In this document: positions 1 to 64,000 of the stretch, one piece after another
Numbering within the stretch: the stretch's first letter is position 1
How the letters are laid out: each line of letters opens with the position of its first letter
NCBI GenBank assembly: GCA_938040995.1
Contig: CALHZT010000202.1
Location: forward strand, 7,133 to 71,132
Reading direction: 5' to 3'
Length of the DNA stretch: 64,000 nt
From: an uncultured Pirellulaceae bacterium
GTDB lineage: Bacteria; Planctomycetota; Planctomycetia; Pirellulales; Pirellulaceae
Notes under the pieces: model-generated
The model's database searches: none
Told to the model about the DNA's origin: nothing
What the model saw: the letters and a program-made list of their open reading frames with translations, nothing else
Translations under genes and position numbers: made by a program

Positions 1-1
1 T

Positions 2-445
2 ACGCTCAACAAGTACCTGAACTTTGGTGGAGCGAATTCCGGATTCATCGTGACTCCTGGCGAAACGAATCCGCTGGGCGGCTTCCGAATCACAACGGCA
101 AATGATGCACCGGAACGTACCCCTTCGGAATACGAAGTTTATGGAACCAACGATGCGATCGTCAGCGCGGACAATGGCAATGGACTTGATGAAAACTGGG
201 TCTTGCTTGACTCAGGCTCTCTCTCGCTTCCCGCCACGCCAGACACCATGGGATCGATCGTTGCTGTGGATAATACCGACACCTACACGTCATACAAACT
301 GGTCTTTACTGATCTGGTCGATGCGGGTGCAGCAAACAGCATGCAGCTCGCCGAAGTCGAGTTCTTTGCGGTTCCGGAACCGGGGTCGGCAGGGGCATTG
401 CTGCTGGGCGGAATGATTTTGGGAATGTTCCGTCGTCGCAGATAA
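2..445 (+). CDS. PEP-CTERM-anchored secreted protein, C-terminal fragment (5' end lies outside the window)
   Basis: Frame 2 is open from the first bases of the window (TLNKYLNFGGANSGFIV...), so the listed GTG at 50 is probably internal. The C-terminus VPEPGSAGALLLGGMILGMFRRRR has a VPEP motif, a hydrophobic helix and an Arg cluster, which together form the PEP-CTERM sorting signal. Confidence 0.8.
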   Translation, partial: TLNKYLNFGGANSGFIVTPGETNPLGGFRITTANDAPERTPSEYEVYGTNDAIVSADNGNGLDENWVLLDSGSLSLPATPDTMGSIVAVDNTDTYTSYKLVFTDLVDAGAANSMQLAEVEFFAVPEPGSAGALLLGGMILGMFRRRR

Positions 446-463
446 GCGATGGTGAAAAACTCT

Positions 464-497
464 CAGGCCGGGCATCGACGATGTTCGGCCTTTTTTT
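464..497 (+). terminator. Rho-independent terminator candidate
   Basis: The stem aggccg (465-470) pairs with cggcct (486-491) and runs into a T7 tract (491-497). It starts about 20 nt after the stop codon at 445. Confidence 0.7.
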
Positions 498-679
498 GAT
501 TGCCCAGGGAAGCTGGCAAACCCAGTCGAGATACGAAAAACGGCACCGGGTCTGACCAGGTATCTTGAAATCAGTCGAATGGAATATCTTTTTGCCTGGT
601 ATCCGATGTTCGCGTAAATGCATTTACGGCGGGGATCAACGGCTTTCTACTGACTTGGCAAGGGACACTGCAGGTGAAC

Positions 680-1099
680 CTACGGGGCGTGTGGGAACTC
701 GCGTATTGAGAAGGTATAGAACGTCTCGTCGGTTGGAACGACGAGCATGACTTGCCATTGCATAGATCCGTCATCGTCGGTTGATTCGATAAATTTGAGA
801 TAGCTGCCGCGAGGGAGCCTCTCGGCATCGATAAGGTACTTGAACTCTTCCTGAAGATTGCCGTTGCTGACAAACCGCAGCATGCCGAGTATTTCGCCTT
901 TGCTAATTGGGTCTTCATCCAGTTCAATCAGCTTTTCACGCGTTGCGACGTTGAAGTCGCTGACGACACTACCGACGGGTACCGATGTGCCGAAACGTCC
1001 CTTGCGGAAAATCCCGAGGGCGATGCAGGCGAGAGAGACGACGATTAGAAGCAGTTGAATATTAAATCGCGGTCGAATATTAAATCGCGGTCGAATCAT
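680..1099 (-). CDS. hypothetical N-terminally membrane-anchored protein
   Basis: The ORF begins at ATG 1099; the listed start at 1105 is GTG. The N-terminus MIRPRFNIRPRFNIQLLLIVVSLACIALGIF is a basic stretch plus one TM helix. I recognise no domain. Confidence 0.55.
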   Translation of the reverse strand: MIRPRFNIRPRFNIQLLLIVVSLACIALGIFRKGRFGTSVPVGSVVSDFNVATREKLIELDEDPISKGEILGMLRFVSNGNLQEEFKYLIDAERLPRGSYLKFIESTDDDGSMQWQVMLVVPTDETFYTFSIREFPHAP

Positions 1100-1136
1100 C
1101 GCCACTCTTGCTGACCGAGAGGAAATGGCACTTGGT

Positions 1137-2252
1137 TTAACTAAAGCACTCTTCGACAGCGAAACGGATGATCTTTCTCAGGCATTCGTCGTCGAGCGGA
1201 GGTTGCGGAATCGTATCTGCCAAGGCCGCGTTCGTGTTCGTTTTGTCAAACGTTGGCTCGTCGCCCCAGAATACCTCGAACTGAGTGGCGTAGTCGAAAA
1301 AGAGCTTTTCGAACTCCGTGCGCTCCTCTTCCGGAATCGTTTCGCCGATGCACACAATTCCTTCATAGTCAAAATACTTCCCCATGGCCTCAACAATTCG
1401 GGACGAGGTCGTGGCTTCGGAGGGAGTCAAGTGGTAGGTGTCGCCGTGCAATTCTGGCGTCGTAATGATGTGAGTCATCGCGTCAGCGACCCAATCCACC
1501 GTGATCAAGTTTCGCGGCTCGGTTCCTACGAACGGTAACCGAATGTTTAGCTTGACCGTTCCCTCGGCACCGCCTGATCGGGCCATCTTCATGACTTGCG
1601 TGGTGAACTGGATGTAGTGGTACAGTCCGAAATCAGGAGCCGTCGTTGAACCGTCTCGCGAATCACCGACGACAATGCCTGGGCGGATCACTGTCAGCGA
1701 CTTGATGTGTTCGGCGCCACGAGTCATCTGTTCGGCTTCGAACTTGGAGCGTTGATAGTCGTTCGCAAAGTCCTGATTCTCATCCAGTTCCGTTTCGAGA
1801 CAAACGCCTTCACGTAAACCGGTTATATAAGCCGTTGAAACGTGGAAGACCTGTTCGATCTCGGCGAACTTGCACAAGTCGAGCATGTGCTGTGTTCCGT
1901 TCACGTTACTCAGATACGGATCCTTGGTGCGATCATTGTCCGGAGCATGGAACCGAATCGAGGCGGCGTTGTGTATGACGGCTTTGCAGTTGGCTTCGAA
2001 CCAGTCGAGTGCGTTGTCGTCGAGGCCGAGCATTTCCTGCGTGATGTCGCCAGTGAAAACGATCGGTTTCGGAAGCTCACGCCCTTCGGCTGCTTCGAAC
2101 TGTTTCACCAACTCCATCACGCGGTCCGCAGCCGTCATGTCACCCTTGGCTCGGGCGATGCAAACGACGGGAACATCCTTGGCCAGCAGGCGTCGCAAGA
2201 CATATTGGCCAATGAAACCGGTAGCGCCGGTAAGGAGAGTGTACTTCTTCAT
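1137..2252 (-). CDS. SDR-family NAD(P)-binding protein, thioester-reductase / fatty-acyl reductase-like (NAD_binding_4 type)
   Basis: The N-terminus MKKYTLLTGATGFIGQYVLRRLL carries the TGxxGxxG Rossmann motif. The internal STAYITG and YQRSKFEAE match the SDR catalytic YxxxK. ATG is at 2252; the listed 2255 is TTG. Confidence 0.75.
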   Translation of the reverse strand: MKKYTLLTGATGFIGQYVLRRLLAKDVPVVCIARAKGDMTAADRVMELVKQFEAAEGRELPKPIVFTGDITQEMLGLDDNALDWFEANCKAVIHNAASIRFHAPDNDRTKDPYLSNVNGTQHMLDLCKFAEIEQVFHVSTAYITGLREGVCLETELDENQDFANDYQRSKFEAEQMTRGAEHIKSLTVIRPGIVVGDSRDGSTTAPDFGLYHYIQFTTQVMKMARSGGAEGTVKLNIRLPFVGTEPRNLITVDWVADAMTHIITTPELHGDTYHLTPSEATTSSRIVEAMGKYFDYEGIVCIGETIPEEERTEFEKLFFDYATQFEVFWGDEPTFDKTNTNAALADTIPQPPLDDECLRKIIRFAVEECFS

Positions 2253-2371
2253 CAAGTTTCAGTCCGTGGCAGTCAGCAATCCGTTAGGGGCACGATTTGC
2301 CCAGTAATAATAGGCTAGAGGGGGCAGGGCGGCAGGGCAATACCAGATGAGTTGCGATGCCTCTCAGTCGA

Positions 2372-2706
2372 AGGTTTAGGATCGCTCGATCAACTAGAGC
2401 TTTGTTCAATTTGGTGTAGCGTCGCAAAACCAGAATATCCCTCGCTCACGCAGCGGGTTCGAATTCAGGACGCTACACCAATTGGAAAACCGCTCTAGTG
2501 CCGAATCTCCGTTCATGATGACTCAATTGACGGCCTATGGCGCCTATTGCCGTCTTCCCCGCGAACGCGGGTACACACTCGAAGCGTATTAACGCTCAAT
2601 GCCTTTCCCTGCATCAAAAAGCCAATTCGATTCAATGGATTCCCGCCTGCGCGGGAAAGACGGAGGAAGATCAGGCAGTAATTTCACGAACGATCCTTAG
2701 CTTAGC
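2372..2706 (+). mobile_element. MITE-like repeat family R1, copy 1 (carries a nested insertion)
   Basis: The terminal inverted repeat is taggatcgctcga ... tcacgaacgatccttagc. The internal inverted repeat is ccgtcttccccgcgaacgcggg / cccgcctgcgcgggaaagacgg. Near-identical copies lie at 58368..58592 (same orientation) and 43714..43890 (reverse, truncated). Confidence 0.8.
2394..2498. mobile_element. Hairpin element family R4, nested inside R1 copy 1
   Basis: A 105-bp segment is bounded by ctagagc ... gctctag. It contains the stem ggtgtagcgtc (2413-2423) / gacgctacacc (2469-2479). It is absent from the otherwise collinear R1 copy at 58368..58592. The same stem recurs at 28186..28242. Confidence 0.7.
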
Positions 2707-2745
2707 AGCTTCACTTGATTGGAAGTTGGGGCATCGTCCTGAGAA

Positions 2746-5574
2746 TTATTCTGCGCTGCTGTCCTTGTTGCCTGGGAAAAGGCCTTTTGAGAAAGGCAGC
2801 TTGTCAAAGAGCGATTTCTTCTTGTCACTCTTCATCGCTTCGTCGCTGGATTCTGGACCTTTCTCTTCCTCAAACTCGACCATCAAATCTGCATGCAGTT
2901 CAAGCCCCTCACCGCTGACCAGCAGGCGGGCATCGAGTCCATGAAACCACTTCAGAAGCGCCGGCGAATACGACTGCACGTCGACGAGTGATAACTGATC
3001 ACCCCAGGAAGTGCTTCGCCAATGCTCACAATCGCCTTGCATGGCCAGCTGATATTCGCCGTCGAGCGGGCAGACAGGCGTCATGTTCACCAACCGCTTT
3101 GTCAGCTCGGGACCGTCGGCAACAGGTAGGCCGAGTAGCGAAGTCCACTGATGGAACACTTGTGCGTTTCGCAAGGAACCTTCTGTGGCTCGAACAGCCG
3201 CGATGCCTTTCACAGCCTCGGTGAGCGAGCAGTCGCCGAGTTCCTTGACCGTCAGCCAGAGTTGACCAGGGTTCTTCGTCGGTTTTGTCTCAATGGTTGG
3301 CGGCAAGTCGTTTAAGAGGTTGTCATCCCACACGATCGCTCCGTAGTTGTCCAAAGGCCGACCGATCAGTCCCAGCGGGCCGTAAAAATTTTCATCATTG
3401 GGATTTGCCGGGTCGCGCCTCCACCAACGTCGATCAAATGCGGCGTTGGCCGGCTGGACGACGGTTGTGACAGGTAACTGTTTTGCCAGCCGCAATAGCT
3501 CCAACAATTTTGTGCTGAAGATGGGCGGGATGTGTTCGCCATCTGCCACCGACAATCGCACATGCGAATCGGCATTTGTTGCCGTCCAGCTCCGGTTCAC
3601 AATCGCTTCGGCACTGATGACGGCATCTTCCGGCGTATCGAATCGTCTCGCGCGACTCTCGCCGAGAAGTCCCATCAGGATTGTTGCATTGCTTCGCTGC
3701 AGTGGTGCCACGCGCGCATCGACAATCAATCGTTCGCTCTTCGTGCCGTTGGGGCGATTGGGGACTTTTTCGCGGCGAATCCGGGCGATGACTGGATCAA
3801 TCGCCGCCCAGTTACCAACGTGATGATTCGCGAATCGCGACCACATCTGATCTTCCTTCGGCGAAAGGAAGTTCACCGGGACGTCGGCGATCGGCAAGAA
3901 CGTTCCAACGGCGCCGCGTAAACTGTCGACGGCGGAGCCGCCTTGCCACATTGGTCGGGATCCGTCACTTCGCAAGCCAAAATTCGGTGGCAACATTTGC
4001 CGCGCCTTCAGATCCGCGACCATATCGCCAGAACTGATGGCAGCGACGGGTGATCCGGCGGCGGCCTGGGCGGCCATGACCGCCTTGTCAGCAGCCACGG
4101 CGACTTCGAGTGTGGTCAGTTCGGCTCGAGCCCGCATTCGGCGCATCAATTCAGTCACATAAGCCGGCTCGGTAAGCGACTTGAGAAAGTCGGTAGAAAC
4201 GTAGGCAAAAACGTAGTCCTTCTTCTCAGGCGGCATCAACCATCGTGCGTATTGAAACTCCGGCAACTCCGCCAGAGTATCCTGCGACTTGTTCAGCGAA
4301 TTCGTTCCGAGGAACTGTCGGACCATCGTTTCCGAATTGGAGATGAAGTGATACCCGTCGTCTTCGACGTGGAATGATCGTAGTTCAAAGCCCGGTGTCG
4401 ATAGCAGCGAGACGTCATGGTCAGCAATCGTTCGCGTTTCGAGCGTTGCACCCTGCTCCTTCCATTTCTTCAAGGCGTCACGACGGAGATTCTTCAAGCC
4501 GCTGGCCAATAGCTTGCTGTCGGACTTGAGGATGACGCCGAATGCCGGCCCGTCGATCAGGAAGATGTCACGGCCGACGAGGGCGACGTCGGAGATGAGC
4601 TGATTGCCGATCAGTTCAGCGAATGGCAGCTTTTGAATGTTCAGCTGGCGCTGAACTTTCGCCGATGAGTCGCCCCGAAAGCCACGAAGCGTGATCAGCC
4701 GGCTGAGTTCTTCGCCATGTTCTTCGAGCAGCCGGGTTGCCCAGAGCATGTTGGTGTATCTGCCGAAGCGGATATAAAAACAGTTGGACGGCACGCGTTC
4801 TGCGATCGGCTCGATCTCCACATCGCCAAGCGGCTTTGCTGGCGTGGTTGACCATCGAATAGGTTCTGGGATCGGTAAAGCTGCCGGGGTGGCAGGATTG
4901 CGGTCGAAAGCGACGGCTCGCAACATGTCCGCACGCAATCGACTGGTGCCAAGAATGATCTCATCCATTTGGCCGATAGTCGTTGGGCGATCTACCGGAT
5001 GCCTGTTGATTCCCAACCGCCACAAACCCATTCCCGCCAGGTATGACTCGACTGGTCGGGGGCGACTGCTGTCACGAAGCCGGTCGCCGAGTGGACCCCA
5101 GATGTGCTTCCACCATTTGCGCGATAACCGGGCGTGTTTTGCCGGTCGATGCGGTTCGGGAGTGATCAGAATCTTCTCGCCAGATCCGCCGATGGTAACT
5201 TCAAAAGGCGTCGAACCCGTAAACAGGAAACAAATTCCCGTTCGCTTGGGGGCTTGCGGCAGGTTGCCGTCCATTTGCGACGACAGCCGCCGGAGCAGCC
5301 CCGGATGTTCGAGGATTGGAAAGAGAATTCGGTCAGTCGTCGGGTGGATGCCCGTCGCGCGACACTGCCACGATTCGTTTCCATTGGACTCTACGGGAAA
5401 TGAAATTTCGCACACGCCAAATGGCTCGCCAGCGACAGCCTGAACACGTGCTCCAGCGGCGGAAGCGAACTGCGGAAGTACCGCGCAGATCGCTATCGCC
5501 AAGAGGGCCAAAATCGTCAACGGGATTTGTTTTGGCATGCGAAGGAATCGACGGCAGGCAATGCGAGTTGGCAT
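2746..5574 (-). CDS. hypothetical secreted protein (942 aa ORFan)
   Basis: This is a long uninterrupted ORF. A Sec-type signal follows the alternative ATG at 5538 (MPKQIPLTILALLAIAICAVLPQFASAAG). I recognise no domain. It is co-directional with the GT39 gene upstream. Confidence 0.8.
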   Translation of the reverse strand: MPTRIACRRFLRMPKQIPLTILALLAIAICAVLPQFASAAGARVQAVAGEPFGVCEISFPVESNGNESWQCRATGIHPTTDRILFPILEHPGLLRRLSSQMDGNLPQAPKRTGICFLFTGSTPFEVTIGGSGEKILITPEPHRPAKHARLSRKWWKHIWGPLGDRLRDSSRPRPVESYLAGMGLWRLGINRHPVDRPTTIGQMDEIILGTSRLRADMLRAVAFDRNPATPAALPIPEPIRWSTTPAKPLGDVEIEPIAERVPSNCFYIRFGRYTNMLWATRLLEEHGEELSRLITLRGFRGDSSAKVQRQLNIQKLPFAELIGNQLISDVALVGRDIFLIDGPAFGVILKSDSKLLASGLKNLRRDALKKWKEQGATLETRTIADHDVSLLSTPGFELRSFHVEDDGYHFISNSETMVRQFLGTNSLNKSQDTLAELPEFQYARWLMPPEKKDYVFAYVSTDFLKSLTEPAYVTELMRRMRARAELTTLEVAVAADKAVMAAQAAAGSPVAAISSGDMVADLKARQMLPPNFGLRSDGSRPMWQGGSAVDSLRGAVGTFLPIADVPVNFLSPKEDQMWSRFANHHVGNWAAIDPVIARIRREKVPNRPNGTKSERLIVDARVAPLQRSNATILMGLLGESRARRFDTPEDAVISAEAIVNRSWTATNADSHVRLSVADGEHIPPIFSTKLLELLRLAKQLPVTTVVQPANAAFDRRWWRRDPANPNDENFYGPLGLIGRPLDNYGAIVWDDNLLNDLPPTIETKPTKNPGQLWLTVKELGDCSLTEAVKGIAAVRATEGSLRNAQVFHQWTSLLGLPVADGPELTKRLVNMTPVCPLDGEYQLAMQGDCEHWRSTSWGDQLSLVDVQSYSPALLKWFHGLDARLLVSGEGLELHADLMVEFEEEKGPESSDEAMKSDKKKSLFDKLPFSKGLFPGNKDSSAE

Positions 5575-5678
5575 GTCTTAAATGTGGTGGAACCAACGTG
5601 AAGGAAACGAGCGAAGCAACGGATAGAGACTGATGCCTGTGTTCAGCGGGAAAGTCGGCACCGGTTGTGGCAGGGCTC

Positions 5679-7688
5679 TTATTCTAGCGAATCTTTCGTT
5701 TTGCGAGCAGTCCTCTCCGCAGTGCGTTTGGCGTCCTGATTGGCAGCAATTGGATTGGCAGCGATTGGATTGGCAGCGATTGGATTGGCGGCTTTGACAA
5801 GGCAAAGCTGATCCTTGCGAAGGAAATACTTGCATTCGTCGACGACGACACATCCTGCCGACAGGTTGGGGTCGCTCAGAGCCGAACGCGGAACGATCAT
5901 GCGGGCGTGTTCGGAACGTGCAAGAAATGAAAGAGCTTCCGGAGTTGCATCTTTTGCGAAGTGTTTTACCGCCGACCCGGAATAGAACACCCATGATGGC
6001 TCAAGCCGGTCAAAGCAGGCGAGTTCCATATTGTTAGTACCTGCCGACAGTTTATTTGGCAGGATGTTGGCATACTCCTGCCGCTCGCTAATGGCCTGCG
6101 TCGCAAACCCGTGTAATGCGACCACAAAAGCGATCGCTGCGACGCCGTAGGCAAATGTCGAAAAACGAAAATCTCTTTGGTATCTCCTCCACAATCCAAC
6201 CGCACCGCCGATCGCCGGAATGCCGCCGATCGCCGCCAGCCAAATGGCGACTGGTTCATTGGGAAATGTGTCTCGCAAGGCGATTGCCAATCCGACGATC
6301 ATCGCGAGCCCGCCGACAGATCCGATCGTCAGACCGGCTGTCCACCATCGCGTAGGCACGCGTTTGGGTAAGTCTTCTGCGACTTGTGCAACATAAGCCG
6401 CCATCAGGATTGCGATCGCCGGATAGCACGGCGCAATGTAGCTGGGCAATTTCGTTTGAGCGAGCGAAAAGACGCCGACGTAAACGGCGATCCAGCAGGT
6501 CATCAGGATCGTTAAGTCGCGTTGCCCTTCATTGATATCGTTTGTTCGCTTGTTGATCGTCGAATTAGTCGTGAGAATTGTTGGGATCGTAAAAACAGAC
6601 CATGGAAAGCAACAAACAAGAATCGCGACTGGATAGTAAAACAGTGGCGATCCACCATGCCCTTCCATCGACCGTGTCGCACGTCCAAGGTTATGTTCGC
6701 CGAAGAACTCCATCAGCCACAAGCCATCCGTGCGCCAGCCGACCCACGCGTACCATGGTCCCGCAATAAGCAACGCAATCGAAATCGCCGTAACCGGACG
6801 CATTGCCCAGCACGTTTCAAGGAAGTGGCGTGGATGAAACGCGGGCATCACTTGCAGCAGTCGATGGCGCTTCTTGAGGTGCACGCGTTTTTCGCGCTCT
6901 TTAATTTCGGCTGACGGCAGTCGTTTGATCAGGCAGAACAAACCGATGACTGCCGTGGGTAACACAAGTCCGACTGGGCCTTTTGCGAGTACGGCAAGTC
7001 CCATCATGGCGTAGATGACGAGTGATTGGCGAAAGCCGGGAAATTGGAATGATGAGCCAGTGTCGCGATTCGCAGCCGACTGAAAATGGGCGAATGCAAC
7101 GATGGCGGCAGTGGTAAAGAAGATCAGCGTTGAATCCGGAGTCGCCGCGCGAGCGACCACTGGAAACATCACGAAGGTTGACAGGATGATGCCTGACCAT
7201 AGTGCAACTTTGGGATTGAATTGTCGCCGGGCGATCCACCACGTAAGCCATACGGTTCCAATCGCGAGCAGTGCTGATGGGAGCCTGGCCGAAAATTCAG
7301 AAACACCGAATGTTGAGTAGCTTGCCATCATCAACCAGTACAGAAGAACTGGTTTGTGCGTGCGGATTTCGTCGTTGAACCAGGGGACGACCCAGTCGGA
7401 TCGTTCCAGCATCTCGCGGGCGCAACCCGCGTTTCGCGGCTCATCACGATCCCACAGCTTGGCGCCTCCAAGATTGGTCAGGAGCACGAGGCTCGCGATA
7501 CCGATGATTAGCAGCGCGTGTTGGGAGCGAATGAATGGCAACGGCGACTTCCTTGTAACGCCTGGCGATGGAGTGGAATTTCGAAGCGGAATTCCATATT
7601 CGACTATCGTGGCCGATCTGCCCGATTCGGTAAATATGAATGCTGGGAGCAGCTGTGCGTAGTGAAAAACAGCGCAATGCAGCACCAC
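5679..7688 (-). CDS. GT39 / ArnT-PMT_2 family membrane glycosyltransferase
   Basis: The protein is polytopic. The N-terminal loop motif LWDRDEPRNAGCAREMLERSDWVVPWFNDEIRTHKPVLLYWLM is typical of the ArnT/PMT family. The listed start is GTG and the true start is uncertain. The C-terminal tail is (ANPIA)n. Confidence 0.8.
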   Translation of the reverse strand: MVLHCAVFHYAQLLPAFIFTESGRSATIVEYGIPLRNSTPSPGVTRKSPLPFIRSQHALLIIGIASLVLLTNLGGAKLWDRDEPRNAGCAREMLERSDWVVPWFNDEIRTHKPVLLYWLMMASYSTFGVSEFSARLPSALLAIGTVWLTWWIARRQFNPKVALWSGIILSTFVMFPVVARAATPDSTLIFFTTAAIVAFAHFQSAANRDTGSSFQFPGFRQSLVIYAMMGLAVLAKGPVGLVLPTAVIGLFCLIKRLPSAEIKEREKRVHLKKRHRLLQVMPAFHPRHFLETCWAMRPVTAISIALLIAGPWYAWVGWRTDGLWLMEFFGEHNLGRATRSMEGHGGSPLFYYPVAILVCCFPWSVFTIPTILTTNSTINKRTNDINEGQRDLTILMTCWIAVYVGVFSLAQTKLPSYIAPCYPAIAILMAAYVAQVAEDLPKRVPTRWWTAGLTIGSVGGLAMIVGLAIALRDTFPNEPVAIWLAAIGGIPAIGGAVGLWRRYQRDFRFSTFAYGVAAIAFVVALHGFATQAISERQEYANILPNKLSAGTNNMELACFDRLEPSWVFYSGSAVKHFAKDATPEALSFLARSEHARMIVPRSALSDPNLSAGCVVVDECKYFLRKDQLCLVKAANPIAANPIAANPIAANQDAKRTAERTARKTKDSLE

Positions 7689-7736
7689 TTATCACAAAAG
7701 CCGCGTTGGAATCGCAAGATCAGGCAGAGATCCGCG

Positions 7737-8627
7737 TTAATTATCAGACGCGCTCGAAGAGCCGGGAGGCTGGGGCCGGAGAGCTTTCGCAAAGTTGGCG
7801 AATTCAACCATGTTATTGCAGAAGGCAGTTGCCTGCATCTGTTGGCGGATCTCATCGTTGAGGGCTCGTCCACCAACCGCCACCGCTGCGTACTGGGACG
7901 CCTTCTCGTAGAATTTTTCATACTCTCCTATGAAGCGTTTTGTGTCGCTGATCTTGGAAAGGCTCAGCCACATGATGCGTGGCCTTTTGTCGCAAACAGC
8001 CAAAGCGAGACTCTCCAGAGGCACGTTTGATCCAAGGGAAGTCGCGTGAAATCCCACCTCGTGGAGTACGCTTTCAGCCATCAATGTTGGAATTGTGTAG
8101 GGGTCGCCTTCGATCGAACCACCGATCGCGAGCGGAGCACTATGGATGGGCCGCGGCATTGTTTGTTGCAATCGGTAGAACGTCCTTGAGATCAGGTTCG
8201 TCCCGAGTCGTTCCTGGTAGACACTCACCTCGCCCGTTTGCCATTCTTCGCCAATGCCGTGCAAGACGGGCGTTATGACTTTGTCGCAGATTTTCGCAAT
8301 CGTAATTCCAGAGAGGAACAAATCAAAAATGATTTGATTTATCGCGTCCCCGTTGCCTGCCGTAATCGCGGAGTGCAGTTCAGATTGCCCGCGATCGAGG
8401 CACCATTTGCCCTTCCCTGAGTTCGCTGGCAATCCAAGCGATTCCGGGTTTTGCAGCTCGAGATCGCCGGATCGAACCAACTGGACGATGTCAGTCAGTC
8501 GCAGCCTCCGATGGTTTCCTGCCGTGCGAATCGACGGAATCTTCTCCGCGTCGCACCAGCGTTTCAGCGAAGATTCGCTGATTCCAATCGCCTTTGCGAC
8601 TTGTTTTGTAGTGAGAAGTTGTGGCAT
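7737..8627 (-). CDS. MerR/excisionase-type HTH regulator with a C-terminal B12-binding-like domain
   Basis: MPQLLTTKQVAKAIGISESSLKRWCD is the HTH. The C-terminal PLAIGGSIEGDPYTIPTLMAESVLHEVGFHATSLGSNVPLESL...IMWLSLS resembles the Rossmann-like cobalamin-binding domain. ATG is at 8627; the listed 8636 is TTG. Confidence 0.7.
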   Translation of the reverse strand: MPQLLTTKQVAKAIGISESSLKRWCDAEKIPSIRTAGNHRRLRLTDIVQLVRSGDLELQNPESLGLPANSGKGKWCLDRGQSELHSAITAGNGDAINQIIFDLFLSGITIAKICDKVITPVLHGIGEEWQTGEVSVYQERLGTNLISRTFYRLQQTMPRPIHSAPLAIGGSIEGDPYTIPTLMAESVLHEVGFHATSLGSNVPLESLALAVCDKRPRIMWLSLSKISDTKRFIGEYEKFYEKASQYAAVAVGGRALNDEIRQQMQATAFCNNMVEFANFAKALRPQPPGSSSASDN

Positions 8628-8912
8628 ATCGGCCAATTTTCAGGCGACTACGGGTTGTGGATTTGTGTCTTGGTGGACGTTTCGGTCGAATATGGTTGGC
8701 GATCCGCTTGAAGCGTTACTTAGTTATAGTATCGCCTGTCTTTGGAGCGGCCACGTAAATTAGAGCAATTTTTGCTGTTATTTTAGGGTATTCTGGTTGG
8801 GGGTTATGAATCGGCACCGAGGTCGGTTTGACACTTGCGAATCCGCAGTGGTCGATGTACGATGTGAGCGGATTGAACGAATTTGATCGAAGGCTGAGCG
8901 AAGGGAATTGGT

Positions 8913-9923
8913 ATGATCGCCAAAACGACTCAACGAACAACGCGTGCAAAATCAACGAAAACCGCTCGAAAAGCGACGAAATCCGCGAGCAAGGCGACGA
9001 AAACCGCGAGCAAGAAGCTCACGAAGGCCCAACGTGAGCGGCAGGCTCTTCGATTAAGAGCTGAGCAGATCGTTCATCGGGAGCTTGCCTTCATCGATAA
9101 CCCTGGATTTCGGGAGATGGAGCAATCGAAGGCCAGAGAGCCGGAATTGCCGCTCGACGCGGCTCCGAGTCTTCCGTCGCACGTCGCTCGGGACATGCCG
9201 GCTCATTTGGCTCGTTTGTGCGAAGTCAAACTGCTCACGCCGCAGCAAGAAGTCGACTTGTTCTGCTGGTTGAATTATTACAAGTATCGCGCGAACGCAC
9301 TCCGTTCCCAGTTGAACCCGAAGCGGCCCAGTCGCAAGAAGGTCGAAAGTATCGAGTCTTGGGTGGAGCGTGCGAATCAGATTCGCAATCACATTATTCG
9401 ATCCAACACGCGACTGGTAATCTCCATCGTCAAGAAAGCCGCCGACGAGAAGAATCCGTTCGACGAGCTTCTCAGTGAGGGAATCTCCTGTCTGATTCGC
9501 GTCGTCGACAAGTTCGATTTTGATCGTGGGTTTCGATTCAGCACTTACGCGACTCGGGCCGTTCAGCGGGAAGTATGGCGACTGATTCAACGTAATCATC
9601 GGGATCGGCAACGCTGGGCGACTGGAATCTCCGATTCATTTGATCATTCGGAAAGCCGTGAATTGGCAGATCGAATTGACGAATTGACGTGGAAGCGACT
9701 CACTAATCAGATGGGCGAGATTCTGCAATTGCTCGACGATCGCGAAGCACACATCGTTCGCGAAAGGTTTGGGATGAATTCTGCCGGCAAGAAGCGAACG
9801 TTCCAGAGTCTCGGTGAAGAACTAGGCGTCTGTAAAGAACGCGTCCGGCAGCTGGAAATTCGCGCGATGAAGAAGCTTCATGGTGCGGCTCGCGAATTGG
9901 GAATGCACAAGCTCGAAGTATGA
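8913..9923 (+). CDS. sigma-70 family RNA polymerase sigma factor with a Lys/Thr/Ala-rich N-terminal tail
   Basis: Region 2 is RLVISIVKKAADEKNPFDELLSEGISCLIRVVDKFDFDRGFRFSTYATRAVQREVWR. Region 4 is QSLGEELGVCKERVRQLEIRAMKKL. The N-terminus is TKSASKATKTASKKLTK. Confidence 0.85.
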   Translation: MIAKTTQRTTRAKSTKTARKATKSASKATKTASKKLTKAQRERQALRLRAEQIVHRELAFIDNPGFREMEQSKAREPELPLDAAPSLPSHVARDMPAHLARLCEVKLLTPQQEVDLFCWLNYYKYRANALRSQLNPKRPSRKKVESIESWVERANQIRNHIIRSNTRLVISIVKKAADEKNPFDELLSEGISCLIRVVDKFDFDRGFRFSTYATRAVQREVWRLIQRNHRDRQRWATGISDSFDHSESRELADRIDELTWKRLTNQMGEILQLLDDREAHIVRERFGMNSAGKKRTFQSLGEELGVCKERVRQLEIRAMKKLHGAARELGMHKLEV

Positions 9924-10375
9924 TGCAAAACATCGTCGCTATTCACACTTACGCCACGTTAGCAATGGTCGGACTCATCTGGTTTGTCCAGGTGGTTCAT
10001 TACCCAATGATGGCAGATGTCGGCAAAGTCGACTTTGCAAAGTATGAAGAAATTCACCAAAGTCGCACGACTTGGGTTGTGGCCCCTTTCATGCTCGCAG
10101 AGGCAATCACTGCAATCTGGCTGTGGCGATTCTCGCCGGATAATGTTCCGGGACATCTCGCACTTATCGGCGTAGTCCTGCTCGCAATCGTTTGGGGATC
10201 TACATGCGCTCTGCAGGTTCCTGCGCATGCACGATTGGCAACCGGCTTTGACGTCGCCAGCCATCAATTCCTGGTGACCTCGAACTGGATTCGTACTTTT
10301 GCCTGGTCGGCTCGAGGTGCCGTCGCGATTCTAATTTTCCGTGAATCTCTTTCGCAGCTGCCGCAGCTGCCATAG
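9920..10375 (+). CDS. small polytopic membrane protein (about 4 TM), unknown function
   Basis: Its ATG overlaps the sigma factor stop codon as ATGA at 9920-9923. The hydrophobic segments include LAMVGLIWFVQVVHYPMM, VVAPFMLAEAITAIWLW and LALIGVVLLAIVWG. Confidence 0.65.
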   Translation: MMQNIVAIHTYATLAMVGLIWFVQVVHYPMMADVGKVDFAKYEEIHQSRTTWVVAPFMLAEAITAIWLWRFSPDNVPGHLALIGVVLLAIVWGSTCALQVPAHARLATGFDVASHQFLVTSNWIRTFAWSARGAVAILIFRESLSQLPQLP

Positions 10376-10499
10376 GCGACTTTGTAACTCCAGCGGGCTG
10401 CTGGCGTTAGTTCGTTCCGCGTTTCGACGAGGCGAATTGCTGGCCGTGTGTGGTATCCTGAGGTTTCGCGATACGACCCGTCGAACTCAGAGACTTGCT

Positions 10500-11378
10500 A
10501 TGCACCGTCGTAAGTTTGTTCATTTGTCCGCCGCCACGTTGACCGCCAGCCTGGTTCGCCCATTGTTTGCTTTACCCGGAAGCGACCCGTATTTCAGCAC
10601 GATTGGTTTGCAGTTGTGGACCGTGCGAGAGCAGATGGAAAAGGATGCTGCCGGTACCATCAAAGCGATTGCCGATGCGGGATACAAGCAAGTCGAAATT
10701 GGTGATCCTACTGACAAAGATCTGATCAAGTTGGCAAATGACAATGGGATGAACATCACTTCGTCTTTCATGAACTGGGAAGTCCTCGGGAATCCCGATT
10801 CGGAAGTGTATGGCAAGTTCGACAGTCTCCTGGAATCCGCCGTTGAGAATGGCCTCAAGCATCTGGTGTACGGTTACGTGGGCAAGGGGTTTCGCGAAAC
10901 AGCGGATCAGTACAGGCAGATGGCGGAAAAATGCAATGCGGCAGGTGAATCGTGCAGCAAGGCGGGTATTCAGCTTTGCTACCACAATCACGCGTTCGAG
11001 TACGAGAAGATTGACGGCGATCGAACCGGATATGACATCTTCATTGACGAGTTTGACAAAGAGTACGTCAAATTCGAACTCGACGTTTTCTGGGCGAAGC
11101 TTGGGGGGTGGGACCCGATCCAAACGATGCAGAAACTGGATGGGCGCATCTCGCAATTGCACCTGAAAGACCTCGCGAAAGACACGCCTGTCATTTATGA
11201 CGAGGGAAAGGTTCCGGAAGAAGCTTTCAAAGAGGTTGGCAACGGTACCATCGACTTTGCAAAAGTACTGAAGCTTGCGAAGAAGATTGGTGTCGAGCAA
11301 TGTCACGTTGAGCAGGATCAGTCGCCGGACCCGATCGCCAGCATTGGCGAAAGCTACCGGTATCTGGAAAAGATGTAG
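10500..11378 (+). CDS. sugar phosphate isomerase/epimerase (xylose-isomerase-like TIM barrel) with a Tat-type signal
   Basis: The internal ATG at 10500 gives MHRRKFVHLSAATLTASLVRPLFA. The motifs LCYHNHAFEY and FELDVFW are typical of the AP_endonuc_2/TIM family. Confidence 0.75.
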   Translation: MHRRKFVHLSAATLTASLVRPLFALPGSDPYFSTIGLQLWTVREQMEKDAAGTIKAIADAGYKQVEIGDPTDKDLIKLANDNGMNITSSFMNWEVLGNPDSEVYGKFDSLLESAVENGLKHLVYGYVGKGFRETADQYRQMAEKCNAAGESCSKAGIQLCYHNHAFEYEKIDGDRTGYDIFIDEFDKEYVKFELDVFWAKLGGWDPIQTMQKLDGRISQLHLKDLAKDTPVIYDEGKVPEEAFKEVGNGTIDFAKVLKLAKKIGVEQCHVEQDQSPDPIASIGESYRYLEKM

Positions 11379-11380
11379 AA

Positions 11381-11487
11381 GCTATTTCGAAACCTGAATC
11401 CGGAAGTTTGTAGTACCGCCTTTAGGCGGAAATTCCGGACTCAATTCCGGCTAAAGCCGGTACTTCGAACAGATTTGAAATAGTTTC
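11381..11487 (+). repeat. Double-hairpin repeat family R2, full copy
   Basis: The element reads tttgtagtaccgcctttaggcggaaattccggactcaattccggctaaagccggtacttcgaac. It has two short stem-loops, ccgcc-ttta-ggcgg and ccggc-taaa-gccgg. A reverse-complement copy lies at 29254..29368. Confidence 0.8.
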
Positions 11488-11556
11488 TGGAGGATTTATT
11501 CGGTTGCCGTGGTGGTGGTGGCACTTGTGTTGACACAGCAGAGAGTGAGCCATTCC

Positions 11557-11898
11557 ATGGGGCTGCCTGGCGATGACGGATCCATCAACTTTTCGGGAGG
11601 CTGGACCGGTCGCGTGATATTTGTCACGGTTGCTGTTTATTTTGTCCTCGGGCAATGGTGGGTAACATGTTCGCTCATCAAGTCATGCCTGACCGTCCGC
11701 GGTCTGCGTTCGAAGTTGTGGGCCAGTTGGCTAATCATTGCAGTCATTTGTGCTTTTCCGATGCATGCTCAGGGCGGATCAGTACTTGCTTTTTGGGTTC
11801 GCTACATCGCGATTTCGATGCTCACCCTGACGTTGTCGCTTTTGTACTTGCGAAGGCAGGGGGTGCGGTTGAGCCGTTCGCCCGATTGGTGGAGTTAA
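11557..11898 (+). CDS. possible small membrane protein (weak call)
   Basis: The ORF starts at ATG 11557 and has 2-3 hydrophobic segments (VIFVTVAVYFVLGQWWV, ASWLIIAVICAF, IAISMLTLTLSLLYL). I see no homology and it could be spurious. Confidence 0.3.
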   Translation: MGLPGDDGSINFSGGWTGRVIFVTVAVYFVLGQWWVTCSLIKSCLTVRGLRSKLWASWLIIAVICAFPMHAQGGSVLAFWVRYIAISMLTLTLSLLYLRRQGVRLSRSPDWWS

Positions 11899-11962
11899 AG
11901 GCAGTTTTCTTGTGCCGGGAAGCAACGCCTGGGGCAGTTCGTCGTGTGCATGGACGGAATTG

Positions 11963-12712
11963 ATGTTCGGTTGGTTCAGGAAACGTCACCGCAAGAAGCT
12001 CATTGCCCAGCCGTTTCCACGGCCATGGCAAGAGTTGCTTCACAATAATCTCTGGCAATATCGGCAGTTGAGCGTTCCCGAGCGGAACAAGCTTCACGAG
12101 TGCGTGAAAGTGATTGTTGGCGAATCTTACTGGGAAGGGTGCGAAGGTCTCGAAGTCAGCGATGTCATGAAGGTGACGATCGCCGGGCATGCGGGCATGA
12201 TGTTGCTCGGGACCAGCGGATATTATTTTGACGGCGTGCGTTCGATCCTCGTTTTTCCGCGCGAATTTGAGCGCAGGCTACATACGGTTGTGGAAGAGGA
12301 TGAAGTTCGTGCGGGTGAGGCGTGGCAGGACGGGCCGATACTCCTGTCGTGGCATCATGTCCTCAGTGCTACAGCGCCAGGAAATGGATACAACATCGTG
12401 GTGCATGAGTTCGCGCATCACCTTGATGGATTGGACGGCGAGATGGGCGGAACTCCGATCTTCGACAGCGAAGAGGACCAACAGGAATGGGCGGAGGTCA
12501 TGGAGGTCGAGTTTGCCGATCTCTGCGGTGCGGCTTCGCGAGGGCAGTGGACCATTCTTCAACATTACGGTGCAAAGAACAAAGCGGAGTTCTTTGCTGT
12601 CGCCAGTGAGTGTTTCTTCGAGACGCCGGTTCGCATGAAGCGAACACATGCCGAGTTGTATGATTTACTACGGCGCTTCTATAACCAGAATCCGGTAGAT
12701 TGGGTGGCTTAG
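11963..12712 (+). CDS. mtfA: MtfA-like zinc metallopeptidase (peptidase M90 family)
   Basis: The HEFAHHLD zinc motif and the downstream EFFAVASECFFETP are characteristic of the MtfA/M90 family. ATG 11963 gives MFGWFRKRHRKKL. Confidence 0.75.
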   Translation: MFGWFRKRHRKKLIAQPFPRPWQELLHNNLWQYRQLSVPERNKLHECVKVIVGESYWEGCEGLEVSDVMKVTIAGHAGMMLLGTSGYYFDGVRSILVFPREFERRLHTVVEEDEVRAGEAWQDGPILLSWHHVLSATAPGNGYNIVVHEFAHHLDGLDGEMGGTPIFDSEEDQQEWAEVMEVEFADLCGAASRGQWTILQHYGAKNKAEFFAVASECFFETPVRMKRTHAELYDLLRRFYNQNPVDWVA

Positions 12713-12858
12713 TTTGGGCTCTTTGGTAGCCGGAGTGGCAACACTTCGGGCGGATCTTCGCACGCTATGGTTCTGTTTGGATGCAATCCAGCATCGTAAC
12801 GCGTTCGCGCTTCTCCCGAGCTGTTGCCAGCCCGGCTACGGGAGTCTGTTATCACGTG

Positions 12859-15800
12859 CTACCGCGCCGGTGGTGCAACTTCTTTCACGACAGCGCCGTT
12901 GTCTTCGCTCATCACCAGTAATGAGAATTGCCGCACGCGGCCAATATCGTCAGTGTTGAGTGACGTGTAGTCGAAACGCCCCCGAATGTCGGTGTAACCG
13001 TCCTTGTAGAACTTGACGCTTCCGTCGTCGAAGCGGCTGTAGACTTTGACATAGGTCCGCGGGATCGCCTGACCTGACTCGTCATGCGTTACAAGCAACT
13101 GGCCGTAGTTCTCTGAAAGTTGGACGTCGATCGAGTTCGCGTAGTGCGCCTCCGATCGCGACTTGCCGCCACCAACAATTTCGACCATCACGTTCTGATT
13201 GCGAAGCGATTCGGGTAGTGCGATTGTTTTCGTTCCTTTCCCGGCGGCCCCTTCAAGCTGTACGGTTTGCGACTCGTTCGGCATGATGTTCGTAAACTGT
13301 CCGGCGACTGCCTGCACGAACGGATTGCGACTGAAGAGAAGCTCGAGATCCACCAGATAATAATTGACCTGAACGGAATCGAGGTTCTGCCATGTCAACT
13401 TCACCTCACTCGACTCGATCTCAAACTCGAAACCGGGTTCTTTCGACGCGAGTTCGGTTTGCGCCTGTGTGCGATCGCGTGGGTCAATCAGCGACGGCTT
13501 GCCACCGTTGACTTCTTCAACGAGCGAACGGATCGATGCGAAGGCATTTCGCCATTTGTCGACTGGATAATCTGCATACTTGTCGGCGATCGTTCTGGCT
13601 TGCATCGGATCGTCGTTCAGGCAGTCGAGCCACGCTGTGAAGTAGTCGTGTTGCAGTCGCGTATCGAGTTTGCTCGCATTCACACTCTGGAAGTGTTCGA
13701 TGGCTTCTTCGGTTCGGTCCTGAAGAAGCATGTAATACGTGACGGCCATTTCGTCGTCGTGATCCAGCCGCGTGCGGTAGGAAAGGACCTTCAGTAATCG
13801 GTGATACTGTTGATGCAGTCGGTCATTGAGGATTTGTCGTTTTCGCCCCAGTCGATGGGCGCGGGCATTTACCAGTGGCTTGAAATCAAGATGCTGGTAG
13901 ATCTTTCGCGCGACCGGATCCAGGGTCAGCAGTTCGCTCTCGATATAGTCGCCGCACAGAGAGGTGTACTGGTTGGCGTGCTTGAGGTACTCGCCGATGA
14001 TCTCTGGCAAGTCGTGTTTGATCCCATAGGACCAAAGAGCATGGTTGTATACATGTCGTGCCGATAGCAACGCATAGACGCTGTTTGCAAACGACTTGTC
14101 CTTCATGCGGAATGCAATGTCGTCGAGCGACAATCGCTGGGGATTGTTCTCTTTGAGGAAATCAAGGACTTGCTGGTTCGTTCCATTCTGCGAAATGAAT
14201 GGCCAGGAGGTGGTATCAATCGTCGTAGGCTTCGCCACAACATTTAGCTGAACCGGTTCTGCAAATCCCAACAGTGACTCGTCACTTGAAACATGAACCG
14301 GGAAGTGGCGATACTCACCAGCAACCGGAAAGTAGAATTCACAGTCCATGGTGTGTGTCTTGTACGGTTTCAGTTGCACCGAAGCGGTTTTGGTGTAGCG
14401 TGTTCCGCTGACTGGAATGGCTCCCTCTGGTATCTGGATCAGAATGTCGAGCTTTTGAGGCGACGAGGAGGTGTTGCTTACGATCACGTTGCAGCCATAA
14501 ACGGTGTGGATAAGGAACTCGTCGGTCACAAAATTGTCGCGTTGTTGGCCGTCTACCTGGCGATACCGATCGTCACGTCGGTAGAAGTTTTGTCGGACGA
14601 GCACTTGCGTTGCCGCGTCGTTATCCACGCTCACTTCTCGTACTTGTTCATCGAGCGTGATTACTGGCCCGGCGGCTTTGATGCGCATCTCGGGGCCATC
14701 GAAAGTGATGTCATGGTTTTCACTTTCGAGTGGTAGATCAAGAACCGCCAGCGCGAGCATGCACTCGGTGAAGTTCTTCGCGGCAGCCGCCCAGTTCTCT
14801 GAATAGAACGGGCCGTCCTGGTGCTTCGCATAGTCGGCCCAGAAAGCGTTCACGGTTACCAGTTGGGAGTCTTGTGCTTCAATCGGCAAACGATAGTAAT
14901 TGTTCTCTGCCCATTCCTTTGTAGATTCGAGTTTCTGGTAGAACTGCCTACCGTTTATGATGGCTCCCGTGACAACCCCACTGTCGCTGAAAAAGAGTGA
15001 TTCCGCTTCCTCCATATCTGCTTCCATCGGCACGGCGCCAGCAGAGTCGTTCGGACTTTCATTTCCGTTCGAACTTTTGGCTTCGCCCGCTACTTCCAAG
15101 CCAAGCTCTTCTTTCAACCCGCGCACGGCTCCGCGTCCACCATCAGCTCGTCCGCTGTACCTGGCTCGGGATTTCGCTTTGTCGTTCCATGCTTGCGGTT
15201 GGGACGAAGGTGCATTTTCTCCGAAGCCTCCTCCCACGCCGTAGCCCTCCCCGCCGTAGGTTATTGGCCGGTCCTTGTTCAAGCTATTGACCCGCCCGAG
15301 TGTTGATAGCTCGTTCGACAATCCATAACCTCGAGCTTCCATTTGGTTGGCAGAGTTGCCGAATGCTTCCAGCCGTTTGCCTGCGAGCGCGCATTCGAAA
15401 CGACCATTCCAGTGTGTGATGTCACGAGGCATCAGTGTGAAAAGGTCGTCGATATGCTGTTTTGAATGCGACGAATCTTCCTTGACAACTTTTCCCAACA
15501 GGATTCGCTCCACGACGTTCAGCTGTTGATAATTCCATGGCTGAAGGTAGTCGGACAGGTCCGAGCCGAGCAGCCAATGGTCGAGGAACGTCTTGTGATA
15601 CTTGTGGGCGATGTATGGCTTGATAGTGCTTTCGAAGAAATCGGGATCCTTCTTCATCAGATAAAAGTTGAGCTCGTGACACGAGTACTTCGAGTACAAT
15701 TCGCTCTTCTTTTCTTCATCCAGTTCATGCCATCGCAACGCGAATTCAAACTCGGCGAGGTTCGGGTCGCCGTTCTGGGCCAACAGGACTTTGTAGATAT

Positions 15801-18800
15801 CGCCCAACCGGTCGTACGATGCGAATCGAGCCGAACTGATATCGGCGATCTTGAAGGTATCGCCCTTGGTGAGAATCTGAATCGACTTTTGGCGCGTGTA
15901 GTGCTTCTCCGGATCGAGTCCCTTGACCAATCGCAAGTCGCCATACTGACGGCGTGAATCGGGCAGCGATACCATCCGGTAGACCGTGGTGAGCGGATCC
16001 ACAGCTACGATCTGCAACTGCCGGTTACCCTCGATGTCAGTGCGCGCCACCTCGACGTATCCTTCGTCATCCGGAGTCAGGTTGAGAAGGACGGGCGAAC
16101 CGCCGGCGAGAAAATCGAGGTTGGACCAACCACGGGCTTCGTGGGCCAGCCGTTGTTGTCTGTTCTTTTTCTCCGCAGCCATCGCCTCATCGTCGCGGGA
16201 ATCCGCGAATGCGTCGCCATCCGCCGCGACTTGCTGATCGGTATCCGTGGCGCGAAGATCCCATGGATTGAGGAGCATGCTTGGTCGTTGCAGCATGTTG
16301 CCCGGGAAGTGTTTACCATCCAACCTGTCGAGAATGTACTGCTCTTCTTCGCCGAGCTGTCGGCCGGACTTGAACAGGGAACGCCGCGGTCGCACCTTGC
16401 GGTTGGTCGGTTCCCGGTCGGAGATGGACGCAAAACTGTTCCACGCAACGTGAGCCGGTTGGAATCGCGAAGCGAATACGTGGACTCGTGTGAATTTGTT
16501 TGCGTTGGCGAGCTTGATGCGAACGTTCTGTTTGCCGACGGTGACTTTGCCGATTTGAATCGGATCGTCTTTGCCAGCTCCATTTCGCAATTCCAGATGC
16601 CTGGACACGCCAAATACATGATTGAGCTTCCTGACGCCCTTGGCGATTCGCAGGCGAATGAACTGATCGGTTGGCTTGATGTGTAGGGAATAGTCGCCGG
16701 GCGAAAGTCCCTTGATCTTCAGGTAGTCGTCTGACCACGAAACGGATTTGATAGCGGACGACGTGTACGCGCCACCACGTAGTTCCAGCAGCGAAACCTG
16801 TTCCTGGACTGGCTGATTTTCGTCAATCCCCATCGCGGGGATCGAAACGATCTCGCCCTCAAGTGCGTGCACACTTCCGTACTGGGAGTGGCGGTCTGCA
16901 ATCAGGTTCCAGCTGCGATTCGTTCCCGACGGTCTTTTTGCTGAAACAGTCGCAATGCCCTCGAGCTTGCCAAGCTTGATGCGACTCGACTTGTCCGTCT
17001 GGAACGTTTGACGAACCGTATCGGTGAATTCGCGATGGCGAATCTCGAGCTGAACGGGGCGACCGGAACGATCTTCACCCGACTTGCCCAGCAGCTCCAC
17101 ATAATAGTCTTCACCGATCATCGTGAAGTGCAGATCTTCGAGTTCTTCCGTCCGGTCAATTTCATTGAGCGTGTAGGTCTTGCTGGACGAAACGGACGTT
17201 TCCTTGTTCTGTGATGCGATCTCAAGCTTCGCATTGATAGTGAACTGGATTGTGGCCAGCCGTGGCGGCACCTGAAATACATACTCCGACTCGCGATCTT
17301 CCCAGATCGTAAAGTCTTTGACTTCTTTGCGAGTCTCGATGCCGTCGAGGTCCGTCATCCTGATCGTCAGAGCCGGATCTGTCAGCAACTTGAGAGAAAC
17401 GGGCGTTCCATTCAGCATGAGCCCGTGCCGCACAAGCAGTCTGGCTTTTTCGTGCTTCACAAGCGATTCGCGATCTACGTGAATGCCAGCGATGTATTTG
17501 TATTGTTCGGCCTGGTGATTGAAAACATCGACCGATGATTGTCCGTTCGATGTCAACACAACCGAACGCTTTTGTGGAGTGTTGGAAAACGGCACAATCA
17601 GTTGGCCATCGTCATTGGCCGTGAATTCGTGGCCATTCAGCCAGAGCTTCGCGCCCTTTTGCGGCGTGTCCTGAGCGTCAAGGATTGTAAACAGGTGGCC
17701 TTTGGAAACGACCCGGTTGATCGAGCGGAGCAGGCCTTTGCGAATGACGGCTCGACTGCTGCGACCGTTTCCAACAAAGTCGATAACATAAACACCTGCA
17801 TCTGACAGCTGCGGAAACTTGAAATGCTTTCGTTCGCGACGGATCTCTGGCACATCGTACGTAAACGACTGTTCTTCGTTCGCAATGAGCCCATCGAGCT
17901 TGATGTCCGTATTCACATCACGTCCGTGACGGCGAAAGTAATTGAGCGTATTGATGCGATAGATTTTGACGAGAAGCTTTTTGACGTTCTTGATATCGAG
18001 GTCGAGTTCGACCGGTTCCTGCAGGTTAAAAAATTGTTGCGTTGTTGCCGCGAACTCGAGGTCGATTCGGTCCCGCAATTGTTGGAGCTTTGCGGGCGGT
18101 AGCATGGCGTACCATCGTTCGGCGTCTCCAAGGCCGTTAATCAACTTTGTCTCGGCAAAAAGGTGCTTGAGCCACGTCGAGTCAACATAGGGCTCGTAGG
18201 CCTTTGTGTTTACTTCCTTGAGGAAAAAGTGGGCGAGGTAGTCGCGAATCACCTGTTCATCATTTCTGACGGGGACGCATAAGGTCGCTTTCTGAAAATC
18301 CTGATTCAGATTCGCAACATTGCGACGGGCTTCGTTCGATTGAAGGAAGTCGCGTGCGACGTAGTGCATCTGTCTGGGCAGGCGCAGGTAAGTCATCAGG
18401 CGTTGTTTGCTGTAGTCACCCTGATCGCGATCAAAGGCCAGGCGATGGTAAAGCAAATGCGCTTTGAGTGAGTTGAAATTGGGCTTCAGTCGTGAAGCGA
18501 ACTTCCACTGCCGTTCCAGTAGGGCTTTGCGTTCTTCCGGCGAAGATTCGATATCAACGTCCGCGTTGGGACGCAGGCGACGAAGATACGCATCCACCAG
18601 ATTTCCGTCGTTGAGTAACGCCGGCTTTTTCTGGATGCATTCTTCCAATTGCGAGAGAAGCAGTTTCGAGTGAATGGGTAGCGATCCGAATCCGCGACTG
18701 CCTTTGTGATTCAGGTCAAGGATAACGTGGGCGACAAGTTTGTCATGGTCGGGGCGGTTGATGCGTGCCAGCAGGTCGCGCCGTTGTTCCGGTGTCAGCT

Positions 18801-19314
18801 TTTGATCAAGCAGCCACTCATTCGCGTCAGGAGTAAAGTGGCTGAGGTTGCGTGATCTCCTGAATGCCCGCTTTGCCAGCGACTCGCGTGAGATGGTTTG
18901 CGGATCGAGGGCGGTGGGAAGTTTGCGAAGCGCTTCTTCCGATTGCCTCTCGTGATTGAAGTGGATGCCAAGGGAAGCACGGATGAACTCAAGCGACTTT
19001 TTCGGAGCGTTCGGATACGTGAGGAGAGCCTGGCGGTACTGAATTTCTCGCACGCCTTGGGTGTACTTGTGTTGTTTGATGTACCGCTTGAGGATGTCTT
19101 CGACTTTGTCGTACTGCCCGAGGTTCTGGTAGTGCAGGGCGTGGTAGTAGTAATAGTCTTCCGTTCCCGGAATCAACTGCTCGAGTGCCGCGTTGCGATC
19201 ATTCGCAAGCGCAAAGTCTTCAATAAAACCGATCTCACCGGCAAAGCCAGACTGTATCGCCGCCATGGTGACTCCAAGGAATAAAAAGCAAAGGCATTTC
19301 AGCTGATTCATCAT
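12859..19314 (-). CDS. giant secreted hypothetical protein (2151 aa)
   Basis: A single 6.4-kb ORF with the signal peptide MMNQLKCLCFLFLGVTMAAIQSGFA. The N-terminus is TPR-like (YYYHALHYQNLGQYDKVEDILKRY). The C-terminal about 100 aa look like a carboxypeptidase-regulatory-type beta-sandwich (YVKVYSRFDDGSVKFYKDGYTDIRGRFDY). No catalytic motif recognised. Confidence 0.85.
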   Translation of the reverse strand: MMNQLKCLCFLFLGVTMAAIQSGFAGEIGFIEDFALANDRNAALEQLIPGTEDYYYYHALHYQNLGQYDKVEDILKRYIKQHKYTQGVREIQYRQALLTYPNAPKKSLEFIRASLGIHFNHERQSEEALRKLPTALDPQTISRESLAKRAFRRSRNLSHFTPDANEWLLDQKLTPEQRRDLLARINRPDHDKLVAHVILDLNHKGSRGFGSLPIHSKLLLSQLEECIQKKPALLNDGNLVDAYLRRLRPNADVDIESSPEERKALLERQWKFASRLKPNFNSLKAHLLYHRLAFDRDQGDYSKQRLMTYLRLPRQMHYVARDFLQSNEARRNVANLNQDFQKATLCVPVRNDEQVIRDYLAHFFLKEVNTKAYEPYVDSTWLKHLFAETKLINGLGDAERWYAMLPPAKLQQLRDRIDLEFAATTQQFFNLQEPVELDLDIKNVKKLLVKIYRINTLNYFRRHGRDVNTDIKLDGLIANEEQSFTYDVPEIRRERKHFKFPQLSDAGVYVIDFVGNGRSSRAVIRKGLLRSINRVVSKGHLFTILDAQDTPQKGAKLWLNGHEFTANDDGQLIVPFSNTPQKRSVVLTSNGQSSVDVFNHQAEQYKYIAGIHVDRESLVKHEKARLLVRHGLMLNGTPVSLKLLTDPALTIRMTDLDGIETRKEVKDFTIWEDRESEYVFQVPPRLATIQFTINAKLEIASQNKETSVSSSKTYTLNEIDRTEELEDLHFTMIGEDYYVELLGKSGEDRSGRPVQLEIRHREFTDTVRQTFQTDKSSRIKLGKLEGIATVSAKRPSGTNRSWNLIADRHSQYGSVHALEGEIVSIPAMGIDENQPVQEQVSLLELRGGAYTSSAIKSVSWSDDYLKIKGLSPGDYSLHIKPTDQFIRLRIAKGVRKLNHVFGVSRHLELRNGAGKDDPIQIGKVTVGKQNVRIKLANANKFTRVHVFASRFQPAHVAWNSFASISDREPTNRKVRPRRSLFKSGRQLGEEEQYILDRLDGKHFPGNMLQRPSMLLNPWDLRATDTDQQVAADGDAFADSRDDEAMAAEKKNRQQRLAHEARGWSNLDFLAGGSPVLLNLTPDDEGYVEVARTDIEGNRQLQIVAVDPLTTVYRMVSLPDSRRQYGDLRLVKGLDPEKHYTRQKSIQILTKGDTFKIADISSARFASYDRLGDIYKVLLAQNGDPNLAEFEFALRWHELDEEKKSELYSKYSCHELNFYLMKKDPDFFESTIKPYIAHKYHKTFLDHWLLGSDLSDYLQPWNYQQLNVVERILLGKVVKEDSSHSKQHIDDLFTLMPRDITHWNGRFECALAGKRLEAFGNSANQMEARGYGLSNELSTLGRVNSLNKDRPITYGGEGYGVGGGFGENAPSSQPQAWNDKAKSRARYSGRADGGRGAVRGLKEELGLEVAGEAKSSNGNESPNDSAGAVPMEADMEEAESLFFSDSGVVTGAIINGRQFYQKLESTKEWAENNYYRLPIEAQDSQLVTVNAFWADYAKHQDGPFYSENWAAAAKNFTECMLALAVLDLPLESENHDITFDGPEMRIKAAGPVITLDEQVREVSVDNDAATQVLVRQNFYRRDDRYRQVDGQQRDNFVTDEFLIHTVYGCNVIVSNTSSSPQKLDILIQIPEGAIPVSGTRYTKTASVQLKPYKTHTMDCEFYFPVAGEYRHFPVHVSSDESLLGFAEPVQLNVVAKPTTIDTTSWPFISQNGTNQQVLDFLKENNPQRLSLDDIAFRMKDKSFANSVYALLSARHVYNHALWSYGIKHDLPEIIGEYLKHANQYTSLCGDYIESELLTLDPVARKIYQHLDFKPLVNARAHRLGRKRQILNDRLHQQYHRLLKVLSYRTRLDHDDEMAVTYYMLLQDRTEEAIEHFQSVNASKLDTRLQHDYFTAWLDCLNDDPMQARTIADKYADYPVDKWRNAFASIRSLVEEVNGGKPSLIDPRDRTQAQTELASKEPGFEFEIESSEVKLTWQNLDSVQVNYYLVDLELLFSRNPFVQAVAGQFTNIMPNESQTVQLEGAAGKGTKTIALPESLRNQNVMVEIVGGGKSRSEAHYANSIDVQLSENYGQLLVTHDESGQAIPRTYVKVYSRFDDGSVKFYKDGYTDIRGRFDYTSLNTDDIGRVRQFSLLVMSEDNGAVVKEVAPPAR

Positions 19315-19617
19315 TGGACTCCAGTGTGGCAGTTTGCACTATCGGGGAGGGCAGAGCGGTTCGGTGAAGTATAGGTTTTGGCTTGTCGCGAACACAAATT
19401 CGTCACGTTAACCTTGGACGTGGTGGCGCTCCCTGAAGTTCCACGAATATTGCAGTTTTTCGGCGCCGGGTGCCGTGACGGTTTTGCCGAAAGCAGAGAT
19501 CATCCAACCAGAGTGCCAGTTCCGGTGGGAGAGGGTTCAGGATTCTTGAGAGAAGTTGCGCGATGGAGGCGGATGCACCAGAAAGCGTGCGCCGGCGAAG
19601 GCGAAAGTCGAGCTTGA

Positions 19618-19694
19618 GTAGTGGATCTTGTTAAAGATCCTTCAGTCGTCCGCGAAAGCGATATGTTGCAAGGATCTTTAACAAGATCCACTAC
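19618..19694. repeat. perfect 25-bp inverted repeat with a 27-nt spacer
   Basis: gtagtggatcttgttaaagatcctt (19618-19642) is the exact reverse complement of aaggatctttaacaagatccactac (19670-19694). It lies in the intergenic region between the EF-hand gene and the start of the 2151-aa gene. Confidence 0.9.
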
Positions 19695-19821
19695 GAACGA
19701 ACCGGCCGCCATCCCGTGATTTTAATCTGGTTCGAATCTCAATTGAGCATTATTGCCCCTTCGAACTGACTACACCATTGGATGCAATTTTGCCAAATGC
19801 TCGAACTCCGGTGGGCACTCG

Positions 19822-20310
19822 CTATTCTTCCTCGAAACCTGGTCGGTCGGGTCGAGATGGTTGAGGACTTCTACCCGGTCGGCCTCGGTCGGCGGCGGGT
19901 CCGCCTCGACCTTGTGGGCTGTCACGGTCGGTGCCGGGTCGACCACGCTGTCCGCCTCGCTGCCCGCCGAACCCTCGTACAAAGTCCGGTGGCCAGCCAA
20001 TTTCTTTACCGGACAATTTTCCATCGCCGTCCTTGTCCAGTTTCTTCAACGCTGCAGCTGCATTGCTGATTTCTTCAGCCGACAGTTTCCCATCGTCATC
20101 TGCGTCGAGCGCAGTCATCAACAGGAATCCCGGTGGTCCGCGAAATCCGCCACGACGCTGCGGTGGTCCATCACGTCTTCCTTCAGCCGGTCGACCCTGG
20201 GGTGGACCCGGTGGTTGCGCGAACGTACTGCTGGATGAGAATGTTGCTATCCCGATCAGTATCGCGAAAAGGAACAGGATCTCACTCCTGGATTGCATGT
20301 ATTTCACCAT
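19822..20310 (-). CDS. secreted EF-hand calcium-binding protein with Gly/Arg/Pro-rich flanks
   Basis: A signal peptide is followed by two canonical 12-residue loops, DADDDGKLSAEE and DKDGDGKLSGKE. Confidence 0.8.
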   Translation of the reverse strand: MVKYMQSRSEILFLFAILIGIATFSSSSTFAQPPGPPQGRPAEGRRDGPPQRRGGFRGPPGFLLMTALDADDDGKLSAEEISNAAAALKKLDKDGDGKLSGKEIGWPPDFVRGFGGQRGGQRGRPGTDRDSPQGRGGPAADRGRPGRSPQPSRPDRPGFEEE

Positions 20311-20347
20311 GTTCGTTTTCCGATTTTGAATCGCCGGTTCTGTTTAT

Positions 20348-21673
20348 CTATTTGCCGATGCAATACAGGTTGGTGTTGGATCGGATGAACATGTCGCCAT
20401 CGCTGACGGCTGGCGTACCGTTAAAACCGCTCTTGTCAAACGTGAGGTCGTTCTTTGCGACGACTTCGAACTTGTCTCCGGTCTTAATGATGTAAACGGT
20501 ACCTCCCTGATCGGTGACGATGAGGTTGCCATCGACAACGATCGGTGATGCATAGCTTTGCCCGCCGAATCGACCGCGCCGGCCGCCACCGCCTTGTCCA
20601 TCACCGCCACCGAGCTTGGCGGGCAATCGTTCCTGGTAGATTTCTTCACCATTCGATGTGTCGTAACACTGGATAGCATCGCGGGCGACGGTGTAAATCC
20701 GTCCGTCGTAGACCACCGGAGTCGCAAACCGGCTGGCTGCTCTCGTCTCCCAGTCTGGTTCGTCGATTTCACCCTTCCCGCCGAGCTTGATTGCGACCGC
20801 CGCCGCCCCACCGCGGCTGCCGCCGATCGAATAAGCGAACCCGTCCGCGATCACGATACTGTGCGAACCGCCACCGTTGCCTGGAGCCATCCATCGCAGT
20901 TTTCCACTTTCGGCACTGATCGCCCATGTTTCTTCCGGGACGGCGACAACGATTTCATTGCCCTTCTCGCCTTTAGCGATTGCCGGCGTTCCCCAGACGT
21001 TCGAAAATCCTGCAGCCGGCGTGCTCCATCGTTCTTCGCCTGTTTTCGCATCGAGTCCGTACATGGTTTCCGATTCGTCCGAAGCCAGAACCACCAGTAA
21101 ATCATCACTAAGGATTGGGCTGGACGAAGAACCCCATCGCTGTCGACCGGATTCTTTGCCGACATCTTTGTTCCAGAGTTTCTTTCCATCCATGTCGTAA
21201 GCGAACACGCCCGATTTGCCAAAGAATGCGTAAACGCGCTCGCCGTCACTCGTGGGCGTGTGGCTTGCGTATCCGTGAGAAGGAACGCCCATTCCCGACC
21301 AGGGATCCTCTGGCATGGCGGCATCTTCAGTCGCCGTCCAGAGCGTTTTGCCGTCTTTGCGACTGATACATACGAGGTGTCGTTTGAGATCTTCGAGCTC
21401 TCCGTCGTCATCTCCGCCCATGCCATAGCCTGAGTAGCAAGTCACAAAGACCTTGTCGCCGACAACGATCGGACTGGAGACTCCGCGGCCCGGAAGTTCG
21501 ATATTCCATTTCATGTTCGACTCTTTGCCGAACTCCGTAGGAATGGACGAAGTGCTGACTCCGCTTCCATTGGGGCCACGAAATCGCGGCCAGTCTTCGG
21601 CATTTGCCGAAGTGGAAAGAATGATTGCAAGGAGTAGTCCGATCGCGGTGGGTTGTGAGTTGCGATTATTCAA
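20348..21673 (-). CDS. PQQ-like / BamB-type beta-propeller repeat protein, secreted
   Basis: The signal peptide is followed by AEDWPRFRGPNGSGVS. Repeated propeller blades carry W..........G....SP..... patterns. The start codon is TTG. Confidence 0.75.
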   Translation of the reverse strand: MNNRNSQPTAIGLLLAIILSTSANAEDWPRFRGPNGSGVSTSSIPTEFGKESNMKWNIELPGRGVSSPIVVGDKVFVTCYSGYGMGGDDDGELEDLKRHLVCISRKDGKTLWTATEDAAMPEDPWSGMGVPSHGYASHTPTSDGERVYAFFGKSGVFAYDMDGKKLWNKDVGKESGRQRWGSSSSPILSDDLLVVLASDESETMYGLDAKTGEERWSTPAAGFSNVWGTPAIAKGEKGNEIVVAVPEETWAISAESGKLRWMAPGNGGGSHSIVIADGFAYSIGGSRGGAAAVAIKLGGKGEIDEPDWETRAASRFATPVVYDGRIYTVARDAIQCYDTSNGEEIYQERLPAKLGGGDGQGGGGRRGRFGGQSYASPIVVDGNLIVTDQGGTVYIIKTGDKFEVVAKNDLTFDKSGFNGTPAVSDGDMFIRSNTNLYCIGK

Positions 21674-21708
21674 TGCGTGGTTCCTTGGTTGCTAAAGTGC
21701 CATTCGTA

Positions 21709-21869
21709 GGCGAGCCGGCTGCGTAAGCTGCCCGGGTGGGTGAACATATCGAGAAGGTTGGAATCGCCGTATGCTGCGCGAATATTGTCTGGCTTGGTTG
21801 TTTTGGATGGTTAGTTGGATTTGGGTTCTGGAGCAATTCGTACCCGGCAGCTCACGCAGCCGGCTCGCC
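21709..21869. repeat. Repeat family R3, inverted pair
   Basis: ggcgagccggctgcgtaagctgcccgggtgg (21709-) faces its reverse complement acccggcagctcacgcagccggctcgcc (-21869). The pair lies about 36 nt upstream of the start codon at 21673. Confidence 0.8.
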
Positions 21870-21945
21870 TTCATGAGTTGTAGATCTTCGTTAGTTGTGT
21901 AGATCTTCGCATGCGCGTGGCGGGCAGCCCGAGCCGTTTCAGTCT

Positions 21946-24249
21946 CTACTCTTTCGGTTCATCGGCAAATACCCATGGGCGCGCCTGTTTGATAACCAGC
22001 TTGTCATCTTCTGTGATCTTGAATTCTACTTCCATGGCAAATCGCTCATCTTCCGCAGTCGTCTCGTAGAGTTTTGCGAACTTGCCGTGTACTTTGGCGA
22101 GGCAATCCTTCATTTGCTCAAGATGCTTCGCGGAAAGGATCTGGCCAGAATTCGATTCAGTCGATTGATTCGATTTAGCCGCTTCAGATTTGTCGATCCG
22201 GTTCGAGCTGCGCATGACCTGATACTTTTTGCTGTCCCACCAGTCCAACAAGCCTTCTTCAGGAATCGATGCTTCCTCAGGGTTGGTTACCAGGTCTTCG
22301 CCGACTTGTGTGTTCAGATAGTAGTTGCCTTGCGTCTGATAAAGAATGTCGGTCGTAACCGCGACTCCGTTGGCTCGCTCGCCATCGTAATTTGGGTGAA
22401 CCAGAACTGCCATCGCAGTCGTCAAATGATCGACTCGGTAGAATTCGCGTTCTTCAAACGCCCGGAAATTCCAGAGGCTGGCGTAGACCTGCATGATCGA
22501 CTTGGAAAGATGCCCCTCATCCGGTCGATGTGTGCAGGAATCGTAAAGGCCGGCTCCGCTAAAACCCGGCAGGTCTTCATTATTCGTGCTCGATCGACAA
22601 CGCAACGCCGTGCCTGCCGCGAATGACTTATGGAGCTCATCGAACTTGCTCATCATCCACTCTGGCATCTTGCCGTTCTTGATCATGGCTCGCATGATCG
22701 CGAGCTGGCGAGTCAGTTCTTCGGGATCTTTTTTAACCGAATCGTTCTCAATTAGTTCCTTCGCGCGATCATAAAGCTCATTGTGTTTCATGAACTCGTC
22801 GTAAAAGTAAAACGGCACTGCAAAGCCATTTGGGATTATCTCATCGTCCATCCCAAACGTTCGCATCGTCGCAAGATTGGTGGCTTTGACACCGACAACA
22901 TCGGCATGCGTGAATTCGACCTTTTCGAGCGGCAAGATGTCAGTGATCGAAAGATCTCTCTCCGGCGACTGGGGCGTTGCCGGTCGAAGCTTGGCAAGAT
23001 GGCCGTCGACCTCACTCTCCGTCGCCTTTCGCAACTCATATCCGTCCGCCGTTACCGAGTAGGCCACGAATTCACCGACCAGCGACTTGACGTTTTCATC
23101 TTCGAGAATTCCAGAGATGAACGAGTTGGGAACGCGATCCTGTACGGCTCGCAGGTTGACGTGCGAAAGTGGAGTCTGTCGAACCGCGGTGATGATGCCG
23201 GAGGTGCGAGGCAGCTCGTTCGGGATCGTCTTGTAGATTACCACGTCGCGTGCATTCGGAATCTGGTTAATCTCCATGATTCGAAGTCGACCGAAGGACG
23301 TTCCCGCGTTCAGCGGCAGGTAGGCGACGTCCGCACTCGTCAGATCTTTATTGAGATAGATCGGCAAGTTGGCTGCCTTATATTTGGCGCGGTCCGCATT
23401 GACTTTGGCCATCGCACGTTCGCCGCGAGGGAAGTAGCCAAGGTTGCCCTTGAGGATCGGCATCTTTTCGATGAGCGCCTCGCGAGCCAGCTGCACCATC
23501 TCGAACCTGTACTCATCGAACGGTTCGAACTCGTACGTGTAAAGACCCTGCTTGCCACTCGGCGATTTTAGCATCGGGCGGTAAACCAGGACGCCCTTCA
23601 TTTGTTCGTCGCCTCGGCCACGCGGTAGCCCGGCGGCTTGGCCGAACATGTGGTGAGCCCGATGCGTTGTTGTATTAATGAAGTACAGCCGCTCTTCATC
23701 CGTGTTCGGTTTGTTGAATGTAAACTTTACGAACTCGAGATTGGAGAGGAACGTATCGATCATCACCTGTTCGCCACGGTACGACAGTTTGTGGTAAGTC
23801 GCGTGATCAGGAATCGACGCGACTCCATCTTTGAAGTCGAGATCTTCCGGTTCGATCCGCTTTCCAATGACTTCACCGCCGCGCCCACCACGTCCGCCGC
23901 CCCGACCACCACGCCCGCCACCGCGCCCGCCTCTTCCTCCGCGAAAGAACTCCGGGACCAACTCGTCTCCAGAAAGTTCGGAGTCCTTGTTCTTGTCCAG
24001 TTCTGCGAGCGCCTTGGCTGCATTCGCCATTTCTTCGGCCGAGATCTCGCCGTCACCGTCTGCGTCGATAGCATCAAGAACCGGAGGCGATGGGAATCCG
24101 CCGGGCCCGCCTCTTCCACCTCGCCCGCCTGGTCCGCCGGGGCCTTGCCCACCGGGGCCGCCCGGTGGCTGAGCCAGCGTGGTAGTTTCACCGGCGGAAC
24201 AAACGCAGAAAAGAACGACTGCAAAAATGATTACAGAACGATGAATCAT
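21946..24249 (-). CDS. signal-peptide protein with an N-terminal EF-hand pair and a C-terminal PEP/pyruvate-binding (PPDK_N, ATP-grasp) domain
   Basis: The signal is [20 protein letters not shown]. The EF loops are [12 protein letters not shown] and [12 protein letters not shown]. The C-terminal half has [33 protein letters not shown] and a final [10 protein letters not shown], all typical of PPDK_N. No phosphohistidine swivel domain follows. Confidence 0.8.
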
Positions 24250-24357
24250 GAATGGATCCTGAATCCAGGTGGGGCGAGGCGATGATGGTAGCTATATAGG
24301 ATGCGCTGAGGCCCCGATTATTTCGGTATATAGAACTGGTTGCACGGTGGGGGCTGG

Positions 24358-24612
24358 TCAAATGGCGTGATTTTCTCCCAAGTTGCCGGATTCGTCCCGT
24401 TGTTGGCGAGCGATCGCACCATCCAAGATTTCTTGAAAAGTGGCGAATAACATCGGAGGCTGTTTTTTTGGCCGGAGCTTGGTAATGGCCGAATTTTTGA
24501 AAATCCAGCGAACAACCATGCGGAAAGGCGTGTAAAAACCGGGGAGCGGGCCAAATGGCACGTTTTCAACTACGCCGCGAGCCTTGATTCTGTCGATATT
24601 TGGATCCAGCAC
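24358..24612 (-). CDS. possible small protein (84 aa), unknown function
   Basis: An ATG-initiated ORF in an otherwise empty 460-bp intergenic region. No motif recognised. This is a weak call. Confidence 0.3.
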   Translation of the reverse strand: MLDPNIDRIKARGVVENVPFGPLPGFYTPFRMVVRWIFKNSAITKLRPKKQPPMLFATFQEILDGAIARQQRDESGNLGENHAI

Positions 24613-24715
24613 TGGATTGCATTAACCTTGTAGATGTCCGGCTTGTTCGACTGCCGTCGTCTGGCATGGCCCGAACGCCAAAAATCGACTGAGCGCAAAA
24701 ACAAAGGGAAACGTG

Positions 24716-26077
24716 ATGACTCGCTTGAATCGCCGTCGACTAATCAAAGCCGCAGGGATGGGTGTCTTTGGAGCGAGTGCCAGCGGCTGGTTCCCCAAGA
24801 TTGCCAATCGTGCGAATGCCGACACCACCGGATCGAGCGAATCAGCCGCCGGTAAAAAGTCGCCAAAGAAACGACACTGCATTCTGCTCTGGATGCCTGG
24901 CGGTCCGACGCAGACAGACACGTTCGACATGAAGCCGGATCACGAGAACGGTGGCGAGTTCAAAGAGATCGCGACCTCCGTGCCCGGCTTGCGGTTTAGT
25001 GAGCACCTGCCCAAGCTCGCCAAACATGCGGAACATCTGGCGGTCGTCCGCAGCCTGAGCACCAAAGAGGGCGACCATGGCCGCGGAACGTATCTGATGC
25101 GGACTGGTGAATCTCCGATGGGGCCGGTCAACTACCCGCCGATCGGAGCCGCCCTTGCCAAGACGATGCCGACTGATCAGCAAGAGCTACCCAACTATGT
25201 GAGTATCGGTCCTTTCCGCGCCTTTAATCGTGATGCCTTTGGGCCAGGGTTCCTCGGAGCCAAATATGCGCCGCTGGTTGTCGGAGCAACGGATGGAGGC
25301 GGCGCGACGGTTGGTGATGATGGTTATGCGCGACTTCAAGTCGATTCGCTGAAGGCCCCGGTCGGCAAGGAACGCATGGCCCGGCGACTGGAGATGTGGG
25401 AACAATTGCAGGCTTCGTACCTTGCCGATCATCCTGACAGTGCTTCGGCGAAGGCGCATCATCAGACGTATGAACGAACCGTTAACATGATGAGCAAAAA
25501 AGCCGGTGAGGCATTCGACCTTTCGAAAGAAGACGCAACGCTTCGGGAAGCGTACGGCAAAGGAGTCTTTGGGCAGGGCTGCCTGTTGGCTCGGCGATTG
25601 ATCGAACGCGGCGTTTCGTTCGTCGAAGTTTCGCTCGGTACGACTTCGGGCGGGATCGGTTGGGATACGCACGCCGACAACTTTAACGCGGTCAAAACAC
25701 TCTCCGGCGAACTGGATGCCGGCTGGGCGACGCTCATCGAAGACCTGAAGCTTCGCGGCATGCTCGAAGACACGACGATACTCTGGATGGGCGAGTTCGG
25801 TCGCACGCCAAAGATCAATCAGAGTGCCGGCCGCGATCACTTCCCGCAAGCCTGGTCATGCGTCTTTGCCGGCGGCGGCATCGCCGGTGGGCAAGCGTAC
25901 GGCAAAACAACCGCGGATGGCATGGAAGTCGACGAGAACAAAGTCGGCGTCAAAGATGTGCTCGCGACACTTTGTTCCGCCGTCGGAATGTCGCCACTCG
26001 AAGAGAACTACACGGACAATGGCCGCCCGATTCCGCTCGTCGAAGAAGGCGAGCCGATCGATGATCTGTTGGCATAG
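24716..26077 (+). CDS. DUF1501 family protein (sulfatase-like fold) with a Tat signal
   Basis: MTRLNRRRLIKAAGMGVFGASA is a twin-arginine signal. The motifs LWMPGGPTQTDTFDMKP, GWDTH and GRDH are typical of DUF1501. ATG 24716 follows GTG 24713. Confidence 0.85.
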   Translation: MTRLNRRRLIKAAGMGVFGASASGWFPKIANRANADTTGSSESAAGKKSPKKRHCILLWMPGGPTQTDTFDMKPDHENGGEFKEIATSVPGLRFSEHLPKLAKHAEHLAVVRSLSTKEGDHGRGTYLMRTGESPMGPVNYPPIGAALAKTMPTDQQELPNYVSIGPFRAFNRDAFGPGFLGAKYAPLVVGATDGGGATVGDDGYARLQVDSLKAPVGKERMARRLEMWEQLQASYLADHPDSASAKAHHQTYERTVNMMSKKAGEAFDLSKEDATLREAYGKGVFGQGCLLARRLIERGVSFVEVSLGTTSGGIGWDTHADNFNAVKTLSGELDAGWATLIEDLKLRGMLEDTTILWMGEFGRTPKINQSAGRDHFPQAWSCVFAGGGIAGGQAYGKTTADGMEVDENKVGVKDVLATLCSAVGMSPLEENYTDNGRPIPLVEEGEPIDDLLA

Positions 26078-26115
26078 TCGAACCATAGTCGATCCGATAG
26101 TCGATCAAAAACGGC

Positions 26116-26799
26116 ATGCGACCTGACAACGTCCTTCTATTTCCCGGTCTGGACGGGACCGATCGACTTCTTCAGCCGTTCCGGGAGGCAGCCCCGGAAT
26201 GTGCCTCCGTCAACGTTCACACGTTGCCGGATGATCCGGCTGCCGATTACGACGGCCTCGTTCGCCATTTCGATCACCTTTTTGATGATCTCACCGATTG
26301 CATGATCTTCGGCGAGTCGTTTTCTGGCCCGCTCTCTGTCATGTTGGCGAATCGACACTCCCGTGTCGTGTCGCATCTGGTCATCGTTGCTTCGTTCCTG
26401 ACATCGCCACTTCCGTGGTTCGCACCGTTTATACCGTGGCAATTTCTATTTCGACTGCCCATGCCATCGTTGGCTGCCAGCCGGTTAATCGGAAGTCATC
26501 AGAGCATTATTCCTGAACTGAAAGAAGCTGTTCGCGAGCAATCGGCCATCACGTTGGCTCGACGAATCGAACTCATTTCGAAAATCAACGTAGAGAAAGA
26601 GTTCCGTGAATTGACTTGTCCAGTCACGTACCTTCTGCCGACGCAAGATCGACTCGTATCGTCCACGCATGCCACGCGAATGAAAGAGCTAAAACCAGAC
26701 ATGCGAATTTGCGAGCTCGAGGGCCCGCACCTGATCTTGCAGACGCGACCTGCCGCCTCGTGGATAAGGATAATGGAGTCCCTGGTTGATTCAGACTGA
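26116..26799 (+). CDS. alpha/beta-fold hydrolase
   Basis: The nucleophile elbow is GESFSG, preceded by LLFPGLDGTD. The size fits a single-domain hydrolase. Confidence 0.65.
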   Translation: MRPDNVLLFPGLDGTDRLLQPFREAAPECASVNVHTLPDDPAADYDGLVRHFDHLFDDLTDCMIFGESFSGPLSVMLANRHSRVVSHLVIVASFLTSPLPWFAPFIPWQFLFRLPMPSLAASRLIGSHQSIIPELKEAVREQSAITLARRIELISKINVEKEFRELTCPVTYLLPTQDRLVSSTHATRMKELKPDMRICELEGPHLILQTRPAASWIRIMESLVDSD

Positions 26800-27193
26800 C
26801 AGAAACAGGCTGGGCCTGATTGGCGTCCTGCTGGTAGTGATCAGCCTGGGACTTGCCTCTCGCAAGTTCGGAGACGTACTTCCTGGATTCCTGGCCGACA
26901 ACACTGGAGATGCACTGTGGACCGTTGCCGTGTTCATCGCATTGGCCATTGGTTTTCCACGTTGGCCAGCGGTCCGAATGGGACTGTTGGCGTTCGCCAT
27001 TAGCGTGTTCGTTGAAATCAGCCAATTGAGTGATGCTCATATTCTGGTTGCAATCCGGGCCAACAGGATCGGCCGGTTGTTCCTTGGACAGGGCTTTGTC
27101 TGGGCTGATTTCCTGCGTTACTTCGCGGGGGCATTCATTGCCGTTGGCGTTGATCGGCTGGTATGGAATGAGGACGCACGCAGGGAAAGTTAG
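26786..27193 (+). CDS. DUF2809-like small membrane protein
   Basis: The protein has four hydrophobic segments. The patterns DNTGDALWTVAVFIAL and GFVWADFLRYFAGAFIAVG are as I recall for DUF2809. The start is TTG and overlaps the preceding gene by 14 nt, so it is uncertain. Confidence 0.55.
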   Translation: MIQTDRNRLGLIGVLLVVISLGLASRKFGDVLPGFLADNTGDALWTVAVFIALAIGFPRWPAVRMGLLAFAISVFVEISQLSDAHILVAIRANRIGRLFLGQGFVWADFLRYFAGAFIAVGVDRLVWNEDARRES

Positions 27194-27197
27194 CAAC

Positions 27198-27517
27198 GGC
27201 GAGCCGGGTTGCGTCAGCTCCCGGGTGCGAAGCGTCAAACGCACCAGCATCTTTCGCGACCATCCCCACCATCACACTCAACGGCGAGCCGGGTTGCGTC
27301 AGCTCCCGGGTGCGAATCATCAAACGCACCAACATCTTTCGCGACCATCCCCACCATCGCACTCAACGGCGAGCCGGGTTGCGTCAGCTGCCGGGTGCGA
27401 ATCATCAAACGCACGAGCATCTTTCGCGGCCATCCCCACCATCACACTCAGCGGCGAGCCGGGTTGCGTCAGCCCCCGGGTGCGAATCATCAAACGCACC
27501 AGCATCTTTCGCGACCA
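27198..27517 (+). repeat. tandem array of about 3.8 x 85-bp units of repeat family R3
   Basis: The ggcgagccgggttgcgtcagc core starts at 27198, 27283, 27368 and 27453, an exact 85-bp period. Units are near-identical with no unique spacers. Confidence 0.95.
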
Positions 27518-27602
27518 GATTCGACAATTGCCCTGGACCATTTTATTCGGAACTGTTGCTACAATACACGCCGTGCCTCAATTCCATTAACCGGGCGGCA
27601 TT

Positions 27603-28133
27603 ATGATCTCTGAACAATCTCCCGATTTTCCCGCTGGCGAATTCACACCGCCTGACAACTACGACGCTGCCCAAAAAGCGGTTTACGTCAGGCAGCTGAA
27701 ACTGGCTCCGCGACAAATTCGCGACGCCGTCGCTGGCCTCGAACCATCACAGCTGGACACCCGATATAGAAACTGGACCATCCGGCAGATTGTGCATCAT
27801 CTGGCAGACAGTCACATGAATGCCTACATCCGGTTCAAGTGGGCGCTGACGGAAGAGATCCCACTCATCAAGAGCTACAACGAAACGCTATGGTCCGAAG
27901 TCGTCGATGCAACGACTTTACCTATCGAACCTTCGATGTTGATTCTTGATGGTTTGCACACTCGCTGGGGTGAACTCGTCGCGAACCTCGATGAAGATCA
28001 ACTCAGCCGCACGTATTTCCATCCGGAGATTGGCGACCAGGTGACTCTTCGCGAAGCATTGCCAAACTACGTTTGGCACACGGATCATCATACGGCTCAG
28101 ATCACGTGGCTGCGTGATTCACGAAGCTGGTAG
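27603..28133 (+). CDS. DinB/YfiT-family putative metal-dependent (bacillithiol-transferase-like) protein
   Basis: The motifs RQIVHHLADSHMNAYIRFKWALTEE and YVWHTDHHTAQITWLR give the His triad pattern of the DinB_2/YfiT family. Confidence 0.75.
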   Translation: MISEQSPDFPAGEFTPPDNYDAAQKAVYVRQLKLAPRQIRDAVAGLEPSQLDTRYRNWTIRQIVHHLADSHMNAYIRFKWALTEEIPLIKSYNETLWSEVVDATTLPIEPSMLILDGLHTRWGELVANLDEDQLSRTYFHPEIGDQVTLREALPNYVWHTDHHTAQITWLRDSRSW

Positions 28134-28150
28134 ACTGAAAAACGATTATG

Positions 28151-28433
28151 GGCGAGCCGGGTTGCGTTAGAGCGCATTCAACTTTGGTGTAGCGTCATTT
28201 CGTTTCTCTCGATCGGGATTCACGTCGCCCGAGACGCTACACGTCCGTCGGACACCGACGAGCACCCAGGTGGGAACTGCCGCAATGCTGAGATTGTCAG
28301 TAGCGATCGACGTGCTGAAGTGGATGCACAGAACCGCAACACACCCGGGAGCTGACGCAACCCGGCTCGCCTTTGGGTGCGTTGGGTGGGTCTGGTCGCG
28401 AAAGATGTTGATGCGTTTACTGCTTCGCACCCG
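28151..28433. repeat. R3 partial copy, R4 hairpin and one inverted full R3 unit
   Basis: ggcgagccgggttgcgttag starts at 28151. The R4 stem is ggtgtagcgtc (28186-28196) / gacgctacac (28233-28242). A reverse-complement R3 unit spans 28342..28433. The block lies between convergent genes. Confidence 0.8.
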
Positions 28434-28456
28434 TTGCGCCGTGATGGAACAGGCTT

Positions 28457-29047
28457 CTACCGTCGACGCAATCGAAAGCCGACGACCAGTAGCGCCATCG
28501 TAAGCAAGATTGCTGAAGATGGTTCGGGAACGACGGTTAATCGCAAGTTGTCGAGACGGCCAAATGGATCTTCGGGCGGGTATGCCAGAGCATACGCGAT
28601 ATTTCCGGACGGAACGCTCACAGTCAAGGTTTCGAATTGCTCATCGAAAAGTGGTGCCGTGGTGTCTTCGACAATCAGAGTGCCGTTCGCATCGAAGGCT
28701 TGCAAAAGGCCGGCAAAAGCTTCGCCAGAAAAGCCGCTGGCAATGTAGTCGATTGAGATTGCGGAGACCGGTTCGTTGAAGTCCATTCGGAAAGTTCGGA
28801 CATCGGAGAAGAACGAGACACCCGCATGTGCAAAGACTTTATCTCCAGTCGTAGTCTGTGCATTAGTGAGTGTTTCGGCGGTGACTGAAAATGTCGGCTG
28901 ATTATCATCAAACGCGCCCGTGGAAAGGGTGACAACCGGCGAGATGTTGTCCAGAATCGTTCCGTCGGCGAAATCATCAGGCTCGATGACGACAACCTGG
29001 GCGGAAGCAACTCCCACGAGGATTAGCTTGAGAAGGAGAACACGCAT
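28457..29047 (-). CDS. PEP-CTERM-anchored secreted protein
   Basis: ATG 29047 gives the signal MRVLLLKLILVGVASAQ. The C-terminus is VVPEPSSAILLTMALLVVGFRLRRR. Confidence 0.8.
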   Translation of the reverse strand: MRVLLLKLILVGVASAQVVVIEPDDFADGTILDNISPVVTLSTGAFDDNQPTFSVTAETLTNAQTTTGDKVFAHAGVSFFSDVRTFRMDFNEPVSAISIDYIASGFSGEAFAGLLQAFDANGTLIVEDTTAPLFDEQFETLTVSVPSGNIAYALAYPPEDPFGRLDNLRLTVVPEPSSAILLTMALLVVGFRLRRR

Positions 29048-29253
29048 TTTGGTCAATTTCACGAGGTCCAGATCCTTTATCGTTTGAATTTATATCCGTA
29101 AGCAGCAAAGCGACCAAAATCGCCAGCAAGTGAAACTTGAGGGCTGCTACGTAAAAGTCCCCATTATAAATTGGCGGAAGACAACTTCAACGACGATTCT
29201 GTCTTGCGAGTGCAGATGAGGGCATTTCGTTGCGCTACTTTCTGTAGCCGGCT

Positions 29254-29368
29254 AGAAGCTGTTTCAAGACTTTTCGTAGTACCGGCTTTAGCCGGAATTG
29301 AGAATGGAATTTCCGCCTAAAGGCGGTACTACGAACTTCCGGATTCAGGTTTAGAAAAAGCTTTTAAA
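29254..29368 (-). repeat. Repeat family R2, full copy in reverse orientation
   Basis: ttcgtagtaccggctttagccggaattgagaatggaatttccgcctaaaggcggtactacgaacttccggattcaggtt is the reverse complement of the element at 11381..11487. Confidence 0.8.
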
Positions 29369-29431
29369 GCGTGTTTCGCAATCCCGTAGATTCCGATCCC
29401 GTGTCATGAAAAGCTTACGAGCTCGGAGGTG

Positions 29432-30745
29432 TCAGATGAGCAAGTCGCGAATGATGTTGCCATCGCGGACGATCGAGATCGGACGGCCAATCGATGTGTC
29501 GTACTCTTTTCGGTGATCGATACCGAGCGTGTGATAGAACGTGGCAGCGACGTCTTCTGGCTTGAATCCCTCGTGGCGTGGGCCGCCCGCTTTGTCGTCG
29601 CTCTCTCCGATGACTTGGCCTCCCTTGATACCGCCGCCAGCCATCAGCATGAACATGCATCTTGGGTAATGATCACGGCCACCAGGATTCGACTTGTCAT
29701 TGATCTTTGGAGTTCGCCCAAACTCGCCGGTTACATAGACGGCAGTTGATTCGAGTAAGCCCTTTTGAGCAAGCCCGGCAAACAGCCCTGCCAGGCCAGC
29801 ATCCAGTTGCGGAAGAAGGTTGTCTTTCAGTTTGCTGAAGTTCTCCTGGTGTGTGTCCCAACCACCAAATGTCAGTGTTACAAACTTGACTCCGGAATCA
29901 ACCAGTCGAGTCGCGAGGAGGCAACTTTGGCTGAACTTGTCGTCACCGAACAGGTTTTGAAACGCTTTGGATTCCCGATTCACATCAAAAGCTTCGCGAG
30001 CACGTTTGGAAGTGATGATATCAAACGCTTTTTGACTGAACTGGTCCAAACCTGACAACAAGTCGCTATTCTCCTGAATCGATGCGAAGCGGTCGTCCAG
30101 GTCATTCAGCAGTTTCTGGCGACTGTGGAACTGGTCCAGTTGGACGCCCCCGGCGAGGGTGATTCCGCGAACGTTGAATGGCTTGCCTTTTCGCGGTACA
30201 TCGTTCGTAATTAGCGGAGCGTAGTTCACGCCAAGATGCCCGGCGCCGGACTGGGTGCGTGGAACGGCGACATACGTAGGCAAGTCGACTTCCGCTGGCA
30301 GCTCTTTGGCAGCGACGGATCCAAAGCCAGGATATTTGACGGATGGATTGGGGCGGTTTCCGGTGAAGATGAATTCCTGGCCGAGTGGGTGAGCCCCCAA
30401 AGTGTGAGAGACGCCGCGGATAATGGCAAACTTGTCGGCTTGTTTTGCGAGCTTCGGAAGGTGCTCGCAAATTTCAATGCCCGCAACATTCGTCTTGATC
30501 GGATTGAATGCCCCACGAAACTCAGCGGCCGCGTCCGGCTTGAGATCGAATGTGTCGATGTGCGAGGGGCCACCAGGCAGTTCAATAAAGATGGCCGATT
30601 TGGCGGCAGCACTGGGTGAAACGTTCCCGTTGTCCGCGCTCGCAAGTCGGTCGAGGCCGCTCATCGTTAGTCCGGCTGATCCAAGCATTCCAACCTTGAT
30701 CAGATCGCGGCGTGTCATGCCGTCACATTGTTTGTGAGCACTCAT
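29432..30745 (-). CDS. DUF1501 family protein with a Tat signal
   Basis: MSAHKQCDGMTRRDLIKVGMLGSAGLTMSG is the signal. The motifs GGPSHIDTFDLKP, GGWDTH and GGRDH fit DUF1501. It lies directly downstream of a DUF1549/DUF1553 gene, which is the usual pairing. Confidence 0.85.
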   Translation of the reverse strand: MSAHKQCDGMTRRDLIKVGMLGSAGLTMSGLDRLASADNGNVSPSAAAKSAIFIELPGGPSHIDTFDLKPDAAAEFRGAFNPIKTNVAGIEICEHLPKLAKQADKFAIIRGVSHTLGAHPLGQEFIFTGNRPNPSVKYPGFGSVAAKELPAEVDLPTYVAVPRTQSGAGHLGVNYAPLITNDVPRKGKPFNVRGITLAGGVQLDQFHSRQKLLNDLDDRFASIQENSDLLSGLDQFSQKAFDIITSKRAREAFDVNRESKAFQNLFGDDKFSQSCLLATRLVDSGVKFVTLTFGGWDTHQENFSKLKDNLLPQLDAGLAGLFAGLAQKGLLESTAVYVTGEFGRTPKINDKSNPGGRDHYPRCMFMLMAGGGIKGGQVIGESDDKAGGPRHEGFKPEDVAATFYHTLGIDHRKEYDTSIGRPISIVRDGNIIRDLLI

Positions 30746-30787
30746 GCGTTTGTCCCGTCGATGGTTTTGGCGCAACTGTCGTTGATT

Positions 30788-33550
30788 CTAGTGATTGACA
30801 ATAAATTCTTTGGTGTTCACCAGCGCCCACAGGAGGTCGCCAGTAAGTTCGAACTGGTCGTCGCCGGATTCGAGGTGCTCTACACATCGTTCCAGTTCGG
30901 ATTCGTCTGGATAGCGACTGAGCGTACGAATGTAGGCTTGGGAGACAATTTCTTCTGCGGAAAGAGGGCTTTTCCTGTTCGGTTTTCTCGGCGCGTTCTT
31001 GCGAGCCTGAAACGGTTCGATGCGCTGCTTGAGTGTGTTAATGCCGCGGGTAGTTCGGTTCACTCCGTCCTCATCGCCGTTTCTGGTGAACTGGCGTTTG
31101 TTTTTCTGGAGTTTTGCGAGCCTCCGTTCAGCCGCGATCAACCGTTTCTTCTGTTGTGGATTGAGCGGCGCATCCGAGTACGAATTGTTGACGTCGGCGA
31201 TCCAGCCATCCTTGCGCCGGAGCACCTGGTGCATGTCGCGATCGTTCTTGAGGTACACCGTCTGAATCAACGTAGGATCGGAAGAACGTTCGCAGTCGCA
31301 GCTGGTCTTTCGTTCTGATTTTCCGAAGACACTAAGGGCAAATGTTGGATCCTGCTTCTTGCCATTTTTGGCATTCCTCGCCTGTTTTCCTCGTCGTCGG
31401 CTCTCCGTACCCGGTATGGCGATCGCGCGACCGTTGATACTTGTCAGGAACGCGTCATTGTCCGTGTCGTTTGAAGCGGACTGCGCGATCGCATCATAAA
31501 TGACCTCAGCCGGCAATCTTCGGGGCAGGGCATGGCTAAAGTTTCGCGCATCAGCAATGTTGGAATCGTTCGTCTCCCAGCTTAGCTGATAAGTACGCGA
31601 GTTGACGATTTCGCGATGAAGCTGCTTAAAGTCATAACCGCTTTCGATAAATGACTGAGTCAGGTGATCAAGTAACGGTGCGTTGCTTGGCGGGTTCGCC
31701 TGGTTGAGATCGTCGGCTGGTTCGACAATTCCGACGCCGAAGTACTTCGCCCACACGCGATTGACGAGCGCTTTTGCAAAGTACGGATTTTCGGGGCTGC
31801 GTAGCCAGTCCATCACTGGTTGGCGGGCGTCCGCATATTCGGATATGTCGACTGTCTCGTCACCCAGCAAAGTTCCCTGGGTGAATGTCTTCTTGCGATC
31901 TTTTCGTGAGAGTTTCTCTCCCTGTTTCTTGAGGGGCTTTGGTGGATGTGTCTTTAACTCGGGAAAAGGGACCGTTTTGTCATTTTTTAGATGCTTTGTG
32001 AGCTCCCGAATGAGCTGGCCGTTGGGTGTGTCTTTTTGTATTCCAAGATCTTTCATGATCTTCATGAGTTGCATGCGGTCCTCTCTGGCGACATTTCTTG
32101 CTCGGGTAATCGAGACGCCGGAAAAGAAACGCGAGAACTCCTGGAAATCATTTTGGGTCCACTGGTCAAACGGATGCTTGTGGCACTGCGCACACTGAAT
32201 TCGAATACCCATAAAGGCGTGCGCGAACGAAATGGTGCGGGCGTCCACGTCCTGGAACTCACGCCGCATCCAGTAGTACGGCATCGAGTCATCAGCACCA
32301 AACGCCGCATCATTATGGTAGCTGTCTTTCATCCGATTGCAGAATTCAACATACGACTCACCCTCTTCGCGACTGCGCCCCAGAATGATGCCGGCAGCGA
32401 GTTCATCGTAGGGAGTGTTGTTTTCGACTCGTTCGTAAATCCAGTCGTACCACTGCTGGCTGAGCTTCGCAGGTCCGTAGCCGGCATTCTTCAGCTGTGT
32501 CTCGTTATTGCCGGTCAAGTCGCAAAAGAACGTCGTCCACCATGCGGCATAAGCCGGCGTGTCGAGAAGCTCGTCAATCTTCCTCGCCCGCTTGTCGTTT
32601 GATTCGTCTGAGAGGAACTCTTTGACAGCTTTGGGGCTGGGAAGCGTGCCGGTGATATCCAGTGTGACTCGTCGAAGAAAAGTCGCGTCGTCGCTGAGTT
32701 CCGACTGGCGAATGTTCAATCTGTCGAGTTTGGCCACGACAAGCTTGTCGATCTCAGTCGGAGCTGGTGCCTTTGACCTGGCTACGGAAGTCGCCGGATT
32801 GTACGGGTGGAGGACCGGCACTGGCTCGACTGCGCTGTCGTAGTAGGCGACGACATGGGTGTCGCCGGGCGTGTTGTTGGTCGTGATGACTCCGGTTTCT
32901 GTGACATCGGCGATTTGAGGATTGTTCGACTCGAACCGGGTCAGCGGAGTGACGTCTTCGGCTGTACCATCTGACCAGTGCGCAATCGCCTGGAGCTGCA
33001 CCGGTGTGTCGGGACTGGTCAGTTCAAGCGAATCAGGAATCAACTCCAGTCGCTCGAGCTTTTGTTCACCGTTGGGATTCGCGCCAGATTCGATCCAGCG
33101 TTTCAGCAGGCGATGTTCCCAGCTGCCGAGTTCATACCTCAAACCGCCTTCGTGCATGTCTGCATCTGTTGGCTTGGCAATAATCAGGCTGTCATCAGGA
33201 GATTCGACGTCGATGCGACCGGTGGCGTCTTCGAGTAACGACGCGTAGTCGTGATCAAAGTCGTAACCGAAAAGCGAGAGTTGAAATCCGCCCTGTCCCT
33301 GAAAAGAACCGTGGCACGCGCGAGCATTGCAGCCCAGTCGTCCAAGGAGCGGCGCGACATGCCGCTGAAAATCCGGGACTTCGTCAGTGTCTTTTGAATA
33401 TCGAACGGTCGCAGACTGAAGGTCGGAGCGATACTCAGGTTGTATCGTCTTGTTGCCGATGGCTTTCATCGCAAGGACCGATACTACGGCGACCGTTGCA
33501 ATAACGAAAAGGCAGGGAGCAACTCGTGAGTTTCTCATTTGTATAATCAT
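30788..33550 (-). CDS. DUF1549/DUF1553 (PSD1-type) protein
   Basis: HVAPLLGRLGCNARACHGSFQGQGGFQLSLFGYD and FMGIRIQCAQCHKHPFDQWTQNDF are heme-binding-like CxxCH motifs typical of DUF1549. The C-terminal region is DUF1553-like and ends LWALVNTKEFIVNH. Confidence 0.85.
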   Translation of the reverse strand: MIIQMRNSRVAPCLFVIATVAVVSVLAMKAIGNKTIQPEYRSDLQSATVRYSKDTDEVPDFQRHVAPLLGRLGCNARACHGSFQGQGGFQLSLFGYDFDHDYASLLEDATGRIDVESPDDSLIIAKPTDADMHEGGLRYELGSWEHRLLKRWIESGANPNGEQKLERLELIPDSLELTSPDTPVQLQAIAHWSDGTAEDVTPLTRFESNNPQIADVTETGVITTNNTPGDTHVVAYYDSAVEPVPVLHPYNPATSVARSKAPAPTEIDKLVVAKLDRLNIRQSELSDDATFLRRVTLDITGTLPSPKAVKEFLSDESNDKRARKIDELLDTPAYAAWWTTFFCDLTGNNETQLKNAGYGPAKLSQQWYDWIYERVENNTPYDELAAGIILGRSREEGESYVEFCNRMKDSYHNDAAFGADDSMPYYWMRREFQDVDARTISFAHAFMGIRIQCAQCHKHPFDQWTQNDFQEFSRFFSGVSITRARNVAREDRMQLMKIMKDLGIQKDTPNGQLIRELTKHLKNDKTVPFPELKTHPPKPLKKQGEKLSRKDRKKTFTQGTLLGDETVDISEYADARQPVMDWLRSPENPYFAKALVNRVWAKYFGVGIVEPADDLNQANPPSNAPLLDHLTQSFIESGYDFKQLHREIVNSRTYQLSWETNDSNIADARNFSHALPRRLPAEVIYDAIAQSASNDTDNDAFLTSINGRAIAIPGTESRRRGKQARNAKNGKKQDPTFALSVFGKSERKTSCDCERSSDPTLIQTVYLKNDRDMHQVLRRKDGWIADVNNSYSDAPLNPQQKKRLIAAERRLAKLQKNKRQFTRNGDEDGVNRTTRGINTLKQRIEPFQARKNAPRKPNRKSPLSAEEIVSQAYIRTLSRYPDESELERCVEHLESGDDQFELTGDLLWALVNTKEFIVNH

Positions 33551-33601
33551 GGATCTGCTGCCAAAAGATTAGAGGCAATTCAAAACTCGTTCATCGGAAA
33601 G

Positions 33602-33740
33602 GTAACCGTTCACGCGGGCAAGGGTCTGGCTCAATTTTTCGGCGGCAAACTGACTTATTTCACTTTGCGGACAAACGCCGAAAATTTGTGTCTGACTCTC
33701 TCGAACCTGAGGAAACCTCAATATCCGCGAACGCTTACCC
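33602..33740 (+). mobile_element. MITE-like repeat family R5, copy 1
   Basis: The element runs gtaaccgttcacgcgggcaag...ccgcgaacgcttacc, with terminal inverted repeats and an internal tttcggcg/cgccgaaa hairpin. It is close to identical to 36694..36831 in the same orientation. Confidence 0.8.
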
Positions 33741-33943
33741 GGAAAACACGGCGCTGCCCGAATTGCGAAAACGGGGTTTTCGACTGCGACGATTATGAAA
33801 CGATCTTCGTTGTGATAAGTGTGGCCGGACGGCCTTTGGGTGTTAGCTCGCCAGCCAATTTAGCCGCCGAAGCGAACTGTATATTATGGCAGATGTTAAC
33901 CATGAGGCCACTCCTGAGCGGTTTACCCCGGGTTCAAATCGGG

Positions 33944-34729
33944 CTATTCGCCAGTCTCAGGTTTCCGTTCAGGTTTAACATCCTTTTTGGGGTGGCCGCG
34001 TCTTCCACTTCGCGATCCCCTCACCGACTCCATCCGTCTTTGTGTGCGTTCAAGGATTTCTTCAAGCCGCTGGCTGACCTTGCTGTCATCCATTCCATTG
34101 GCGATTCGTTTCTCTATTTTCTGTTGCCGTTCCTTGAGGGAATCGAGCTGCGCATTGATTCTCTCCATCTCTACCTGCGGGCGCAACTTCATGTCTTCGG
34201 CAATTAGTTCCAACAGCTCCGCCTTTTGCTCATCGGAAGGCTTCAGTGTCTGCTGGCCTGCGAGTAGTCGAATCTTCGAGTCAACTTGCCAGAGCTTCAG
34301 TTCCAACTCATAACGGTCGTTGCTGTGTTTCTTAATCGCCTTGAGTCTTCGAAGTTGCCCGCTGATTCCACGCAACGCGTTGTCGTACTGCGTTGGCCGC
34401 TCTTTCTTGAGCCAATCGATGGATTTCAGTAACTCGGGATGGTTTTTGTCAATGAAGGTAAGTACCTCGGATTCCGGGATCGGTTCGGACGACCGTCTTC
34501 CGCGGTCTCCCCGATTGCGAGATCGTTCATCGCCCGGCCCGCGCGGCGGTCCCGGCCTGCCGTTTCGGGGCGGCCTGTTACGTCCGTCAGAGTCGGCTCG
34601 CTCCCTTCGCTCGCCTCGTCCGTCCCGGTCTCTGGGTGGTTGAGCCGAAGCATCTGAGCCCGACAGGACCAGACATGCCGTCAGGACAGTCAGTACGATG
34701 AAAGCGAACTTGCAATTCTGGCGAATCAT
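33944..34729 (-). CDS. secreted Arg/Gly/Pro-rich coiled-coil protein, third gene of the ECF sigma operon
   Basis: ATG 34729 overlaps the anti-sigma stop codon as ATGA (34726-34729). The signal is MIRQNCKFAFIVLTVLTACLVLSGSDASA. An RG-rich stretch and heptad-like helices follow. Confidence 0.7.
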   Translation of the reverse strand: MIRQNCKFAFIVLTVLTACLVLSGSDASAQPPRDRDGRGERRERADSDGRNRPPRNGRPGPPRGPGDERSRNRGDRGRRSSEPIPESEVLTFIDKNHPELLKSIDWLKKERPTQYDNALRGISGQLRRLKAIKKHSNDRYELELKLWQVDSKIRLLAGQQTLKPSDEQKAELLELIAEDMKLRPQVEMERINAQLDSLKERQQKIEKRIANGMDDSKVSQRLEEILERTQRRMESVRGSRSGRRGHPKKDVKPERKPETGE

Positions 34730-35304
34730 TCCATCGACTCCGAATTCGTGTCTTCGATATCTACAAGTGCAACCAGTAACCATTCATCATCTGAATCAAG
34801 AAGCAAATCGTCTTCCGCGTCCTGAATGCTCTCATATCCAGCGGACTGCAGTTCATCAGCGACAATCAAGTCGGCAGAAGAGGCCCAGTTTGTGTCCTCG
34901 CCACTGTCTGCCCATGCGATGGCGACGGTGCCATGATTGTCAGATGAATTCGCGGCTGGTTGATTGATCAACCACCATCCGCAGATTGCCGCCGCGATGG
35001 TTGCCGCAATGGAGAATGCTGCCGTGAGGCCAAACGATGAATGATTCGCAGTCGCCGGACTTTGGGATGTGGACCTGATTTCGCGGTCGACAGCCTCGAG
35101 CGTTGTGCCATCCTTCTTGAGCTCTGTCCCCAAGGAATAGTCAACTGCCTGAGCGAGTTTCATCGCGGAGACGACGGCTTCGCAAGCAGCTGTATCTTCT
35201 TCCAGTCGCAATTCAAAGGCCGCACGTTCGACGTCATCCAGTTCGTCTGCGACGTACTGGAATGCCAGCCAGTCAAGTTCTTCAAGTTGATCGGAAGTGT
35301 TCAT
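34726..35304 (-). CDS. putative anti-sigma factor
   Basis: The gene starts 4 nt after the ECF sigma stop codon. The N-terminal helix LDWLAFQYVADELDDVERAAFELRLEEDTAACEAV is typical of planctomycete ECF anti-sigma N-domains. A single TM segment follows (TAAFSIAATIAAAICGWWLI). Confidence 0.65.
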   Translation of the reverse strand: MNTSDQLEELDWLAFQYVADELDDVERAAFELRLEEDTAACEAVVSAMKLAQAVDYSLGTELKKDGTTLEAVDREIRSTSQSPATANHSSFGLTAAFSIAATIAAAICGWWLINQPAANSSDNHGTVAIAWADSGEDTNWASSADLIVADELQSAGYESIQDAEDDLLLDSDDEWLLVALVDIEDTNSESME

Positions 35305-35308
35305 CGTT

Positions 35309-35812
35309 TTACTTTTCTAGTTCGTTTCGTAACTTTTGCAGCGCCGATCGCATCCTGGTAAGAACTGTCCCTAGCGGGAGGTTTAGTTCTTCCGCGATCT
35401 CCCGAAACTTCAGGCCATCGTGGATTCGCATTTTCACGACCGTTTTCTGATTCTCCGACAGGGCACCCAACGCATCGGTGACTCGGGCTGAATCTTCACG
35501 AAGGATCGTTGAACTTTCTGCTGATTCCGTTTCGTCAAACTGGGTTGACTGTAGCCGCCATGCAATCTTTTCATGATTACGGGTTCGCATTGCGGACTTT
35601 CGCTTCACAAGCATTGCTTTTTGATAAGCGACTCGAAACAACCATGCTCGAGTCGATTTGATGGCAACGGAATCACCTTTTTGCATGAACGTTTCAAAGG
35701 TGTCCTGAAGCGCATCCTCAGACGTCGCATCATCACGAAGGATCGAGAGGAGGTACCTTTTCAGGTCCGTCGCATGATCTTCGTAGGCGGTTTGCACCAG
35801 GGCCGGATCCAC
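35309..35812 (-). CDS. ECF-type RNA polymerase sigma factor
   Basis: Region 2 is DALQDTFETFMQKGD...WLFRVAYQKA. Region 4 is SENQKTVVKMRIHDGLKFREIAEELNLPLGTVLTRMRSALQKL. The start codon is GTG. Confidence 0.85.
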   Translation of the reverse strand: MDPALVQTAYEDHATDLKRYLLSILRDDATSEDALQDTFETFMQKGDSVAIKSTRAWLFRVAYQKAMLVKRKSAMRTRNHEKIAWRLQSTQFDETESAESSTILREDSARVTDALGALSENQKTVVKMRIHDGLKFREIAEELNLPLGTVLTRMRSALQKLRNELEK

Positions 35813-36028
35813 GGTTCCTCTCGATCTTCAGATGTCGTCAATACTACCTATACAATGCGCATTCCGCGGCGGTTATTTTGCACCGCTGCGAAATCGGCCC
35901 GATGCTGATTATATCGGTGTTTTTACCGGTTGAAACGCGGATTGGACGGAGGAGACTGAAACGAATTCTCCGAATATCTGTCGAATCGCCCGAGGTAGCA
36001 GGACTCGCGCGCATCGTCGGCTGTTCTT

Positions 36029-36643
36029 CTAAGCGGCTGTCAGACGTTTCCGTCGTGTCAGTAGCAATAGCAGTATCGGCGCGACGAGAACGAGGCCGGA
36101 GGGTTCTGGTACGAGGGTTCCTTCGTAGTTACCAAAGAATATAAAGCTGTTGTCCATGGCGGCTACGAAGTAGCGATCAAGATTGCCGCCGGTACCAGGT
36201 GGCTCGGTGGAGAGGCCAAACGTCATGTCGTCCTTGATGAAGTCGATCGCACCGCCAAATGCTCCGGGGCTGCCATTTGTGTTGCTGAAGTTAAACGACT
36301 GACCGCCATTCAAAATGACAAAGAGAACTTCGTTCGTTGGAGTCACAACGTCCATTTCTGAAAACGAAGTTAACGACGAAAAGTTAAAACTTATGTCGAT
36401 ATTGCTGAAATCGTCCATGGGATACGTGCCGTCCGCCAACGCTCCGCCGTCAAAGCTCACAGCGCCAAATCCGACGAGAGGCGCCATTACCATGCCGTCA
36501 TCGACATCGTCAAAGTTGAATTCGTAGGTGACGGCGTTTGCAGGCACATTCGATATGCAGGATAGTATCGCTGCGAGGAGAATGCTGCTTGCCATTGTTG
36601 CGCGGGATGGCAGAAAAGAAGTTCGCAATTGTCGAAAAATCAT
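36029..36643 (-). CDS. PEP-CTERM-anchored secreted protein
   Basis: The C-terminus is LVPEPSGLVLVAPILLLLLTRRKR. The start was moved to ATG 36643 (alternative 36595) because the longer ORF reads into repeat R5. Confidence 0.75.
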   Translation of the reverse strand: MIFRQLRTSFLPSRATMASSILLAAILSCISNVPANAVTYEFNFDDVDDGMVMAPLVGFGAVSFDGGALADGTYPMDDFSNIDISFNFSSLTSFSEMDVVTPTNEVLFVILNGGQSFNFSNTNGSPGAFGGAIDFIKDDMTFGLSTEPPGTGGNLDRYFVAAMDNSFIFFGNYEGTLVPEPSGLVLVAPILLLLLTRRKRLTAA

Positions 36644-36693
36644 TAGGTCCACCTTTTTCAAGTGAAGAGAGAAAATTGACAGTCTCGAAACAA

Positions 36694-36831
36694 GTAACCG
36701 TTCACGCGGGCAAGGGGCTGGGCCAATTTTTCGGCGGCAAACGGACTTATTTCGCTTTGCGGACAAATGCCGAAAATTTGTGCCTGACCCTCGCGAGCCT
36801 GAGGAAATGCCAATATCCGTGAACGGTTAAC
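36694..36831 (+). mobile_element. MITE-like repeat family R5, copy 2
   Basis: The element runs gtaaccgttcacgcgggcaagg...ccgtgaacggttaac, with clear terminal inverted repeats. It is a direct repeat of 33602..33740. Confidence 0.8.
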
Positions 36832-36871
36832 AAAACAAAAACACCACACGACCCATCAAAGGACCGTGTGG
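36829..36871 (-). terminator. Rho-independent terminator candidate (minus strand)
   Basis: The stem ccacacg (36844-36850) pairs with cgtgtgg (36865-36871). On the minus strand it is followed by tgtttttgttttgtt. It lies about 160 nt downstream of the stop codon at 37031. Confidence 0.5.
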
Positions 36872-37030
36872 CGTTGCGATTTTGTTGTTCTGGCAGTGGC
36901 TGCTTCAGAGATGAGTGTTTTGAAAGTTTCGCTGGGACTGACGATGTTTCGTCGTGAGCCCCTCGATCTTGCTGGTTATCGCAGGAATTTTTTCAGATTG
37001 CAAATTCCGGCGAATTTTTCCCCGCGTTGA

Positions 37031-40000
37031 CTATCGCAATCGGGTGTGAGCCTTCGAGTTCGCGGTACGACTTACACCGTTCTTGGCTCGGAACATGCCG
37101 CTGATCGTCTCTGTAAACGACTTTTTCGACTTTTCTGGCTTGACCGTTTTGACTGCCTTGCTGATCGCATTCGCTGGTGAAGAAGCCTTCGGTGGAGCCG
37201 CTTTCAGGATTTTCCCGGAGCGAACCGGGATCTCGGTGGACACGACTCTCGCCGGACCCTTGTCGCCGCCAGTCGCTATCGACGATGCCGACAGAACTGT
37301 TTGCCGCGATGGAATCTGGGCAACCGACTCTTCCGCCGTCGGCATGATGCCAGGATTGCGGTCCAGCGAGAACAATCGCCGGGCCGGTTGGTCGTAGGCT
37401 GCGATCTGTTCTTCGGTTGGCATATCCTGGTCGAAGCCGCCGTTCAGATTGTACGACTTGGTTTGTGCCACGGCCGCAAGCTCTGGCTTGTTCTGCTTTT
37501 CGTAGATCGTCGCCAGGTTCTGCCATGCTTCTGCGGTCGGTTTGGCCAGAATGCTTCGCTTGAAAGCATTCGTTGCCTGAACGAGCTTTCCTTCTCGGGC
37601 AAACATGACGCCAAGTTCGTTGGTTGACTTCCAGTTGCGCGTGTTTGCCGCGGCGGATGTCAGCAGGAACGACTTCGCTTTGGCATTCTCAATCTCTGCG
37701 GCGACTGGATTCTCTCTCGCAGCTACCTGGAAGAGACGTCCCATTCCGTAGAGTGCTTCGGAACCCGCGGGTTCCTGACCAATGGCGATGATCAGAGCCT
37801 GCCGAGCGTAGTTGTGGTACGTTTGCAGTGACGAGTCGAGATCAACCATCTTGCGAGTGATTGACTTGCCTACCATCGTGGTGAACTCGGAAGCGACTTC
37901 GAGGGCATACTCCTTGCCGTGATTTGTATACGCTTCGTGTAGCTCGTCGGCTTCCCAAAGGGCCGTCACTGCGTCGTGGAGACTCTTCACGTGGATTCGT
38001 GTGCCCGTTGCCTTGTCGCGTGACTTTGCGACCATCTGCAACGCACTCATCAATTCTTCTTCGGCTTGCTCTGGCGAAGTTTCGAGCAGGTACAAGCCCT
38101 GTTCGACGTGTCCCATCGCAACTTCGTTGGCACGAGCGGTTGGTGACGCGTTGCCGTACTCGAACTTGTTGGACGTGGTGACGGTCGATCGCTTCTTGGT
38201 CGACTTCACGCGTTCTTTGGGCGCGATGATGACTGAACGCGGTCTTGAGTCGACAATGGTGGGCGATTCCATCGAAGCCACCTTCGGCGCCTTTTTCTTG
38301 ACAGCGATGGGCTTCCTCTTGACAACGACGGGCTTCTTCTTGACGAGGACGGGCTTTTTCTTTGTTGCCAGTTTTGGCCGGTTTGATCCAGTCGATTCTT
38401 TAGTAACCGTTTTTTCGACTGGCAATTTGGCTGCCTTCACCATGCGGTCTTCCATGGAGGCAACTCGTGGAGTTGCAGGGCTTTTGCCTGGCCGTGCTTT
38501 TTTCATTTCTTTGGCTTCCATCGCACGGACTTCTGCCTGGATCTTGGCGGTAATTCGTTTGATGAATGCTTCTTCATCCGCTGCCGATGACCCAACGTGA
38601 GTCGCGTCATACTCCGGCTCGGGGAGAATCTCTGTTGCTTCTTCGATAGAGTCGGCGGTTGCCAATTCGATATCAGATTCCTCAATGACCGGTTCGTCCA
38701 TTTCGACGATCGACATGGGTGCCTTGGCAGGAGTCGCCGGTTTCTCTTTTTCAGGACTGACTGCTGGCTTTACAACTCGATCCTGGACAGACGTAATCTG
38801 CGGCTTGCCGACGACTGCTCTGCGAGGCTTTCGCTTGATGACTCGCGTCGGAGGCGACTGCTCAACGAACTCGGGAGCTTCAACTTCCTCGATGACTTCG
38901 GGAGCTTCGTATTCCTCGACAATGTAAGGGCTATCAATCGCTACCTGCTCGCTTTCCGTCTGGTGTTCGATAAGGCTGATGCCCGGCATGGATTTTTTAC
39001 GCCTTGCACTTTTTCCCTGATTATCATTCGGCATGTAGTTGTGAGAACCGGCGGAGCGTTCTTCGATTGGTGACGAAAAAGCGTCGATCGACGTTTCGTT
39101 CTGTTCCAGTTCAGGCTTGGCGTTGATAATCTTCCCGTTGGCAAGTCGTCCATTGACAAGGACGCCATTTACAATCTGGCCGCTGATCACGCGACTGTCC
39201 TGTCCCACACCGCCGGTGATCTCGTTACCATTCGGCAATCCGGGGTTGATCGTGTTCGACACGGGAAGGCTGTGGGCGACAGCATTGCTCATGGTGTTGC
39301 CGACTGGAACGCTCTGATTCGAGGCGAGCTGTCCAGTATTTGCGGCGGAGCAATTTCCGTTCGGGCACGATCCGGTGGTGCAGTCAAGCTTTCGGGGGTT
39401 AATGGCGGGGTACTCTCGGACAATGACGCCGCCGCTTGTAACTGTCGTTTTGGGAACGCCCATGTTTGCCAGTGGTGCGTTGCCCTGGGTTGTGTTGACA
39501 ATCTGCTGCGACTGGATTGTCGTAGCGTTTTGCATCTCGTTGGTAGCGACGCCGTTCAGCGGCATTGAAATGCCCGGAATGCTTTGCACTGGCATTGGCG
39601 ACATGCCCGGAACAATCGACTGGTTTTGAATCAGCTGCTGGTTTTGAATGAGCGGCTGGTTCTGAGTGTAGTTTTGAGTCTGCGGGAACTGTTGTCCCTG
39701 GATCATGTTTTGACCGTTGATCATGGGCTGGCCCTGCATGATCGGCTGGCCTTGCATGATCGGCTGGCGTTGCATGATCGGCTGGCCTTGAGCAAACGAC
39801 TGGCCAGGCAAAGCGTGGTGTGTGCCCATCGTGTTGATGGGAACCGTGTTGTTCGCTAACTGAGTCGTTGGTTGTGCAGCACCGTTGGTGTAGACGTTTT
39901 GAACCGCGACGGCTGGCGGAGTTGTGTTTCCCCCTTTGCCGTAGATGCTCGCAATGGCATTCGCTGTCGAAACGGCGGCTGCAGAAGGCGCCGCCACATT

Positions 40001-40792
40001 GGTCGTTGGCGGCAGAGTGTTGACTGACGGCGTTGCGACCGAAGGCGTTACGACTGGAGTCGTTGTGGCCAGATTCGATTTTCCCTCGATTGTTTGCGTC
40101 GCCAGTCGCATATCCTTCACTTTGACTTCTGTTTGCGGCTGCCCGACGGCTCGGTCCTTGATCCACAGTAATTTTGCATCGTCTGGCATGCCTGGAACCT
40201 GAACGCCCTGGTACTCGGACGGTGTGGTTGGTTTGCTGCCGACGGTGATTGACGGCTGGGCACCGGTATTCGCCAGCGTATTGGTTGCTGACGAACCGTA
40301 AATGCTATCCGCGTTCGACGTCGTTGGATTTGTACTGCCGGCGGATGAGAGAGGCTGGTTGACGCTTGCCTGGCGGTTTTGACCATTCGCGGACGCTGCT
40401 ATTGGAGCGCCCCCCAAATTTCCATCTTTCGTCGCTGCCATCCAGTCGGCGACTTGTGCGACTTTCTCGTCCTTCGTTCTCTGCATTGGCTGCGTAGGAG
40501 CCGGATTGACGCCGCGACCGAGCATCGGATTCTTGGCCGTGAAATCGTTAGCCGGCTTTTGCTCGGCATTCTTCAATAGCTCCGCGATGTACTGATCGTT
40601 TGATTTGTACACCGATTGGGGCCGTGCCACGGCGGACGGCCGCTGCAAGCCTTGGGGAGCCGGCTTTGCCTTCCGAAATCCGAAAAGCTTGTCCATGAAT
40701 TTTGGTTTGGCGGCCAATGAGGGGCCGGCTGTCATCGAGACGCTCAAAAGTGTGATGACGAAACACCGCTTTGTTCGTGAAGGCGACAACAT
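37031..40792 (-). CDS. large secreted low-complexity protein with a TPR-like C-terminal region (about 1253 aa)
   Basis: ATG 40792 gives the signal MLSPSRTKRCFVITLLSVSMTAGPSLAA. Long Q/N/P/T-rich tracts follow, including (GQPIMQ)n. A Lys-rich block reads KKKPVLVKKKPVVVKRKPIAVKKKAPK. The C-terminal part is helical-repeat-like. Confidence 0.8.
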   Translation of the reverse strand: MLSPSRTKRCFVITLLSVSMTAGPSLAAKPKFMDKLFGFRKAKPAPQGLQRPSAVARPQSVYKSNDQYIAELLKNAEQKPANDFTAKNPMLGRGVNPAPTQPMQRTKDEKVAQVADWMAATKDGNLGGAPIAASANGQNRQASVNQPLSSAGSTNPTTSNADSIYGSSATNTLANTGAQPSITVGSKPTTPSEYQGVQVPGMPDDAKLLWIKDRAVGQPQTEVKVKDMRLATQTIEGKSNLATTTPVVTPSVATPSVNTLPPTTNVAAPSAAAVSTANAIASIYGKGGNTTPPAVAVQNVYTNGAAQPTTQLANNTVPINTMGTHHALPGQSFAQGQPIMQRQPIMQGQPIMQGQPMINGQNMIQGQQFPQTQNYTQNQPLIQNQQLIQNQSIVPGMSPMPVQSIPGISMPLNGVATNEMQNATTIQSQQIVNTTQGNAPLANMGVPKTTVTSGGVIVREYPAINPRKLDCTTGSCPNGNCSAANTGQLASNQSVPVGNTMSNAVAHSLPVSNTINPGLPNGNEITGGVGQDSRVISGQIVNGVLVNGRLANGKIINAKPELEQNETSIDAFSSPIEERSAGSHNYMPNDNQGKSARRKKSMPGISLIEHQTESEQVAIDSPYIVEEYEAPEVIEEVEAPEFVEQSPPTRVIKRKPRRAVVGKPQITSVQDRVVKPAVSPEKEKPATPAKAPMSIVEMDEPVIEESDIELATADSIEEATEILPEPEYDATHVGSSAADEEAFIKRITAKIQAEVRAMEAKEMKKARPGKSPATPRVASMEDRMVKAAKLPVEKTVTKESTGSNRPKLATKKKPVLVKKKPVVVKRKPIAVKKKAPKVASMESPTIVDSRPRSVIIAPKERVKSTKKRSTVTTSNKFEYGNASPTARANEVAMGHVEQGLYLLETSPEQAEEELMSALQMVAKSRDKATGTRIHVKSLHDAVTALWEADELHEAYTNHGKEYALEVASEFTTMVGKSITRKMVDLDSSLQTYHNYARQALIIAIGQEPAGSEALYGMGRLFQVAARENPVAAEIENAKAKSFLLTSAAANTRNWKSTNELGVMFAREGKLVQATNAFKRSILAKPTAEAWQNLATIYEKQNKPELAAVAQTKSYNLNGGFDQDMPTEEQIAAYDQPARRLFSLDRNPGIMPTAEESVAQIPSRQTVLSASSIATGGDKGPARVVSTEIPVRSGKILKAAPPKASSPANAISKAVKTVKPEKSKKSFTETISGMFRAKNGVSRTANSKAHTRLR

Positions 40793-41153
40793 ATCTCGAA
40801 TCCGGGGAAACGTTGTTGGGATGGGTAGGACCGCGGCAACGCGTAACTTGGTTACAAACCTTGCCACCCTTGAATTCGGTCCTCGCGGTACGACAGGTTA
40901 AAAACGAACGGTTCGCCCCGCATATCCGTCACAAAGCGACTTTCCAGGCCCGCATTTTCTTCATAACCCGAACTCTTGTGGCAAAGTTTGCGGGCTGTAA
41001 CGGAAATGACGACTGAAAGGCCGCGGGGAATTCTTCCGCATGTAAGCCATAAAGTGTGATTAGAGTGGAATCTGACTCTGGAAGCGGGCGTAACGGCAGC
41101 ATTGGCGTGCCCTTCGCAAAGATCTTTGGCGTTACAAAACGCTCACTGAATGA

Positions 41154-43142
41154 ATGCACATGCAAGACGACAAAAAAGCTGCAAACGAAGAACCTCGCGG
41201 CAATGATGCTGCGAATGCTGACGGCAGTAACTCCGGTGAAGTCGCCGGAGAACCGCAAACCGTTTCCCGCCGCAGCGCGCTCAAGACTGGATTGGCTTCG
41301 GCCGCAGGGATTCTGACCGTTTCGCCTGCCTTGACCAGCGATGGCCAAGCCGCCGGAATCTTCGGCCGGCTGAGAGATTTTGCGCAAGGCCGAAGTCAGG
41401 CGCGATCGCGCCGACGCAGCTCCACAACCGCGATTAAACAAGCCGCCATGTCTGACTACCGTCAAAGTCTGTCAAGCTACGGCGGTCGGCTGGCCAATCC
41501 GATCGAGCAGCTTGCTGTCCCGAAACCGCGAAATGTCCCGTGGGATATCGACATTGCCATCATCGGATCGGGATACGGTGGTTCCATTTGCGCAGCCAGG
41601 CTGGCGCAGCAGATGCAGCCGGGAACGCGGTTGTGCCTGTTCGAACGCGGCAAAGAATGGATCCCGGGAACATTTCCCGACACATTTCGTGGCGTCATTC
41701 GCGAAAACCGGCTGGCGGTCATGCGAGGCCGGCACAACACGCTCAAAAATCCCGGTGGACTATTCAACTTTCACAAAGGCGAAGACGTCGACGTCATCGT
41801 CGGAAGTGGATTTGGCGGTACGTCGTTGCTGAATGCCGGCGTTGCCATCAAGCCGGACCTCGAAGTCTTTCAGCGAAAAGGCTGGCCAGCGGCTCTTCGG
41901 CATCGCGAAGTCCTCGATCCGTTCTACGATGCTGTCGCCAAGGAACTCTCGGTCACGCCGACAGGGTATAACAGCTCGCCAAAAATGATGGCTCAACGAA
42001 TGGCGGCTTCGCGGATGGCAGTTCCGGATCGACAATTTTTCGCAGCCAATCTTGCCGTCACGCTTCACCCGCGAATGAACCAGCAGGGGATGCTTCAGCG
42101 CGGATGCACGTTCTGTGGTGACTGTATCTCCGGATGCAATACCGGCGCGAAGAACACGCTGCAGATGAATTATCTGCCGCTCGCGAAGCATCATGGTGCG
42201 GAACTCTACGAGCGAGTCGAATGTCGCCATATCGAAAAACGTGGTAATCACTACCGACTGCACATGATTTACCACAAAGGAAGCGGTCGTAACGCGCAGG
42301 CGATTCCATTCGCACGAACCGCCCGAATGGTGATTGTGTCTGCCGGAAGTCTTGGGTCCACGGGAATCATGATGCGCTCGCGTGAACGCGGCCTTCAGCT
42401 TTCCGGGCAGGTTGGATACCGCTGGTCAGGGAACGGTGACACGCTTGGATTCGTGACGAAGACGGATCAGCAAGTGAACTCAGCCGGGTTTGGTGCCTAC
42501 GAGAGCGGCGGCGGACTGGTTGGGCCTTCGATCCAGTCGGTGATTCGGATGTACGGCAAGGCGCATCCTGCGGGCCGGATTCTGATTCAGGACGGGTCGA
42601 TGCCTCGCGCTTACGCGAACGTGGTCGGTACGTTGATGCGAGACATGGATCTTTCGAACACGATGGTGATGTTCGGGATGGGGCACGACGGCAGCAAGGG
42701 CAGGGTGGTCCTGACGAATGGCGAGCCGATCGTGGATTGGCCAGGTGCCAAGGAAACCAGCTATCGCAAACGAATGCGAAAGCACTTCGAACTGATGGCG
42801 GATGCACATGGCGGTCGCTACAAGTATTTACGAGCCTTTGGCGCGAATTTGATTACGGTGCATCCGCTTGGCGGTTGCAATATGTCCGACGATCCTGCTT
42901 ATGGAGTCGTCAATCACGTCGGCCAGGTTTTCAGCGGGTATCGAGGCGGGCAGTCTCAGTCGCAGGGCGCCGATCGTGGCCAGGCGATGGTACATTCGGG
43001 TCTGTACATTGCGGACGGAAGTATTGTTCCCGGCTCTCTGGGTGCCAATCCGTACATGACAATCGGCGCGCTATCCGAGCGAATCGCCGCATCAATTGCC
43101 CTCGCGCCAATGTACCGCGATTTATTTGTGCAGCGTTCCTAG
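41154..43142 (+). CDS. GMC-family FAD oxidoreductase (cholesterol-oxidase-like) with a Tat-type signal
   Basis: SRRSALKTGLASAAG is the Tat-type signal. DIAIIGSGYGGSICAARLA is the FAD GxGxxG motif. The C-terminal motifs HPLGGCNMSDD...GVVNHVGQVF and LYIADGSIVPGSLGANPYMTIGALSERIA fit the GMC family. Confidence 0.8.
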   Translation: MHMQDDKKAANEEPRGNDAANADGSNSGEVAGEPQTVSRRSALKTGLASAAGILTVSPALTSDGQAAGIFGRLRDFAQGRSQARSRRRSSTTAIKQAAMSDYRQSLSSYGGRLANPIEQLAVPKPRNVPWDIDIAIIGSGYGGSICAARLAQQMQPGTRLCLFERGKEWIPGTFPDTFRGVIRENRLAVMRGRHNTLKNPGGLFNFHKGEDVDVIVGSGFGGTSLLNAGVAIKPDLEVFQRKGWPAALRHREVLDPFYDAVAKELSVTPTGYNSSPKMMAQRMAASRMAVPDRQFFAANLAVTLHPRMNQQGMLQRGCTFCGDCISGCNTGAKNTLQMNYLPLAKHHGAELYERVECRHIEKRGNHYRLHMIYHKGSGRNAQAIPFARTARMVIVSAGSLGSTGIMMRSRERGLQLSGQVGYRWSGNGDTLGFVTKTDQQVNSAGFGAYESGGGLVGPSIQSVIRMYGKAHPAGRILIQDGSMPRAYANVVGTLMRDMDLSNTMVMFGMGHDGSKGRVVLTNGEPIVDWPGAKETSYRKRMRKHFELMADAHGGRYKYLRAFGANLITVHPLGGCNMSDDPAYGVVNHVGQVFSGYRGGQSQSQGADRGQAMVHSGLYIADGSIVPGSLGANPYMTIGALSERIAASIALAPMYRDLFVQRS

Positions 43143-43713
43143 TGCTGCGTGACAACCTAAAGTCAAATGTAGTGGACGAGGCCACGAGTCCCGTGGGGTA
43201 CACGCAACGAACGGACTCGTAGCCTCGTCGACTACTCAAATTCTGGATTTCCCAAGGCACCAGGCCTTCACTCGACTTACTTTCCAATTCAGTCGGAAAT
43301 CCTGCGACTGCGGACAAGATGAAGCAACGTTTGGGGTGTCCAGAGTTTCCACGTCGCTGCGATGAGCGCTACACAGGCGAATGGCCATACAGTAACAAGC
43401 ATAAAAAATCGTCCGTCATTCCCTGATGAATCCTGCATACACATCTCTTGGAGAGTTGCTGGTTGGCATCGGCTTGGCAATTCCTCGATTCCGACGGGGA
43501 GTCTCTGTAGTCGCGATGGGTATGCATTGCGCTGATGTTGATCCTTGAGCCCTGGGGAATGGATCATCGGCCAGCGGTGTTACTCTGGAATCTGTTCTTT
43601 CTGGTGCAAACCTATTTATTCTGGCCTTTCGCGAGCGAAACCCGAAAGCCGGATTTCGCCACGAATCCATTCGAATTTCTGGCGAGCGAAAGACCGAAAT
43701 GTTGACGGCATGG

Positions 43714-43890
43714 ATAAGCTAAAGATCGTTCGAGAAACTACTGCCTGATCTTGCTCCGTCTTTCCCGCGCAGGCGGGAATCCATTGAATCGGATTGGTTT
43801 TTTGATGCAAGGAAAGACATTGAGCGTTAATACGCTTCGAGTGGGTCCCCGCGTTCGCGGGGAAGACGGCCATAGGCCGTCAATTGAGTA
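43714..43890 (-). mobile_element. MITE-like repeat family R1, copy 2 (reverse, truncated at one end)
   Basis: This is the reverse complement of the R1 core (ccgtcttccccgcgaacgcgggg...cccgcctgcgcgggaaagacgg...cgaacgatctttagcttat). It lacks the gaatctccgttcatg end. Confidence 0.75.
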
Positions 43891-43935
43891 GCCAGCATGG
43901 CTTTCGGTCAGTCTGTTGTGGCAAAGACGAAATAG

Positions 43936-44009
43936 AACCGCGAATAAACGCAAATGGACGCAAATGAAACCAAATTTGTATTCGCGTTTATTGGCGTTCA
44001 TTCGCGGTT
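43936..44009. repeat. imperfect hairpin repeat
   Basis: aaccgcgaataaacgc (43936-) pairs imperfectly with gcgtttattggcgttcattcgcggtt (-44009). It lies in an intergenic region. Confidence 0.55.
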
Positions 44010-44124
44010 GAAAATCCGGCAAGCATTCTCACGCAGACGACCTCTAATCTTCCAGGCCTCTTAGCTTAGTCTTAGGCAACCAATCAATACACTAACCAAT
44101 GGAAAACTGGATTGAGCAGCATTG

Positions 44125-44185
44125 GCTTTTTAGACGGAAAGGCGGAACCGTGGGCTTCCGGCTAAAGCCGGTGCTACGAACACGA
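44125..44185 (+). repeat. Repeat family R2, degenerate copy
   Basis: gacggaaaggcggaaccgtgggcttccggctaaagccggtgctacgaac. The second hairpin is intact and the first is decayed. Confidence 0.6.
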
Positions 44186-44213
44186 TGCTACGATCCATGC
44201 AATTTCCTATGCC

Positions 44214-45920
44214 TTAAACGGTTTCTTCTGCGACTTTCCCGAAGACCAACAGGATTCCGATCAACGCGGCAAACTGAAGCGGAATGAGAATCCAGATGCT
44301 GACGCCATAGCCCAGTGGAAGTGTTCCAAGAACGACACTCACGATTGCCACTGTCATCGCGTAAGGCATCTGCGTGCGAACGTGGGCGATGTGATCGCAA
44401 CCACTCGACTGAGACGACAATACCGTCGTATCGGAAATCGGCGAGCAATGATCACCAAAAACTGCACCGGCGAGAACGCCGCCGATGCAGCAAAGCAAAA
44501 TCGGGTTGTCCGGCGTGACCGTTTGTCCGGCCGCTGTCAGCATGGCATACGACAACGGTACCACCATGGGAACAAGAATGCCCATCGTTCCAAAGCTCGT
44601 GCCTGTGCAAAAAGCGACGATCGAGGCGAGTAAAAAAACCACCGTCGGTAGCAACTTGTACGAAAATCTTGGTCCACTGGATTCTGCCGCAGCACCATCG
44701 CCCGCTGCACTCGCTTGAGTATTTGATCCGGTAATCGCGTTTTGAAGCCACACGCCGGTGTACAACCGTTCGTGTTTGAATTGATAGGTCCCATCGTCGG
44801 ATCGGCCATCCACCGACTTGTTGCCCGTCATCCGGGACATCGCACTGGCGCAAAGCAGGATCATCAGTGCCGGAAGCACCAGCCGCGCGCCGAAGCCTGC
44901 CGCCCTGACAATTTCTTTACTGGTGAGAATCCTCTGCACCAAAGCAAGCGCTGACGCGACGAAAAGTCCGGCAAGCGCTCCGTAGTGAAGGGCGAAACTG
45001 GAATCGCCCGACCCAAACAAGTCACGAAGATTCGGAGTCGCGTTGGGATCATCACTCAATATGGCATCGCGACCCGTATAAATAATCAAATAAAGAACAA
45101 GGCCCACAGTTACAAGGATCGGCAAGACCGCATTGAACCATCGCGCTTTGACATCGTCCGCTGGCTGATCTTCTTCTTCCGCAATCGTGGCGACCGCGAT
45201 CGGTGGCTCGCCGCGGAGCGATCGTTGTTCGGCGGCAAGCATTGGACCATAGTCACGTCGGAGAAACGCAGTCAACGGAACAAACAGCAATGCACCCAGA
45301 ATGTAGAAGCGATACTTGATGCTGGCGACAAAAAGATCAATCGGCGTCCAGCCATCACCGACCGTCAGCTCGGAGATGCCATCGCGGATATATTCCAGCT
45401 CGACCGCGATCCACGTCGAGACCAACGCGACTCCAGCCACAGGAGCCGCCGTCGAATCGACAAGGAATGCGAGTTTTTCCCGCGAGATCTTCAGGCGATC
45501 ACAGAGAGGTCGCAATGTGTTTCCAAGCAGGATCGTATTGGCGTAATCGTCAAAGAAAATCACGAGGCCCAGCAGCCAGGTGGTGACTTGCCCGCTTCTT
45601 CGCGACTTGGCATATTTCGCCACGATCGCAATCAAACCTTTCATGCCACCGGATTTGTTGATGACACCAATCATCGCGCCCATTAGCAGCGTGAAAGAAA
45701 ATACTCGCAACTTGCCGGGGTCAATGAGCGTATTCCAAAGATGCAATTCGAGCGTGTCATAGACTGCCTGAATGATGTTGCCATTGGTTGTCAGGAGGGC
45801 TCCCGCAAAAATGCCCGCGATTAACGCAGGGACAACCTTTCTCGTGACGATGGCAAGCAAAATCGCGGCGACTGGTGGGGCAAGACTCAGCCAGCCGAAA
45901 GGGTGTTCCGACATGTTCAT
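44214..45920 (-). CDS. nhaC: NhaC-family Na+/H+ antiporter-like transporter
   Basis: The protein is polytopic. The N-terminus is WLSLAPPVAAILLAIVTRKVVPALIAGIFAG. The C-terminal signature GDHCSPISDTTVLSS is typical of the NhaC family. Confidence 0.75.
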   Translation of the reverse strand: MNMSEHPFGWLSLAPPVAAILLAIVTRKVVPALIAGIFAGALLTTNGNIIQAVYDTLELHLWNTLIDPGKLRVFSFTLLMGAMIGVINKSGGMKGLIAIVAKYAKSRRSGQVTTWLLGLVIFFDDYANTILLGNTLRPLCDRLKISREKLAFLVDSTAAPVAGVALVSTWIAVELEYIRDGISELTVGDGWTPIDLFVASIKYRFYILGALLFVPLTAFLRRDYGPMLAAEQRSLRGEPPIAVATIAEEEDQPADDVKARWFNAVLPILVTVGLVLYLIIYTGRDAILSDDPNATPNLRDLFGSGDSSFALHYGALAGLFVASALALVQRILTSKEIVRAAGFGARLVLPALMILLCASAMSRMTGNKSVDGRSDDGTYQFKHERLYTGVWLQNAITGSNTQASAAGDGAAAESSGPRFSYKLLPTVVFLLASIVAFCTGTSFGTMGILVPMVVPLSYAMLTAAGQTVTPDNPILLCCIGGVLAGAVFGDHCSPISDTTVLSSQSSGCDHIAHVRTQMPYAMTVAIVSVVLGTLPLGYGVSIWILIPLQFAALIGILLVFGKVAEETV

Positions 45921-46122
45921 TTCCTGATACTAGGATACCTGTGCTGAGCCGATTATAACTTGTTGAGTGATTCCTTGTGAGCAGCGTTGTCCAGTCGGGA
46001 GCGACCGGCTTCGCCTGTGTAATGTTGGAGCGTTCGCATACGGTTTGTTCAGAATGGACTGACTGTTGACGTTTTGCAGATTGAATTTCGTTTCGTGCGA
46101 CCAGAGAAACTCGGGGACATTG

Positions 46123-48513
46123 ATGCATAAGAAGATTGTGGCGGCCCTGTTTTTCCTACTAATCACAGTCCACTCCGGTGTTGCACAGACGACATCGACC
46201 AGGGAGAGCACGCAATGGTGGGGCTCCGGAGTTGAAACCGCGCTGGCCAAGGCGGGTGATCGACGCGGCGATTGGCAGACTGCCTTGAAGTCAGTTGACG
46301 ACCAATACAAAGTCGCGATGGAATTTCTTGTTTCCAACATGCCGGCTTCGGACCTGAAGAAACTCTCGCCGGAATTTCTGCTCGGAAATGTAAAGCTGGC
46401 CTATACCGCCCGCGAACAAGTCGCCTGGGGAAAGGACATTCCCGAATCCATTTTTCTGAATGACGTTTTGCCTTACTGCAATGTTGACGAGCCACGAGAT
46501 CCGTGGCGAAAAGAGTTTTACGAACGGTTCATTGAACTTGCCAAATCTTGCAAGACGCCTGCCGAAGCCGCACGGAAATTGAACGAAACGGCGTTCAAAG
46601 AGCTTAAGGTCAAATATTCCACCAAACGCAAACGGGCAAATCAGAGCCCGAAGGAGAGTATCGAGCAAGGACTCGCGTCCTGTACCGGGCTCTCCATCCT
46701 TTTGACGGATGCATGTCGCTCGGTTTGCGTGCCATCGCGGCTGGCTGGTATCGCCAAGTGGCCAAACAAGCAAGGCAATCATACGTGGGTTGAAGTATGG
46801 GACAAGGAGTGGTATTTCGCGGGCGCTGCCGAGCCCGGTGAGAACGGCTTGAACGACGCCTGGTTCGTTCGTGACGCTGCCACCGCCATCAAGGATTCCG
46901 AGGAGAGTGCCATCATGGCCGTCAGCTTTGCAAAAACGGACGCAAAGTGGCCGATGGTCTGGGCGGAAGGGTCCGAACAAGTGAGCGCCGTCAATGTGAC
47001 CGATCGCTACACGAAAAACACGAAAGACAGCGAAGCGAACGACGCGACTGAGGCAGCAGATACAATTGAATGCCTTGTCGTCGTTCGTGATGCGAAGGGA
47101 GTGCGAGTCGATGCGGTTGTCAATATCGTCGATGCGAAGGAAGCAACCAAATCGTGGACCGGCAATAGCCGCAATGAATCGGCAGATACCAATGATATTC
47201 TCCTTTTCGACTTGCCAAAATCACGCGCGTACAACGTTTCGGTCCGACGCGGCGTTCATTGCATCAGGCAGACTGTAACGGCGGAAGCGGCTTCCGTACG
47301 CCAGCGGCTCGATATCGTGATTCCGGACTCTGCTGCCAGCTTTGCTGATTCAGCGGTTGCCGCGTTCGGGAAGGAGTTCTTTTCCGCCGACACTAACGCG
47401 AGTGCAGCCGATGCTCCCGCTCTCACGGTTGATTGGAAATTGCCGGCGCTCGAATTGCACTGGAAGAAAATCCTGTGGGAACAGTACAGGCAGCATGGCA
47501 AGCACGAATCACTGCGTGAGGATTTTGAATCGAGCCGCGTTCGGTCCGCCGGCCACGAGAGTCCATGGACCATGAAAGATGTCGGCAAGCGTGGCCCAAA
47601 CGGATGGCCGCTGTTTATTGCGATGCATGGCGGAGGCGGAACAGCCAAGCGGGTGAACGATTCGCAGTGGCGGCACATGCAGATCTATTATCGAGATCAG
47701 GCTCAGCTGCCCGGTTACAAGTATCTTGCGCTCCGAGCCCCCAATGACACGTGGAATGGCTTTTATGATGACTATGTCTATCCGCTGGTTCACGAGTTGA
47801 TTCGTCAGCAGGTGCTCTTCAATGACGTTGATCCGAATCGCGTTTACATCATTGGTTATTCGCATGGCGGGTATGGAGCGTTCGCGATCGGACCAAAAAT
47901 TCCCGATCACTTTGCAGCGATTCACAGTTCTGCGGCGGCTCCGACGAGTGGCGAGACGACTGGTGAGACATTGGCCAATACGCGGTTCACGTACATGATC
48001 GGAGCCAAAGACACGGCTTATGGTCGAGCCGAAAGGTGTCAGGACTTTGCCAAGTCGATGAAGGAAATGCGTGGCGATCGTCACGATTTGTATCCGGTCA
48101 CGATGTTCTGGAAGCCCAACAAGGGGCACGGCGGATTGCCAGATCGCGACATGATCAAAGAGATGTACGGATTCCAGCGAAACCCGGTGCCTCGTGAACT
48201 TCACTGGAAAATGTCCGATACCGTCGTGAAAGACTTCTTCTGGCTGTCGTGCGATGCGCCCGTCAAGGAGAACGCTATCTCGGCGACTTGTAAGGACAAC
48301 TCCGTCGACATCAAACTCCCTGCCGGGACGGAATGTAGCGTCTGGCTCGACAGTCGCTTGGTCGATTTCTCACTGCCCGTGAAGGTAACCGTCAACGGTA
48401 AGCCACTGGATCTAAAGGCGGTACCATCCGTCGAGGCGATGGCGAAATCCATGCAGCGACGCGGTGATCTCTTTCGCACGTTCAGCTGTGAGATGAAGAT
48501 TCAAGCCCCGTAG
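46123..48513 (+). CDS. secreted two-domain protein: transglutaminase-like core plus a C-terminal alpha/beta esterase/peptidase domain
   Basis: ATG 46123 gives the signal MHKKIVAALFFLLITVHSGVAQ. GLASCTGLSILLTDACRSVCVPSRLAG...HTWVEVWD supplies the transglutaminase Cys and His. The C-terminal IAMHGGGG and YIIGYSHGGYGAF form a GxSxG elbow. Confidence 0.75.
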   Translation: MHKKIVAALFFLLITVHSGVAQTTSTRESTQWWGSGVETALAKAGDRRGDWQTALKSVDDQYKVAMEFLVSNMPASDLKKLSPEFLLGNVKLAYTAREQVAWGKDIPESIFLNDVLPYCNVDEPRDPWRKEFYERFIELAKSCKTPAEAARKLNETAFKELKVKYSTKRKRANQSPKESIEQGLASCTGLSILLTDACRSVCVPSRLAGIAKWPNKQGNHTWVEVWDKEWYFAGAAEPGENGLNDAWFVRDAATAIKDSEESAIMAVSFAKTDAKWPMVWAEGSEQVSAVNVTDRYTKNTKDSEANDATEAADTIECLVVVRDAKGVRVDAVVNIVDAKEATKSWTGNSRNESADTNDILLFDLPKSRAYNVSVRRGVHCIRQTVTAEAASVRQRLDIVIPDSAASFADSAVAAFGKEFFSADTNASAADAPALTVDWKLPALELHWKKILWEQYRQHGKHESLREDFESSRVRSAGHESPWTMKDVGKRGPNGWPLFIAMHGGGGTAKRVNDSQWRHMQIYYRDQAQLPGYKYLALRAPNDTWNGFYDDYVYPLVHELIRQQVLFNDVDPNRVYIIGYSHGGYGAFAIGPKIPDHFAAIHSSAAAPTSGETTGETLANTRFTYMIGAKDTAYGRAERCQDFAKSMKEMRGDRHDLYPVTMFWKPNKGHGGLPDRDMIKEMYGFQRNPVPRELHWKMSDTVVKDFFWLSCDAPVKENAISATCKDNSVDIKLPAGTECSVWLDSRLVDFSLPVKVTVNGKPLDLKAVPSVEAMAKSMQRRGDLFRTFSCEMKIQAP

Positions 48514-48550
48514 CTGGATATTGCAGCGGCGCTGGTGAACTGGTGGCAGT

Positions 48551-50419
48551 CTATGGTTTTGATTCGGTCGATGGCTTTTTATTCGTAGCCTGGGTACCGG
48601 GGGCAACGAAACGGCGAAATAAGTGAAAGCACGTCTTGGCTGCTTTCGTTTTTAGCGGACTGAAGACTTTACGATAGCGACCGAAGTGAGTCAGCGCCCC
48701 ACCAAATTTCGCCTTGAATTCGCGCGGCCCATATTCTTTATCGGGCCAACCGGCACCACCGAAGTCATACCATCGCATACCGTTTTCACTGCACCATCGG
48801 ATCTCGTCCCATGTCAGGCAATCAAACGGAACAATTCCTTTCTGCCGTAACGACCCGCCGTACCACGCAAGAAACCTGTTCTTGAACACCAGGGCGATAC
48901 CAGCCGCCACATCTTTTCCTTCGTGGCTGGCGATTCGGACTTGCACAATTTCATCACCGAAATGGTCCAGCGCCGCGTGAAAAAGCTTGATGTCGGCCAA
49001 CGGCACCCGCGAGCGGCCGTAGCTTGCCTCGAGGAACGGGTACATTCGCTCGATGCCATTGTGGGTGGTATCGAGAGCTACCGCGACGCCGCGTTTGAAC
49101 GATTGGCGAATTTTCTTGCGTGCCGATTTCCCCATGCGACTCATCAAGGTGTCCACGTCAGCCGTCGTATCAATCACGTAATTGAGATAGTCTTTGAACT
49201 CGTAGCCATTTGCTTCGAGTACCCGGCGCTCACCAGAGTCCGATAGCATCGGACGGATCTCGGCAAACAGCGTTCGACGAGCCAGATTTTGATCGTGCTG
49301 CTGCACGATGGATTCAAGCCCTCTCACCCCCAGATCGGTGTCGTCGAATATCGGTTCGGCATGCCAGACGCTCCGTGACGTCAAACTACTGGCAAGTCCA
49401 GATATCGTCTCGATGCGTGTTGTGACCATCATGGCAACAATTCGGTCGTCTTCCGAAACGGCAACAAGGCCCGAGGGCTCATGTTTGGCCACGTCGGCCA
49501 TCGATTGAATGAACTCCTGCGTGTGACAAACACTGCCCTTCGGATGGTCCATGACGTAGCGATTCCACTCGTCTGCCGGAACTTGCTCATGAGTCAGAAC
49601 TCTGGTTACCGTTTCTCCTGAAGTTCCTGCGACTTTTTTGCCACGTAAGGCGCCGACCGTCAGGCTGCGCGAGTTTCGGTCGGCAACCCGTCGTTTGAAT
49701 TCGCGGCGCTCTATCGAGTTGGGATACGTGTAGTAGCTGCCAAGTCCGCCGTTGTCGATCGAAACCGGTTGCGTGCTTCCCTGAAGTACGTCGATTAGCA
49801 TGTCGGCTGACATTGTGTACAGTTCTTCGGCGAGTTCATCGACGGACTTTGAATAGTCAAGCGGAACTGCGCGCTGCGCGAGAATGTTTCCGAAGTCGAT
49901 TCGAGTCGTCATTTCGTGAATGGTCATACCTGTTTCCGACTCACCGTGATACATCGCCCAGAAAATGGGAGTAGGGCCACGATACGCGGGTAGCAGGGAG
50001 GAATGCATGTTGATGAACTGCACGCCGGGTGTAGAGAGCAACGGTTGCTTGAGAATATTCTTGCAGTTGCAGACCACAAGAGTATCCAGTTCCGAAATCA
50101 TCGACCGGTGAATCGGATCGTTGATGCTGGTGATCACCGAATGCGGCAGATTGGTGGCTCGCGCATGCGCATAAGCCGTTTTGGATGATTCGGCGCCGCC
50201 CAACATCTCGCCGACTCGGTCCAGTAGCAGCCCTGCGACTTTGGCATTCATTTCGCGGATGCCGAACTTGGCAATGGTCTGCAGTGGGTTGCTTCGGCTT
50301 TCCGCAATCGTGTCATAGAAATAGGCGTGGACCAGTTCGATCCCGTCTTCATTGCAAAGACGTTTAAAGACCGGGTAGCTCGTAGTGGCGGTTATGTTGG
50401 TAAGTAAAGCAACTTTCAT
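48551..50419 (-). CDS. fusion protein: N-terminal formyltransferase (Fmt/ArnA-N type) plus C-terminal FemAB/GNAT-fold acyltransferase
   Basis: The N-terminal part has VVCNCKNILKQPLL...FINMHSSLLPAYRGPTPIFWAMYHGESETGMTIHEMTTRIDFGNIL (formyl_trans_N, His/Asp). The C-terminal part has GKSARKKIRQSFKRG, ALVFKNRFLAWYGGS and WCSENGMRWYDFGGAG...REFKAKFGG, a FemAB/Acetyltransf_6 pattern. Its ATG overlaps the NRPS-PKS stop codon as ATGA (50416-50419). Confidence 0.8.
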   Translation of the reverse strand: MKVALLTNITATTSYPVFKRLCNEDGIELVHAYFYDTIAESRSNPLQTIAKFGIREMNAKVAGLLLDRVGEMLGGAESSKTAYAHARATNLPHSVITSINDPIHRSMISELDTLVVCNCKNILKQPLLSTPGVQFINMHSSLLPAYRGPTPIFWAMYHGESETGMTIHEMTTRIDFGNILAQRAVPLDYSKSVDELAEELYTMSADMLIDVLQGSTQPVSIDNGGLGSYYTYPNSIERREFKRRVADRNSRSLTVGALRGKKVAGTSGETVTRVLTHEQVPADEWNRYVMDHPKGSVCHTQEFIQSMADVAKHEPSGLVAVSEDDRIVAMMVTTRIETISGLASSLTSRSVWHAEPIFDDTDLGVRGLESIVQQHDQNLARRTLFAEIRPMLSDSGERRVLEANGYEFKDYLNYVIDTTADVDTLMSRMGKSARKKIRQSFKRGVAVALDTTHNGIERMYPFLEASYGRSRVPLADIKLFHAALDHFGDEIVQVRIASHEGKDVAAGIALVFKNRFLAWYGGSLRQKGIVPFDCLTWDEIRWCSENGMRWYDFGGAGWPDKEYGPREFKAKFGGALTHFGRYRKVFSPLKTKAAKTCFHLFRRFVAPGTQATNKKPSTESKP

Positions 50420-53400
50420 TGTAACTTTGCAAGCGCCTTGTCGAGACAGGTGGTGAACTTGATGGTAAGCGCGTCCACAAAGGGAGGTACCATCATCCCG
50501 GCTGGATAAACGGGCAGGCGATGCAGCTCGGTTTCACAGGTCGTCGGGAATTCCTGATCCTGATAACGCAGGTAGTCGCGTTGGGGACGGAAAAGAATGA
50601 TCTTACCGTCGTAGGTGGTGGCTTGATAGTGCTCCGCAATCTCATCGTGCCGTCGCCAGATTTCTGCGGCGGTCTGCTCCGCGTCACCAGAAGGACTAGC
50701 TACGCTCCAACGACTGATCCAGGTCTTGCGGCGGCGTTTGAGGACCTCCCATTTTTCCCTCAGGAAAGAAAGTTTGTCGACGTATTTCAATTTAAGAAAA
50801 TTGCGAAAGTGGTAGTCGACTCGCTGCAGGTTGTAGAGGAGCTTGACCCAAAATGATTTGCTGGCAGCCTGGGAGGTGGACCAATTGTACGTTTCGATAC
50901 AAATCAGGACCGTTTCTTCACCCGCCGCTTTCAGTTGTTGTGCGACTTCAAGCGCGATCGTCCCGCCCATGCAATATCCCGTCAACAGGTAGGGGCCTTG
51001 GGGCTGCACGGCGAGGATATCGTTGACGTAACGTTTCGCGAGCCCTTCGATACTTTCTACCGGTTCGCCAAAGAGCGCCGGGGATTGCAGACCATAGACC
51101 GAATAAGCATCTTCGATGCGCGCGGCGAGTTCCCGAAAGATCAAAGCGTAGCCGTCAGCAGCGTGCATACAGAATACGCGAGGCTTGTTGGTACTGACGG
51201 CAATCTCAACGAGCGTCGAGCGATGAGCTGGAGTCGCTGGAGTCGCTGCCGCCACCGGCTCTGTGGCCTGGTCCAGGCCAAGGTGTTCAGCAAGTCGTGC
51301 AGGTGTGGAGAATTCGACCATCGCTGCGAAGGGTAGCCTCTGGCCAAACTGCTTCTCCAGCTCGGCGAGAAAACGGACGGCGCTGAGTGAGTCACCACCC
51401 AGCTCAAAATAATTGTCATCCGCTGCGACTTTTGGGATTGAGAGCAGGCGCTCCCACATCCGCGCGATCTGCCGCTCACCCGATAATGCATCGTTGGAAC
51501 CAGCGGCGGAATCTGACACCGCCTGGCTATCCGACTCTCTGGCTTGCCGCGCGGCTTCGAGAAATGGAGATTTGGCATGAATGTCGAGTTCGACGCGGCG
51601 AGCCAGATCGCGCGTCGAAATCAGGACGGTGGAGGCGTCACACGCCAGCACACGCTGGAACATCGCGGCTCCCTGATCCGGCGTGAATGAATCGAAGGGA
51701 TCGAACAGTCGTTGGCCGGTTCCAAACGATTCGGCAAAATCGCGTGCAACTTCGGCTGCCATCCCAATCGACTGCCATTCGTCCGAGGCGATTGCGACGG
51801 CGTGGATGCCTCGCTCGCGTTGTCGAGCCGCGAAGGCTTCGAGGAAACTGTTGGCAGCCACGTAACTTAACTGGCCGTAGCGATTGTGATACAGCACGTT
51901 CGAAATGGAAGAGTACAGCACCCAGAATTCGACGGGATGATCGGCAAGTGCGGCTTCGAGCGCGTAGCTGCCTTTGATTTTCGATTGCAGCATCCGTTCG
52001 GTTGCGTCCTTGTCACGCAACTGGATCGCTCCTGCCGTATCGGCAACGCCTGCGGCGTGAACAACGCCGTGTATCGGACCGAATTGTTGCGTGCCGGTTG
52101 CGATCGCATCACGCAGTTGCTGTTCGTCGGAAACGTCGGCGGGCAGTAGAACGACGCTTCCCGGAAGTGATTCCAGCTGCTGCAATCGTTGAATTTTCTG
52201 CGACGTGCCATCGTCTGCGTCGTGCTGGTCGAGCCAGTCTTTCCATTCGTCGCGGGGCGGTAGTGGACTGCGGCCAAGCAAGATCACATTGGCGTTTACA
52301 GTTTCGAGCAGTTTGCGGGCAAGCGAAAAACCGATGCCTCCCAGACCGCCAGTGACGAGGTAAGTGCCGCCTTGCTTTAAACGCGCTGTGTTTTCGTACG
52401 ATGCGTCGAGCGGCAGTCGCCGGACAGAAGGGGCACAGCGTTGGCCATCGCGATAGGCGATCCAGACATCATCAATAGCAAGCTGCAATTCATCGCTGGC
52501 TTGTTCCCAGGCGGTCGTTGCGATGTCGACCAGTCGGCATTCAATTTGAGGGTACTCGAGCGGGATGACTTTGGCGGCGCCCAGCAAGGATGCACGGTTC
52601 GCGTGAATTGCGGCGCTGTTCGTAGTACCGTCTTTAGGCGGAATGGTGGTCGAATTGGTAGCGGCAGTGGCAGCTGGATTCCGGCTAAAGCCGGTGCTGC
52701 AAACTGAGTCAGCATGCCCGTGGGTGAATATCGAGAGCGCGATTGGGGTGTCGATGTGGAAACGCCCCAGCGATTGAGCCAGGAATTGTAGCGAGTAAAT
52801 TCCCAGCGACTGTTGCCGTTGTAATTCGCCTTGCCAACCCGCATTCGACGTGTCGATTGACTGATCGTCGTTCCATTGCCAGAGATGAACGATTCTGGTC
52901 GGGAACCTGCCTGCGTCGGCCATGGTTTGTAATAGTTGATCGAAATGTTTGGGGGCATTCGGATCAATCGTGAACTCAGCTTCACTCACCTGATGGAATG
53001 ATTCGGCAGCACGGACCAGCGTAACTTGGCTGCCGCTCATATCGCTCCGCAGTTTCTTGACCAGCGACTGTGAGGCGGCATCTTCACCAGCGAAGACCAG
53101 CCAGACAACGTCTGTCGCTTGAGTCGATTCGGGTGGATTTCCAGACAGAGGTTCCCAGTCAGGAACGTAGAACCAGTCGTCAAACGGTTCGCGCCGCTGT
53201 GGTAACGCGCTGGCGATTTCAGCATTCATCAGCGCTGGTGTGGCTACGTCAACTGTTGTCGTTGTTGCAGTGGCAACCGCAGGGGAGCGAGTGCCTGGTG
53301 GTGCGTCCTCAACCCAGAATCGCTTTCTCTGAAATGGATAAGTCGGTAGCGGAACGCAGCGTGGGCGGGCGTCCGGGTTCTGCGGCCAATCGACGGCAGC

Positions 53401-56400
53401 GCCATTGGCCCAGGCTTCGGCAAGAGATTTCCACCAAACGTCTACGTCATTCGACTCCTGTTTGGGGTGCCGTGTGGACCGAATCGTATGCCCAGCCAGA
53501 TCGGGTTGCAGGCGGACGAGACTGGAGAGGGTTTGACCAGGGCCGACTTCAATGAACACGTTGGTTTTTCGATCGACGAGCGCTGCTGCTGCTGACGAAA
53601 AGTTCACGGTTTGGCGGATGTTTCGCGCCCAATATTCGGGCTGTGTCATCTCACCATTGGAAACCCATGTTCCTGTCACGGTCGAAACAATGGGTAGTTG
53701 CGGCTCGCGTCGATCTCGCCTGGCAACCTCTGCCTGGAAGGTCGCCATGGCTGGCTCCATCATCGCAGAGTGGAAAGCGTGTGACGTCCTGAGCGCGCGA
53801 AACGCGACTTCTTCCGAATCGAGTTGTTCCGCGAACGCGTCCACCGCAGCGGTCGGACCGGAGACCACGCAGTGCTGCGGGCTGTTGACGACCGCCATCG
53901 ACAGCCCAGACGGCAGCCGCTCTCTCACGCTGGATTCTGGCAAAGTCACGGCGAGCATTTTGCCTCGGGGAAGATCCTGTAGCAGCCGTCCTCGGAGCAC
54001 GGCCAGCTCGATCGCTGTCTTCGGCGTAAAGACTCCCGCAATACAGGCCGCTGCCAGTTCACCGATGCTGTGTCCGACCACATAATCTGGCTGCACTCCC
54101 TGTCGCATCCACAGTCGAGCCAACGCCAATTCAATCACGACGATCGCCGGTTGCGTCAACCACGTCTCCGACAATTGCGTTGCTGCGGTCGAATCCTGTT
54201 CGAATATCGCCTGTCGTAAATCTACCGAGAGCGTTGGCTGAGCGTACTGGCAGAACTCGTCGACGTCAGCGCGAAATGACTTGTCGGCGTCGTAGAGATC
54301 CCGCGTCATACCAACGTACTGGGCGCCCTGACCGGGGAACAGAAACGCTACGCTCGTTTTGCGCGCGGCTGTAACGTTGATCGACTGGACGATGTTATCG
54401 GAGTGCGAGCCGGGGTCAGCGAGTGCGGCCTGCAACTCTTCACGCGTCCTGCCCATGACGACTCGACGAGCCTGAAAGGCGCGGCGACCGTGCTTCAACG
54501 TGCGCTCGATGGAGGCTAAAGACGTCTCCGGTTGCTGATGCAGGTACTCGCCAAGATGTCTGGTTGCGATATCAAGGGCCGACTCATTGCGAGCTGATAG
54601 CAAAAGCAGATGAGGCGCACCGGTTTCCGATGCAGCAGGCGTTGAACAATTTGAATGGGAATCGTCATCCTGGGTAGATGGTGGCTCGGGCGAAGTCGCC
54701 GAGGGCGGTTCTTCGAGGATCGCATGGGCGTTCGTACCGCCGATGCCGAACGCGCTGACTCCAGCGATTCGCCGCTGTCCAGGTTGTCGTTGCGGCCACT
54801 CGGTCAACTCCGTCGCAACGCGAAACGGGCTGTCAGCAAAATTGGCGTTGCGATTCGGAGTGCGAAAGTGCAGCGATGGCGGAATCGTTCCATCGCGGAC
54901 AGCACAGGCGGCTTTGATGAGTCCAACGATACCAGCGGCTACGTCCTGATGCCCAACGTTTGTTTTCACCGAACCGATCCAGCAGTAATTGCTGTCGTCG
55001 GTTGACGCTCGGAACGCTTTGGTCAGTGCGTCGACCTCGACGGGATCCCCGACGAATGTGCCCGTGCCGTGCGCTTCGATATAACCGACCTGATCAGCCG
55101 TAATACCACTTTGCTCGTGGGCCATCTGCACGACTTGACACTGGCCGTCGGTCGAGGGCGCCGAATAGCCCATCTTGGACCCGCCATCGTTGTTGATCGC
55201 CACCGTCTTGATTACGGCATGAATCGTGTCCCCGTCGGCTTTGGCATCGGACAATCGCTTGAGCACGACGGCTCCCACGCCTTCACCAAACACGGTTCCC
55301 TGGGCGTCATCATCGAACGTCCGCACGCGTCCATCGGGCGAGAGCACCATGCCCTCCTGTGAGAGATAGCCGTTGCGATACTCGAGATTCACACTCACGC
55401 CGCCTGCCAAAGCGAGCGAGCATTGCCCCAGCTGTAGCGACTGGCAAGCCAACTGGACGGCGACCAGTGAAGTCGAACAGCCCGTCTGTACGGTCATGCT
55501 CGGACCGGTCAGGTTCAGTCGAAAGGACACTCGAGTTGAGAGAAAGTCTTTTTCGTTGCTGATCAGTGTTTGAAAAGCCGTCGCCGGGTCGGGTGGACCC
55601 AACGCTCGGTCAATCAGTGCCCGATAGTCATTCGGGCGGGCGCCAGCGAACACGCCAATCTCTCCGTGGTCGCTGTCAGGGTCGTAACCAGCATGTTCCA
55701 GTGCCGACCACGCACACTCCAGAAAGATTCGGTGCTGCGGATCGGTAATCTTGGCCTCGTGTGGACTGATACCGAAGAATTCGGCATCGAATTTATCCAC
55801 GTCGGTGAGCGACGAGGTGACGGGCACGTAATTTGGATCGTTCACCTGTGCGGCAGGCACGCCCGCAGCGAGAAGTTCTTCGGGAGTCAGCCGACGAATC
55901 GACTCGACACCGTTCTTGAGGTTTTCCCAGAACTCATCGACGGACTCCGCGCCCGGCACGCGCGCCGCCATGCCCACAATCGCGATCGGTTCCAACTGGA
56001 CTCGCGAGTTTGTTTTTGCTGCCTTCGATCCGGAACCCTTCGTTTTCTGGTCCTCGCTATCAAGATAAGTCGCCAACTCGGCAATCGTCGGGTGCTGGAA
56101 TAGATCCACAATCGCGAACTTGCTCGATGGCAGCACCTTGTTCAATCGCAATTCCATTTCGGCGAGCATTAGCGATTGCCCACCGAGTTCGAAAAACGAG
56201 TGATCGACACTGACTCGATCCAGCTTCAGCAACTGACACCAGACCGTGGCAATCGTCTGTTCGGTATCGGTCGTTGGTGCCTCATACGGTCGATCTGATG
56301 CGGGCGGCGCGGGTTCGGGTAGCGCCTTGGCATCCAGCTTGCCATTCGGCGTGAGTGGGATCTCGTCGATAGGTACAAAAAACTGCGGGACCATATATTC

Positions 56401-57933
56401 GGGCAACGACTCTGAGACGGCGGAGCGTAACTGAGTCGAGTCGATCTGTTGATCCTTGCTCGCGACGAGGTAAGCCACCAGTCGCTGCACTCCCGAATCT
56501 GTCGTTTGCACGACGGCAATCGCCTGCCCGACCGTTGGTTGTTCCTGCAGACGGGCTTCGATCTCTCCCAGCTCGATCCGAAAACCACGTAGCTGAACTT
56601 GTCGGTCGCAGCGGCCAAGATATTCAAGCTCACCATCTGCACGACGACGGCCGAGATCGCCGGTCCGGTAAAGCGTTCCGCCGCCGCTACCATTGCCGTT
56701 GCCATTGTAAAACGGATCGGGAAAAAATCGCTCCGCCGTCAAAGTCGGACGCCGCAAGTAGCCCTGCGAAACACCGGCTCCGCCGACATAGATCTCGCCC
56801 TCGATGCCAACGTCCACGGGCTTTCGGTCTTCGTCGAGGACATGCAGCGTCAAGTCGGGAATTGGTTGGCCAATCAGACTGCTCCGCTCGCCCTCGACAT
56901 CCGCCCGCATTAACCGGCGGTAAGTCACATGCACAGTCGTCTCGGTAATGCCGTACATATTGATCAGCTGTGGGGCGTTGTCGCCGTGTCGCTTGACCCA
57001 GCCGCGAAGGCTACTAAACTCCAGCGCCTCGCCACCAAAAATTACCCGCCTCAGCGAAAGTGGCAGTTCTTCGCTTAGCCGTTCATCAGCCGCCATAAGT
57101 TGGCGAAAGGCAGACGGCGTCTGATTCAAAATCGTGACGTTCTCTTCGGAAAGCAGTCGATAAACCTCGTTGGGTGACCGGCTGGTCGTGTAAGGCACAA
57201 CCACTAGCCGTCCCCCATAGAGCAGCGCTCCCCAAATTTCCCAAACCGAAAAATCAAACGCGTAAGAATGGAAAAGTGTCCACACATCCTTCGCGTCGAA
57301 ATGGAACCAGTGTTCTGTTTTCGTAAACAGTCGCAGCACGTTGAAATGCGAGACCTGCACGCCTTTGGGTTTGCCCGTTGAACCGGACGTGTAAATAACG
57401 TAGGCCGTTCGTTTGCTGCCTTGCTGATTGCTGCAGTTGTCTGCCAAAGGCCAGGGCTCGATCGAGGAATCGTCCCACCTCGGTTCGGCTTGAAGCATAT
57501 CCATCCTGATTAGCGGACAAGCACTTGTGGGAATCGCTGATGCCGTTGAGGCGTCGGTCACAATCGCCGTCGCCTGACAGTCTTCCAGAATCATTTCCAG
57601 ACGCGACTGGGGGTATTCCGGATCGAGTGGAATGTAGGCGGCACCGACCTTGAGTATCCCGATCAGCCCGGCGAGAAGGTTCTCATCGCGAGGCAGCGCC
57701 AACGCCACCATGTCGCCGACTTTGACACCTTGTTCCACGAGCTGCTGTGCGACCTTGTTGGCCCGATGATTCAGCTGGCCATAAGTGATCGAACGTCCAT
57801 CGCAGGTGATCGAAATCGATTCCGGTGAATGTCGCACTTGCTGCTCGAACGCTTGAGACAGGCAGCCGTTGGAGCCAATGATGGCGCTCAATTTCGGTTG
57901 GGGGTCACCCGATTGAGGATTGTGATTCAGCAT
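50416..57933 (-). CDS. hybrid NRPS-PKS, one polypeptide: A-PCP-KS-AT-(linker)-KR-ACP-TE
   Basis: The ORF is 2505 aa. Each domain was identified from its core motifs (see the domain features). There is no condensation domain, so the A-PCP is a loading module. Confidence 0.95.
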   Translation of the reverse strand: MLNHNPQSGDPQPKLSAIIGSNGCLSQAFEQQVRHSPESISITCDGRSITYGQLNHRANKVAQQLVEQGVKVGDMVALALPRDENLLAGLIGILKVGAAYIPLDPEYPQSRLEMILEDCQATAIVTDASTASAIPTSACPLIRMDMLQAEPRWDDSSIEPWPLADNCSNQQGSKRTAYVIYTSGSTGKPKGVQVSHFNVLRLFTKTEHWFHFDAKDVWTLFHSYAFDFSVWEIWGALLYGGRLVVVPYTTSRSPNEVYRLLSEENVTILNQTPSAFRQLMAADERLSEELPLSLRRVIFGGEALEFSSLRGWVKRHGDNAPQLINMYGITETTVHVTYRRLMRADVEGERSSLIGQPIPDLTLHVLDEDRKPVDVGIEGEIYVGGAGVSQGYLRRPTLTAERFFPDPFYNGNGNGSGGGTLYRTGDLGRRRADGELEYLGRCDRQVQLRGFRIELGEIEARLQEQPTVGQAIAVVQTTDSGVQRLVAYLVASKDQQIDSTQLRSAVSESLPEYMVPQFFVPIDEIPLTPNGKLDAKALPEPAPPASDRPYEAPTTDTEQTIATVWCQLLKLDRVSVDHSFFELGGQSLMLAEMELRLNKVLPSSKFAIVDLFQHPTIAELATYLDSEDQKTKGSGSKAAKTNSRVQLEPIAIVGMAARVPGAESVDEFWENLKNGVESIRRLTPEELLAAGVPAAQVNDPNYVPVTSSLTDVDKFDAEFFGISPHEAKITDPQHRIFLECAWSALEHAGYDPDSDHGEIGVFAGARPNDYRALIDRALGPPDPATAFQTLISNEKDFLSTRVSFRLNLTGPSMTVQTGCSTSLVAVQLACQSLQLGQCSLALAGGVSVNLEYRNGYLSQEGMVLSPDGRVRTFDDDAQGTVFGEGVGAVVLKRLSDAKADGDTIHAVIKTVAINNDGGSKMGYSAPSTDGQCQVVQMAHEQSGITADQVGYIEAHGTGTFVGDPVEVDALTKAFRASTDDSNYCWIGSVKTNVGHQDVAAGIVGLIKAACAVRDGTIPPSLHFRTPNRNANFADSPFRVATELTEWPQRQPGQRRIAGVSAFGIGGTNAHAILEEPPSATSPEPPSTQDDDSHSNCSTPAASETGAPHLLLLSARNESALDIATRHLGEYLHQQPETSLASIERTLKHGRRAFQARRVVMGRTREELQAALADPGSHSDNIVQSINVTAARKTSVAFLFPGQGAQYVGMTRDLYDADKSFRADVDEFCQYAQPTLSVDLRQAIFEQDSTAATQLSETWLTQPAIVVIELALARLWMRQGVQPDYVVGHSIGELAAACIAGVFTPKTAIELAVLRGRLLQDLPRGKMLAVTLPESSVRERLPSGLSMAVVNSPQHCVVSGPTAAVDAFAEQLDSEEVAFRALRTSHAFHSAMMEPAMATFQAEVARRDRREPQLPIVSTVTGTWVSNGEMTQPEYWARNIRQTVNFSSAAAALVDRKTNVFIEVGPGQTLSSLVRLQPDLAGHTIRSTRHPKQESNDVDVWWKSLAEAWANGAAVDWPQNPDARPRCVPLPTYPFQRKRFWVEDAPPGTRSPAVATATTTTVDVATPALMNAEIASALPQRREPFDDWFYVPDWEPLSGNPPESTQATDVVWLVFAGEDAASQSLVKKLRSDMSGSQVTLVRAAESFHQVSEAEFTIDPNAPKHFDQLLQTMADAGRFPTRIVHLWQWNDDQSIDTSNAGWQGELQRQQSLGIYSLQFLAQSLGRFHIDTPIALSIFTHGHADSVCSTGFSRNPAATAATNSTTIPPKDGTTNSAAIHANRASLLGAAKVIPLEYPQIECRLVDIATTAWEQASDELQLAIDDVWIAYRDGQRCAPSVRRLPLDASYENTARLKQGGTYLVTGGLGGIGFSLARKLLETVNANVILLGRSPLPPRDEWKDWLDQHDADDGTSQKIQRLQQLESLPGSVVLLPADVSDEQQLRDAIATGTQQFGPIHGVVHAAGVADTAGAIQLRDKDATERMLQSKIKGSYALEAALADHPVEFWVLYSSISNVLYHNRYGQLSYVAANSFLEAFAARQRERGIHAVAIASDEWQSIGMAAEVARDFAESFGTGQRLFDPFDSFTPDQGAAMFQRVLACDASTVLISTRDLARRVELDIHAKSPFLEAARQARESDSQAVSDSAAGSNDALSGERQIARMWERLLSIPKVAADDNYFELGGDSLSAVRFLAELEKQFGQRLPFAAMVEFSTPARLAEHLGLDQATEPVAAATPATPAHRSTLVEIAVSTNKPRVFCMHAADGYALIFRELAARIEDAYSVYGLQSPALFGEPVESIEGLAKRYVNDILAVQPQGPYLLTGYCMGGTIALEVAQQLKAAGEETVLICIETYNWSTSQAASKSFWVKLLYNLQRVDYHFRNFLKLKYVDKLSFLREKWEVLKRRRKTWISRWSVASPSGDAEQTAAEIWRRHDEIAEHYQATTYDGKIILFRPQRDYLRYQDQEFPTTCETELHRLPVYPAGMMVPPFVDALTIKFTTCLDKALAKLQ
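50419..51186 (-). other. C-terminal thioesterase-like alpha/beta domain with Cys in the nucleophile elbow
   Basis: PRVFCMHAADG is followed by LLTGYCMGGTIALEVA. The Cys2321 codon tgc is the reverse complement of gca at 50971-50973, checked base by base. Confidence 0.75.
51268..51486 (-). other. acyl carrier protein domain (Ser2182 in YFELGGDSLSAV)
   Basis: The GGDS phosphopantetheine attachment motif is present. Confidence 0.85.
51754..52371 (-). other. ketoreductase catalytic subdomain
   Basis: GTYLVTGGLGGIGFSLARKL is the NADPH-binding motif. The downstream YSSISNV...YVAAN supplies the Ser/Tyr/Asn catalytic residues. The about 270 aa before it look like the KR structural subdomain. Confidence 0.8.
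52618..52705 (+). repeat. Repeat family R2, full double-hairpin copy embedded in frame in the NRPS-PKS coding sequence
   Basis: The plus strand reads ttcgtagtaccgtctttaggcggaa...attccggctaaagccggtgctgcaaac. This matches 11401-11470 in both hairpin modules, with a longer spacer. It is translated on the minus strand as CSTGFSRNPAATAATNSTTIPPKDGTTNS. Confidence 0.75.
53494..54354 (-). other. acyltransferase domain (Ser1289), malonyl-type motif
   Basis: Motifs are FLFPGQGAQYVGM, GHSIGELAAA and SHAFHS. HAFH is the motif associated with malonyl-CoA specificity. Confidence 0.85.
54709..55992 (-). other. ketosynthase domain (Cys819, His955, His995)
   Basis: Motifs are EPIAIVGMAARVPGA, TVQTGCSTSLVAV, EAHGTGTFVGDPVE, NVGHQDVAAG and GGTNAHAILEE. 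Confidence 0.9.
56050..56268 (-). other. peptidyl carrier protein domain (Ser587 in FFELGGQSLML)
   Basis: The GGxS phosphopantetheine attachment motif is present. Confidence 0.85.
56314..57876 (-). other. NRPS adenylation domain (aa about 20-540)
   Basis: Core motifs are LKVGAAYIPLD, YVIYTSGSTGKPKGV, FDFSVWE, NMYGITETT, YRTGDL, GRCDRQVQLRGFRIELGEIE and LTPNGKLD. Confidence 0.9.
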
Positions 57934-58367
57934 TTTGTTATTTAGCCGTCCACCAACAACTTCAAGTAGAAAAACACCAGTCTAAAACGGGCTGGGATAG
58001 CGCGTCGGAACCTTGCGAATAAAAGAAGGATGGAGATATCGAGATTGCTTTTGATACAACCTCCATAATAATTCAACCTCGCGGCAAGTGCGTCGAGATT
58101 CGGCGATCGGCTGCCGAAAAGCGAGCCATCCGCGAACATTCAGGGGGTTTGCGAAGAGTACGCTTTATCGGGCTTCAGATAGCCATGAATCAGTCGTTTC
58201 CCAACCGGACCATTTCGGCTGGATGTTTCCACCGGGGAGCGACCAAGCCGCTGACACCCGGTATCCATCAAGCTCACGCTGACAGATGGTCGTGGAAATC
58301 ACGCACAATCGATATTTCTGGCGGAAGTCGAATTTCCATCCGCTTCGTGGAATGAAAAGCTGTCATC

Positions 58368-58592
58368 CTAAGCTTAGGATCGTTCGATCAATGAGTGTCG
58401 AATCTCCGTTCATGCGACTCGATTGACGGCCTATGGCCGTCTTCCCCGCGAACGCGGGGACCCACTCGAAGCGTACTAACGCTCAATATCTTTCCCTGCA
58501 TCAAAAAGCCAATCCGATTTAATGGATTCCCGCCTGTGCGGGAAAGACGGAGGAAGATCAGGCAGTGATTTCTCGAACGTTCCCAAGTTTTA
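58368..58592 (+). mobile_element. MITE-like repeat family R1, copy 3 (uninterrupted)
   Basis: The element runs ctaagcttaggatcgttcgatcaatgagtgtcgaatctccgttcatg...ccgtcttccccgcgaacgcgggg...cccgcctgtgcgggaaagacgg...tctcgaacg. It sits in the 750-bp gap between the GT4 gene and the NRPS-PKS gene. Confidence 0.8.
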
Positions 58593-58683
58593 AGGCGAGC
58601 GGCGGATAAAAATTTACCTGCTTGCGTTCTTGAGCCGCTACGGCCACCGATGTCTTATCGGTAAATTCTTACTCGCCTTTCGC

Positions 58684-59904
58684 CTAAACGAGCTGAGATG
58701 ACGTCGACTGGACTTTGCGATAAGTCGCGATTAGAGATTCTTTCTGATGCTTCCATGCCAATTCGGACTCGATTCGACGGCGTCCCTTTTCGCCCATCGA
58801 CTGACGTAGATCTGGCTCATCCATCAGTTTTTGCAGGCACTCAGCAAAGTGCAGTACGTCACCGGGCTTTGCGTAGAGCGACGCATCGCCTGCGCTGTAG
58901 CGGTGTTCTGGCATGTCATAACCCACGACTGGTTTGGACATGGCCATGTATTCCATCGTTTTGATCATGGTGCACGAGGCGTTATACGAATTGACCGGAT
59001 CGGGAGTCACCATGATGTCGCACGAAGCGATGTGTGAATACAACGCATTGCCTTGTTGATATCCCACAAACGCCATCTTGTCGTCGAGCTGCAACTCCAC
59101 CGACAGATCTTTGAGGCTTTGCAGTGCCGGGCCGTCTCCAATGATTAGGCCAAAGAAGTCGTCGCGGTTCAGGTCTCTGGTCAGTCGTCCCATCGCCTGA
59201 AGAAAACTGTCGACGCCATCCTGAAAACCAATACACCCCATGTACCCGAGAATGATCTTGTCCATCGCCCGATACTCGGGCAGGGGAGTCGCCCCCACCA
59301 TCTGCTGGAACCTTGGGCCGTTGCGCACCACATTGGTGCGAGCCGGATCGACATGACACCGGGAAATGTCACTCGCGCGTTGTGACTCGTTGGTTTGAAT
59401 CATCTGGTCGGCCAGCCGACAGGACCGACGTTCAAACCACTTCAATATTCGCACCAGCAGTGAATCTTCACTTGCCTGGGACTGGGCCTGATACAACTCT
59501 GGTGAAAGGTCGTGGTGATCCATCACGTAGCGGACACCAAACAGCTTGAACCAGGCTCCGATCGTGACATACATATCAGGCGGTGTATGCACGTGCAACG
59601 CATCGAACCCGTACCGGAGGAACAGGTAATTGGCAATGAAAAATGCCATCGTCAGACTGTATCCGTATTCGACCACATAACCGATCAGTCCCGACCACTC
59701 TGGCGGCGCAGGGTAACGATACACGGTGACGCCGTCCATCACTTCACGGCGCTTCGACGTGTACGCATCCCTGGGACACACGACGCTGACCGTATGACCT
59801 GCTTCGGCTAATGCCGTCGCTTCGTTGGCAACTCGCGTGTCGTCTGGATAACCGCCATTTTCGAGGAGCATCAGAATGCGGCACGGTTTGGTAAGTTCTG
59901 TCAT
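58684..59904 (-). CDS. GT4-family (GT-B fold) glycosyltransferase
   Basis: ATG 59904 gives MTELTKPCRILMLLENGGYPDDTRVANEATALAEAGHTVSVV. The C-terminal part is Glycos_transf_1-like (FVGYQ...IMVTPD...KTMEYMAMSKPVVGYD). The longer listed ORF would overlap the upstream gene. Confidence 0.8.
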   Translation of the reverse strand: MTELTKPCRILMLLENGGYPDDTRVANEATALAEAGHTVSVVCPRDAYTSKRREVMDGVTVYRYPAPPEWSGLIGYVVEYGYSLTMAFFIANYLFLRYGFDALHVHTPPDMYVTIGAWFKLFGVRYVMDHHDLSPELYQAQSQASEDSLLVRILKWFERRSCRLADQMIQTNESQRASDISRCHVDPARTNVVRNGPRFQQMVGATPLPEYRAMDKIILGYMGCIGFQDGVDSFLQAMGRLTRDLNRDDFFGLIIGDGPALQSLKDLSVELQLDDKMAFVGYQQGNALYSHIASCDIMVTPDPVNSYNASCTMIKTMEYMAMSKPVVGYDMPEHRYSAGDASLYAKPGDVLHFAECLQKLMDEPDLRQSMGEKGRRRIESELAWKHQKESLIATYRKVQSTSSQLV

Positions 59905-60109
59905 CTCGCTTTTGTCTTGCCGCCATAAAGAATAGTAAATCGACTGGATGCCGGGAAATTTCATCCCCGTTTTGATGAGCAGCGTCATACCATCAAAAGA
60001 ATTCGCTGCGTGCGCACCGACGGGGTGCAACCACACACGCCAACGACTCGTTATTGCCCTAATACAGTTTACGAACAAGGCAACGACTTCCCTACCAACA
60101 AACCCACAA

Positions 60110-61132
60110 TTATTCTTCCTTCGCGTAATCGGAATTCGACTGATCATTGCTCTGTTCGTGCCCCGTGAGTGAGCGACACCAAGTCGCCATTTCGTGTGGT
60201 AACACGTGCCATGGAGAGGTTTCGTCGCGAAGATATCGCAAAAAGTCACCGTACACCTTCAGTCGGGAAGGGGTGTCAAGATAATCGGGGTGAGTCACCA
60301 TTAATGCCATGCCGTGCAATCTACGGATCGTCGCCAACTTTTGCCGCCAGTAATCGTCCGTGGTCTGTCGCAATGTGACCAGCAGCGTGTGATCTTGCGG
60401 CAACGTGTATGGAAGTTCGACAAATTTTCCGAACACGAATGGCCACAAACTGCCGACGCCGCCAGGCATGGCCTGGAATGGATCGCTGTCAAAGCACGAT
60501 GCGTCATAGTCAATATTCAACTGCTGCAACCAGTGCATATTGCGGTGTACCATCGGTGCGCGAAATCCGGTAGCACCCAGCTCATCGATCGCTCGATTGA
60601 TGCCGGGTACTCGCGAATTGAATATCTTTTCGCTCAGGAACAGCTTGCCGTCATGGTTGTAACCATGAACGCCAACTTCGTGCCCGCGTCGTTTGAGATC
60701 GCGGACCAGCCCCGGGTCTGTCTTGTACTTGTATGGGATGAAGTACCAGCAGGACCGAAAACCAAGCTCTTCTTCGAGCTGGGCAATCGGCTCGATAATC
60801 TTCAGGCCTTCTTTGGTCTCAACATCATGTGAAAGGACGAGTGAAAATTCGGCGGAGTTTGGCCAAATCGAGTTCAGTGTGACATCTTCCTTGTCCATGA
60901 ACTCGATCAGCCGTTGGGGCATGAACTGGTCAAGGCTCGTGTCCGCACTCTGGTTGCGCATCCGCTGCAGCAGCTGCCGGACAAAGATTGGTAGTAGGCC
61001 GCGGATCTGGTAAAAGGCGCGGAACGTGGGCGAAAGCCTCGCCGATTCGATGTCTTCGTGAAGCGATTGCTCGAGATGGTTAACCAGCTCGCCTTTCAGA
61101 GGGTAGCTGGCCTGTAGGGATTGGCTATTCAT
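60110..61132 (-). CDS. polysaccharide deacetylase-like (NodB/CE4-type) protein
   Basis: LVLSHDVETKEGL supplies the Asp motif. RRGHEVGVHGYNHDG supplies the His-x-x-x-x-His metal motif. The start was set at ATG 61132, 22 nt after the AsnB-like stop codon. Confidence 0.65.
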   Translation of the reverse strand: MNSQSLQASYPLKGELVNHLEQSLHEDIESARLSPTFRAFYQIRGLLPIFVRQLLQRMRNQSADTSLDQFMPQRLIEFMDKEDVTLNSIWPNSAEFSLVLSHDVETKEGLKIIEPIAQLEEELGFRSCWYFIPYKYKTDPGLVRDLKRRGHEVGVHGYNHDGKLFLSEKIFNSRVPGINRAIDELGATGFRAPMVHRNMHWLQQLNIDYDASCFDSDPFQAMPGGVGSLWPFVFGKFVELPYTLPQDHTLLVTLRQTTDDYWRQKLATIRRLHGMALMVTHPDYLDTPSRLKVYGDFLRYLRDETSPWHVLPHEMATWCRSLTGHEQSNDQSNSDYAKEE

Positions 61133-61154
61133 GGATGTCAGGTCTGTGGTGATG

Positions 61155-63155
61155 TCAGGTCTGTGGGGTATTGGCCGCGTCTGTTTGTAGGTTGTTTTTC
61201 CTTGATGAAGTAAAGTCCTGTCCATTATCCAGGCTCGGTCCCTCAGCCATGGCATTGGTGGAAGAAGAGGCGTCGACAAATCGACGCATCCACATTTCGA
61301 AACTCATCAGGCCCCAAAGCTCGGTAGCAAAATCTGCATAGCCGTTTTCGTGCAGCTTCATCATTTTTTCTACACGTTCAAAGCGAAAGAGCCCGCGTGA
61401 TTCGATTGACGACTTCGTCAATAAATCGCGCATCATCGGTTGCGCCTCTTTTCGCAGCCATTTTTCGATCGGAATGGGGAAGCCCTGTTTGGGTCGGTTG
61501 ATAATGCTCTCAGGAATCAGTCGCCCAGCGGCCTGCTTGAGCAGGTACTTGCGACTGCGCCCGCGCAGTTTCATGTTTGCAGGCAGGGAAGCCGCGAATT
61601 CCACGAGCTTGTGATCGAGAAGCGGCACGCGTGCTTCGAGGGAATTGGCCATGGTCAGTTTGTCGCCACGCAAGAGCAGGTAATCGACCAGCCAGAGTTT
61701 CGAGTCGACGTAGAGCATGCGGTTCAGTGGATCGCGGGCATCGGTGCGATCGAGGTGCGACGCAAACGCCGCGGCAGCTCCCGCCCGTGCATGATGCATG
61801 TTGCTCGCGAGCAGTTCCGCCTTGGCATCGTCGCTGAACATCGGGAACCAGTTGGCGAAGCGAGTCGCCTCGTCACCGATCGTCAACGCGTTAAGGGCAA
61901 TTTTGGCTCGCCGCATGCCCGGCAACATACGAGCCAGTCCGCAAGTTGGTTTTCGCAGCACGCCCTGGAGCGGCCAGAATTTCGGCGAATGCTGCTCGCC
62001 TTCGTAGCGGGCGTATCCAGCGAACAATTCGTCACCGCCCTCACCGGTCAGGACCATCTTCACGTGTTGCCTGGCCAGTTTTGCGACCATATGCGTGGCG
62101 ACGGTGGCTTGATCGGCAATCGGCTGATCAAGATGGAAGAGGACTTTTTCGGCGTGCTCCAAAAAGTCACTAGGACCGATCAGGAACGAATGGAATTCGC
62201 AGCCGAACCGGTCGGCGATCACGCGTGCGTAAGGCAGCTCGTCCATGGACTGGCCGTCGGACGACTGATGATCAAAGCCCACGGTGAATGTCTTTACGGG
62301 TTGGTTCATGGCTTCGGCCATCAGCGCAACGATCGTGCTGCTGTCGATGCCTCCGCTGAGGAAGGCGCCGAAGGGCACGTCGGCTCGCAGCCGCAACTGG
62401 ACCGACTCCCGCAAGATCGACAGGAGTTCGTCGGTGGCGTCCTCTTCCGACATCGAGGCACGAGTCGGCTCGTAGGATATATCCCAGTAACGCTCGATCT
62501 TCAGGCTGTTCTTTCCGCCGCCCGCGCGGACACGAATGGAATGGCCGGGAGGTAACGACTGAATATCCGCAAACATGGTGCGCGGAGCCGGAACGTATTT
62601 GAGCGAGAGATAGTCGCTGAGCGCGAGTTGGTCCAGGCGTGCATCGACGCGGGGATGGCGGAGCAGTGATTTGACTTCCGAGCCGAAGATAAGCGTGTCG
62701 CCGCGCACCGCGTAATAGAGCGGCTTGATGCCCATGCGGTCGCGGACAATGAATAGCTCGCGATCATGATGGTCCCAGATGGCAAAGGCGAACATGCCAC
62801 GCAGCTCATCAACGCAAGCCGGACCCATCTCTTCGTAGAGGTGAATGATGACTTCGGTGTCGCTCTGTGTGCGGAATTGATGACCGCGTTCGATCAGTTC
62901 TTTTCGCAGTTCCCGGTAGTTGTAGATTTCACCGTTAAAGACGATGCCGTAGCGTCCGCTCTCGTCGTAGATCGGCTGTTGGCCGTCAGCAAGGTCGATG
63001 ATACTCAAGCGTCGCATGCCCATCGCCAGCGGGCCGTCCACAAGTTCACCCCATTCATCGGGACCACGGTGGATGATCGAATCGAGCATCGGCCGCAGCA
63101 CCGAAGGATCGGTGACGGATTCGGTCAGTTCGAGATATCCAGCGATTCCACACAT
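61155..63155 (-). CDS. asnB: asparagine synthase (glutamine-hydrolysing) family amidotransferase
   Basis: MCGIAGY provides the N-terminal Cys2 nucleophile. The GATase-II motifs follow. FLSGGIDSS is the PP-loop of the synthetase domain. Confidence 0.9.
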   Translation of the reverse strand: MCGIAGYLELTESVTDPSVLRPMLDSIIHRGPDEWGELVDGPLAMGMRRLSIIDLADGQQPIYDESGRYGIVFNGEIYNYRELRKELIERGHQFRTQSDTEVIIHLYEEMGPACVDELRGMFAFAIWDHHDRELFIVRDRMGIKPLYYAVRGDTLIFGSEVKSLLRHPRVDARLDQLALSDYLSLKYVPAPRTMFADIQSLPPGHSIRVRAGGGKNSLKIERYWDISYEPTRASMSEEDATDELLSILRESVQLRLRADVPFGAFLSGGIDSSTIVALMAEAMNQPVKTFTVGFDHQSSDGQSMDELPYARVIADRFGCEFHSFLIGPSDFLEHAEKVLFHLDQPIADQATVATHMVAKLARQHVKMVLTGEGGDELFAGYARYEGEQHSPKFWPLQGVLRKPTCGLARMLPGMRRAKIALNALTIGDEATRFANWFPMFSDDAKAELLASNMHHARAGAAAAFASHLDRTDARDPLNRMLYVDSKLWLVDYLLLRGDKLTMANSLEARVPLLDHKLVEFAASLPANMKLRGRSRKYLLKQAAGRLIPESIINRPKQGFPIPIEKWLRKEAQPMMRDLLTKSSIESRGLFRFERVEKMMKLHENGYADFATELWGLMSFEMWMRRFVDASSSTNAMAEGPSLDNGQDFTSSRKNNLQTDAANTPQT

Positions 63156-63194
63156 GGGTTTATTGTTGTGTTCGTTGTTTGTAGTTGGTGATTT

Positions 63195-63382
63195 TGGCGA
63201 ACCGGCTGCGTAAGCTGCCGGGTGTGCGGGATGGAGAGGTATGTAGTGGTTGCTTATTGTGCAGTGTCATCGTCGATTTGCAGATACAGAGTGCATGGGC
63301 AGTTTCCACCCGGCAGCTTACGCAGCCGGTTCGCCTGAAACTGATTGAGTAGTACTGGCCTAAAGCCGGTACTACCAACTCG
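63195..63382. repeat. R3 inverted pair followed by a partial R2 hairpin
   Basis: ggcgaaccggctgcgtaagctgccgggtg (63195-) faces cacccggcagcttacgcagccggttcgcc (-63335). It is followed by gtagtactggcctaaagccggtactaccaac. The block begins 40 nt upstream of the AsnB-like start codon. Confidence 0.75.
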
Positions 63383-63395
63383 CATATGTTGTCCT

Positions 63396-64000
63396 CTACC
63401 GGCGACTGGTCATCAATGACTCGCCGACCCGCTTCTTGCTAATAATGGCATCATCAAAATAAAGTGTGGCGGATCCTTCTTTTGGCCCACCAGCAATGTG
63501 GTCTGTGTAATTGCCGACTCCCCATACCGCATTCTCATTTTCGAGTGTAATCGCGGTGCGCACATTCTTGATGTCAAACAATTGCTGACCATCTTGCCAG
63601 ATCGTGATCGAACCGTGATCGGAATGGGAAACGACGTAGTGGGCTTCGAGGTGAACCCACTTTCCGATGGGCATGCCGACGGGACGGCGTTGATCGAAAC
63701 TTTGAAAGCGGCCGTAGTGACTGGTCAGCCCCAGCTCGATTTGCCTTCGCCCTTCATTAAAGTAGGCGCCAAGCACAAACATCGGCTCGCTGACATCCTT
63801 CTCGTCGTTCGCCTTGAACTGAAAGATATTCCACCAGCCGCCATCCCCCGGATCCCACGGAGCATGTTTCTTCGAGCTGTAATTGTGCGGGAAGTAAATC
63901 CATGTGCTGTAAAAAGCGTCCTTCGGCAGGTACTGTCCACCGTCGTCCCACGGCCGATCCGTCCACCGCATCAACCGTACGGCTCGCTTGCCATTTTGGG
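63396..64000 (-). CDS. concanavalin-like / polysaccharide-lyase-like protein, partial (5' end outside the window)
   Basis: The frame stays open to the window edge upstream of the listed TTG at 63974. GGWWNIFQFK, VWGVGNYTD and LYFDDAII resemble the Polysacc_lyase (heparin-lyase-I-like jelly-roll) family as I recall it. The function call is tentative. Confidence 0.6.
   Translation of the reverse strand, partial: QNGKRAVRLMRWTDRPWDDGGQYLPKDAFYSTWIYFPHNYSSKKHAPWDPGDGGWWNIFQFKANDEKDVSEPMFVLGAYFNEGRRQIELGLTSHYGRFQSFDQRRPVGMPIGKWVHLEAHYVVSHSDHGSITIWQDGQQLFDIKNVRTAITLENENAVWGVGNYTDHIAGGPKEGSATLYFDDAIISKKRVGESLMTSRR

What the first reader, a model, noticed from the sequence alone, without database searches (positions are those of the whole stretch)
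48551..63155. Compact NRPS-PKS cluster built into a gene set resembling PEP-CTERM/exosortase-associated polysaccharide modification
Five co-directional minus-strand genes form the cluster:
- AsnB-like amidotransferase
- CE4-like deacetylase
- GT4 glycosyltransferase
- a one-polypeptide A-PCP-KS-AT-KR-ACP-TE synthase
- a formyltransferase-FemAB fusion, translationally coupled to the synthase (ATGA at 50416-50419)

From memory, curated exosortase/PEP-CTERM locus families include a FemAB-related protein, an AsnB-type amidotransferase, a polysaccharide deacetylase subfamily, sugar transferases, and a stand-alone acyl-CoA ligase plus ACP. Here the ligase+ACP slot appears to be filled by a complete NRPS-PKS module. 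The window also encodes three PEP-CTERM proteins.

That combination suggests a small amino-acid/polyketide unit made for attachment to a glycan or cell-surface polymer, rather than a free secondary metabolite. I do not know of a characterised example. No exosortase, PPTase or exporter is visible in the window.
Basis: partly seen in the sequence, partly recalled or inferred. Interest (0 to 1): 0.8.

Follow-up and report, generated by a model that had tools for sequence, protein, structure and literature searches.

The report
Threonine-polyketide synthase inside sugar-decoration genes
A planctomycete gene cluster joins a one-module threonine-plus-malonate synthase to four enzymes that elsewhere make an amino-acid-decorated "linking sugar". 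Relatives of its unusual release domain sit inside polysaccharide and exosortase loci in four other phyla, so its product is probably attached to a cell-surface glycan rather than released as a free metabolite.

Summary
The five minus-strand genes are real: an AsnB-type amidotransferase, a CE4-like deacetylase, a GT4, an A-PCP-KS-AT-KR-ACP-TE synthase and a formyltransferase-FemAB fusion.

- **Synthase chemistry.** The A domain carries the exact threonine code, the AT is malonyl-type, and KS and KR are intact. The TE has a Cys nucleophile and no canonical His. The predicted product is a 4-amino-3,5-dihydroxyhexanoyl thioester.
- **Family scores.** The four accessory proteins score best to XrtA/PEP-CTERM-locus families, but all fall below the curated cut-offs.
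- **Conservation.** The five-gene block as a whole is not conserved. The conserved core is GT4 plus synthase, which in some Pirellulaceae leads into Wzx/Wzy polysaccharide loci.
- **The Cys-TE family.** It has 167 representative clusters and is mostly Gly-loading A-PCP-TE. It recurs next to GT4, CE4-like, FemAB-like and AsnB genes. In Acidobacteriota and Opitutaceae it lies inside exosortase loci.
- **Characterised analogue.** The accessory set matches, activity for activity, the Wbp/Vim pathway that makes the N-seryl or N-glycyl linking sugar of type IX secretion.

This is a new variant of a known kind, and attachment to a glycan is inferred, not shown.

The parts
61155..63155 (-). AsnB-type glutamine amidotransferase, 666 aa, starting MCG.
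   Evidence: PF00733 at 347 bits and GATase_7 at 172 bits. TIGR01536 scores 530.6, above its cut-off of 267. TIGR03108 (XrtA/PEP-CTERM amidotransferase) scores 613.7, below its cut-off of 816.9.
60110..61132 (-). CE4-like de-N-acetylase, about 340 aa. The ORF extends to 61279; the probable start is M50 at 61132.
   Evidence: PF01522 at 23.5 bits. It is 28-34% identical to homologues that sit next to GT4 in L028-31. The motifs HDVE, HxxxHDG, FRAP and HPDY are conserved. A profile matches deacetylase 3RXZ at E = 6e-8. Start codon.
58684..59904 (-). GT4 glycosyltransferase, about 406 aa. The ORF extends to 60249; the probable start is M116 at 59904.
   Evidence: Pfam GT4/GT1 domains. It is 59-62% identical to the GT4 directly upstream of orthologous synthases in L010, L014-16, L018, L019 and L021, and 48% identical to the GT4 upstream of FemAB in L005-7.
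57934..58683 (.). Non-coding spacer of 750 bp between GT4 and the synthase. It contains a dispersed palindrome-rich repeat at 58394-58583.
   Evidence: No ORF longer than 68 aa and no Rfam hit. Repeat copies lie at 2497-2696 and 43724-43892. In the loci with called genes (L010, L014, L015, L016) the GT4-synthase spacing is -4 to 53 bp.
50416..57933 (-). Hybrid NRPS-PKS of 2505 aa, with these domains in window coordinates. A(Thr) 56338-57849. PCP 56029-56256 (Ser587). KS 54865-55992 (Cys819, His955, His995). AT 53527-54345 (Ser1289, HAFH). KR 51772-53100. ACP 51280-51471 (Ser2182). TE 50419-51222 (Cys2321, Glu2347).
   Evidence: Pfam. Stachelhaus code DFWNIGMVHK. Catalytic motifs. Eight same-architecture orthologues at 53-56% identity.
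50419..51222 (-). TE-like release domain with a Cys nucleophile (GYCMGG), a Glu acid (IETYNW) and VYPAGMM at the canonical His position.
   Evidence: Alignments. The AF2 model has pLDDT 75 and its fold matches NRPS, PKS and FAS TEs at TM 0.5-0.6. The family has 167 representative clusters at E <= 1e-30, and 138 of the best 149 carry Cys.
48551..50419 (-). Formyltransferase (49649-50419) fused in frame to a FemAB-like aminoacyl-transferase domain (48554-49648). Its start overlaps the synthase stop (ATGA).
   Evidence: Pfam. The FT N-H-D motif is intact. In L002-4 the two halves are separate adjacent genes, 77% and 82% identical to the window's, with about 0.5 kb between the FT stop and the aligned FemAB part. 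The closest PDB relatives are ArnA and Fmt for FT, and an aminoacyl-tRNA-dependent peptide synthase and FemX for FemAB.

Best explanation
This is one glycan-decoration system: a Vim/WbpS-like set for modifying an amino sugar, extended by a small NRPS-PKS.

**Supported directly by sequence motifs**
- The synthase loads L-threonine on its PCP.
- It condenses the threonine with one malonyl unit and reduces the beta-keto group. That leaves 4-amino-3,5-dihydroxyhexanoyl-S-ACP.
- The acyl group is then passed to the Cys of the TE-like domain.

**Inferred from gene neighbourhoods and from the Wbp/Vim analogy**
- The GT4 installs an N-acetylated amino sugar on a lipid-linked or nascent glycan.
- The CE4-like enzyme removes the N-acetyl group.
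- The Cys-TE delivers the threonine-derived acyl unit to the freed sugar amine as an amide.
- The FemAB domain adds an amino acid from aminoacyl-tRNA to a remaining free amine.
- The fused formyltransferase caps an amine with formate.
- The AsnB-type enzyme amidates a carboxylate, for example turning a uronic acid into a uronamide.

The product would be a surface-glycan decoration. It could also be the amine-bearing acceptor used when PEP-CTERM proteins are sorted.
For: **Synthase chemistry**
- The A code DFWNIGMVHK is the exact Thr code. It is kept as DFWN[IV]GMVHK in all 8 orthologues, of which two were cut at the first two positions and were read in full from their loci.
- The AT has GHSIG and HAFH, KS has its Cys-His-His residues, KR has its NADPH and Ser-Tyr-Asn motifs, and both carrier serines are present.

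**GT4 plus synthase is the conserved unit**
- An orthologous GT4 (59-62% identity) lies directly upstream in 6 of the 8 distinct synthase clusters whose upstream DNA is available, counting the window.
- Entotheonella keeps a 68-aa GT4 remnant in that position.

**Glycan context of the pair**
- In L014/L017 the pair is followed by Bac_transf, an acetyltransferase, DegT, Wzz, Wzy and Wzx.
- L016 and L019 are similar.

**The Cys-TE family in other phyla**
- Chloroflexota L031: Wzy-Wzx-GT2-GT4-GT4-CE4-like-[C-A(Gly)-PCP-TE].
- Acidobacteriota L028-30: GT4-FemAB-CE4-like-exosortase-...-ACP-TE.
- Opitutaceae L041: a PIG-L deacetylase, a VPDSG-CTERM protein, A(Gly)-PCP-TE, a PPTase, an exosortase, then PrsT and PrsK above their cut-offs.
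- L038: the TE is followed by an AsnB gene. L054: an exosortase lies 4.6 kb away.

**Substrates loaded next to this TE family**
They are mostly Gly, and also Ser and Thr. Ser and Gly are the amino acids carried by the type IX secretion linking sugars.

**Characterised analogue**
In the Wbp/Vim pathway VimE is a CE4 enzyme, VimA is FemAB-like (it matches TIGR03019), and WbpS is AsnB-like. Homologues of WbpS in PEP-CTERM loci top-match TIGR03108. The glycosyltransferase VimF is a further gene needed for that polysaccharide. The pathway makes 2-N-seryl-3-N-acetylglucuronamide (PMC7468200).

**Links between FT, FemAB and the synthase**
- In the window their genes overlap and FT and FemAB are fused.
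- In L020 an FT gene lies convergent to the synthase.
- In Entotheonella an FT plus FemAB-like pair lies 4 kb from the synthase.
- In L008 a FemAB gene follows directly after an A(Thr)...Cys-TE assembly line.
- One Pirellulaceae MAG (CAYNNP01) carries both GT4-synthase (L021) and AsnB-GT4...GT4-FemAB (L006).

**Precedent for a TE passing an acyl chain to a sugar**
The Pks13 TE, which is among the fold matches. Its function is from my own knowledge.
Against: - No product, acceptor or transfer step has been observed. Every step after formation of the acyl-ACP is inferred.
- All four accessory proteins fall below the curated XrtA-family cut-offs.
- There is no exosortase, Wzx/Wzy, initiating transferase, PPTase or exporter in the 64-kb window.
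- A repeat-bearing spacer of 750 bp separates GT4 from the synthase, so co-transcription is unproven.
- CE4 and AsnB have no orthologue next to any Pirellulaceae synthase outside the window.
- The closest FemAB relative (81% identity) has FT and FemAB without a synthase.
- Some orthologous synthases lie in non-glycan contexts: L010 (FabA and an aldehyde dehydrogenase), L015 (Nqr) and L011.
- N-formylation would block an amine, which fits poorly with a role as a sortase acceptor.
- The TE lacks a recognisable catalytic His, so its chemistry is uncertain.
Confidence: 0.55

Rival explanations
1. This is an ordinary small secondary-metabolite cluster. The synthase makes 4-amino-3,5-dihydroxyhexanoate or its lactone/lactam. 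The product is then glycosylated on a hydroxyl by the GT4, extended by one amino acid by FemAB, N-formylated and amidated, and leaves the cell as a free soluble compound.
For: - All the tailoring activities (GT, formyltransferase, aminoacyl-tRNA transferase, amidotransferase) are also known in natural-product pathways. The PDB relatives include the LgrA F domain and an aminoacyl-tRNA-dependent peptide synthase.
- Several orthologous synthases lie outside any visible glycan locus: L010, L011, L015 and Entotheonella.
- L008 places a FemAB gene after a large NRPS-PKS.
Against: - A CE4 de-N-acetylase has no obvious role on such a molecule.
- The GT4 partner and the Cys-TE family recur inside Wzx/Wzy and exosortase loci in five phyla.
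- No exporter or regulator typical of metabolite clusters is present.
- In L005-7 the GT4 orthologue pairs with FemAB without any synthase.
Confidence: 0.25
2. The Cys-TE forms a strained ring, as ObiF and SulM do. Here that would be a beta-lactone from the 3-hydroxyl, giving a reactive acylating warhead.
For: - Among structurally characterised NRPS TEs, Cys nucleophiles are known only in ObiF (beta-lactone), SulM (beta-lactam) and the uncharacterised AB3403 (PMC11298585).
- The predicted intermediate carries a beta-hydroxyl.
Against: - Most family members load glycine, which has no beta-hydroxyl or beta-amine.
- The Gln-Cys-Asn motif of SulM is absent; this family has GYCMGG.
- The acid residue sits at the ordinary post-beta6 position, as in AB3403.
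Confidence: 0.07
3. Two unrelated units happen to lie side by side: a polysaccharide-modification trio (AsnB-CE4-GT4) and a separate synthase-FT-FemAB operon.
For: - The 750-bp spacer carries a mobile-looking repeat.
- CE4 and AsnB are not conserved next to other Pirellulaceae synthases.
Against: - The boundary proposed by this reading cuts through the single best-conserved adjacency, GT4-synthase.
- CE4-like, FemAB-like and AsnB genes reappear beside the same TE family in distant phyla.
Confidence: 0.05

Closest known systems
Wbp/Vim linking-sugar pathway of Porphyromonas gingivalis and Tannerella forsythia (type IX secretion; Veith et al. 2020, PMC7468200)
   Same: - It uses the same four accessory activities. 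VimE is a CE4 deacetylase that removes the 2-N-acetyl group. VimA is FemAB-like (it matches TIGR03019) and puts Ser or Gly on the freed amine. WbpS is an AsnB-like amidotransferase that makes the uronamide. The glycosyltransferase VimF is a further gene needed for that polysaccharide.
- Its authors noted the same gene set next to exosortases and proposed an amino-acid-modified sugar as the exosortase acceptor.
   Different: - That pathway has no carrier protein, no NRPS or PKS, and no formyltransferase.
- The window has no Wbp genes (WbpA/B/E/D types were not seen).
- Planctomycetes are not known to me to use type IX secretion.
- Orthology to VimA, VimE, VimF or WbpS was not tested directly.
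XrtA/PEP-CTERM (EpsH) exopolysaccharide loci and their accessory families: TIGR03019, TIGR03006, TIGR03108, TIGR04063/03087/03088, and the TIGR03098 ligase with its ACP
   Same: - These are the best-matching curated families for the FemAB, CE4, AsnB and GT4 proteins. The A domain also hits TIGR03098.
- GT group 1, polysaccharide deacetylase, chain-length determinant and sugar transferase genes cluster with EpsH (PMC1569441).
- PEP-CTERM proteins are present in the window.
   Different: - Every score is below the curated cut-off.
- There is no exosortase in the window.
- The stand-alone ligase plus ACP is replaced by a full A-PCP-KS-AT-KR-ACP-TE module.
Carrier-protein-dependent aminoacylation of surface glycopolymers: DltABCD (D-alanylation of teichoic acids) and AlmEFG (glycine on Vibrio cholerae lipid A). 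Functions are from my own knowledge.
   Same: - An NRPS-type adenylating enzyme loads a small amino acid on a carrier protein for transfer to a cell-envelope glycoconjugate.
- DltA models are among the hits of the A domains.
   Different: - Transfer in those systems uses MBOAT-type or LpxL-type membrane enzymes, not a fused Cys-TE.
- They have no PKS extension.
Nod-factor logic: NodC glycosyltransferase, NodB CE4 deacetylase, NodA N-acyltransferase, and NodF/NodE ACP and KS. From my own knowledge.
   Same: A GT builds a GlcNAc-type sugar, a CE4 enzyme frees one amine, and an acyl chain made on a dedicated carrier protein with a KS is put on that amine.
   Different: - The acyl unit there is a fatty acid.
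- The transferase is NodA, not a TE.
- The product is a secreted signal.
Cys-nucleophile NRPS thioesterases: AB3403 (4ZXH/4ZXI), ObiF1 and SulM
   Same: - All have a Cys nucleophile in a type-I TE fold.
- AB3403 is a C-A(Gly)-PCP-TE with its acid residue after beta6. It is among the best sequence and fold matches.
   Different: - ObiF and SulM make beta-lactone and beta-lactam rings and have a relocated Asp.
- AB3403's product is unknown.
- The present family mostly lacks the canonical His.
Pks13 thioesterase domain of mycobacteria
   Same: It is a TE domain that acts as an acyltransferase onto a sugar, trehalose (from my own knowledge). It appears among the fold matches and the NCBIfam hits.
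   Different: It uses a Ser-His-Asp triad, carries a very long lipid substrate and forms an O-ester rather than the proposed amide.

Membership tests
XrtA/PEP-CTERM-associated FemAB family (TIGR03019) | Whole-protein score at or above the curated cut-off of 260.35 bits | tested here: not met
   63.3 bits over residues 284-573. It is the best hit for the FemAB half.
XrtA system polysaccharide deacetylase (TIGR03006) | Score at or above 276.2 bits | tested here: not met
   27.2 bits. This is the only NCBIfam hit for the protein.
XrtA/PEP-CTERM system amidotransferase (TIGR03108) | Score at or above 816.9 bits | tested here: not met
   613.7 bits over the full length. This is the top hit. The generic TIGR01536 model passes, at 530.6 against a cut-off of 267.1.
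PEP-CTERM/XrtA system glycosyltransferases (TIGR04063, TIGR03088, TIGR03087) | Score at or above 442, 409 and 317 bits respectively | tested here: not met
   69.4, 29.9 and 22.4 bits.
PEP-CTERM/exosortase system locus | An exosortase (EpsH/Xrt) gene in the locus | tested here: not met
   No PF09721 hit among the window's ORFs, and no tblastn hit with two exosortase queries. Only 64 kb of the genome is visible.
PEP-CTERM/exosortase system locus | PEP-CTERM substrate proteins encoded in the genome | tested here: met
   Three VPEP-hydrophobic-RRRR tails, at <2-445, 28457-29062 (PF07589 at 21.7 against 20.7) and 36029-36766. They lie 12-48 kb from the cluster.
Wbp/Vim linking-sugar pathway | A CE4 deacetylase, a FemAB-like transferase, a GT and an AsnB-like amidotransferase encoded together | tested here: met
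   All four domain types lie within 48551-63155. The roles are taken from PMC7468200.
Wbp/Vim linking-sugar pathway | Wbp enzymes (WbpA/B/E/D) that make a 2,3-diacetamido uronic acid | tested here: not met
   No UDP-sugar dehydrogenase, DegT aminotransferase or WbpD-type acetyltransferase among the window's ORFs. Relative L014 does have DegT and a hexapeptide acetyltransferase.
Wbp/Vim linking-sugar pathway | Orthology to VimA, VimE, VimF or WbpS | not tested
The link rests on shared TIGRFAM matches reported in the paper.
Hybrid NRPS-PKS module | A, PCP, KS, AT, KR, ACP and TE domains with their catalytic and attachment residues | tested here: met
   All Pfam domains are above their cut-offs. 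Ser587, Cys819, His955, His995, Ser1289, the KR GGLGGIG and Ser-Tyr-Asn motifs, and Ser2182 are present.
Threonine-activating A domain | Stachelhaus 10-residue code DFWNIGMVHK (from my own knowledge) | tested here: met
   Exact match. The GrsA control gives DAWTIAAICK, as published. TIGR01733 scores 437 against a cut-off of 317.
Type-I thioesterase (PF00975) | Alpha/beta-hydrolase TE fold | tested here: met
   PF00975 scores 79.6 against 26.4, covering the N-terminal half only. The AF2 model matches EntF, AB3403, NocB, FAS and Pks13 TEs at TM 0.5-0.6.
Type-I thioesterase (PF00975) | Ser-His-Asp catalytic triad | tested here: not met
   The nucleophile is Cys2321 and the acid is Glu2347. The canonical His position reads VYPAGMM.
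CE4 carbohydrate esterase | Metal-binding and catalytic motifs (Asp; His-x3-His; Arg-x-Pro; a late His) | tested here: met
   HDVE, H(G/D)xxHDG, FRAP and HPDY are invariant across 5 homologues. Pfam is borderline at 23.5 against 23.1. PDB 3RXZ matches at E = 6e-8.
N10-formyl-THF formyltransferase (PF00551) | Asn-His-Asp catalytic residues within the HxSLLPxxRG motif | tested here: met
   INMHSSLLPAYRG and RIDFGNIL are present. PF00551 scores 77.5 against 26.1.
FemABX / aminoacyl-tRNA-dependent transferases | Pfam FemAB or Acetyltransf_6 domain above its cut-off | tested here: met
   PF13480 at 47.5 against 22 and PF02388 at 42.3 against 24. The closest PDB relatives are an aminoacyl-tRNA-dependent peptide synthase (9WQW) and FemX. 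Use of tRNA cannot be tested here.

The most novel reading that the evidence does not exclude
Carrier-protein plus Cys-TE modules are a tRNA-independent counterpart of VimA. This window's Thr-malonate NRPS-PKS would be the most elaborate version. On this reading the modules build the long-sought amine-bearing glycan acceptor, an N-aminoacyl or N-(amino-polyketide-acyl) sugar. Exosortases would then ligate PEP-CTERM or VPDSG-CTERM proteins onto that acceptor. The formyltransferase-FemAB fusion would tune or cap it.
Probability: 0.2. Interest if true: 0.9.

Novelty: new variant of a known kind. Interest (0 to 1): 0.72.

Why it matters
What exosortases attach their PEP-CTERM cargo to has been unknown since the system was described in 2006. 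The only solved analogue is the type IX secretion linking sugar, which uses a CE4 enzyme, a FemAB-like enzyme and an AsnB-like enzyme.

This work finds a distinctive Cys-thioesterase family. It is usually fused to a glycine-loading NRPS module, and here to a threonine-loading NRPS-PKS. It is repeatedly embedded in those gene sets and in true exosortase loci across five phyla. That gives a concrete, testable candidate for how an amine-bearing acceptor or decoration is made.

It would also mean that genome-mining tools which count such small "NRPS/PKS clusters" as secondary-metabolite loci are partly counting cell-envelope glycan machinery.

Tried and rejected
- **DNA beyond the right end of the window.** An exact look-up of the AsnB protein, meant to fetch that DNA, found no record. 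What lies upstream of AsnB beyond 64000 is therefore unseen.
- **Metagenome scan with the TE profile.** It gave no further Pirellulaceae-type loci, only relatives of the Acidobacteria and Chloroflexota kinds.
- **Beta-lactone release, by analogy with ObiF.** Considered and set aside, because most family members load glycine.
- **Transglutaminase synteny.** The transglutaminase-like gene convergent with FT-FemAB looked syntenic with L002, but the two proteins share no tblastn similarity.
- **Entotheonella FT plus FemAB-like pair.** It is not orthologous to the window's. FemAB is 19% identical (E = 0.006) and FT is 38% identical over 76 aa. I count it as analogous co-location only.
- **KR stereochemistry.** It could not be typed. 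The LDD position reads VADT and there is no clear Trp motif.
- **The 750-bp gap.** Rfam and promoter/terminator scans gave nothing usable.
- **Literature.** Full-text searches found no paper linking exosortase loci with NRPS or PKS modules, and none on planctomycete NRPS-PKS genes in polysaccharide loci.
- **Organism name.** It could not be retrieved. A Pirellulaceae origin is inferred from relatives and from the DUF1501, PSCyt and PSD1 gene content.

Full report
**1. What is in the sequence**

The region 48551-63155 holds five co-directional minus-strand genes.

- **AsnB** (61155-63155) is a full-length class-II glutamine amidotransferase / asparagine-synthase protein.
- **The next ORF** (60110-61279) is only a borderline Pfam CE4 match, 23.5 against a cut-off of 23.1. 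It has homologues 28-34% identical in four other loci. These conserve HDVE, H-x3-HDG, FRAP and HPDY, which correspond to the CE4 metal-binding and catalytic motifs. A profile of the five sequences matches the polysaccharide deacetylase 3RXZ at E = 6e-8. Its likely start is M50 at 61132, 22 nt after the AsnB stop.
- **The GT4 ORF** (58684-60249) is over-extended. Orthologues align only from residue about 119, and the likely start is M116 at 59904.
- **The synthase** (50416-57933, 2505 aa) is A-PCP-KS-AT-KR-ACP-TE.
- **The last gene** (48551-50419) is a formyltransferase fused to a FemAB-like domain. Its ATG overlaps the synthase stop as ATGA.

The 750-bp GT4-synthase spacer has no credible ORF or Rfam match. 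It does contain one copy of a dispersed, palindrome-rich repeat of about 170-200 bp, with two more copies in the window. In the four loci with called genes (L010, L014, L015, L016) the same two genes are -4 to 53 bp apart.

Three PEP-CTERM tails are present elsewhere in the window. No exosortase or PPTase is detectable in the 64 kb. Gene content (DUF1501, PSCyt2/PSD1, ECF sigma factors) and the nearest relatives point to a Pirellulaceae planctomycete.

**2. What the synthase makes**

That fragment reproduces the published Phe code DAWTIAAICK, which validates the numbering. The window's code is DFWNIGMVHK. That is the classical threonine signature (from my own knowledge). It is kept as DFWN[IV]GMVHK in all eight orthologues. 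Two of them were cut at the first two positions and were read in full from their loci.

- The AT has GHSIG and HAFH, which is malonyl-type (from my own knowledge).
- KS has Cys819, His955 and His995.
- KR has GGLGGIG and Ser-Tyr-Asn, but it cannot be stereo-typed.
- Both carrier serines are present.

The enzyme-bound product is therefore 4-amino-3,5-dihydroxyhexanoyl-S-ACP. This follows directly from the motifs.

**3. An unusual release domain**

The TE fold is confirmed by an AF2 model (pLDDT 75) whose best PDB matches are the EntF, AB3403, NocB, FAS and Pks13 TEs at TM 0.5-0.6. The catalytic residues are not the usual ones.

- The nucleophile is Cys2321, in GYCMGG.
- The acid is Glu2347, in IETYNW.
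- The place of the canonical His is taken by VYPAGMM.

A phmmer scan of 1.84 billion representative proteins finds 167 clusters at E <= 1e-30. Of the best 149, 138 have Cys and 6 have Ser. Most are about 900-aa A-PCP-TE, about 1350-aa C-A-PCP-TE or about 380-aa ACP-TE proteins. Their A-domain codes are dominated by glycine-type signatures.

Among solved NRPS TEs, Cys nucleophiles are known only in ObiF, SulM and the uncharacterised Gly-loading AB3403 (PMC11298585, PMC10510592). What replaces the His is unexplained.

**4. Is the five-gene block conserved?**

Not as a block.

- **FemAB.** The FemAB half has only 17 detectable relatives, and the fusion to FT is unique to this organism. In the closest relative (L002-4) FT and FemAB are separate adjacent genes, 77% and 82% identical to the window's. 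About 0.5 kb lies between the FT stop and the aligned FemAB part, and the window's protein joins them in frame. That relative has no synthase nearby.
- **Synthase.** It has eight same-architecture orthologues at 53-56% identity, seven of them planctomycete-like and one from Candidatus Entotheonella.
- **GT4 plus synthase.** An orthologous GT4 (59-62% identity) sits directly upstream in the window and in five of the other seven clusters whose upstream DNA is visible. Entotheonella keeps a 68-aa GT4 remnant in that place.
- **What follows the pair.** In L014/L017 it is Bac_transf, a hexapeptide acetyltransferase, DegT, Wzz, Wzy and Wzx. L016 and L019 are similar.
- **FT and FemAB links elsewhere.** In L020 an FT gene (63% identity) lies convergent to the synthase. 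In Entotheonella a distantly related FT plus FemAB-like pair lies 4 kb away. In L005-7 a GT4 orthologue (48% identity) directly precedes FemAB (57% identity), with an AsnB-GT4 pair 8 kb upstream. The same MAG (CAYNNP01) carries GT4-synthase on another contig.

**5. The same parts in other phyla**

I scanned one genome per species with the TE profile and annotated the hits.

- **Chloroflexota L031:** Wzy-Wzx-GT2-GT4-GT4 (44% identical to the window's)-CE4-like (32%)-[C-A(Gly)-PCP-CysTE].
- **Acidobacteriota L028-30:** GT4 (37%)-FemAB-like-CE4-like (30%)-exosortase (TIGR02602 at 117 against a cut-off of 105.6)-monooxygenase-ATP-grasp-PPTase-GT2-[ACP-CysTE]. The related locus L054 has an exosortase 4.6 kb away.
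- **Opitutaceae L041:** a PIG-L de-N-acetylase, a VPDSG-CTERM protein, [A(Gly)-PCP-CysTE], a PPTase, an outer-membrane barrel and an XrtC-like exosortase. These are followed by PrsT (407 against 312) and PrsK (371 against 300).
- **Acidobacteria L038:** [C-PCP-CysTE] followed by AsnB.

So each of the window's accessory genes recurs beside this TE family somewhere. Two phyla put it inside bona fide exosortase loci.

**6. The characterised analogue**

Veith et al. 2020 (PMC7468200) showed that type IX secretion cargo is joined to a linking sugar. It is 2-N-seryl-3-N-acetylglucuronamide in P. gingivalis and 2-N-glycyl-3-N-acetylmannuronic acid in T. forsythia.

- VimE, a CE4 enzyme, is proposed to remove the 2-N-acetyl group.
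- VimA is FemAB-like (it matches TIGR03019). It sets the Ser or Gly specificity.
- WbpS is AsnB-like. It makes the uronamide.
- VimF is a glycosyltransferase needed for the same polysaccharide.

The authors also saw VimA-like, deacetylase, GT, AsnB and exosortase genes together in Nitrosomonas, Nitrosococcus and Desulfovibrio. They speculated that these genes make an amino-acid-modified sugar for the exosortase. The window's AsnB, CE4, GT4 and FemAB are the same four activities. The amino acids loaded next to the Cys-TE family (Gly, Ser, Thr) include those on the linking sugars.

**7. Most likely mechanism**

The steps up to the acyl-ACP are shown by motifs. The rest is inferred.

- GT4 places an N-acetyl amino sugar.
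- The CE4-like enzyme frees its amine.
- The Cys-TE passes the threonine-derived acyl unit to that amine. For a TE acting as a transferase onto a sugar, compare Pks13 (from my own knowledge).
- FemAB adds an amino acid from aminoacyl-tRNA.
- The fused FT formylates an amine.
- AsnB amidates a carboxylate.

I put 0.55 on the general claim of one glycan-directed system, and much less on the order of steps. The rivals are a free glycosylated metabolite (0.25), beta-lactone release (0.07) and chance juxtaposition (0.05).

**8. Membership and novelty**

The accessory proteins are relatives, not members, of the curated XrtA-locus families, because all fall below their cut-offs. The locus lacks an exosortase, so it cannot be filed as an exosortase locus.

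It works like the Wbp/Vim and XrtA accessory sets, with an NRPS-PKS in the carrier-protein slot. I found no paper describing this combination. It is a new variant of a known kind.

The wider observation is that a large Cys-TE family of mini-NRPS modules is tied to glycan and exosortase loci. That is the part most worth following up.

Noticed in passing
window 58394-58583, 2497-2696, 43724-43892: A dispersed intergenic repeat of about 170-200 bp in three copies, 88-93% identical, one of them inverted. It is full of short palindromes (GGCCTATGGCC, CCCCGCGAACGCGGGG, CCCGCCTGCGCGGG). One copy sits in the GT4-synthase spacer. It looks like a REP- or MITE-like element.
   Followed up: partly
window 63196-63335 (+): A sub-threshold Rfam match to a microRNA precursor model (MIR533, 41 bits against a gathering score of 80, E = 6.7e-6), in the intergenic region upstream of AsnB. 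It is probably just a long hairpin.
   Followed up: no
window 48551-50419; L002 8756-11137: The formyltransferase-FemAB fusion is unique among 17 relatives. A close relative has the two as separate adjacent genes with about 0.5 kb between the FT stop and the aligned FemAB part, and the window's protein joins them in frame. In two loci (L002, L009) a Cupin_8/JmjC gene is the FemAB neighbour instead of a synthase.
   Followed up: partly
L012/L013 9796-9999 (Candidatus Entotheonella): A 68-aa remnant of the partner GT4, 59% identical to the window's GT4, sits directly upstream of the Entotheonella orthologue of the synthase. This suggests the GT4-synthase pair moved as a unit and the GT4 then decayed.
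   Followed up: partly
L041 6314-19531 (Nibricoccus sp., Opitutaceae): A compact exosortase locus: a PIG-L deacetylase, a VPDSG-CTERM protein, A(Gly)-PCP-CysTE, a PPTase, an outer-membrane barrel, an XrtC-like exosortase, PrsT and PrsK. It looks like the cleanest system for testing what the Cys-TE family does.
   Followed up: partly
L026-L037 and L054 (Acidobacteriota): A recurrent gene group accompanies the ACP-CysTE. It comprises an unannotated 461-aa protein on the opposite strand, a TPP-dependent enzyme, an acyl-CoA-ligase-like gene, a flavin monooxygenase and a GT2. Its function is unknown.
   Followed up: no
L008 1-11029: A large NRPS plus PKS with an aminotransferase domain ends in A(Thr)...Cys-TE (GWCMGG, His retained). 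A FemAB homologue (40% identity) follows directly. This is a second case of FemAB coupled to a Thr-loading assembly line.
   Followed up: no
window 12859-19314, 37031-40867, 2746-5574 (all minus strand): Three very large ORFs of 2151, 1278 and 942 aa. None has a Pfam family match above the curated cut-offs. The 1278-aa ORF has only a sub-threshold TPR hit.
   Followed up: no
window 7737-8636 (-) and 8913-9923 (+): A MerR/HTH protein with B12-binding domains, which looks like a CarH-type light sensor. It lies divergent from a sigma-70-type factor.
   Followed up: no

Follow-up and report, generated by a model that had tools for sequence, protein, structure and literature searches.

A terminal thioesterase-fold domain with a cysteine nucleophile and no catalytic histidine in a planctomycete NRPS-PKS, and its possible role in acyl transfer to an amino sugar

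How an assembly line off-loads its product through a terminal thioesterase (TE) with Cys in place of the usual Ser is the question raised by a hybrid NRPS-PKS gene in the window, the 64,000-nucleotide stretch of DNA from an uncultured Pirellulaceae bacterium analysed here. A sequence-only reading had proposed β-lactone- or β-lactam-forming release by analogy with ObiF and SulM and, as a second option, off-loading onto a sugar or polymer. That interpretation is partly supported.

The Pfam domains of the synthase follow in the order AMP-binding, PP-binding, KS, AT, KR, PP-binding and Thioesterase, that is A-PCP-KS-AT-KR-ACP-TE (Table 1). There is no DH or ER, and the TE stands directly behind a KR-containing module, as had been noticed from the sequence. 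The active-site motifs of the KS (TGCSTS, EAHGTGT and NVGHQ), the AT (GHSIGE and HAFH) and the KR (GGLGGIG and SYVAAN) are intact, as are the serines of both carrier domains (GGQS, GGDS). The specificity code of the A domain, read by hand from the segments FDFSVWE, ILNQTPS, VIFGGE, NMYGITETTVH and NGKLD, is D-F-W-N-I-G-M-V-H-K, which we take to be the published Stachelhaus code for Thr. The HAFH motif of the AT indicates malonyl-CoA as its probable substrate, according to the rule cited in PMC11513958. The A domain would load Thr, the KS and AT would add one malonyl unit and the KR would reduce the ketone; with this Thr-type code the carrier-bound product is predicted to be 4-amino-3,5-dihydroxyhexanoyl-S-ACP. 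The earlier expectation of a β-hydroxy, γ-amino chain arriving at the TE agrees with this prediction.

Table 1. Features of the synthase, its TE domain and the neighbouring genes (window coordinates).
Feature	Position	Strand	Basis or remark
Formyltransferase + FemAB/GNAT (VimA-like) fusion, 622 aa	48551..50419	-	Pfam Formyl_trans_N, Acetyltransf_6/FemAB
Hybrid NRPS-PKS, 2505 aa	50416..57933	-	Stop codon included; ORF list, translation, Pfam
Adenylation domain	56338..57849	-	Pfam AMP-binding aa 29-393, AMP-binding_C 457-532
PCP	56062..56265	-	Ser in FELGGQS; Pfam
Ketosynthase	54865..55992	-	Pfam ketoacyl-synt aa 648-897, Ketoacyl-synt_C aa 905-1023
Acyltransferase	53527..54345	-	Pfam Acyl_transf_1 aa 1197-1469
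Ketoreductase	51772..52368	-	Pfam KR aa 1856-2054
ACP	51280..51471	-	Ser in ELGGDSLS; Pfam PP-binding aa 2155-2218
TE-fold domain, Cys / no-His family, aa 2241-2505	50419..51213	-	Pfam, AlphaFold, Foldseek, family analysis
Cys2321 codon TGC	50971..50973	-	Nucleophile in G-Y-C-M-G-G; minus-strand DNA ggatat tgc atgggcggg
E-T-Y-N-W after β6	50881..50895	-	Glu2347 at canonical acid position (position I)
Lid motif D-Y-H-F-R-N-F	50797..50817	-	His2375, Asn2378: family-typical lid residues
V-Y-P-A-G-M-M loop after β8	50491..50511	-	Pro2477 (50503-50505) at catalytic-His site
GT4 glycosyltransferase	58684..60249	-	Pfam Glyco_trans_4_4, Glycos_transf_1
CE4 polysaccharide-deacetylase-like (VimE-like)	60110..61279	-	Pfam Polysacc_deac_1; NCBIfam XrtA polysaccharide deacetylase; PDB 3rxz
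AsnB-like glutamine amidotransferase (WbpS-like)	61155..63155	-	Pfam Asn_synthase + GATase_7

The terminal domain is a type-I-thioesterase-fold off-loading domain: its AlphaFold model has a pLDDT of 91.4, and the Foldseek matches of this model are type I TEs with TM values of 0.6-0.68. The minus-strand translation of 50419-51186 reads ...GPYLLTGYCMGGTIALEV..., and both translation and DNA confirm the Cys reported in the GYCMGG motif, here Cys2321. Its counterparts in the alignments are the nucleophilic Ser in EntF (GYSLGG) and the Cys in AB3403 (GGWCFGG), and in the model it lies between a strand (84-89) and a helix (91-105), which places it at the nucleophile elbow, as had been supposed.

The conservation of this site was evaluated in 119 full-length relatives obtained by an exhaustive profile search, each representing its own 50%-identity cluster, and a set of 43 more distant relatives carrying either Ser or Cys served for comparison. 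All 119 family members have Cys at the elbow and none has Ser, so free alternation between the two residues among orthologues is not observed. The canonical His after β8 is absent: the V-Y-P-A-G-M-M loop was aligned by MAFFT with PGSHLGML of a Ser-type relative (P0017), and in the corresponding hmmalign column Pro is found in 116/119 family members and His in 0%; the same column holds His in 35 of the 43 (81%) more distant relatives. The post-β8 loop has no conserved His in the family, any His there being present in only 13/119 members. The sequence-only reading could locate neither the catalytic His nor the Asp; the former escaped it because it is missing, but an acid does exist, Glu2347, at the site of the EntF Asp (CIETYNW versus LLDTW). 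Glu or Asp occupies this position in 117/119 members (98%), and the Thr and Asn of the E-T-Y-N-W motif are conserved in 89% and 86%, respectively. The constant presence of Cys (119/119), Pro (116/119) and Glu/Asp (117/119) marks a family trait, not decay. The family ranges over Pirellulaceae, Acidobacteriota, Desulfobacterales, Entotheonella, Chloroflexota and Rhodothermales; it is large and, with its invariant Cys, its post-β6 acid and Pro instead of the catalytic His, apparently undescribed.

These data also bear on the idea that the TE is degenerate and catalytically dead, retained as a structural or docking domain. The loss of the His would agree with it, as would the Pfam Thioesterase match, which covers just the N-terminal part of the model (profile positions 2-94 of 226). 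It is nevertheless very improbable, as the fold is confidently predicted, about ten polar positions besides the Cys are 85-98% conserved across several phyla, and hundreds of assembly lines end in this domain, with no second TE found within 10 kb in most of the loci examined. The suspicion that the domain is atypical therefore holds, and the conservation speaks against its being inactive.

That the acid was kept suggests a partner still in place, and the lid offers a possible substitute base, His2375, conserved in 93% of the family next to Asn2378 (94%). Together with Glu2347 it could form a non-canonical dyad supporting hydrolysis, an argument against transfer to a sugar; His2375, or else His2257 of the oxyanion-hole motif, would then activate water and yield a free acid. 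Such a relocated base is rather improbable. Seven Ser/His-type relatives have the lid His too, so that it is older than the disappearance of the canonical one; it is missing from eight family members, one relative (P0141) has no His at any of the three candidate positions, and His2257 is replaced by Pro in the aminotransferase-TE subgroup.

Among TEs of known structure the best match to the family profile is the terminal TE of AB3403 (ABBFA_003403, PDB 4ZXH), with 176 bits over the PCP and the N-terminal half of the TE. In common with the window TE, this enzyme has the Cys nucleophile and an acid after β6, in AB3403 within IDT (PMC11298585), but its triad is conventional and includes His (PMC6668435, PMC11298585). 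The match ends at profile position 186 of 354, and its lid and C-terminal half do not align with the family; the product and function of the AB3403 TE are uncharacterised. The best single-sequence match (E = 1.2e-15) is the enterobactin TE of EntF (PDB 3TEJ/2ROQ/5JA1), which has the same elbow context, GPY.L.GY[S/C].GGT, and an acid at the same place; unlike the window TE, it is an oligomerising and cyclising enzyme with a Ser nucleophile and the canonical His. Yet another relative in structure is the TE of Pks13, a Foldseek neighbour with TM of about 0.65, which off-loads mycolate onto a sugar, trehalose, instead of water, but by a Ser-His-Asp triad and onto an O-nucleophile. In the TEs of BulbE and polymyxin biosynthesis a Cys thioester is resolved by nitrogen nucleophiles (PMC11792885), as is proposed below for the window TE, although in both cases by intramolecular macrocyclisation, and the BulbE model has a His after β8 that is thought to activate the nucleophile. 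With AB3403, BulbE and the polymyxin TE also belonging to the Cys-TEs, the view that this type is rare among NRPS is out of date (PMC11792885).

ObiF and SulM resemble the window TE in their Cys nucleophile, which takes the chain from the carrier protein by thiol-thioester exchange (PMC6668435, PMC11298585), and a β-hydroxy acyl substrate would suit β-lactone formation. Sequence similarity is low and does not extend beyond the N-terminal half (E = 3e-4 for ObiF1), and the catalytic residues differ. Both enzymes retain the His after β8 and have the Asp moved behind β7, with Gly at position I in ObiF1 and a Gln-Cys-Asn motif in SulM (PMC6668435, PMC11298585), whereas the window TE has Glu at position I, a Tyr-Cys-Met elbow and no His, and the post-β7 site is variable in its family. 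Since every characterised Cys-TE found in the literature (ObiF, SulM, AB3403, BulbE and the polymyxin TE) keeps the His, homology gives no support to β-lactone chemistry of the ObiF/SulM type; the family, moreover, is not bound to β-hydroxy substrates. A β-lactone- or β-lactam-forming release is accordingly one to which we give hardly any credence.

Gene context favours the alternative, a sugar or polymer as acceptor. The synthase lies in a one-strand series of genes in the order AsnB-like, CE4, GT4, NRPS-PKS and Fmt-FemAB. The start of the last overlaps the stop codon of the NRPS-PKS (ATGA in the DNA), and its product, with the motif HSSLLPAYRG, matches the NCBIfam models fmt and pepcterm_femAB. 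The best NCBIfam match of the GT4 is the PEP-CTERM/XrtA stp3 family; the CE4, translated probably from the Met at 61132, has invariant HDVE and HGxNHDG motifs; and the AsnB-like protein scores 613.7 bits against TIGR03108 eps_aminotran_1, for which the cut-off is 816.9. All matches of the cassette to XrtA/PEP-CTERM models stay below the curated cut-offs, and the window shows neither a sortase nor an exosortase gene; both points count against transfer to a sugar. Four accessory families, CE4 (VimE-like), FemAB-like (VimA / TIGR03019), AsnB-like (WbpS / eps_aminotran_1) and GT4, are shared with the Wbp/Vim and PEP-CTERM/exosortase EPS loci, which have the same gene set (PMC7468200). In Porphyromonas gingivalis VimE is a proposed sugar deacetylase and VimA the proposed enzyme that then loads the amine with Ser or Gly, and a deletion has shown that the uronamide depends on WbpS (PMC7468200). 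The known Wbp/Vim pathway differs from the operon in adding a plain amino acid, without NRPS-PKS or TE.

The explanation preferred here, tentatively and at somewhat less than an even chance, is a Cys-thioester relay in which aminolysis by a deacetylated amino sugar releases the chain. The chain would pass to Cys2321 by energy-neutral thiol-thioester exchange, for which little base catalysis would be required, and the acyl-S-Cys intermediate would resist hydrolysis, neither water nor an alcohol being activated by a His. With the catalytic His lost, the product is probably handed to a sugar and not released with water. A good nucleophile would resolve the thioester, the likeliest candidate being the free amino group of an amino sugar. 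The CE4 enzyme encoded nearby would uncover this group by deacetylation, and the glycan precursor that carries it would be the work of the GT4 and AsnB-like enzymes from the same neighbourhood; the FemAB-like partner may take part as well. Nitrogen nucleophiles are used by most characterised Cys-TEs, namely SulM, BulbE and the polymyxin TE (PMC11298585, PMC11792885).

The formation of N-acyl bonds by known Cys-TEs would equally agree with cyclising self-release, in which the C4 amine attacks the Cys thioester to give the γ-lactam 4-hydroxy-5-(1-hydroxyethyl)pyrrolidin-2-one, or the C5 hydroxyl a δ-lactone, as a small-molecule product. As a C domain is lacking from the loading module, the Thr amine is free unless modified, and a free γ-amine would readily cyclise by itself, which counts against sugar transfer; closure of a five-membered lactam without a general base also fits the missing His. 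Self-release appears unlikely, as the translationally coupled formyltransferase, of which a stand-alone copy adjoins the ortholog in one locus (L009), suggests a capped amine, the family is also found behind modules yielding chains without a γ-amine, and the operon, like the ortholog loci, is a glycan or EPS cluster.

Alternatively, the FemAB-like protein itself could be the transferase instead of the TE, which would only park the chain on Cys2321; the fused FemAB/GNAT protein, product of the overlapping downstream gene, would collect it from this thioester and N-acylate the sugar. The ATGA coupling and the proposed role of VimA are in line with this pure relay, as are FemAB-type genes behind the TE in the 45%-identical L002 and in the loci L056, L068 and L069. 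FemAB homologues are present, however, in only 4/87 TE loci against 19 with CE4, and the usual donors of FemAB-family enzymes are aminoacyl-tRNAs; we consider this course quite unlikely.

Returning to transfer onto an amino sugar, at least one cassette gene lies within 10 kb in 30/87 TE loci, and in 10 of the 19 with a CE4 homologue it is 51-300 nt downstream of the TE. The GT4 is directly upstream of the orthologous synthase also in L001, L008, L010 and L012-L014, and L001 additionally encodes a polyprenyl glycosylphosphotransferase, a tyrosine autokinase, a NeuD-type sugar acetyltransferase and a PseC/DegT-type sugar aminotransferase. In L025 the order is flippase-GT2-GT4-GT4-[KS-AT]-[ACP-aminotransferase-TE]-CE4, and in L074 it is GT4, FemAB (pepcterm), CE4, exosortase and PCP-TE. 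When the CE4 homologues are taken as the starting point, a GT4 neighbour occurs in 23 of 80 loci and a TE in just two, which makes the CE4 a glycan-pathway gene into whose pathway assembly lines plug. In 57/87 TE loci there are no glycan genes within 10 kb and the surroundings resemble ordinary NRPS/PKS clusters; the family as a whole can therefore not have sugar transfer as its function. In the Pirellulaceae bacterium, overall, the assembly line would furnish an unusual amino-acyl substituent for a Wbp/Vim-type 'linking sugar' or an exopolysaccharide unit.

The thioesterase (TE) domain that ends the hybrid NRPS-PKS encoded in the window has a Cys nucleophile and lacks the catalytic His after β8. 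The absence of this His is not a single substitution; it is conserved across a large, as yet uncharacterised family of TEs. The order of the Pfam domains gives the synthase the architecture A-PCP-KS-AT-KR-ACP-TE, with the TE (residue 2241 to the stop codon) directly after the ACP (2155–2218), that is, in a C-terminal, post-carrier position. The stretch singled out by the sequence-only reading, 50419–51186 on the minus strand, translates as ...GPYLLTGYCMGGTIALEV..., and its nucleophile codon, TGC at 50971–50973, encodes Cys2321 within the elbow GYCMGG. PDB searches, with the single sequence and with a profile, place this residue opposite the Ser nucleophile in the GYSLGG of EntF and opposite the Cys in the GGWCFGG of AB3403. 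In an AlphaFold model built from an 18-sequence alignment (pLDDT 91.4, pTM 0.89), Cys2321, at TE position 90, lies between a strand (84–89) and a helix (91–105) as in a classical nucleophile elbow, so that codon, alignments and model all agree with the sequence-only reading, which had taken this Cys for the nucleophile. The modelled strands are 84–89, 110–115, 214–219 and 237–242, the lid consists of three helices at 130–203, and AlphaFold and Foldseek both point to the arrangement of type I TEs, in which the α/β-hydrolase core carries a helical lid between β6 and β7. The top Foldseek matches are exclusively type I TEs (probability 1.00, TM 0.6–0.68): skyllamycin-type 7CRN, AB3403, NocB, Pks13, FAS and EntF; of these, Pks13, whose TE hands mycolate to the sugar trehalose and not to water, may serve as an analogy. 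The Pfam Thioesterase profile (PF00975) scores 79.6 bits against a gathering cut-off of 26.4 and is covered only at positions 2–94 of 226, which marks the C-terminal half of the TE as unusual.

In canonical TEs the catalytic His sits in the loop after β8. In the modelled window TE, β8 (237–242) is followed by the loop V-Y-P-A-G-M-M-V-P-P-F (243–253) and the last helix, and in the MAFFT and family alignments no His is present at the catalytic column, which is occupied by Pro2477, opposite the His of P-G-S-H-L-G-M-L in P0017, a distant Ser-type relative. The sequence-only reading had not confidently located the catalytic His or Asp in the C-terminal part of the domain; for the His this is accounted for by Pro2477, and the acid is present after all as Glu2347, at position I after β6, where C-I-E-T-Y-N-W is aligned with L-L-D-T-W of EntF and I-D-T of AB3403. 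The lack of the His could also mean that the domain is dead, a reading which we regard as highly improbable.

A word-indexed search yielded only 17 relatives, and all the full-length ones had GYC[MS]GG. The exhaustive HMMER profile search over 1.84 billion cluster representatives gave 113,292 matches at E < 1e-3, of which the best 150, every one at E ≤ 1e-99, were analysed; a TE-only profile was rebuilt, and each TE domain in these proteins was excised and aligned. The Cys/no-His family was delimited as 119 full-length domains of at least 232 bits and a lower group as 43 domains of at most 208 bits, the 230-bit boundary being our own threshold with a small score gap around it. Among the best 150 matches the family thus represents at least 119 distinct 50%-identity clusters. 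The nucleophile is Cys in 119/119 of its domains, the His column holds Pro in 116 and His in none (0%), position I is acidic in 117 (Glu in 78, Asp in 39), and a His anywhere in the post-β8 loop occurs in only 13. Within the lower-scoring group the nucleophile is Cys (25), Ser (16) or Asp (2), and the His column retains His in 35/43 relatives (81%). Five relatives of 2243–4515 aa (P0018, P0020, P0022, P0031 and P0062) have two Cys-type TEs each, with the His kept (GYCFGG ... HExIL) and one of the two internal.

Further residues typical of the family are Thr2348 (89%), Asn2350 (86%), His2375 in the lid (93%), Asn2378 (94%), Lys2394 (97%), Arg2401 (92%), Asp2430 (85%, with Glu in another 10%) and Tyr2436 (98%). 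Of these, His2375 suggests itself first as a replacement base, which would allow hydrolysis via a relocated His2375-Glu2347 dyad, but the same His is also found in seven Ser/His-type relatives and is missing in eight family members, and in one of these eight, P0141, none of the three candidate positions holds a His. Relocation of the His to the lid is weakened by these sequences, and hydrolysis by such a dyad seems improbable. A generally conserved acceptor site in the lid is not supported: the mean top-residue frequency there is 0.35 against 0.64 in the core, with only about ten near-invariant lid positions.

Scanning a species-level library (one genome each) with two strict motifs of the family confirmed 207 relatives, which span Pirellulaceae, Acidobacteriota, Desulfobacterales, Syntrophales, Entotheonella, Chloroflexota and Rhodothermales. 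The synthase of Candidatus Entotheonella TSY1 (KI931755.1, locus L015), from a phylum far from Planctomycetes, is 47–70% identical per domain to that of the window and has the same domain order by tblastn, the ACP match not being among those listed; this likeness may reflect horizontal transfer. For ten family members the source annotation is generic, either 'amino acid adenylation domain-containing protein' or 'aspartate racemase', the latter looking like a mis-annotation for an NRPS module. No account of the Cys/no-His TE family was found in a search of open-access texts, which also covered Planctomycete NRPS-PKS/EPS and the polymyxin Cys-TE, and for both reasons we treat the family as apparently undescribed.

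Among the Cys-type TEs that have been described, ObiF and SulM have a Cys/His/Asp triad in which the His is kept and the Asp is shifted to a post-β7 site (position II), with Gly at position I in ObiF1; AB3403, with Cys and an Asp at position I, is set apart from them only by the location of the Asp (PMC6668435, PMC11298585). SulM is further characterised by a Gln-Cys-Asn motif and a positively charged pocket (PMC11298585). A His after β8 has been described for BulbE, and the polymyxin TE is also a Cys-TE (PMC11792885), for which no description of the triad was found in the open literature searched. The window TE shares the Cys nucleophile with ObiF and SulM and differs from both in its acid, a Glu at position I, with the post-β7 site (TE position 222) varying among family members (D 19, E 17, N 17, Q 15 and others), and in its base, since no His follows β8; its elbow reads Tyr-Cys-Met versus Gln-Cys-Asn in SulM. 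The match between ObiF1 and the window TE is confined to the N-terminal half (E = 3e-4). Strained-ring release of the ObiF/SulM kind, the first choice of the sequence-only reading, fails on the His, the position of the acid and the elbow motif, and β-lactone formation of the ObiF type is very unlikely. Two other classes were rejected: PhaC-type polyester synthases, which are alike only in the elbow motif (G-x-C-x-G-G), with no PhaC family in the Pfam and NCBIfam scans of the TE and the His absent, and the XrtA-associated 'hydrolase 1' and 'hydrolase 2' families, to neither of which the TE has an NCBIfam match.

The active-site motifs upstream of the TE are all intact. Reading the ten specificity positions of the A domain by hand, with the core motifs as a guide, gives D-F-W-N-I-G-M-V-H-K, which we take to be the Stachelhaus code published for Thr. 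In the AT are the motifs GHSIGE and HAFH, the latter being the malonyl-CoA signature according to the rule quoted in PMC11513958, and Pfam finds no DH or ER domain in the synthase. From the Thr code, the malonyl-CoA AT and the absence of DH and ER, the chain delivered to the TE is predicted to be 4-amino-3,5-dihydroxyhexanoyl-S-ACP, in agreement with the β-hydroxy, γ-amino chain proposed previously, to which it adds a δ-hydroxyl. Self-cyclisation of such a chain to a γ-lactam or δ-lactone is conceivable, if unlikely.

The gene neighbourhood of the synthase is of a glycan type. Five genes are co-directional, and one block (48551–63155) brings together CE4, FemAB-like, AsnB-like and GT4 genes, which we call the cassette; the ATG of the formyltransferase-FemAB fusion gene overlaps the TGA of the synthase as ATGA. 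The cassette proteins all stay below the curated cut-offs that NCBIfam sets for the XrtA/PEP-CTERM families (four models scored), the Rfam scan gave no match in the gap before the synthase, and neither a sortase-like enzyme (PorU or exosortase) nor cargo was seen in the scanned parts of the 64-kb window. In relatives the halves of the fusion are separate genes, Fmt alone at loci L009 (63% identity) and L027, and FemAB alone at L056. Two DUF1501 proteins and one PSCyt2/PSD1 protein, presumably of typical Planctomycete families, agree with the closest relatives being Pirellulaceae.

Features of the synthase region and of the remainder of the window (nucleotide positions of the window; aa, residues of the protein concerned)
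Feature	Position	Strand	Evidence or remark
NRPS-PKS ORF, 2505 aa	50416-57933	minus	ORF list and translation; Pfam: AMP-binding aa 29-393, C-terminal subdomain 457-532, PP-binding, ketosynthase 648-1023, acyltransferase 1197-1469, KR 1856-2054, PP-binding 2155-2218, Thioesterase from 2252
AsnB-like amidotransferase	61155-63155	minus	best NCBIfam eps_aminotran_1 (TIGR03108), 613.7 bits vs cut-off 816.9
CE4 deacetylase-like protein	60110-61279	minus	HDVE and HGYNHDG motifs; TIGR03006 27.2 vs cut-off 276
GT4 glycosyltransferase	58684-60249	minus	TIGR04063 69.4 vs cut-off 442
Formyltransferase-FemAB/GNAT fusion	48551-50419	minus	TIGR03019 63.3 vs cut-off 260; formyltransferase half keeps HSSLLPxxRG
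Non-coding gap, 750 nt	57934-58683		between GT4 gene and NRPS-PKS start
815-aa protein	46066-48513	plus	transglutaminase-core (aa 158-250) fused to PHB-depolymerase-family esterase (aa 515-683); converges on cluster end
Two DUF1501 proteins, one PSCyt2/PSD1 protein	24713-26077, 29432-30775, 30788-33550	plus, minus, minus
PPDK_N protein	21946-24249	minus	pyruvate phosphate dikinase-type ATP-binding; N-terminal EF-hand match
2151-aa ORF	12859-19314	minus	no Pfam match
Sigma-70 family gene	8913-9923	plus	divergent from the regulator gene below
Regulator, CarH-like	7737-8636	minus	MerR-type HTH and B12-binding; adjoins the sigma-70 family gene
NAD_binding_4 ('male sterility') reductase	1137-2255	minus	stand-alone, thioester/fatty-acyl reductase-like; 48 kb from synthase

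The Wbp/Vim pathway of Porphyromonas gingivalis and Tannerella forsythia makes the 'linking sugar' to which the cargo of type IX secretion is attached (PMC7468200). In this pathway the CE4 protein VimE is the proposed remover of the N-acetyl group, VimA (FemAB-like, TIGR03019) sets Ser versus Gly addition, as shown by a vimA swap between the species, and is proposed to transfer the Ser or Gly to the freed amine, while deletion of PGN_1234 showed that the uronamide form depends on WbpS (AsnB-like, eps_aminotran_1); the C-terminus of the cargo is then amide-bonded to the amine of the added amino acid (PMC7468200). The same gene set is carried by PEP-CTERM/exosortase loci (PMC7468200). The window has all four families and, in addition, a synthase whose predicted product is an extended, amine-bearing acyl group.

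How far this association extends was seen in 87 TE loci searched by tblastn with the proteins of the window. The closest Pirellulaceae loci have an A-PCP-KS-AT-KR-ACP-TE synthase preceded by GT4. Homologues of CE4 occur in 19 loci, in 10 of them 51–300 nt after the TE, those of GT4 in 19, and those of the AsnB-like and FemAB-like proteins in four each; at least one cassette gene is present in 30/87, and the remaining 57 resemble ordinary NRPS/PKS clusters. A second Pirellulaceae type is represented by the complete genome of Pirellulaceae SH449 (L025), with flippase, GT2, GT4, GT4, KS-AT, ACP-aminotransferase-TE and CE4, in which the aminotransferase would give an amine-bearing chain. In Acidobacteriota, locus L074 holds GT4, a pepcterm-type FemAB, CE4, an exosortase, a PPTase and a family PCP-TE; its two PCP-TE genes flank one for a class IV aminotransferase. 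A module recurrent in loci of this type (L074, 9707–17347; L006, 7536–18999) consists of a family carrier-TE, the class IV aminotransferase and a further PCP-TE, together with an acetolactate-synthase-like TPP enzyme, a P450 and an acyl-CoA ligase; its first carrier-TE is a stand-alone PCP-TE in L074, where the module adjoins the exosortase, and terminates a C-A-PCP-TE protein in L006. The ortholog locus L001 encodes a tyrosine autokinase, a polyprenyl glycosylphosphotransferase, a NeuD-type sugar acetyltransferase and a PseC/DegT-type sugar aminotransferase. Locus L003 (10601–17426) lies on a metagenomic contig whose T9SS-tail genes make it look Bacteroidota-like; there the CE4 homologue comes after a family-type A-PCP-TE and is itself followed by several proteins that bear T9SS C-terminal sorting tails (Por_Secre_tail). 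In the reverse test, starting from CE4 homologues in metagenomes, GT4 was a neighbour in 23/80 loci and a TE was present in only 2/46 loci with enough upstream DNA; the idea that the TE depends on CE4 as an obligate partner in release was therefore rejected, and CE4 belongs to a glycan pathway which assembly lines join in a subset of organisms.

From this neighbourhood the transfer to a sugar, which the sequence-only reading had kept as its alternative, is now the favoured reading. Cys2321 would take the chain from the ACP by thiol-thioester exchange, a step that is energetically neutral and should require little base; the same neutrality has been argued for ObiF (PMC6668435). With no His to activate water or alcohols, the acyl-Cys thioester would be shielded from hydrolysis until an amine resolves it, most likely a sugar amine bared by CE4, either directly or via the FemAB-like partner; the formyltransferase may cap the amine of the chain itself or a sugar amine. 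That the TE instead serves as a relay to the FemAB-like transferase appears quite unlikely. Because most family members lie outside glycan loci, which is the main weakness of the preferred reading, the property common to the family is probably a Cys relay resolved by a good nucleophile, with the sugar as acceptor in this subgroup only. We suggest, with low confidence, that the Cys/no-His TEs form a distinct catalytic class, a non-hydrolysing thioester relay that couples NRPS/PKS products to amines and that, in the window and in exosortase- and T9SS-linked relatives, builds non-proteinogenic amino-acyl 'linking sugars' whose free amine anchors proteins or decorates exopolysaccharide.

TE domains decide how NRPS/PKS products leave the assembly line, and to our knowledge all textbook TE mechanisms rely on the His base, as does every characterised Cys-TE for which a description of the triad was found. 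As a conserved trait of a large family, and not one substitution, the oddity is more interesting than was stated at first: if the family is active, its release chemistry is not yet described. Genome-mining tools label such domains plain 'TE', so product predictions for clusters that contain them may be wrong. The link to CE4, FemAB, AsnB and GT4 genes could be a concrete route for grafting assembly-line products onto glycans or protein-anchoring sugars.
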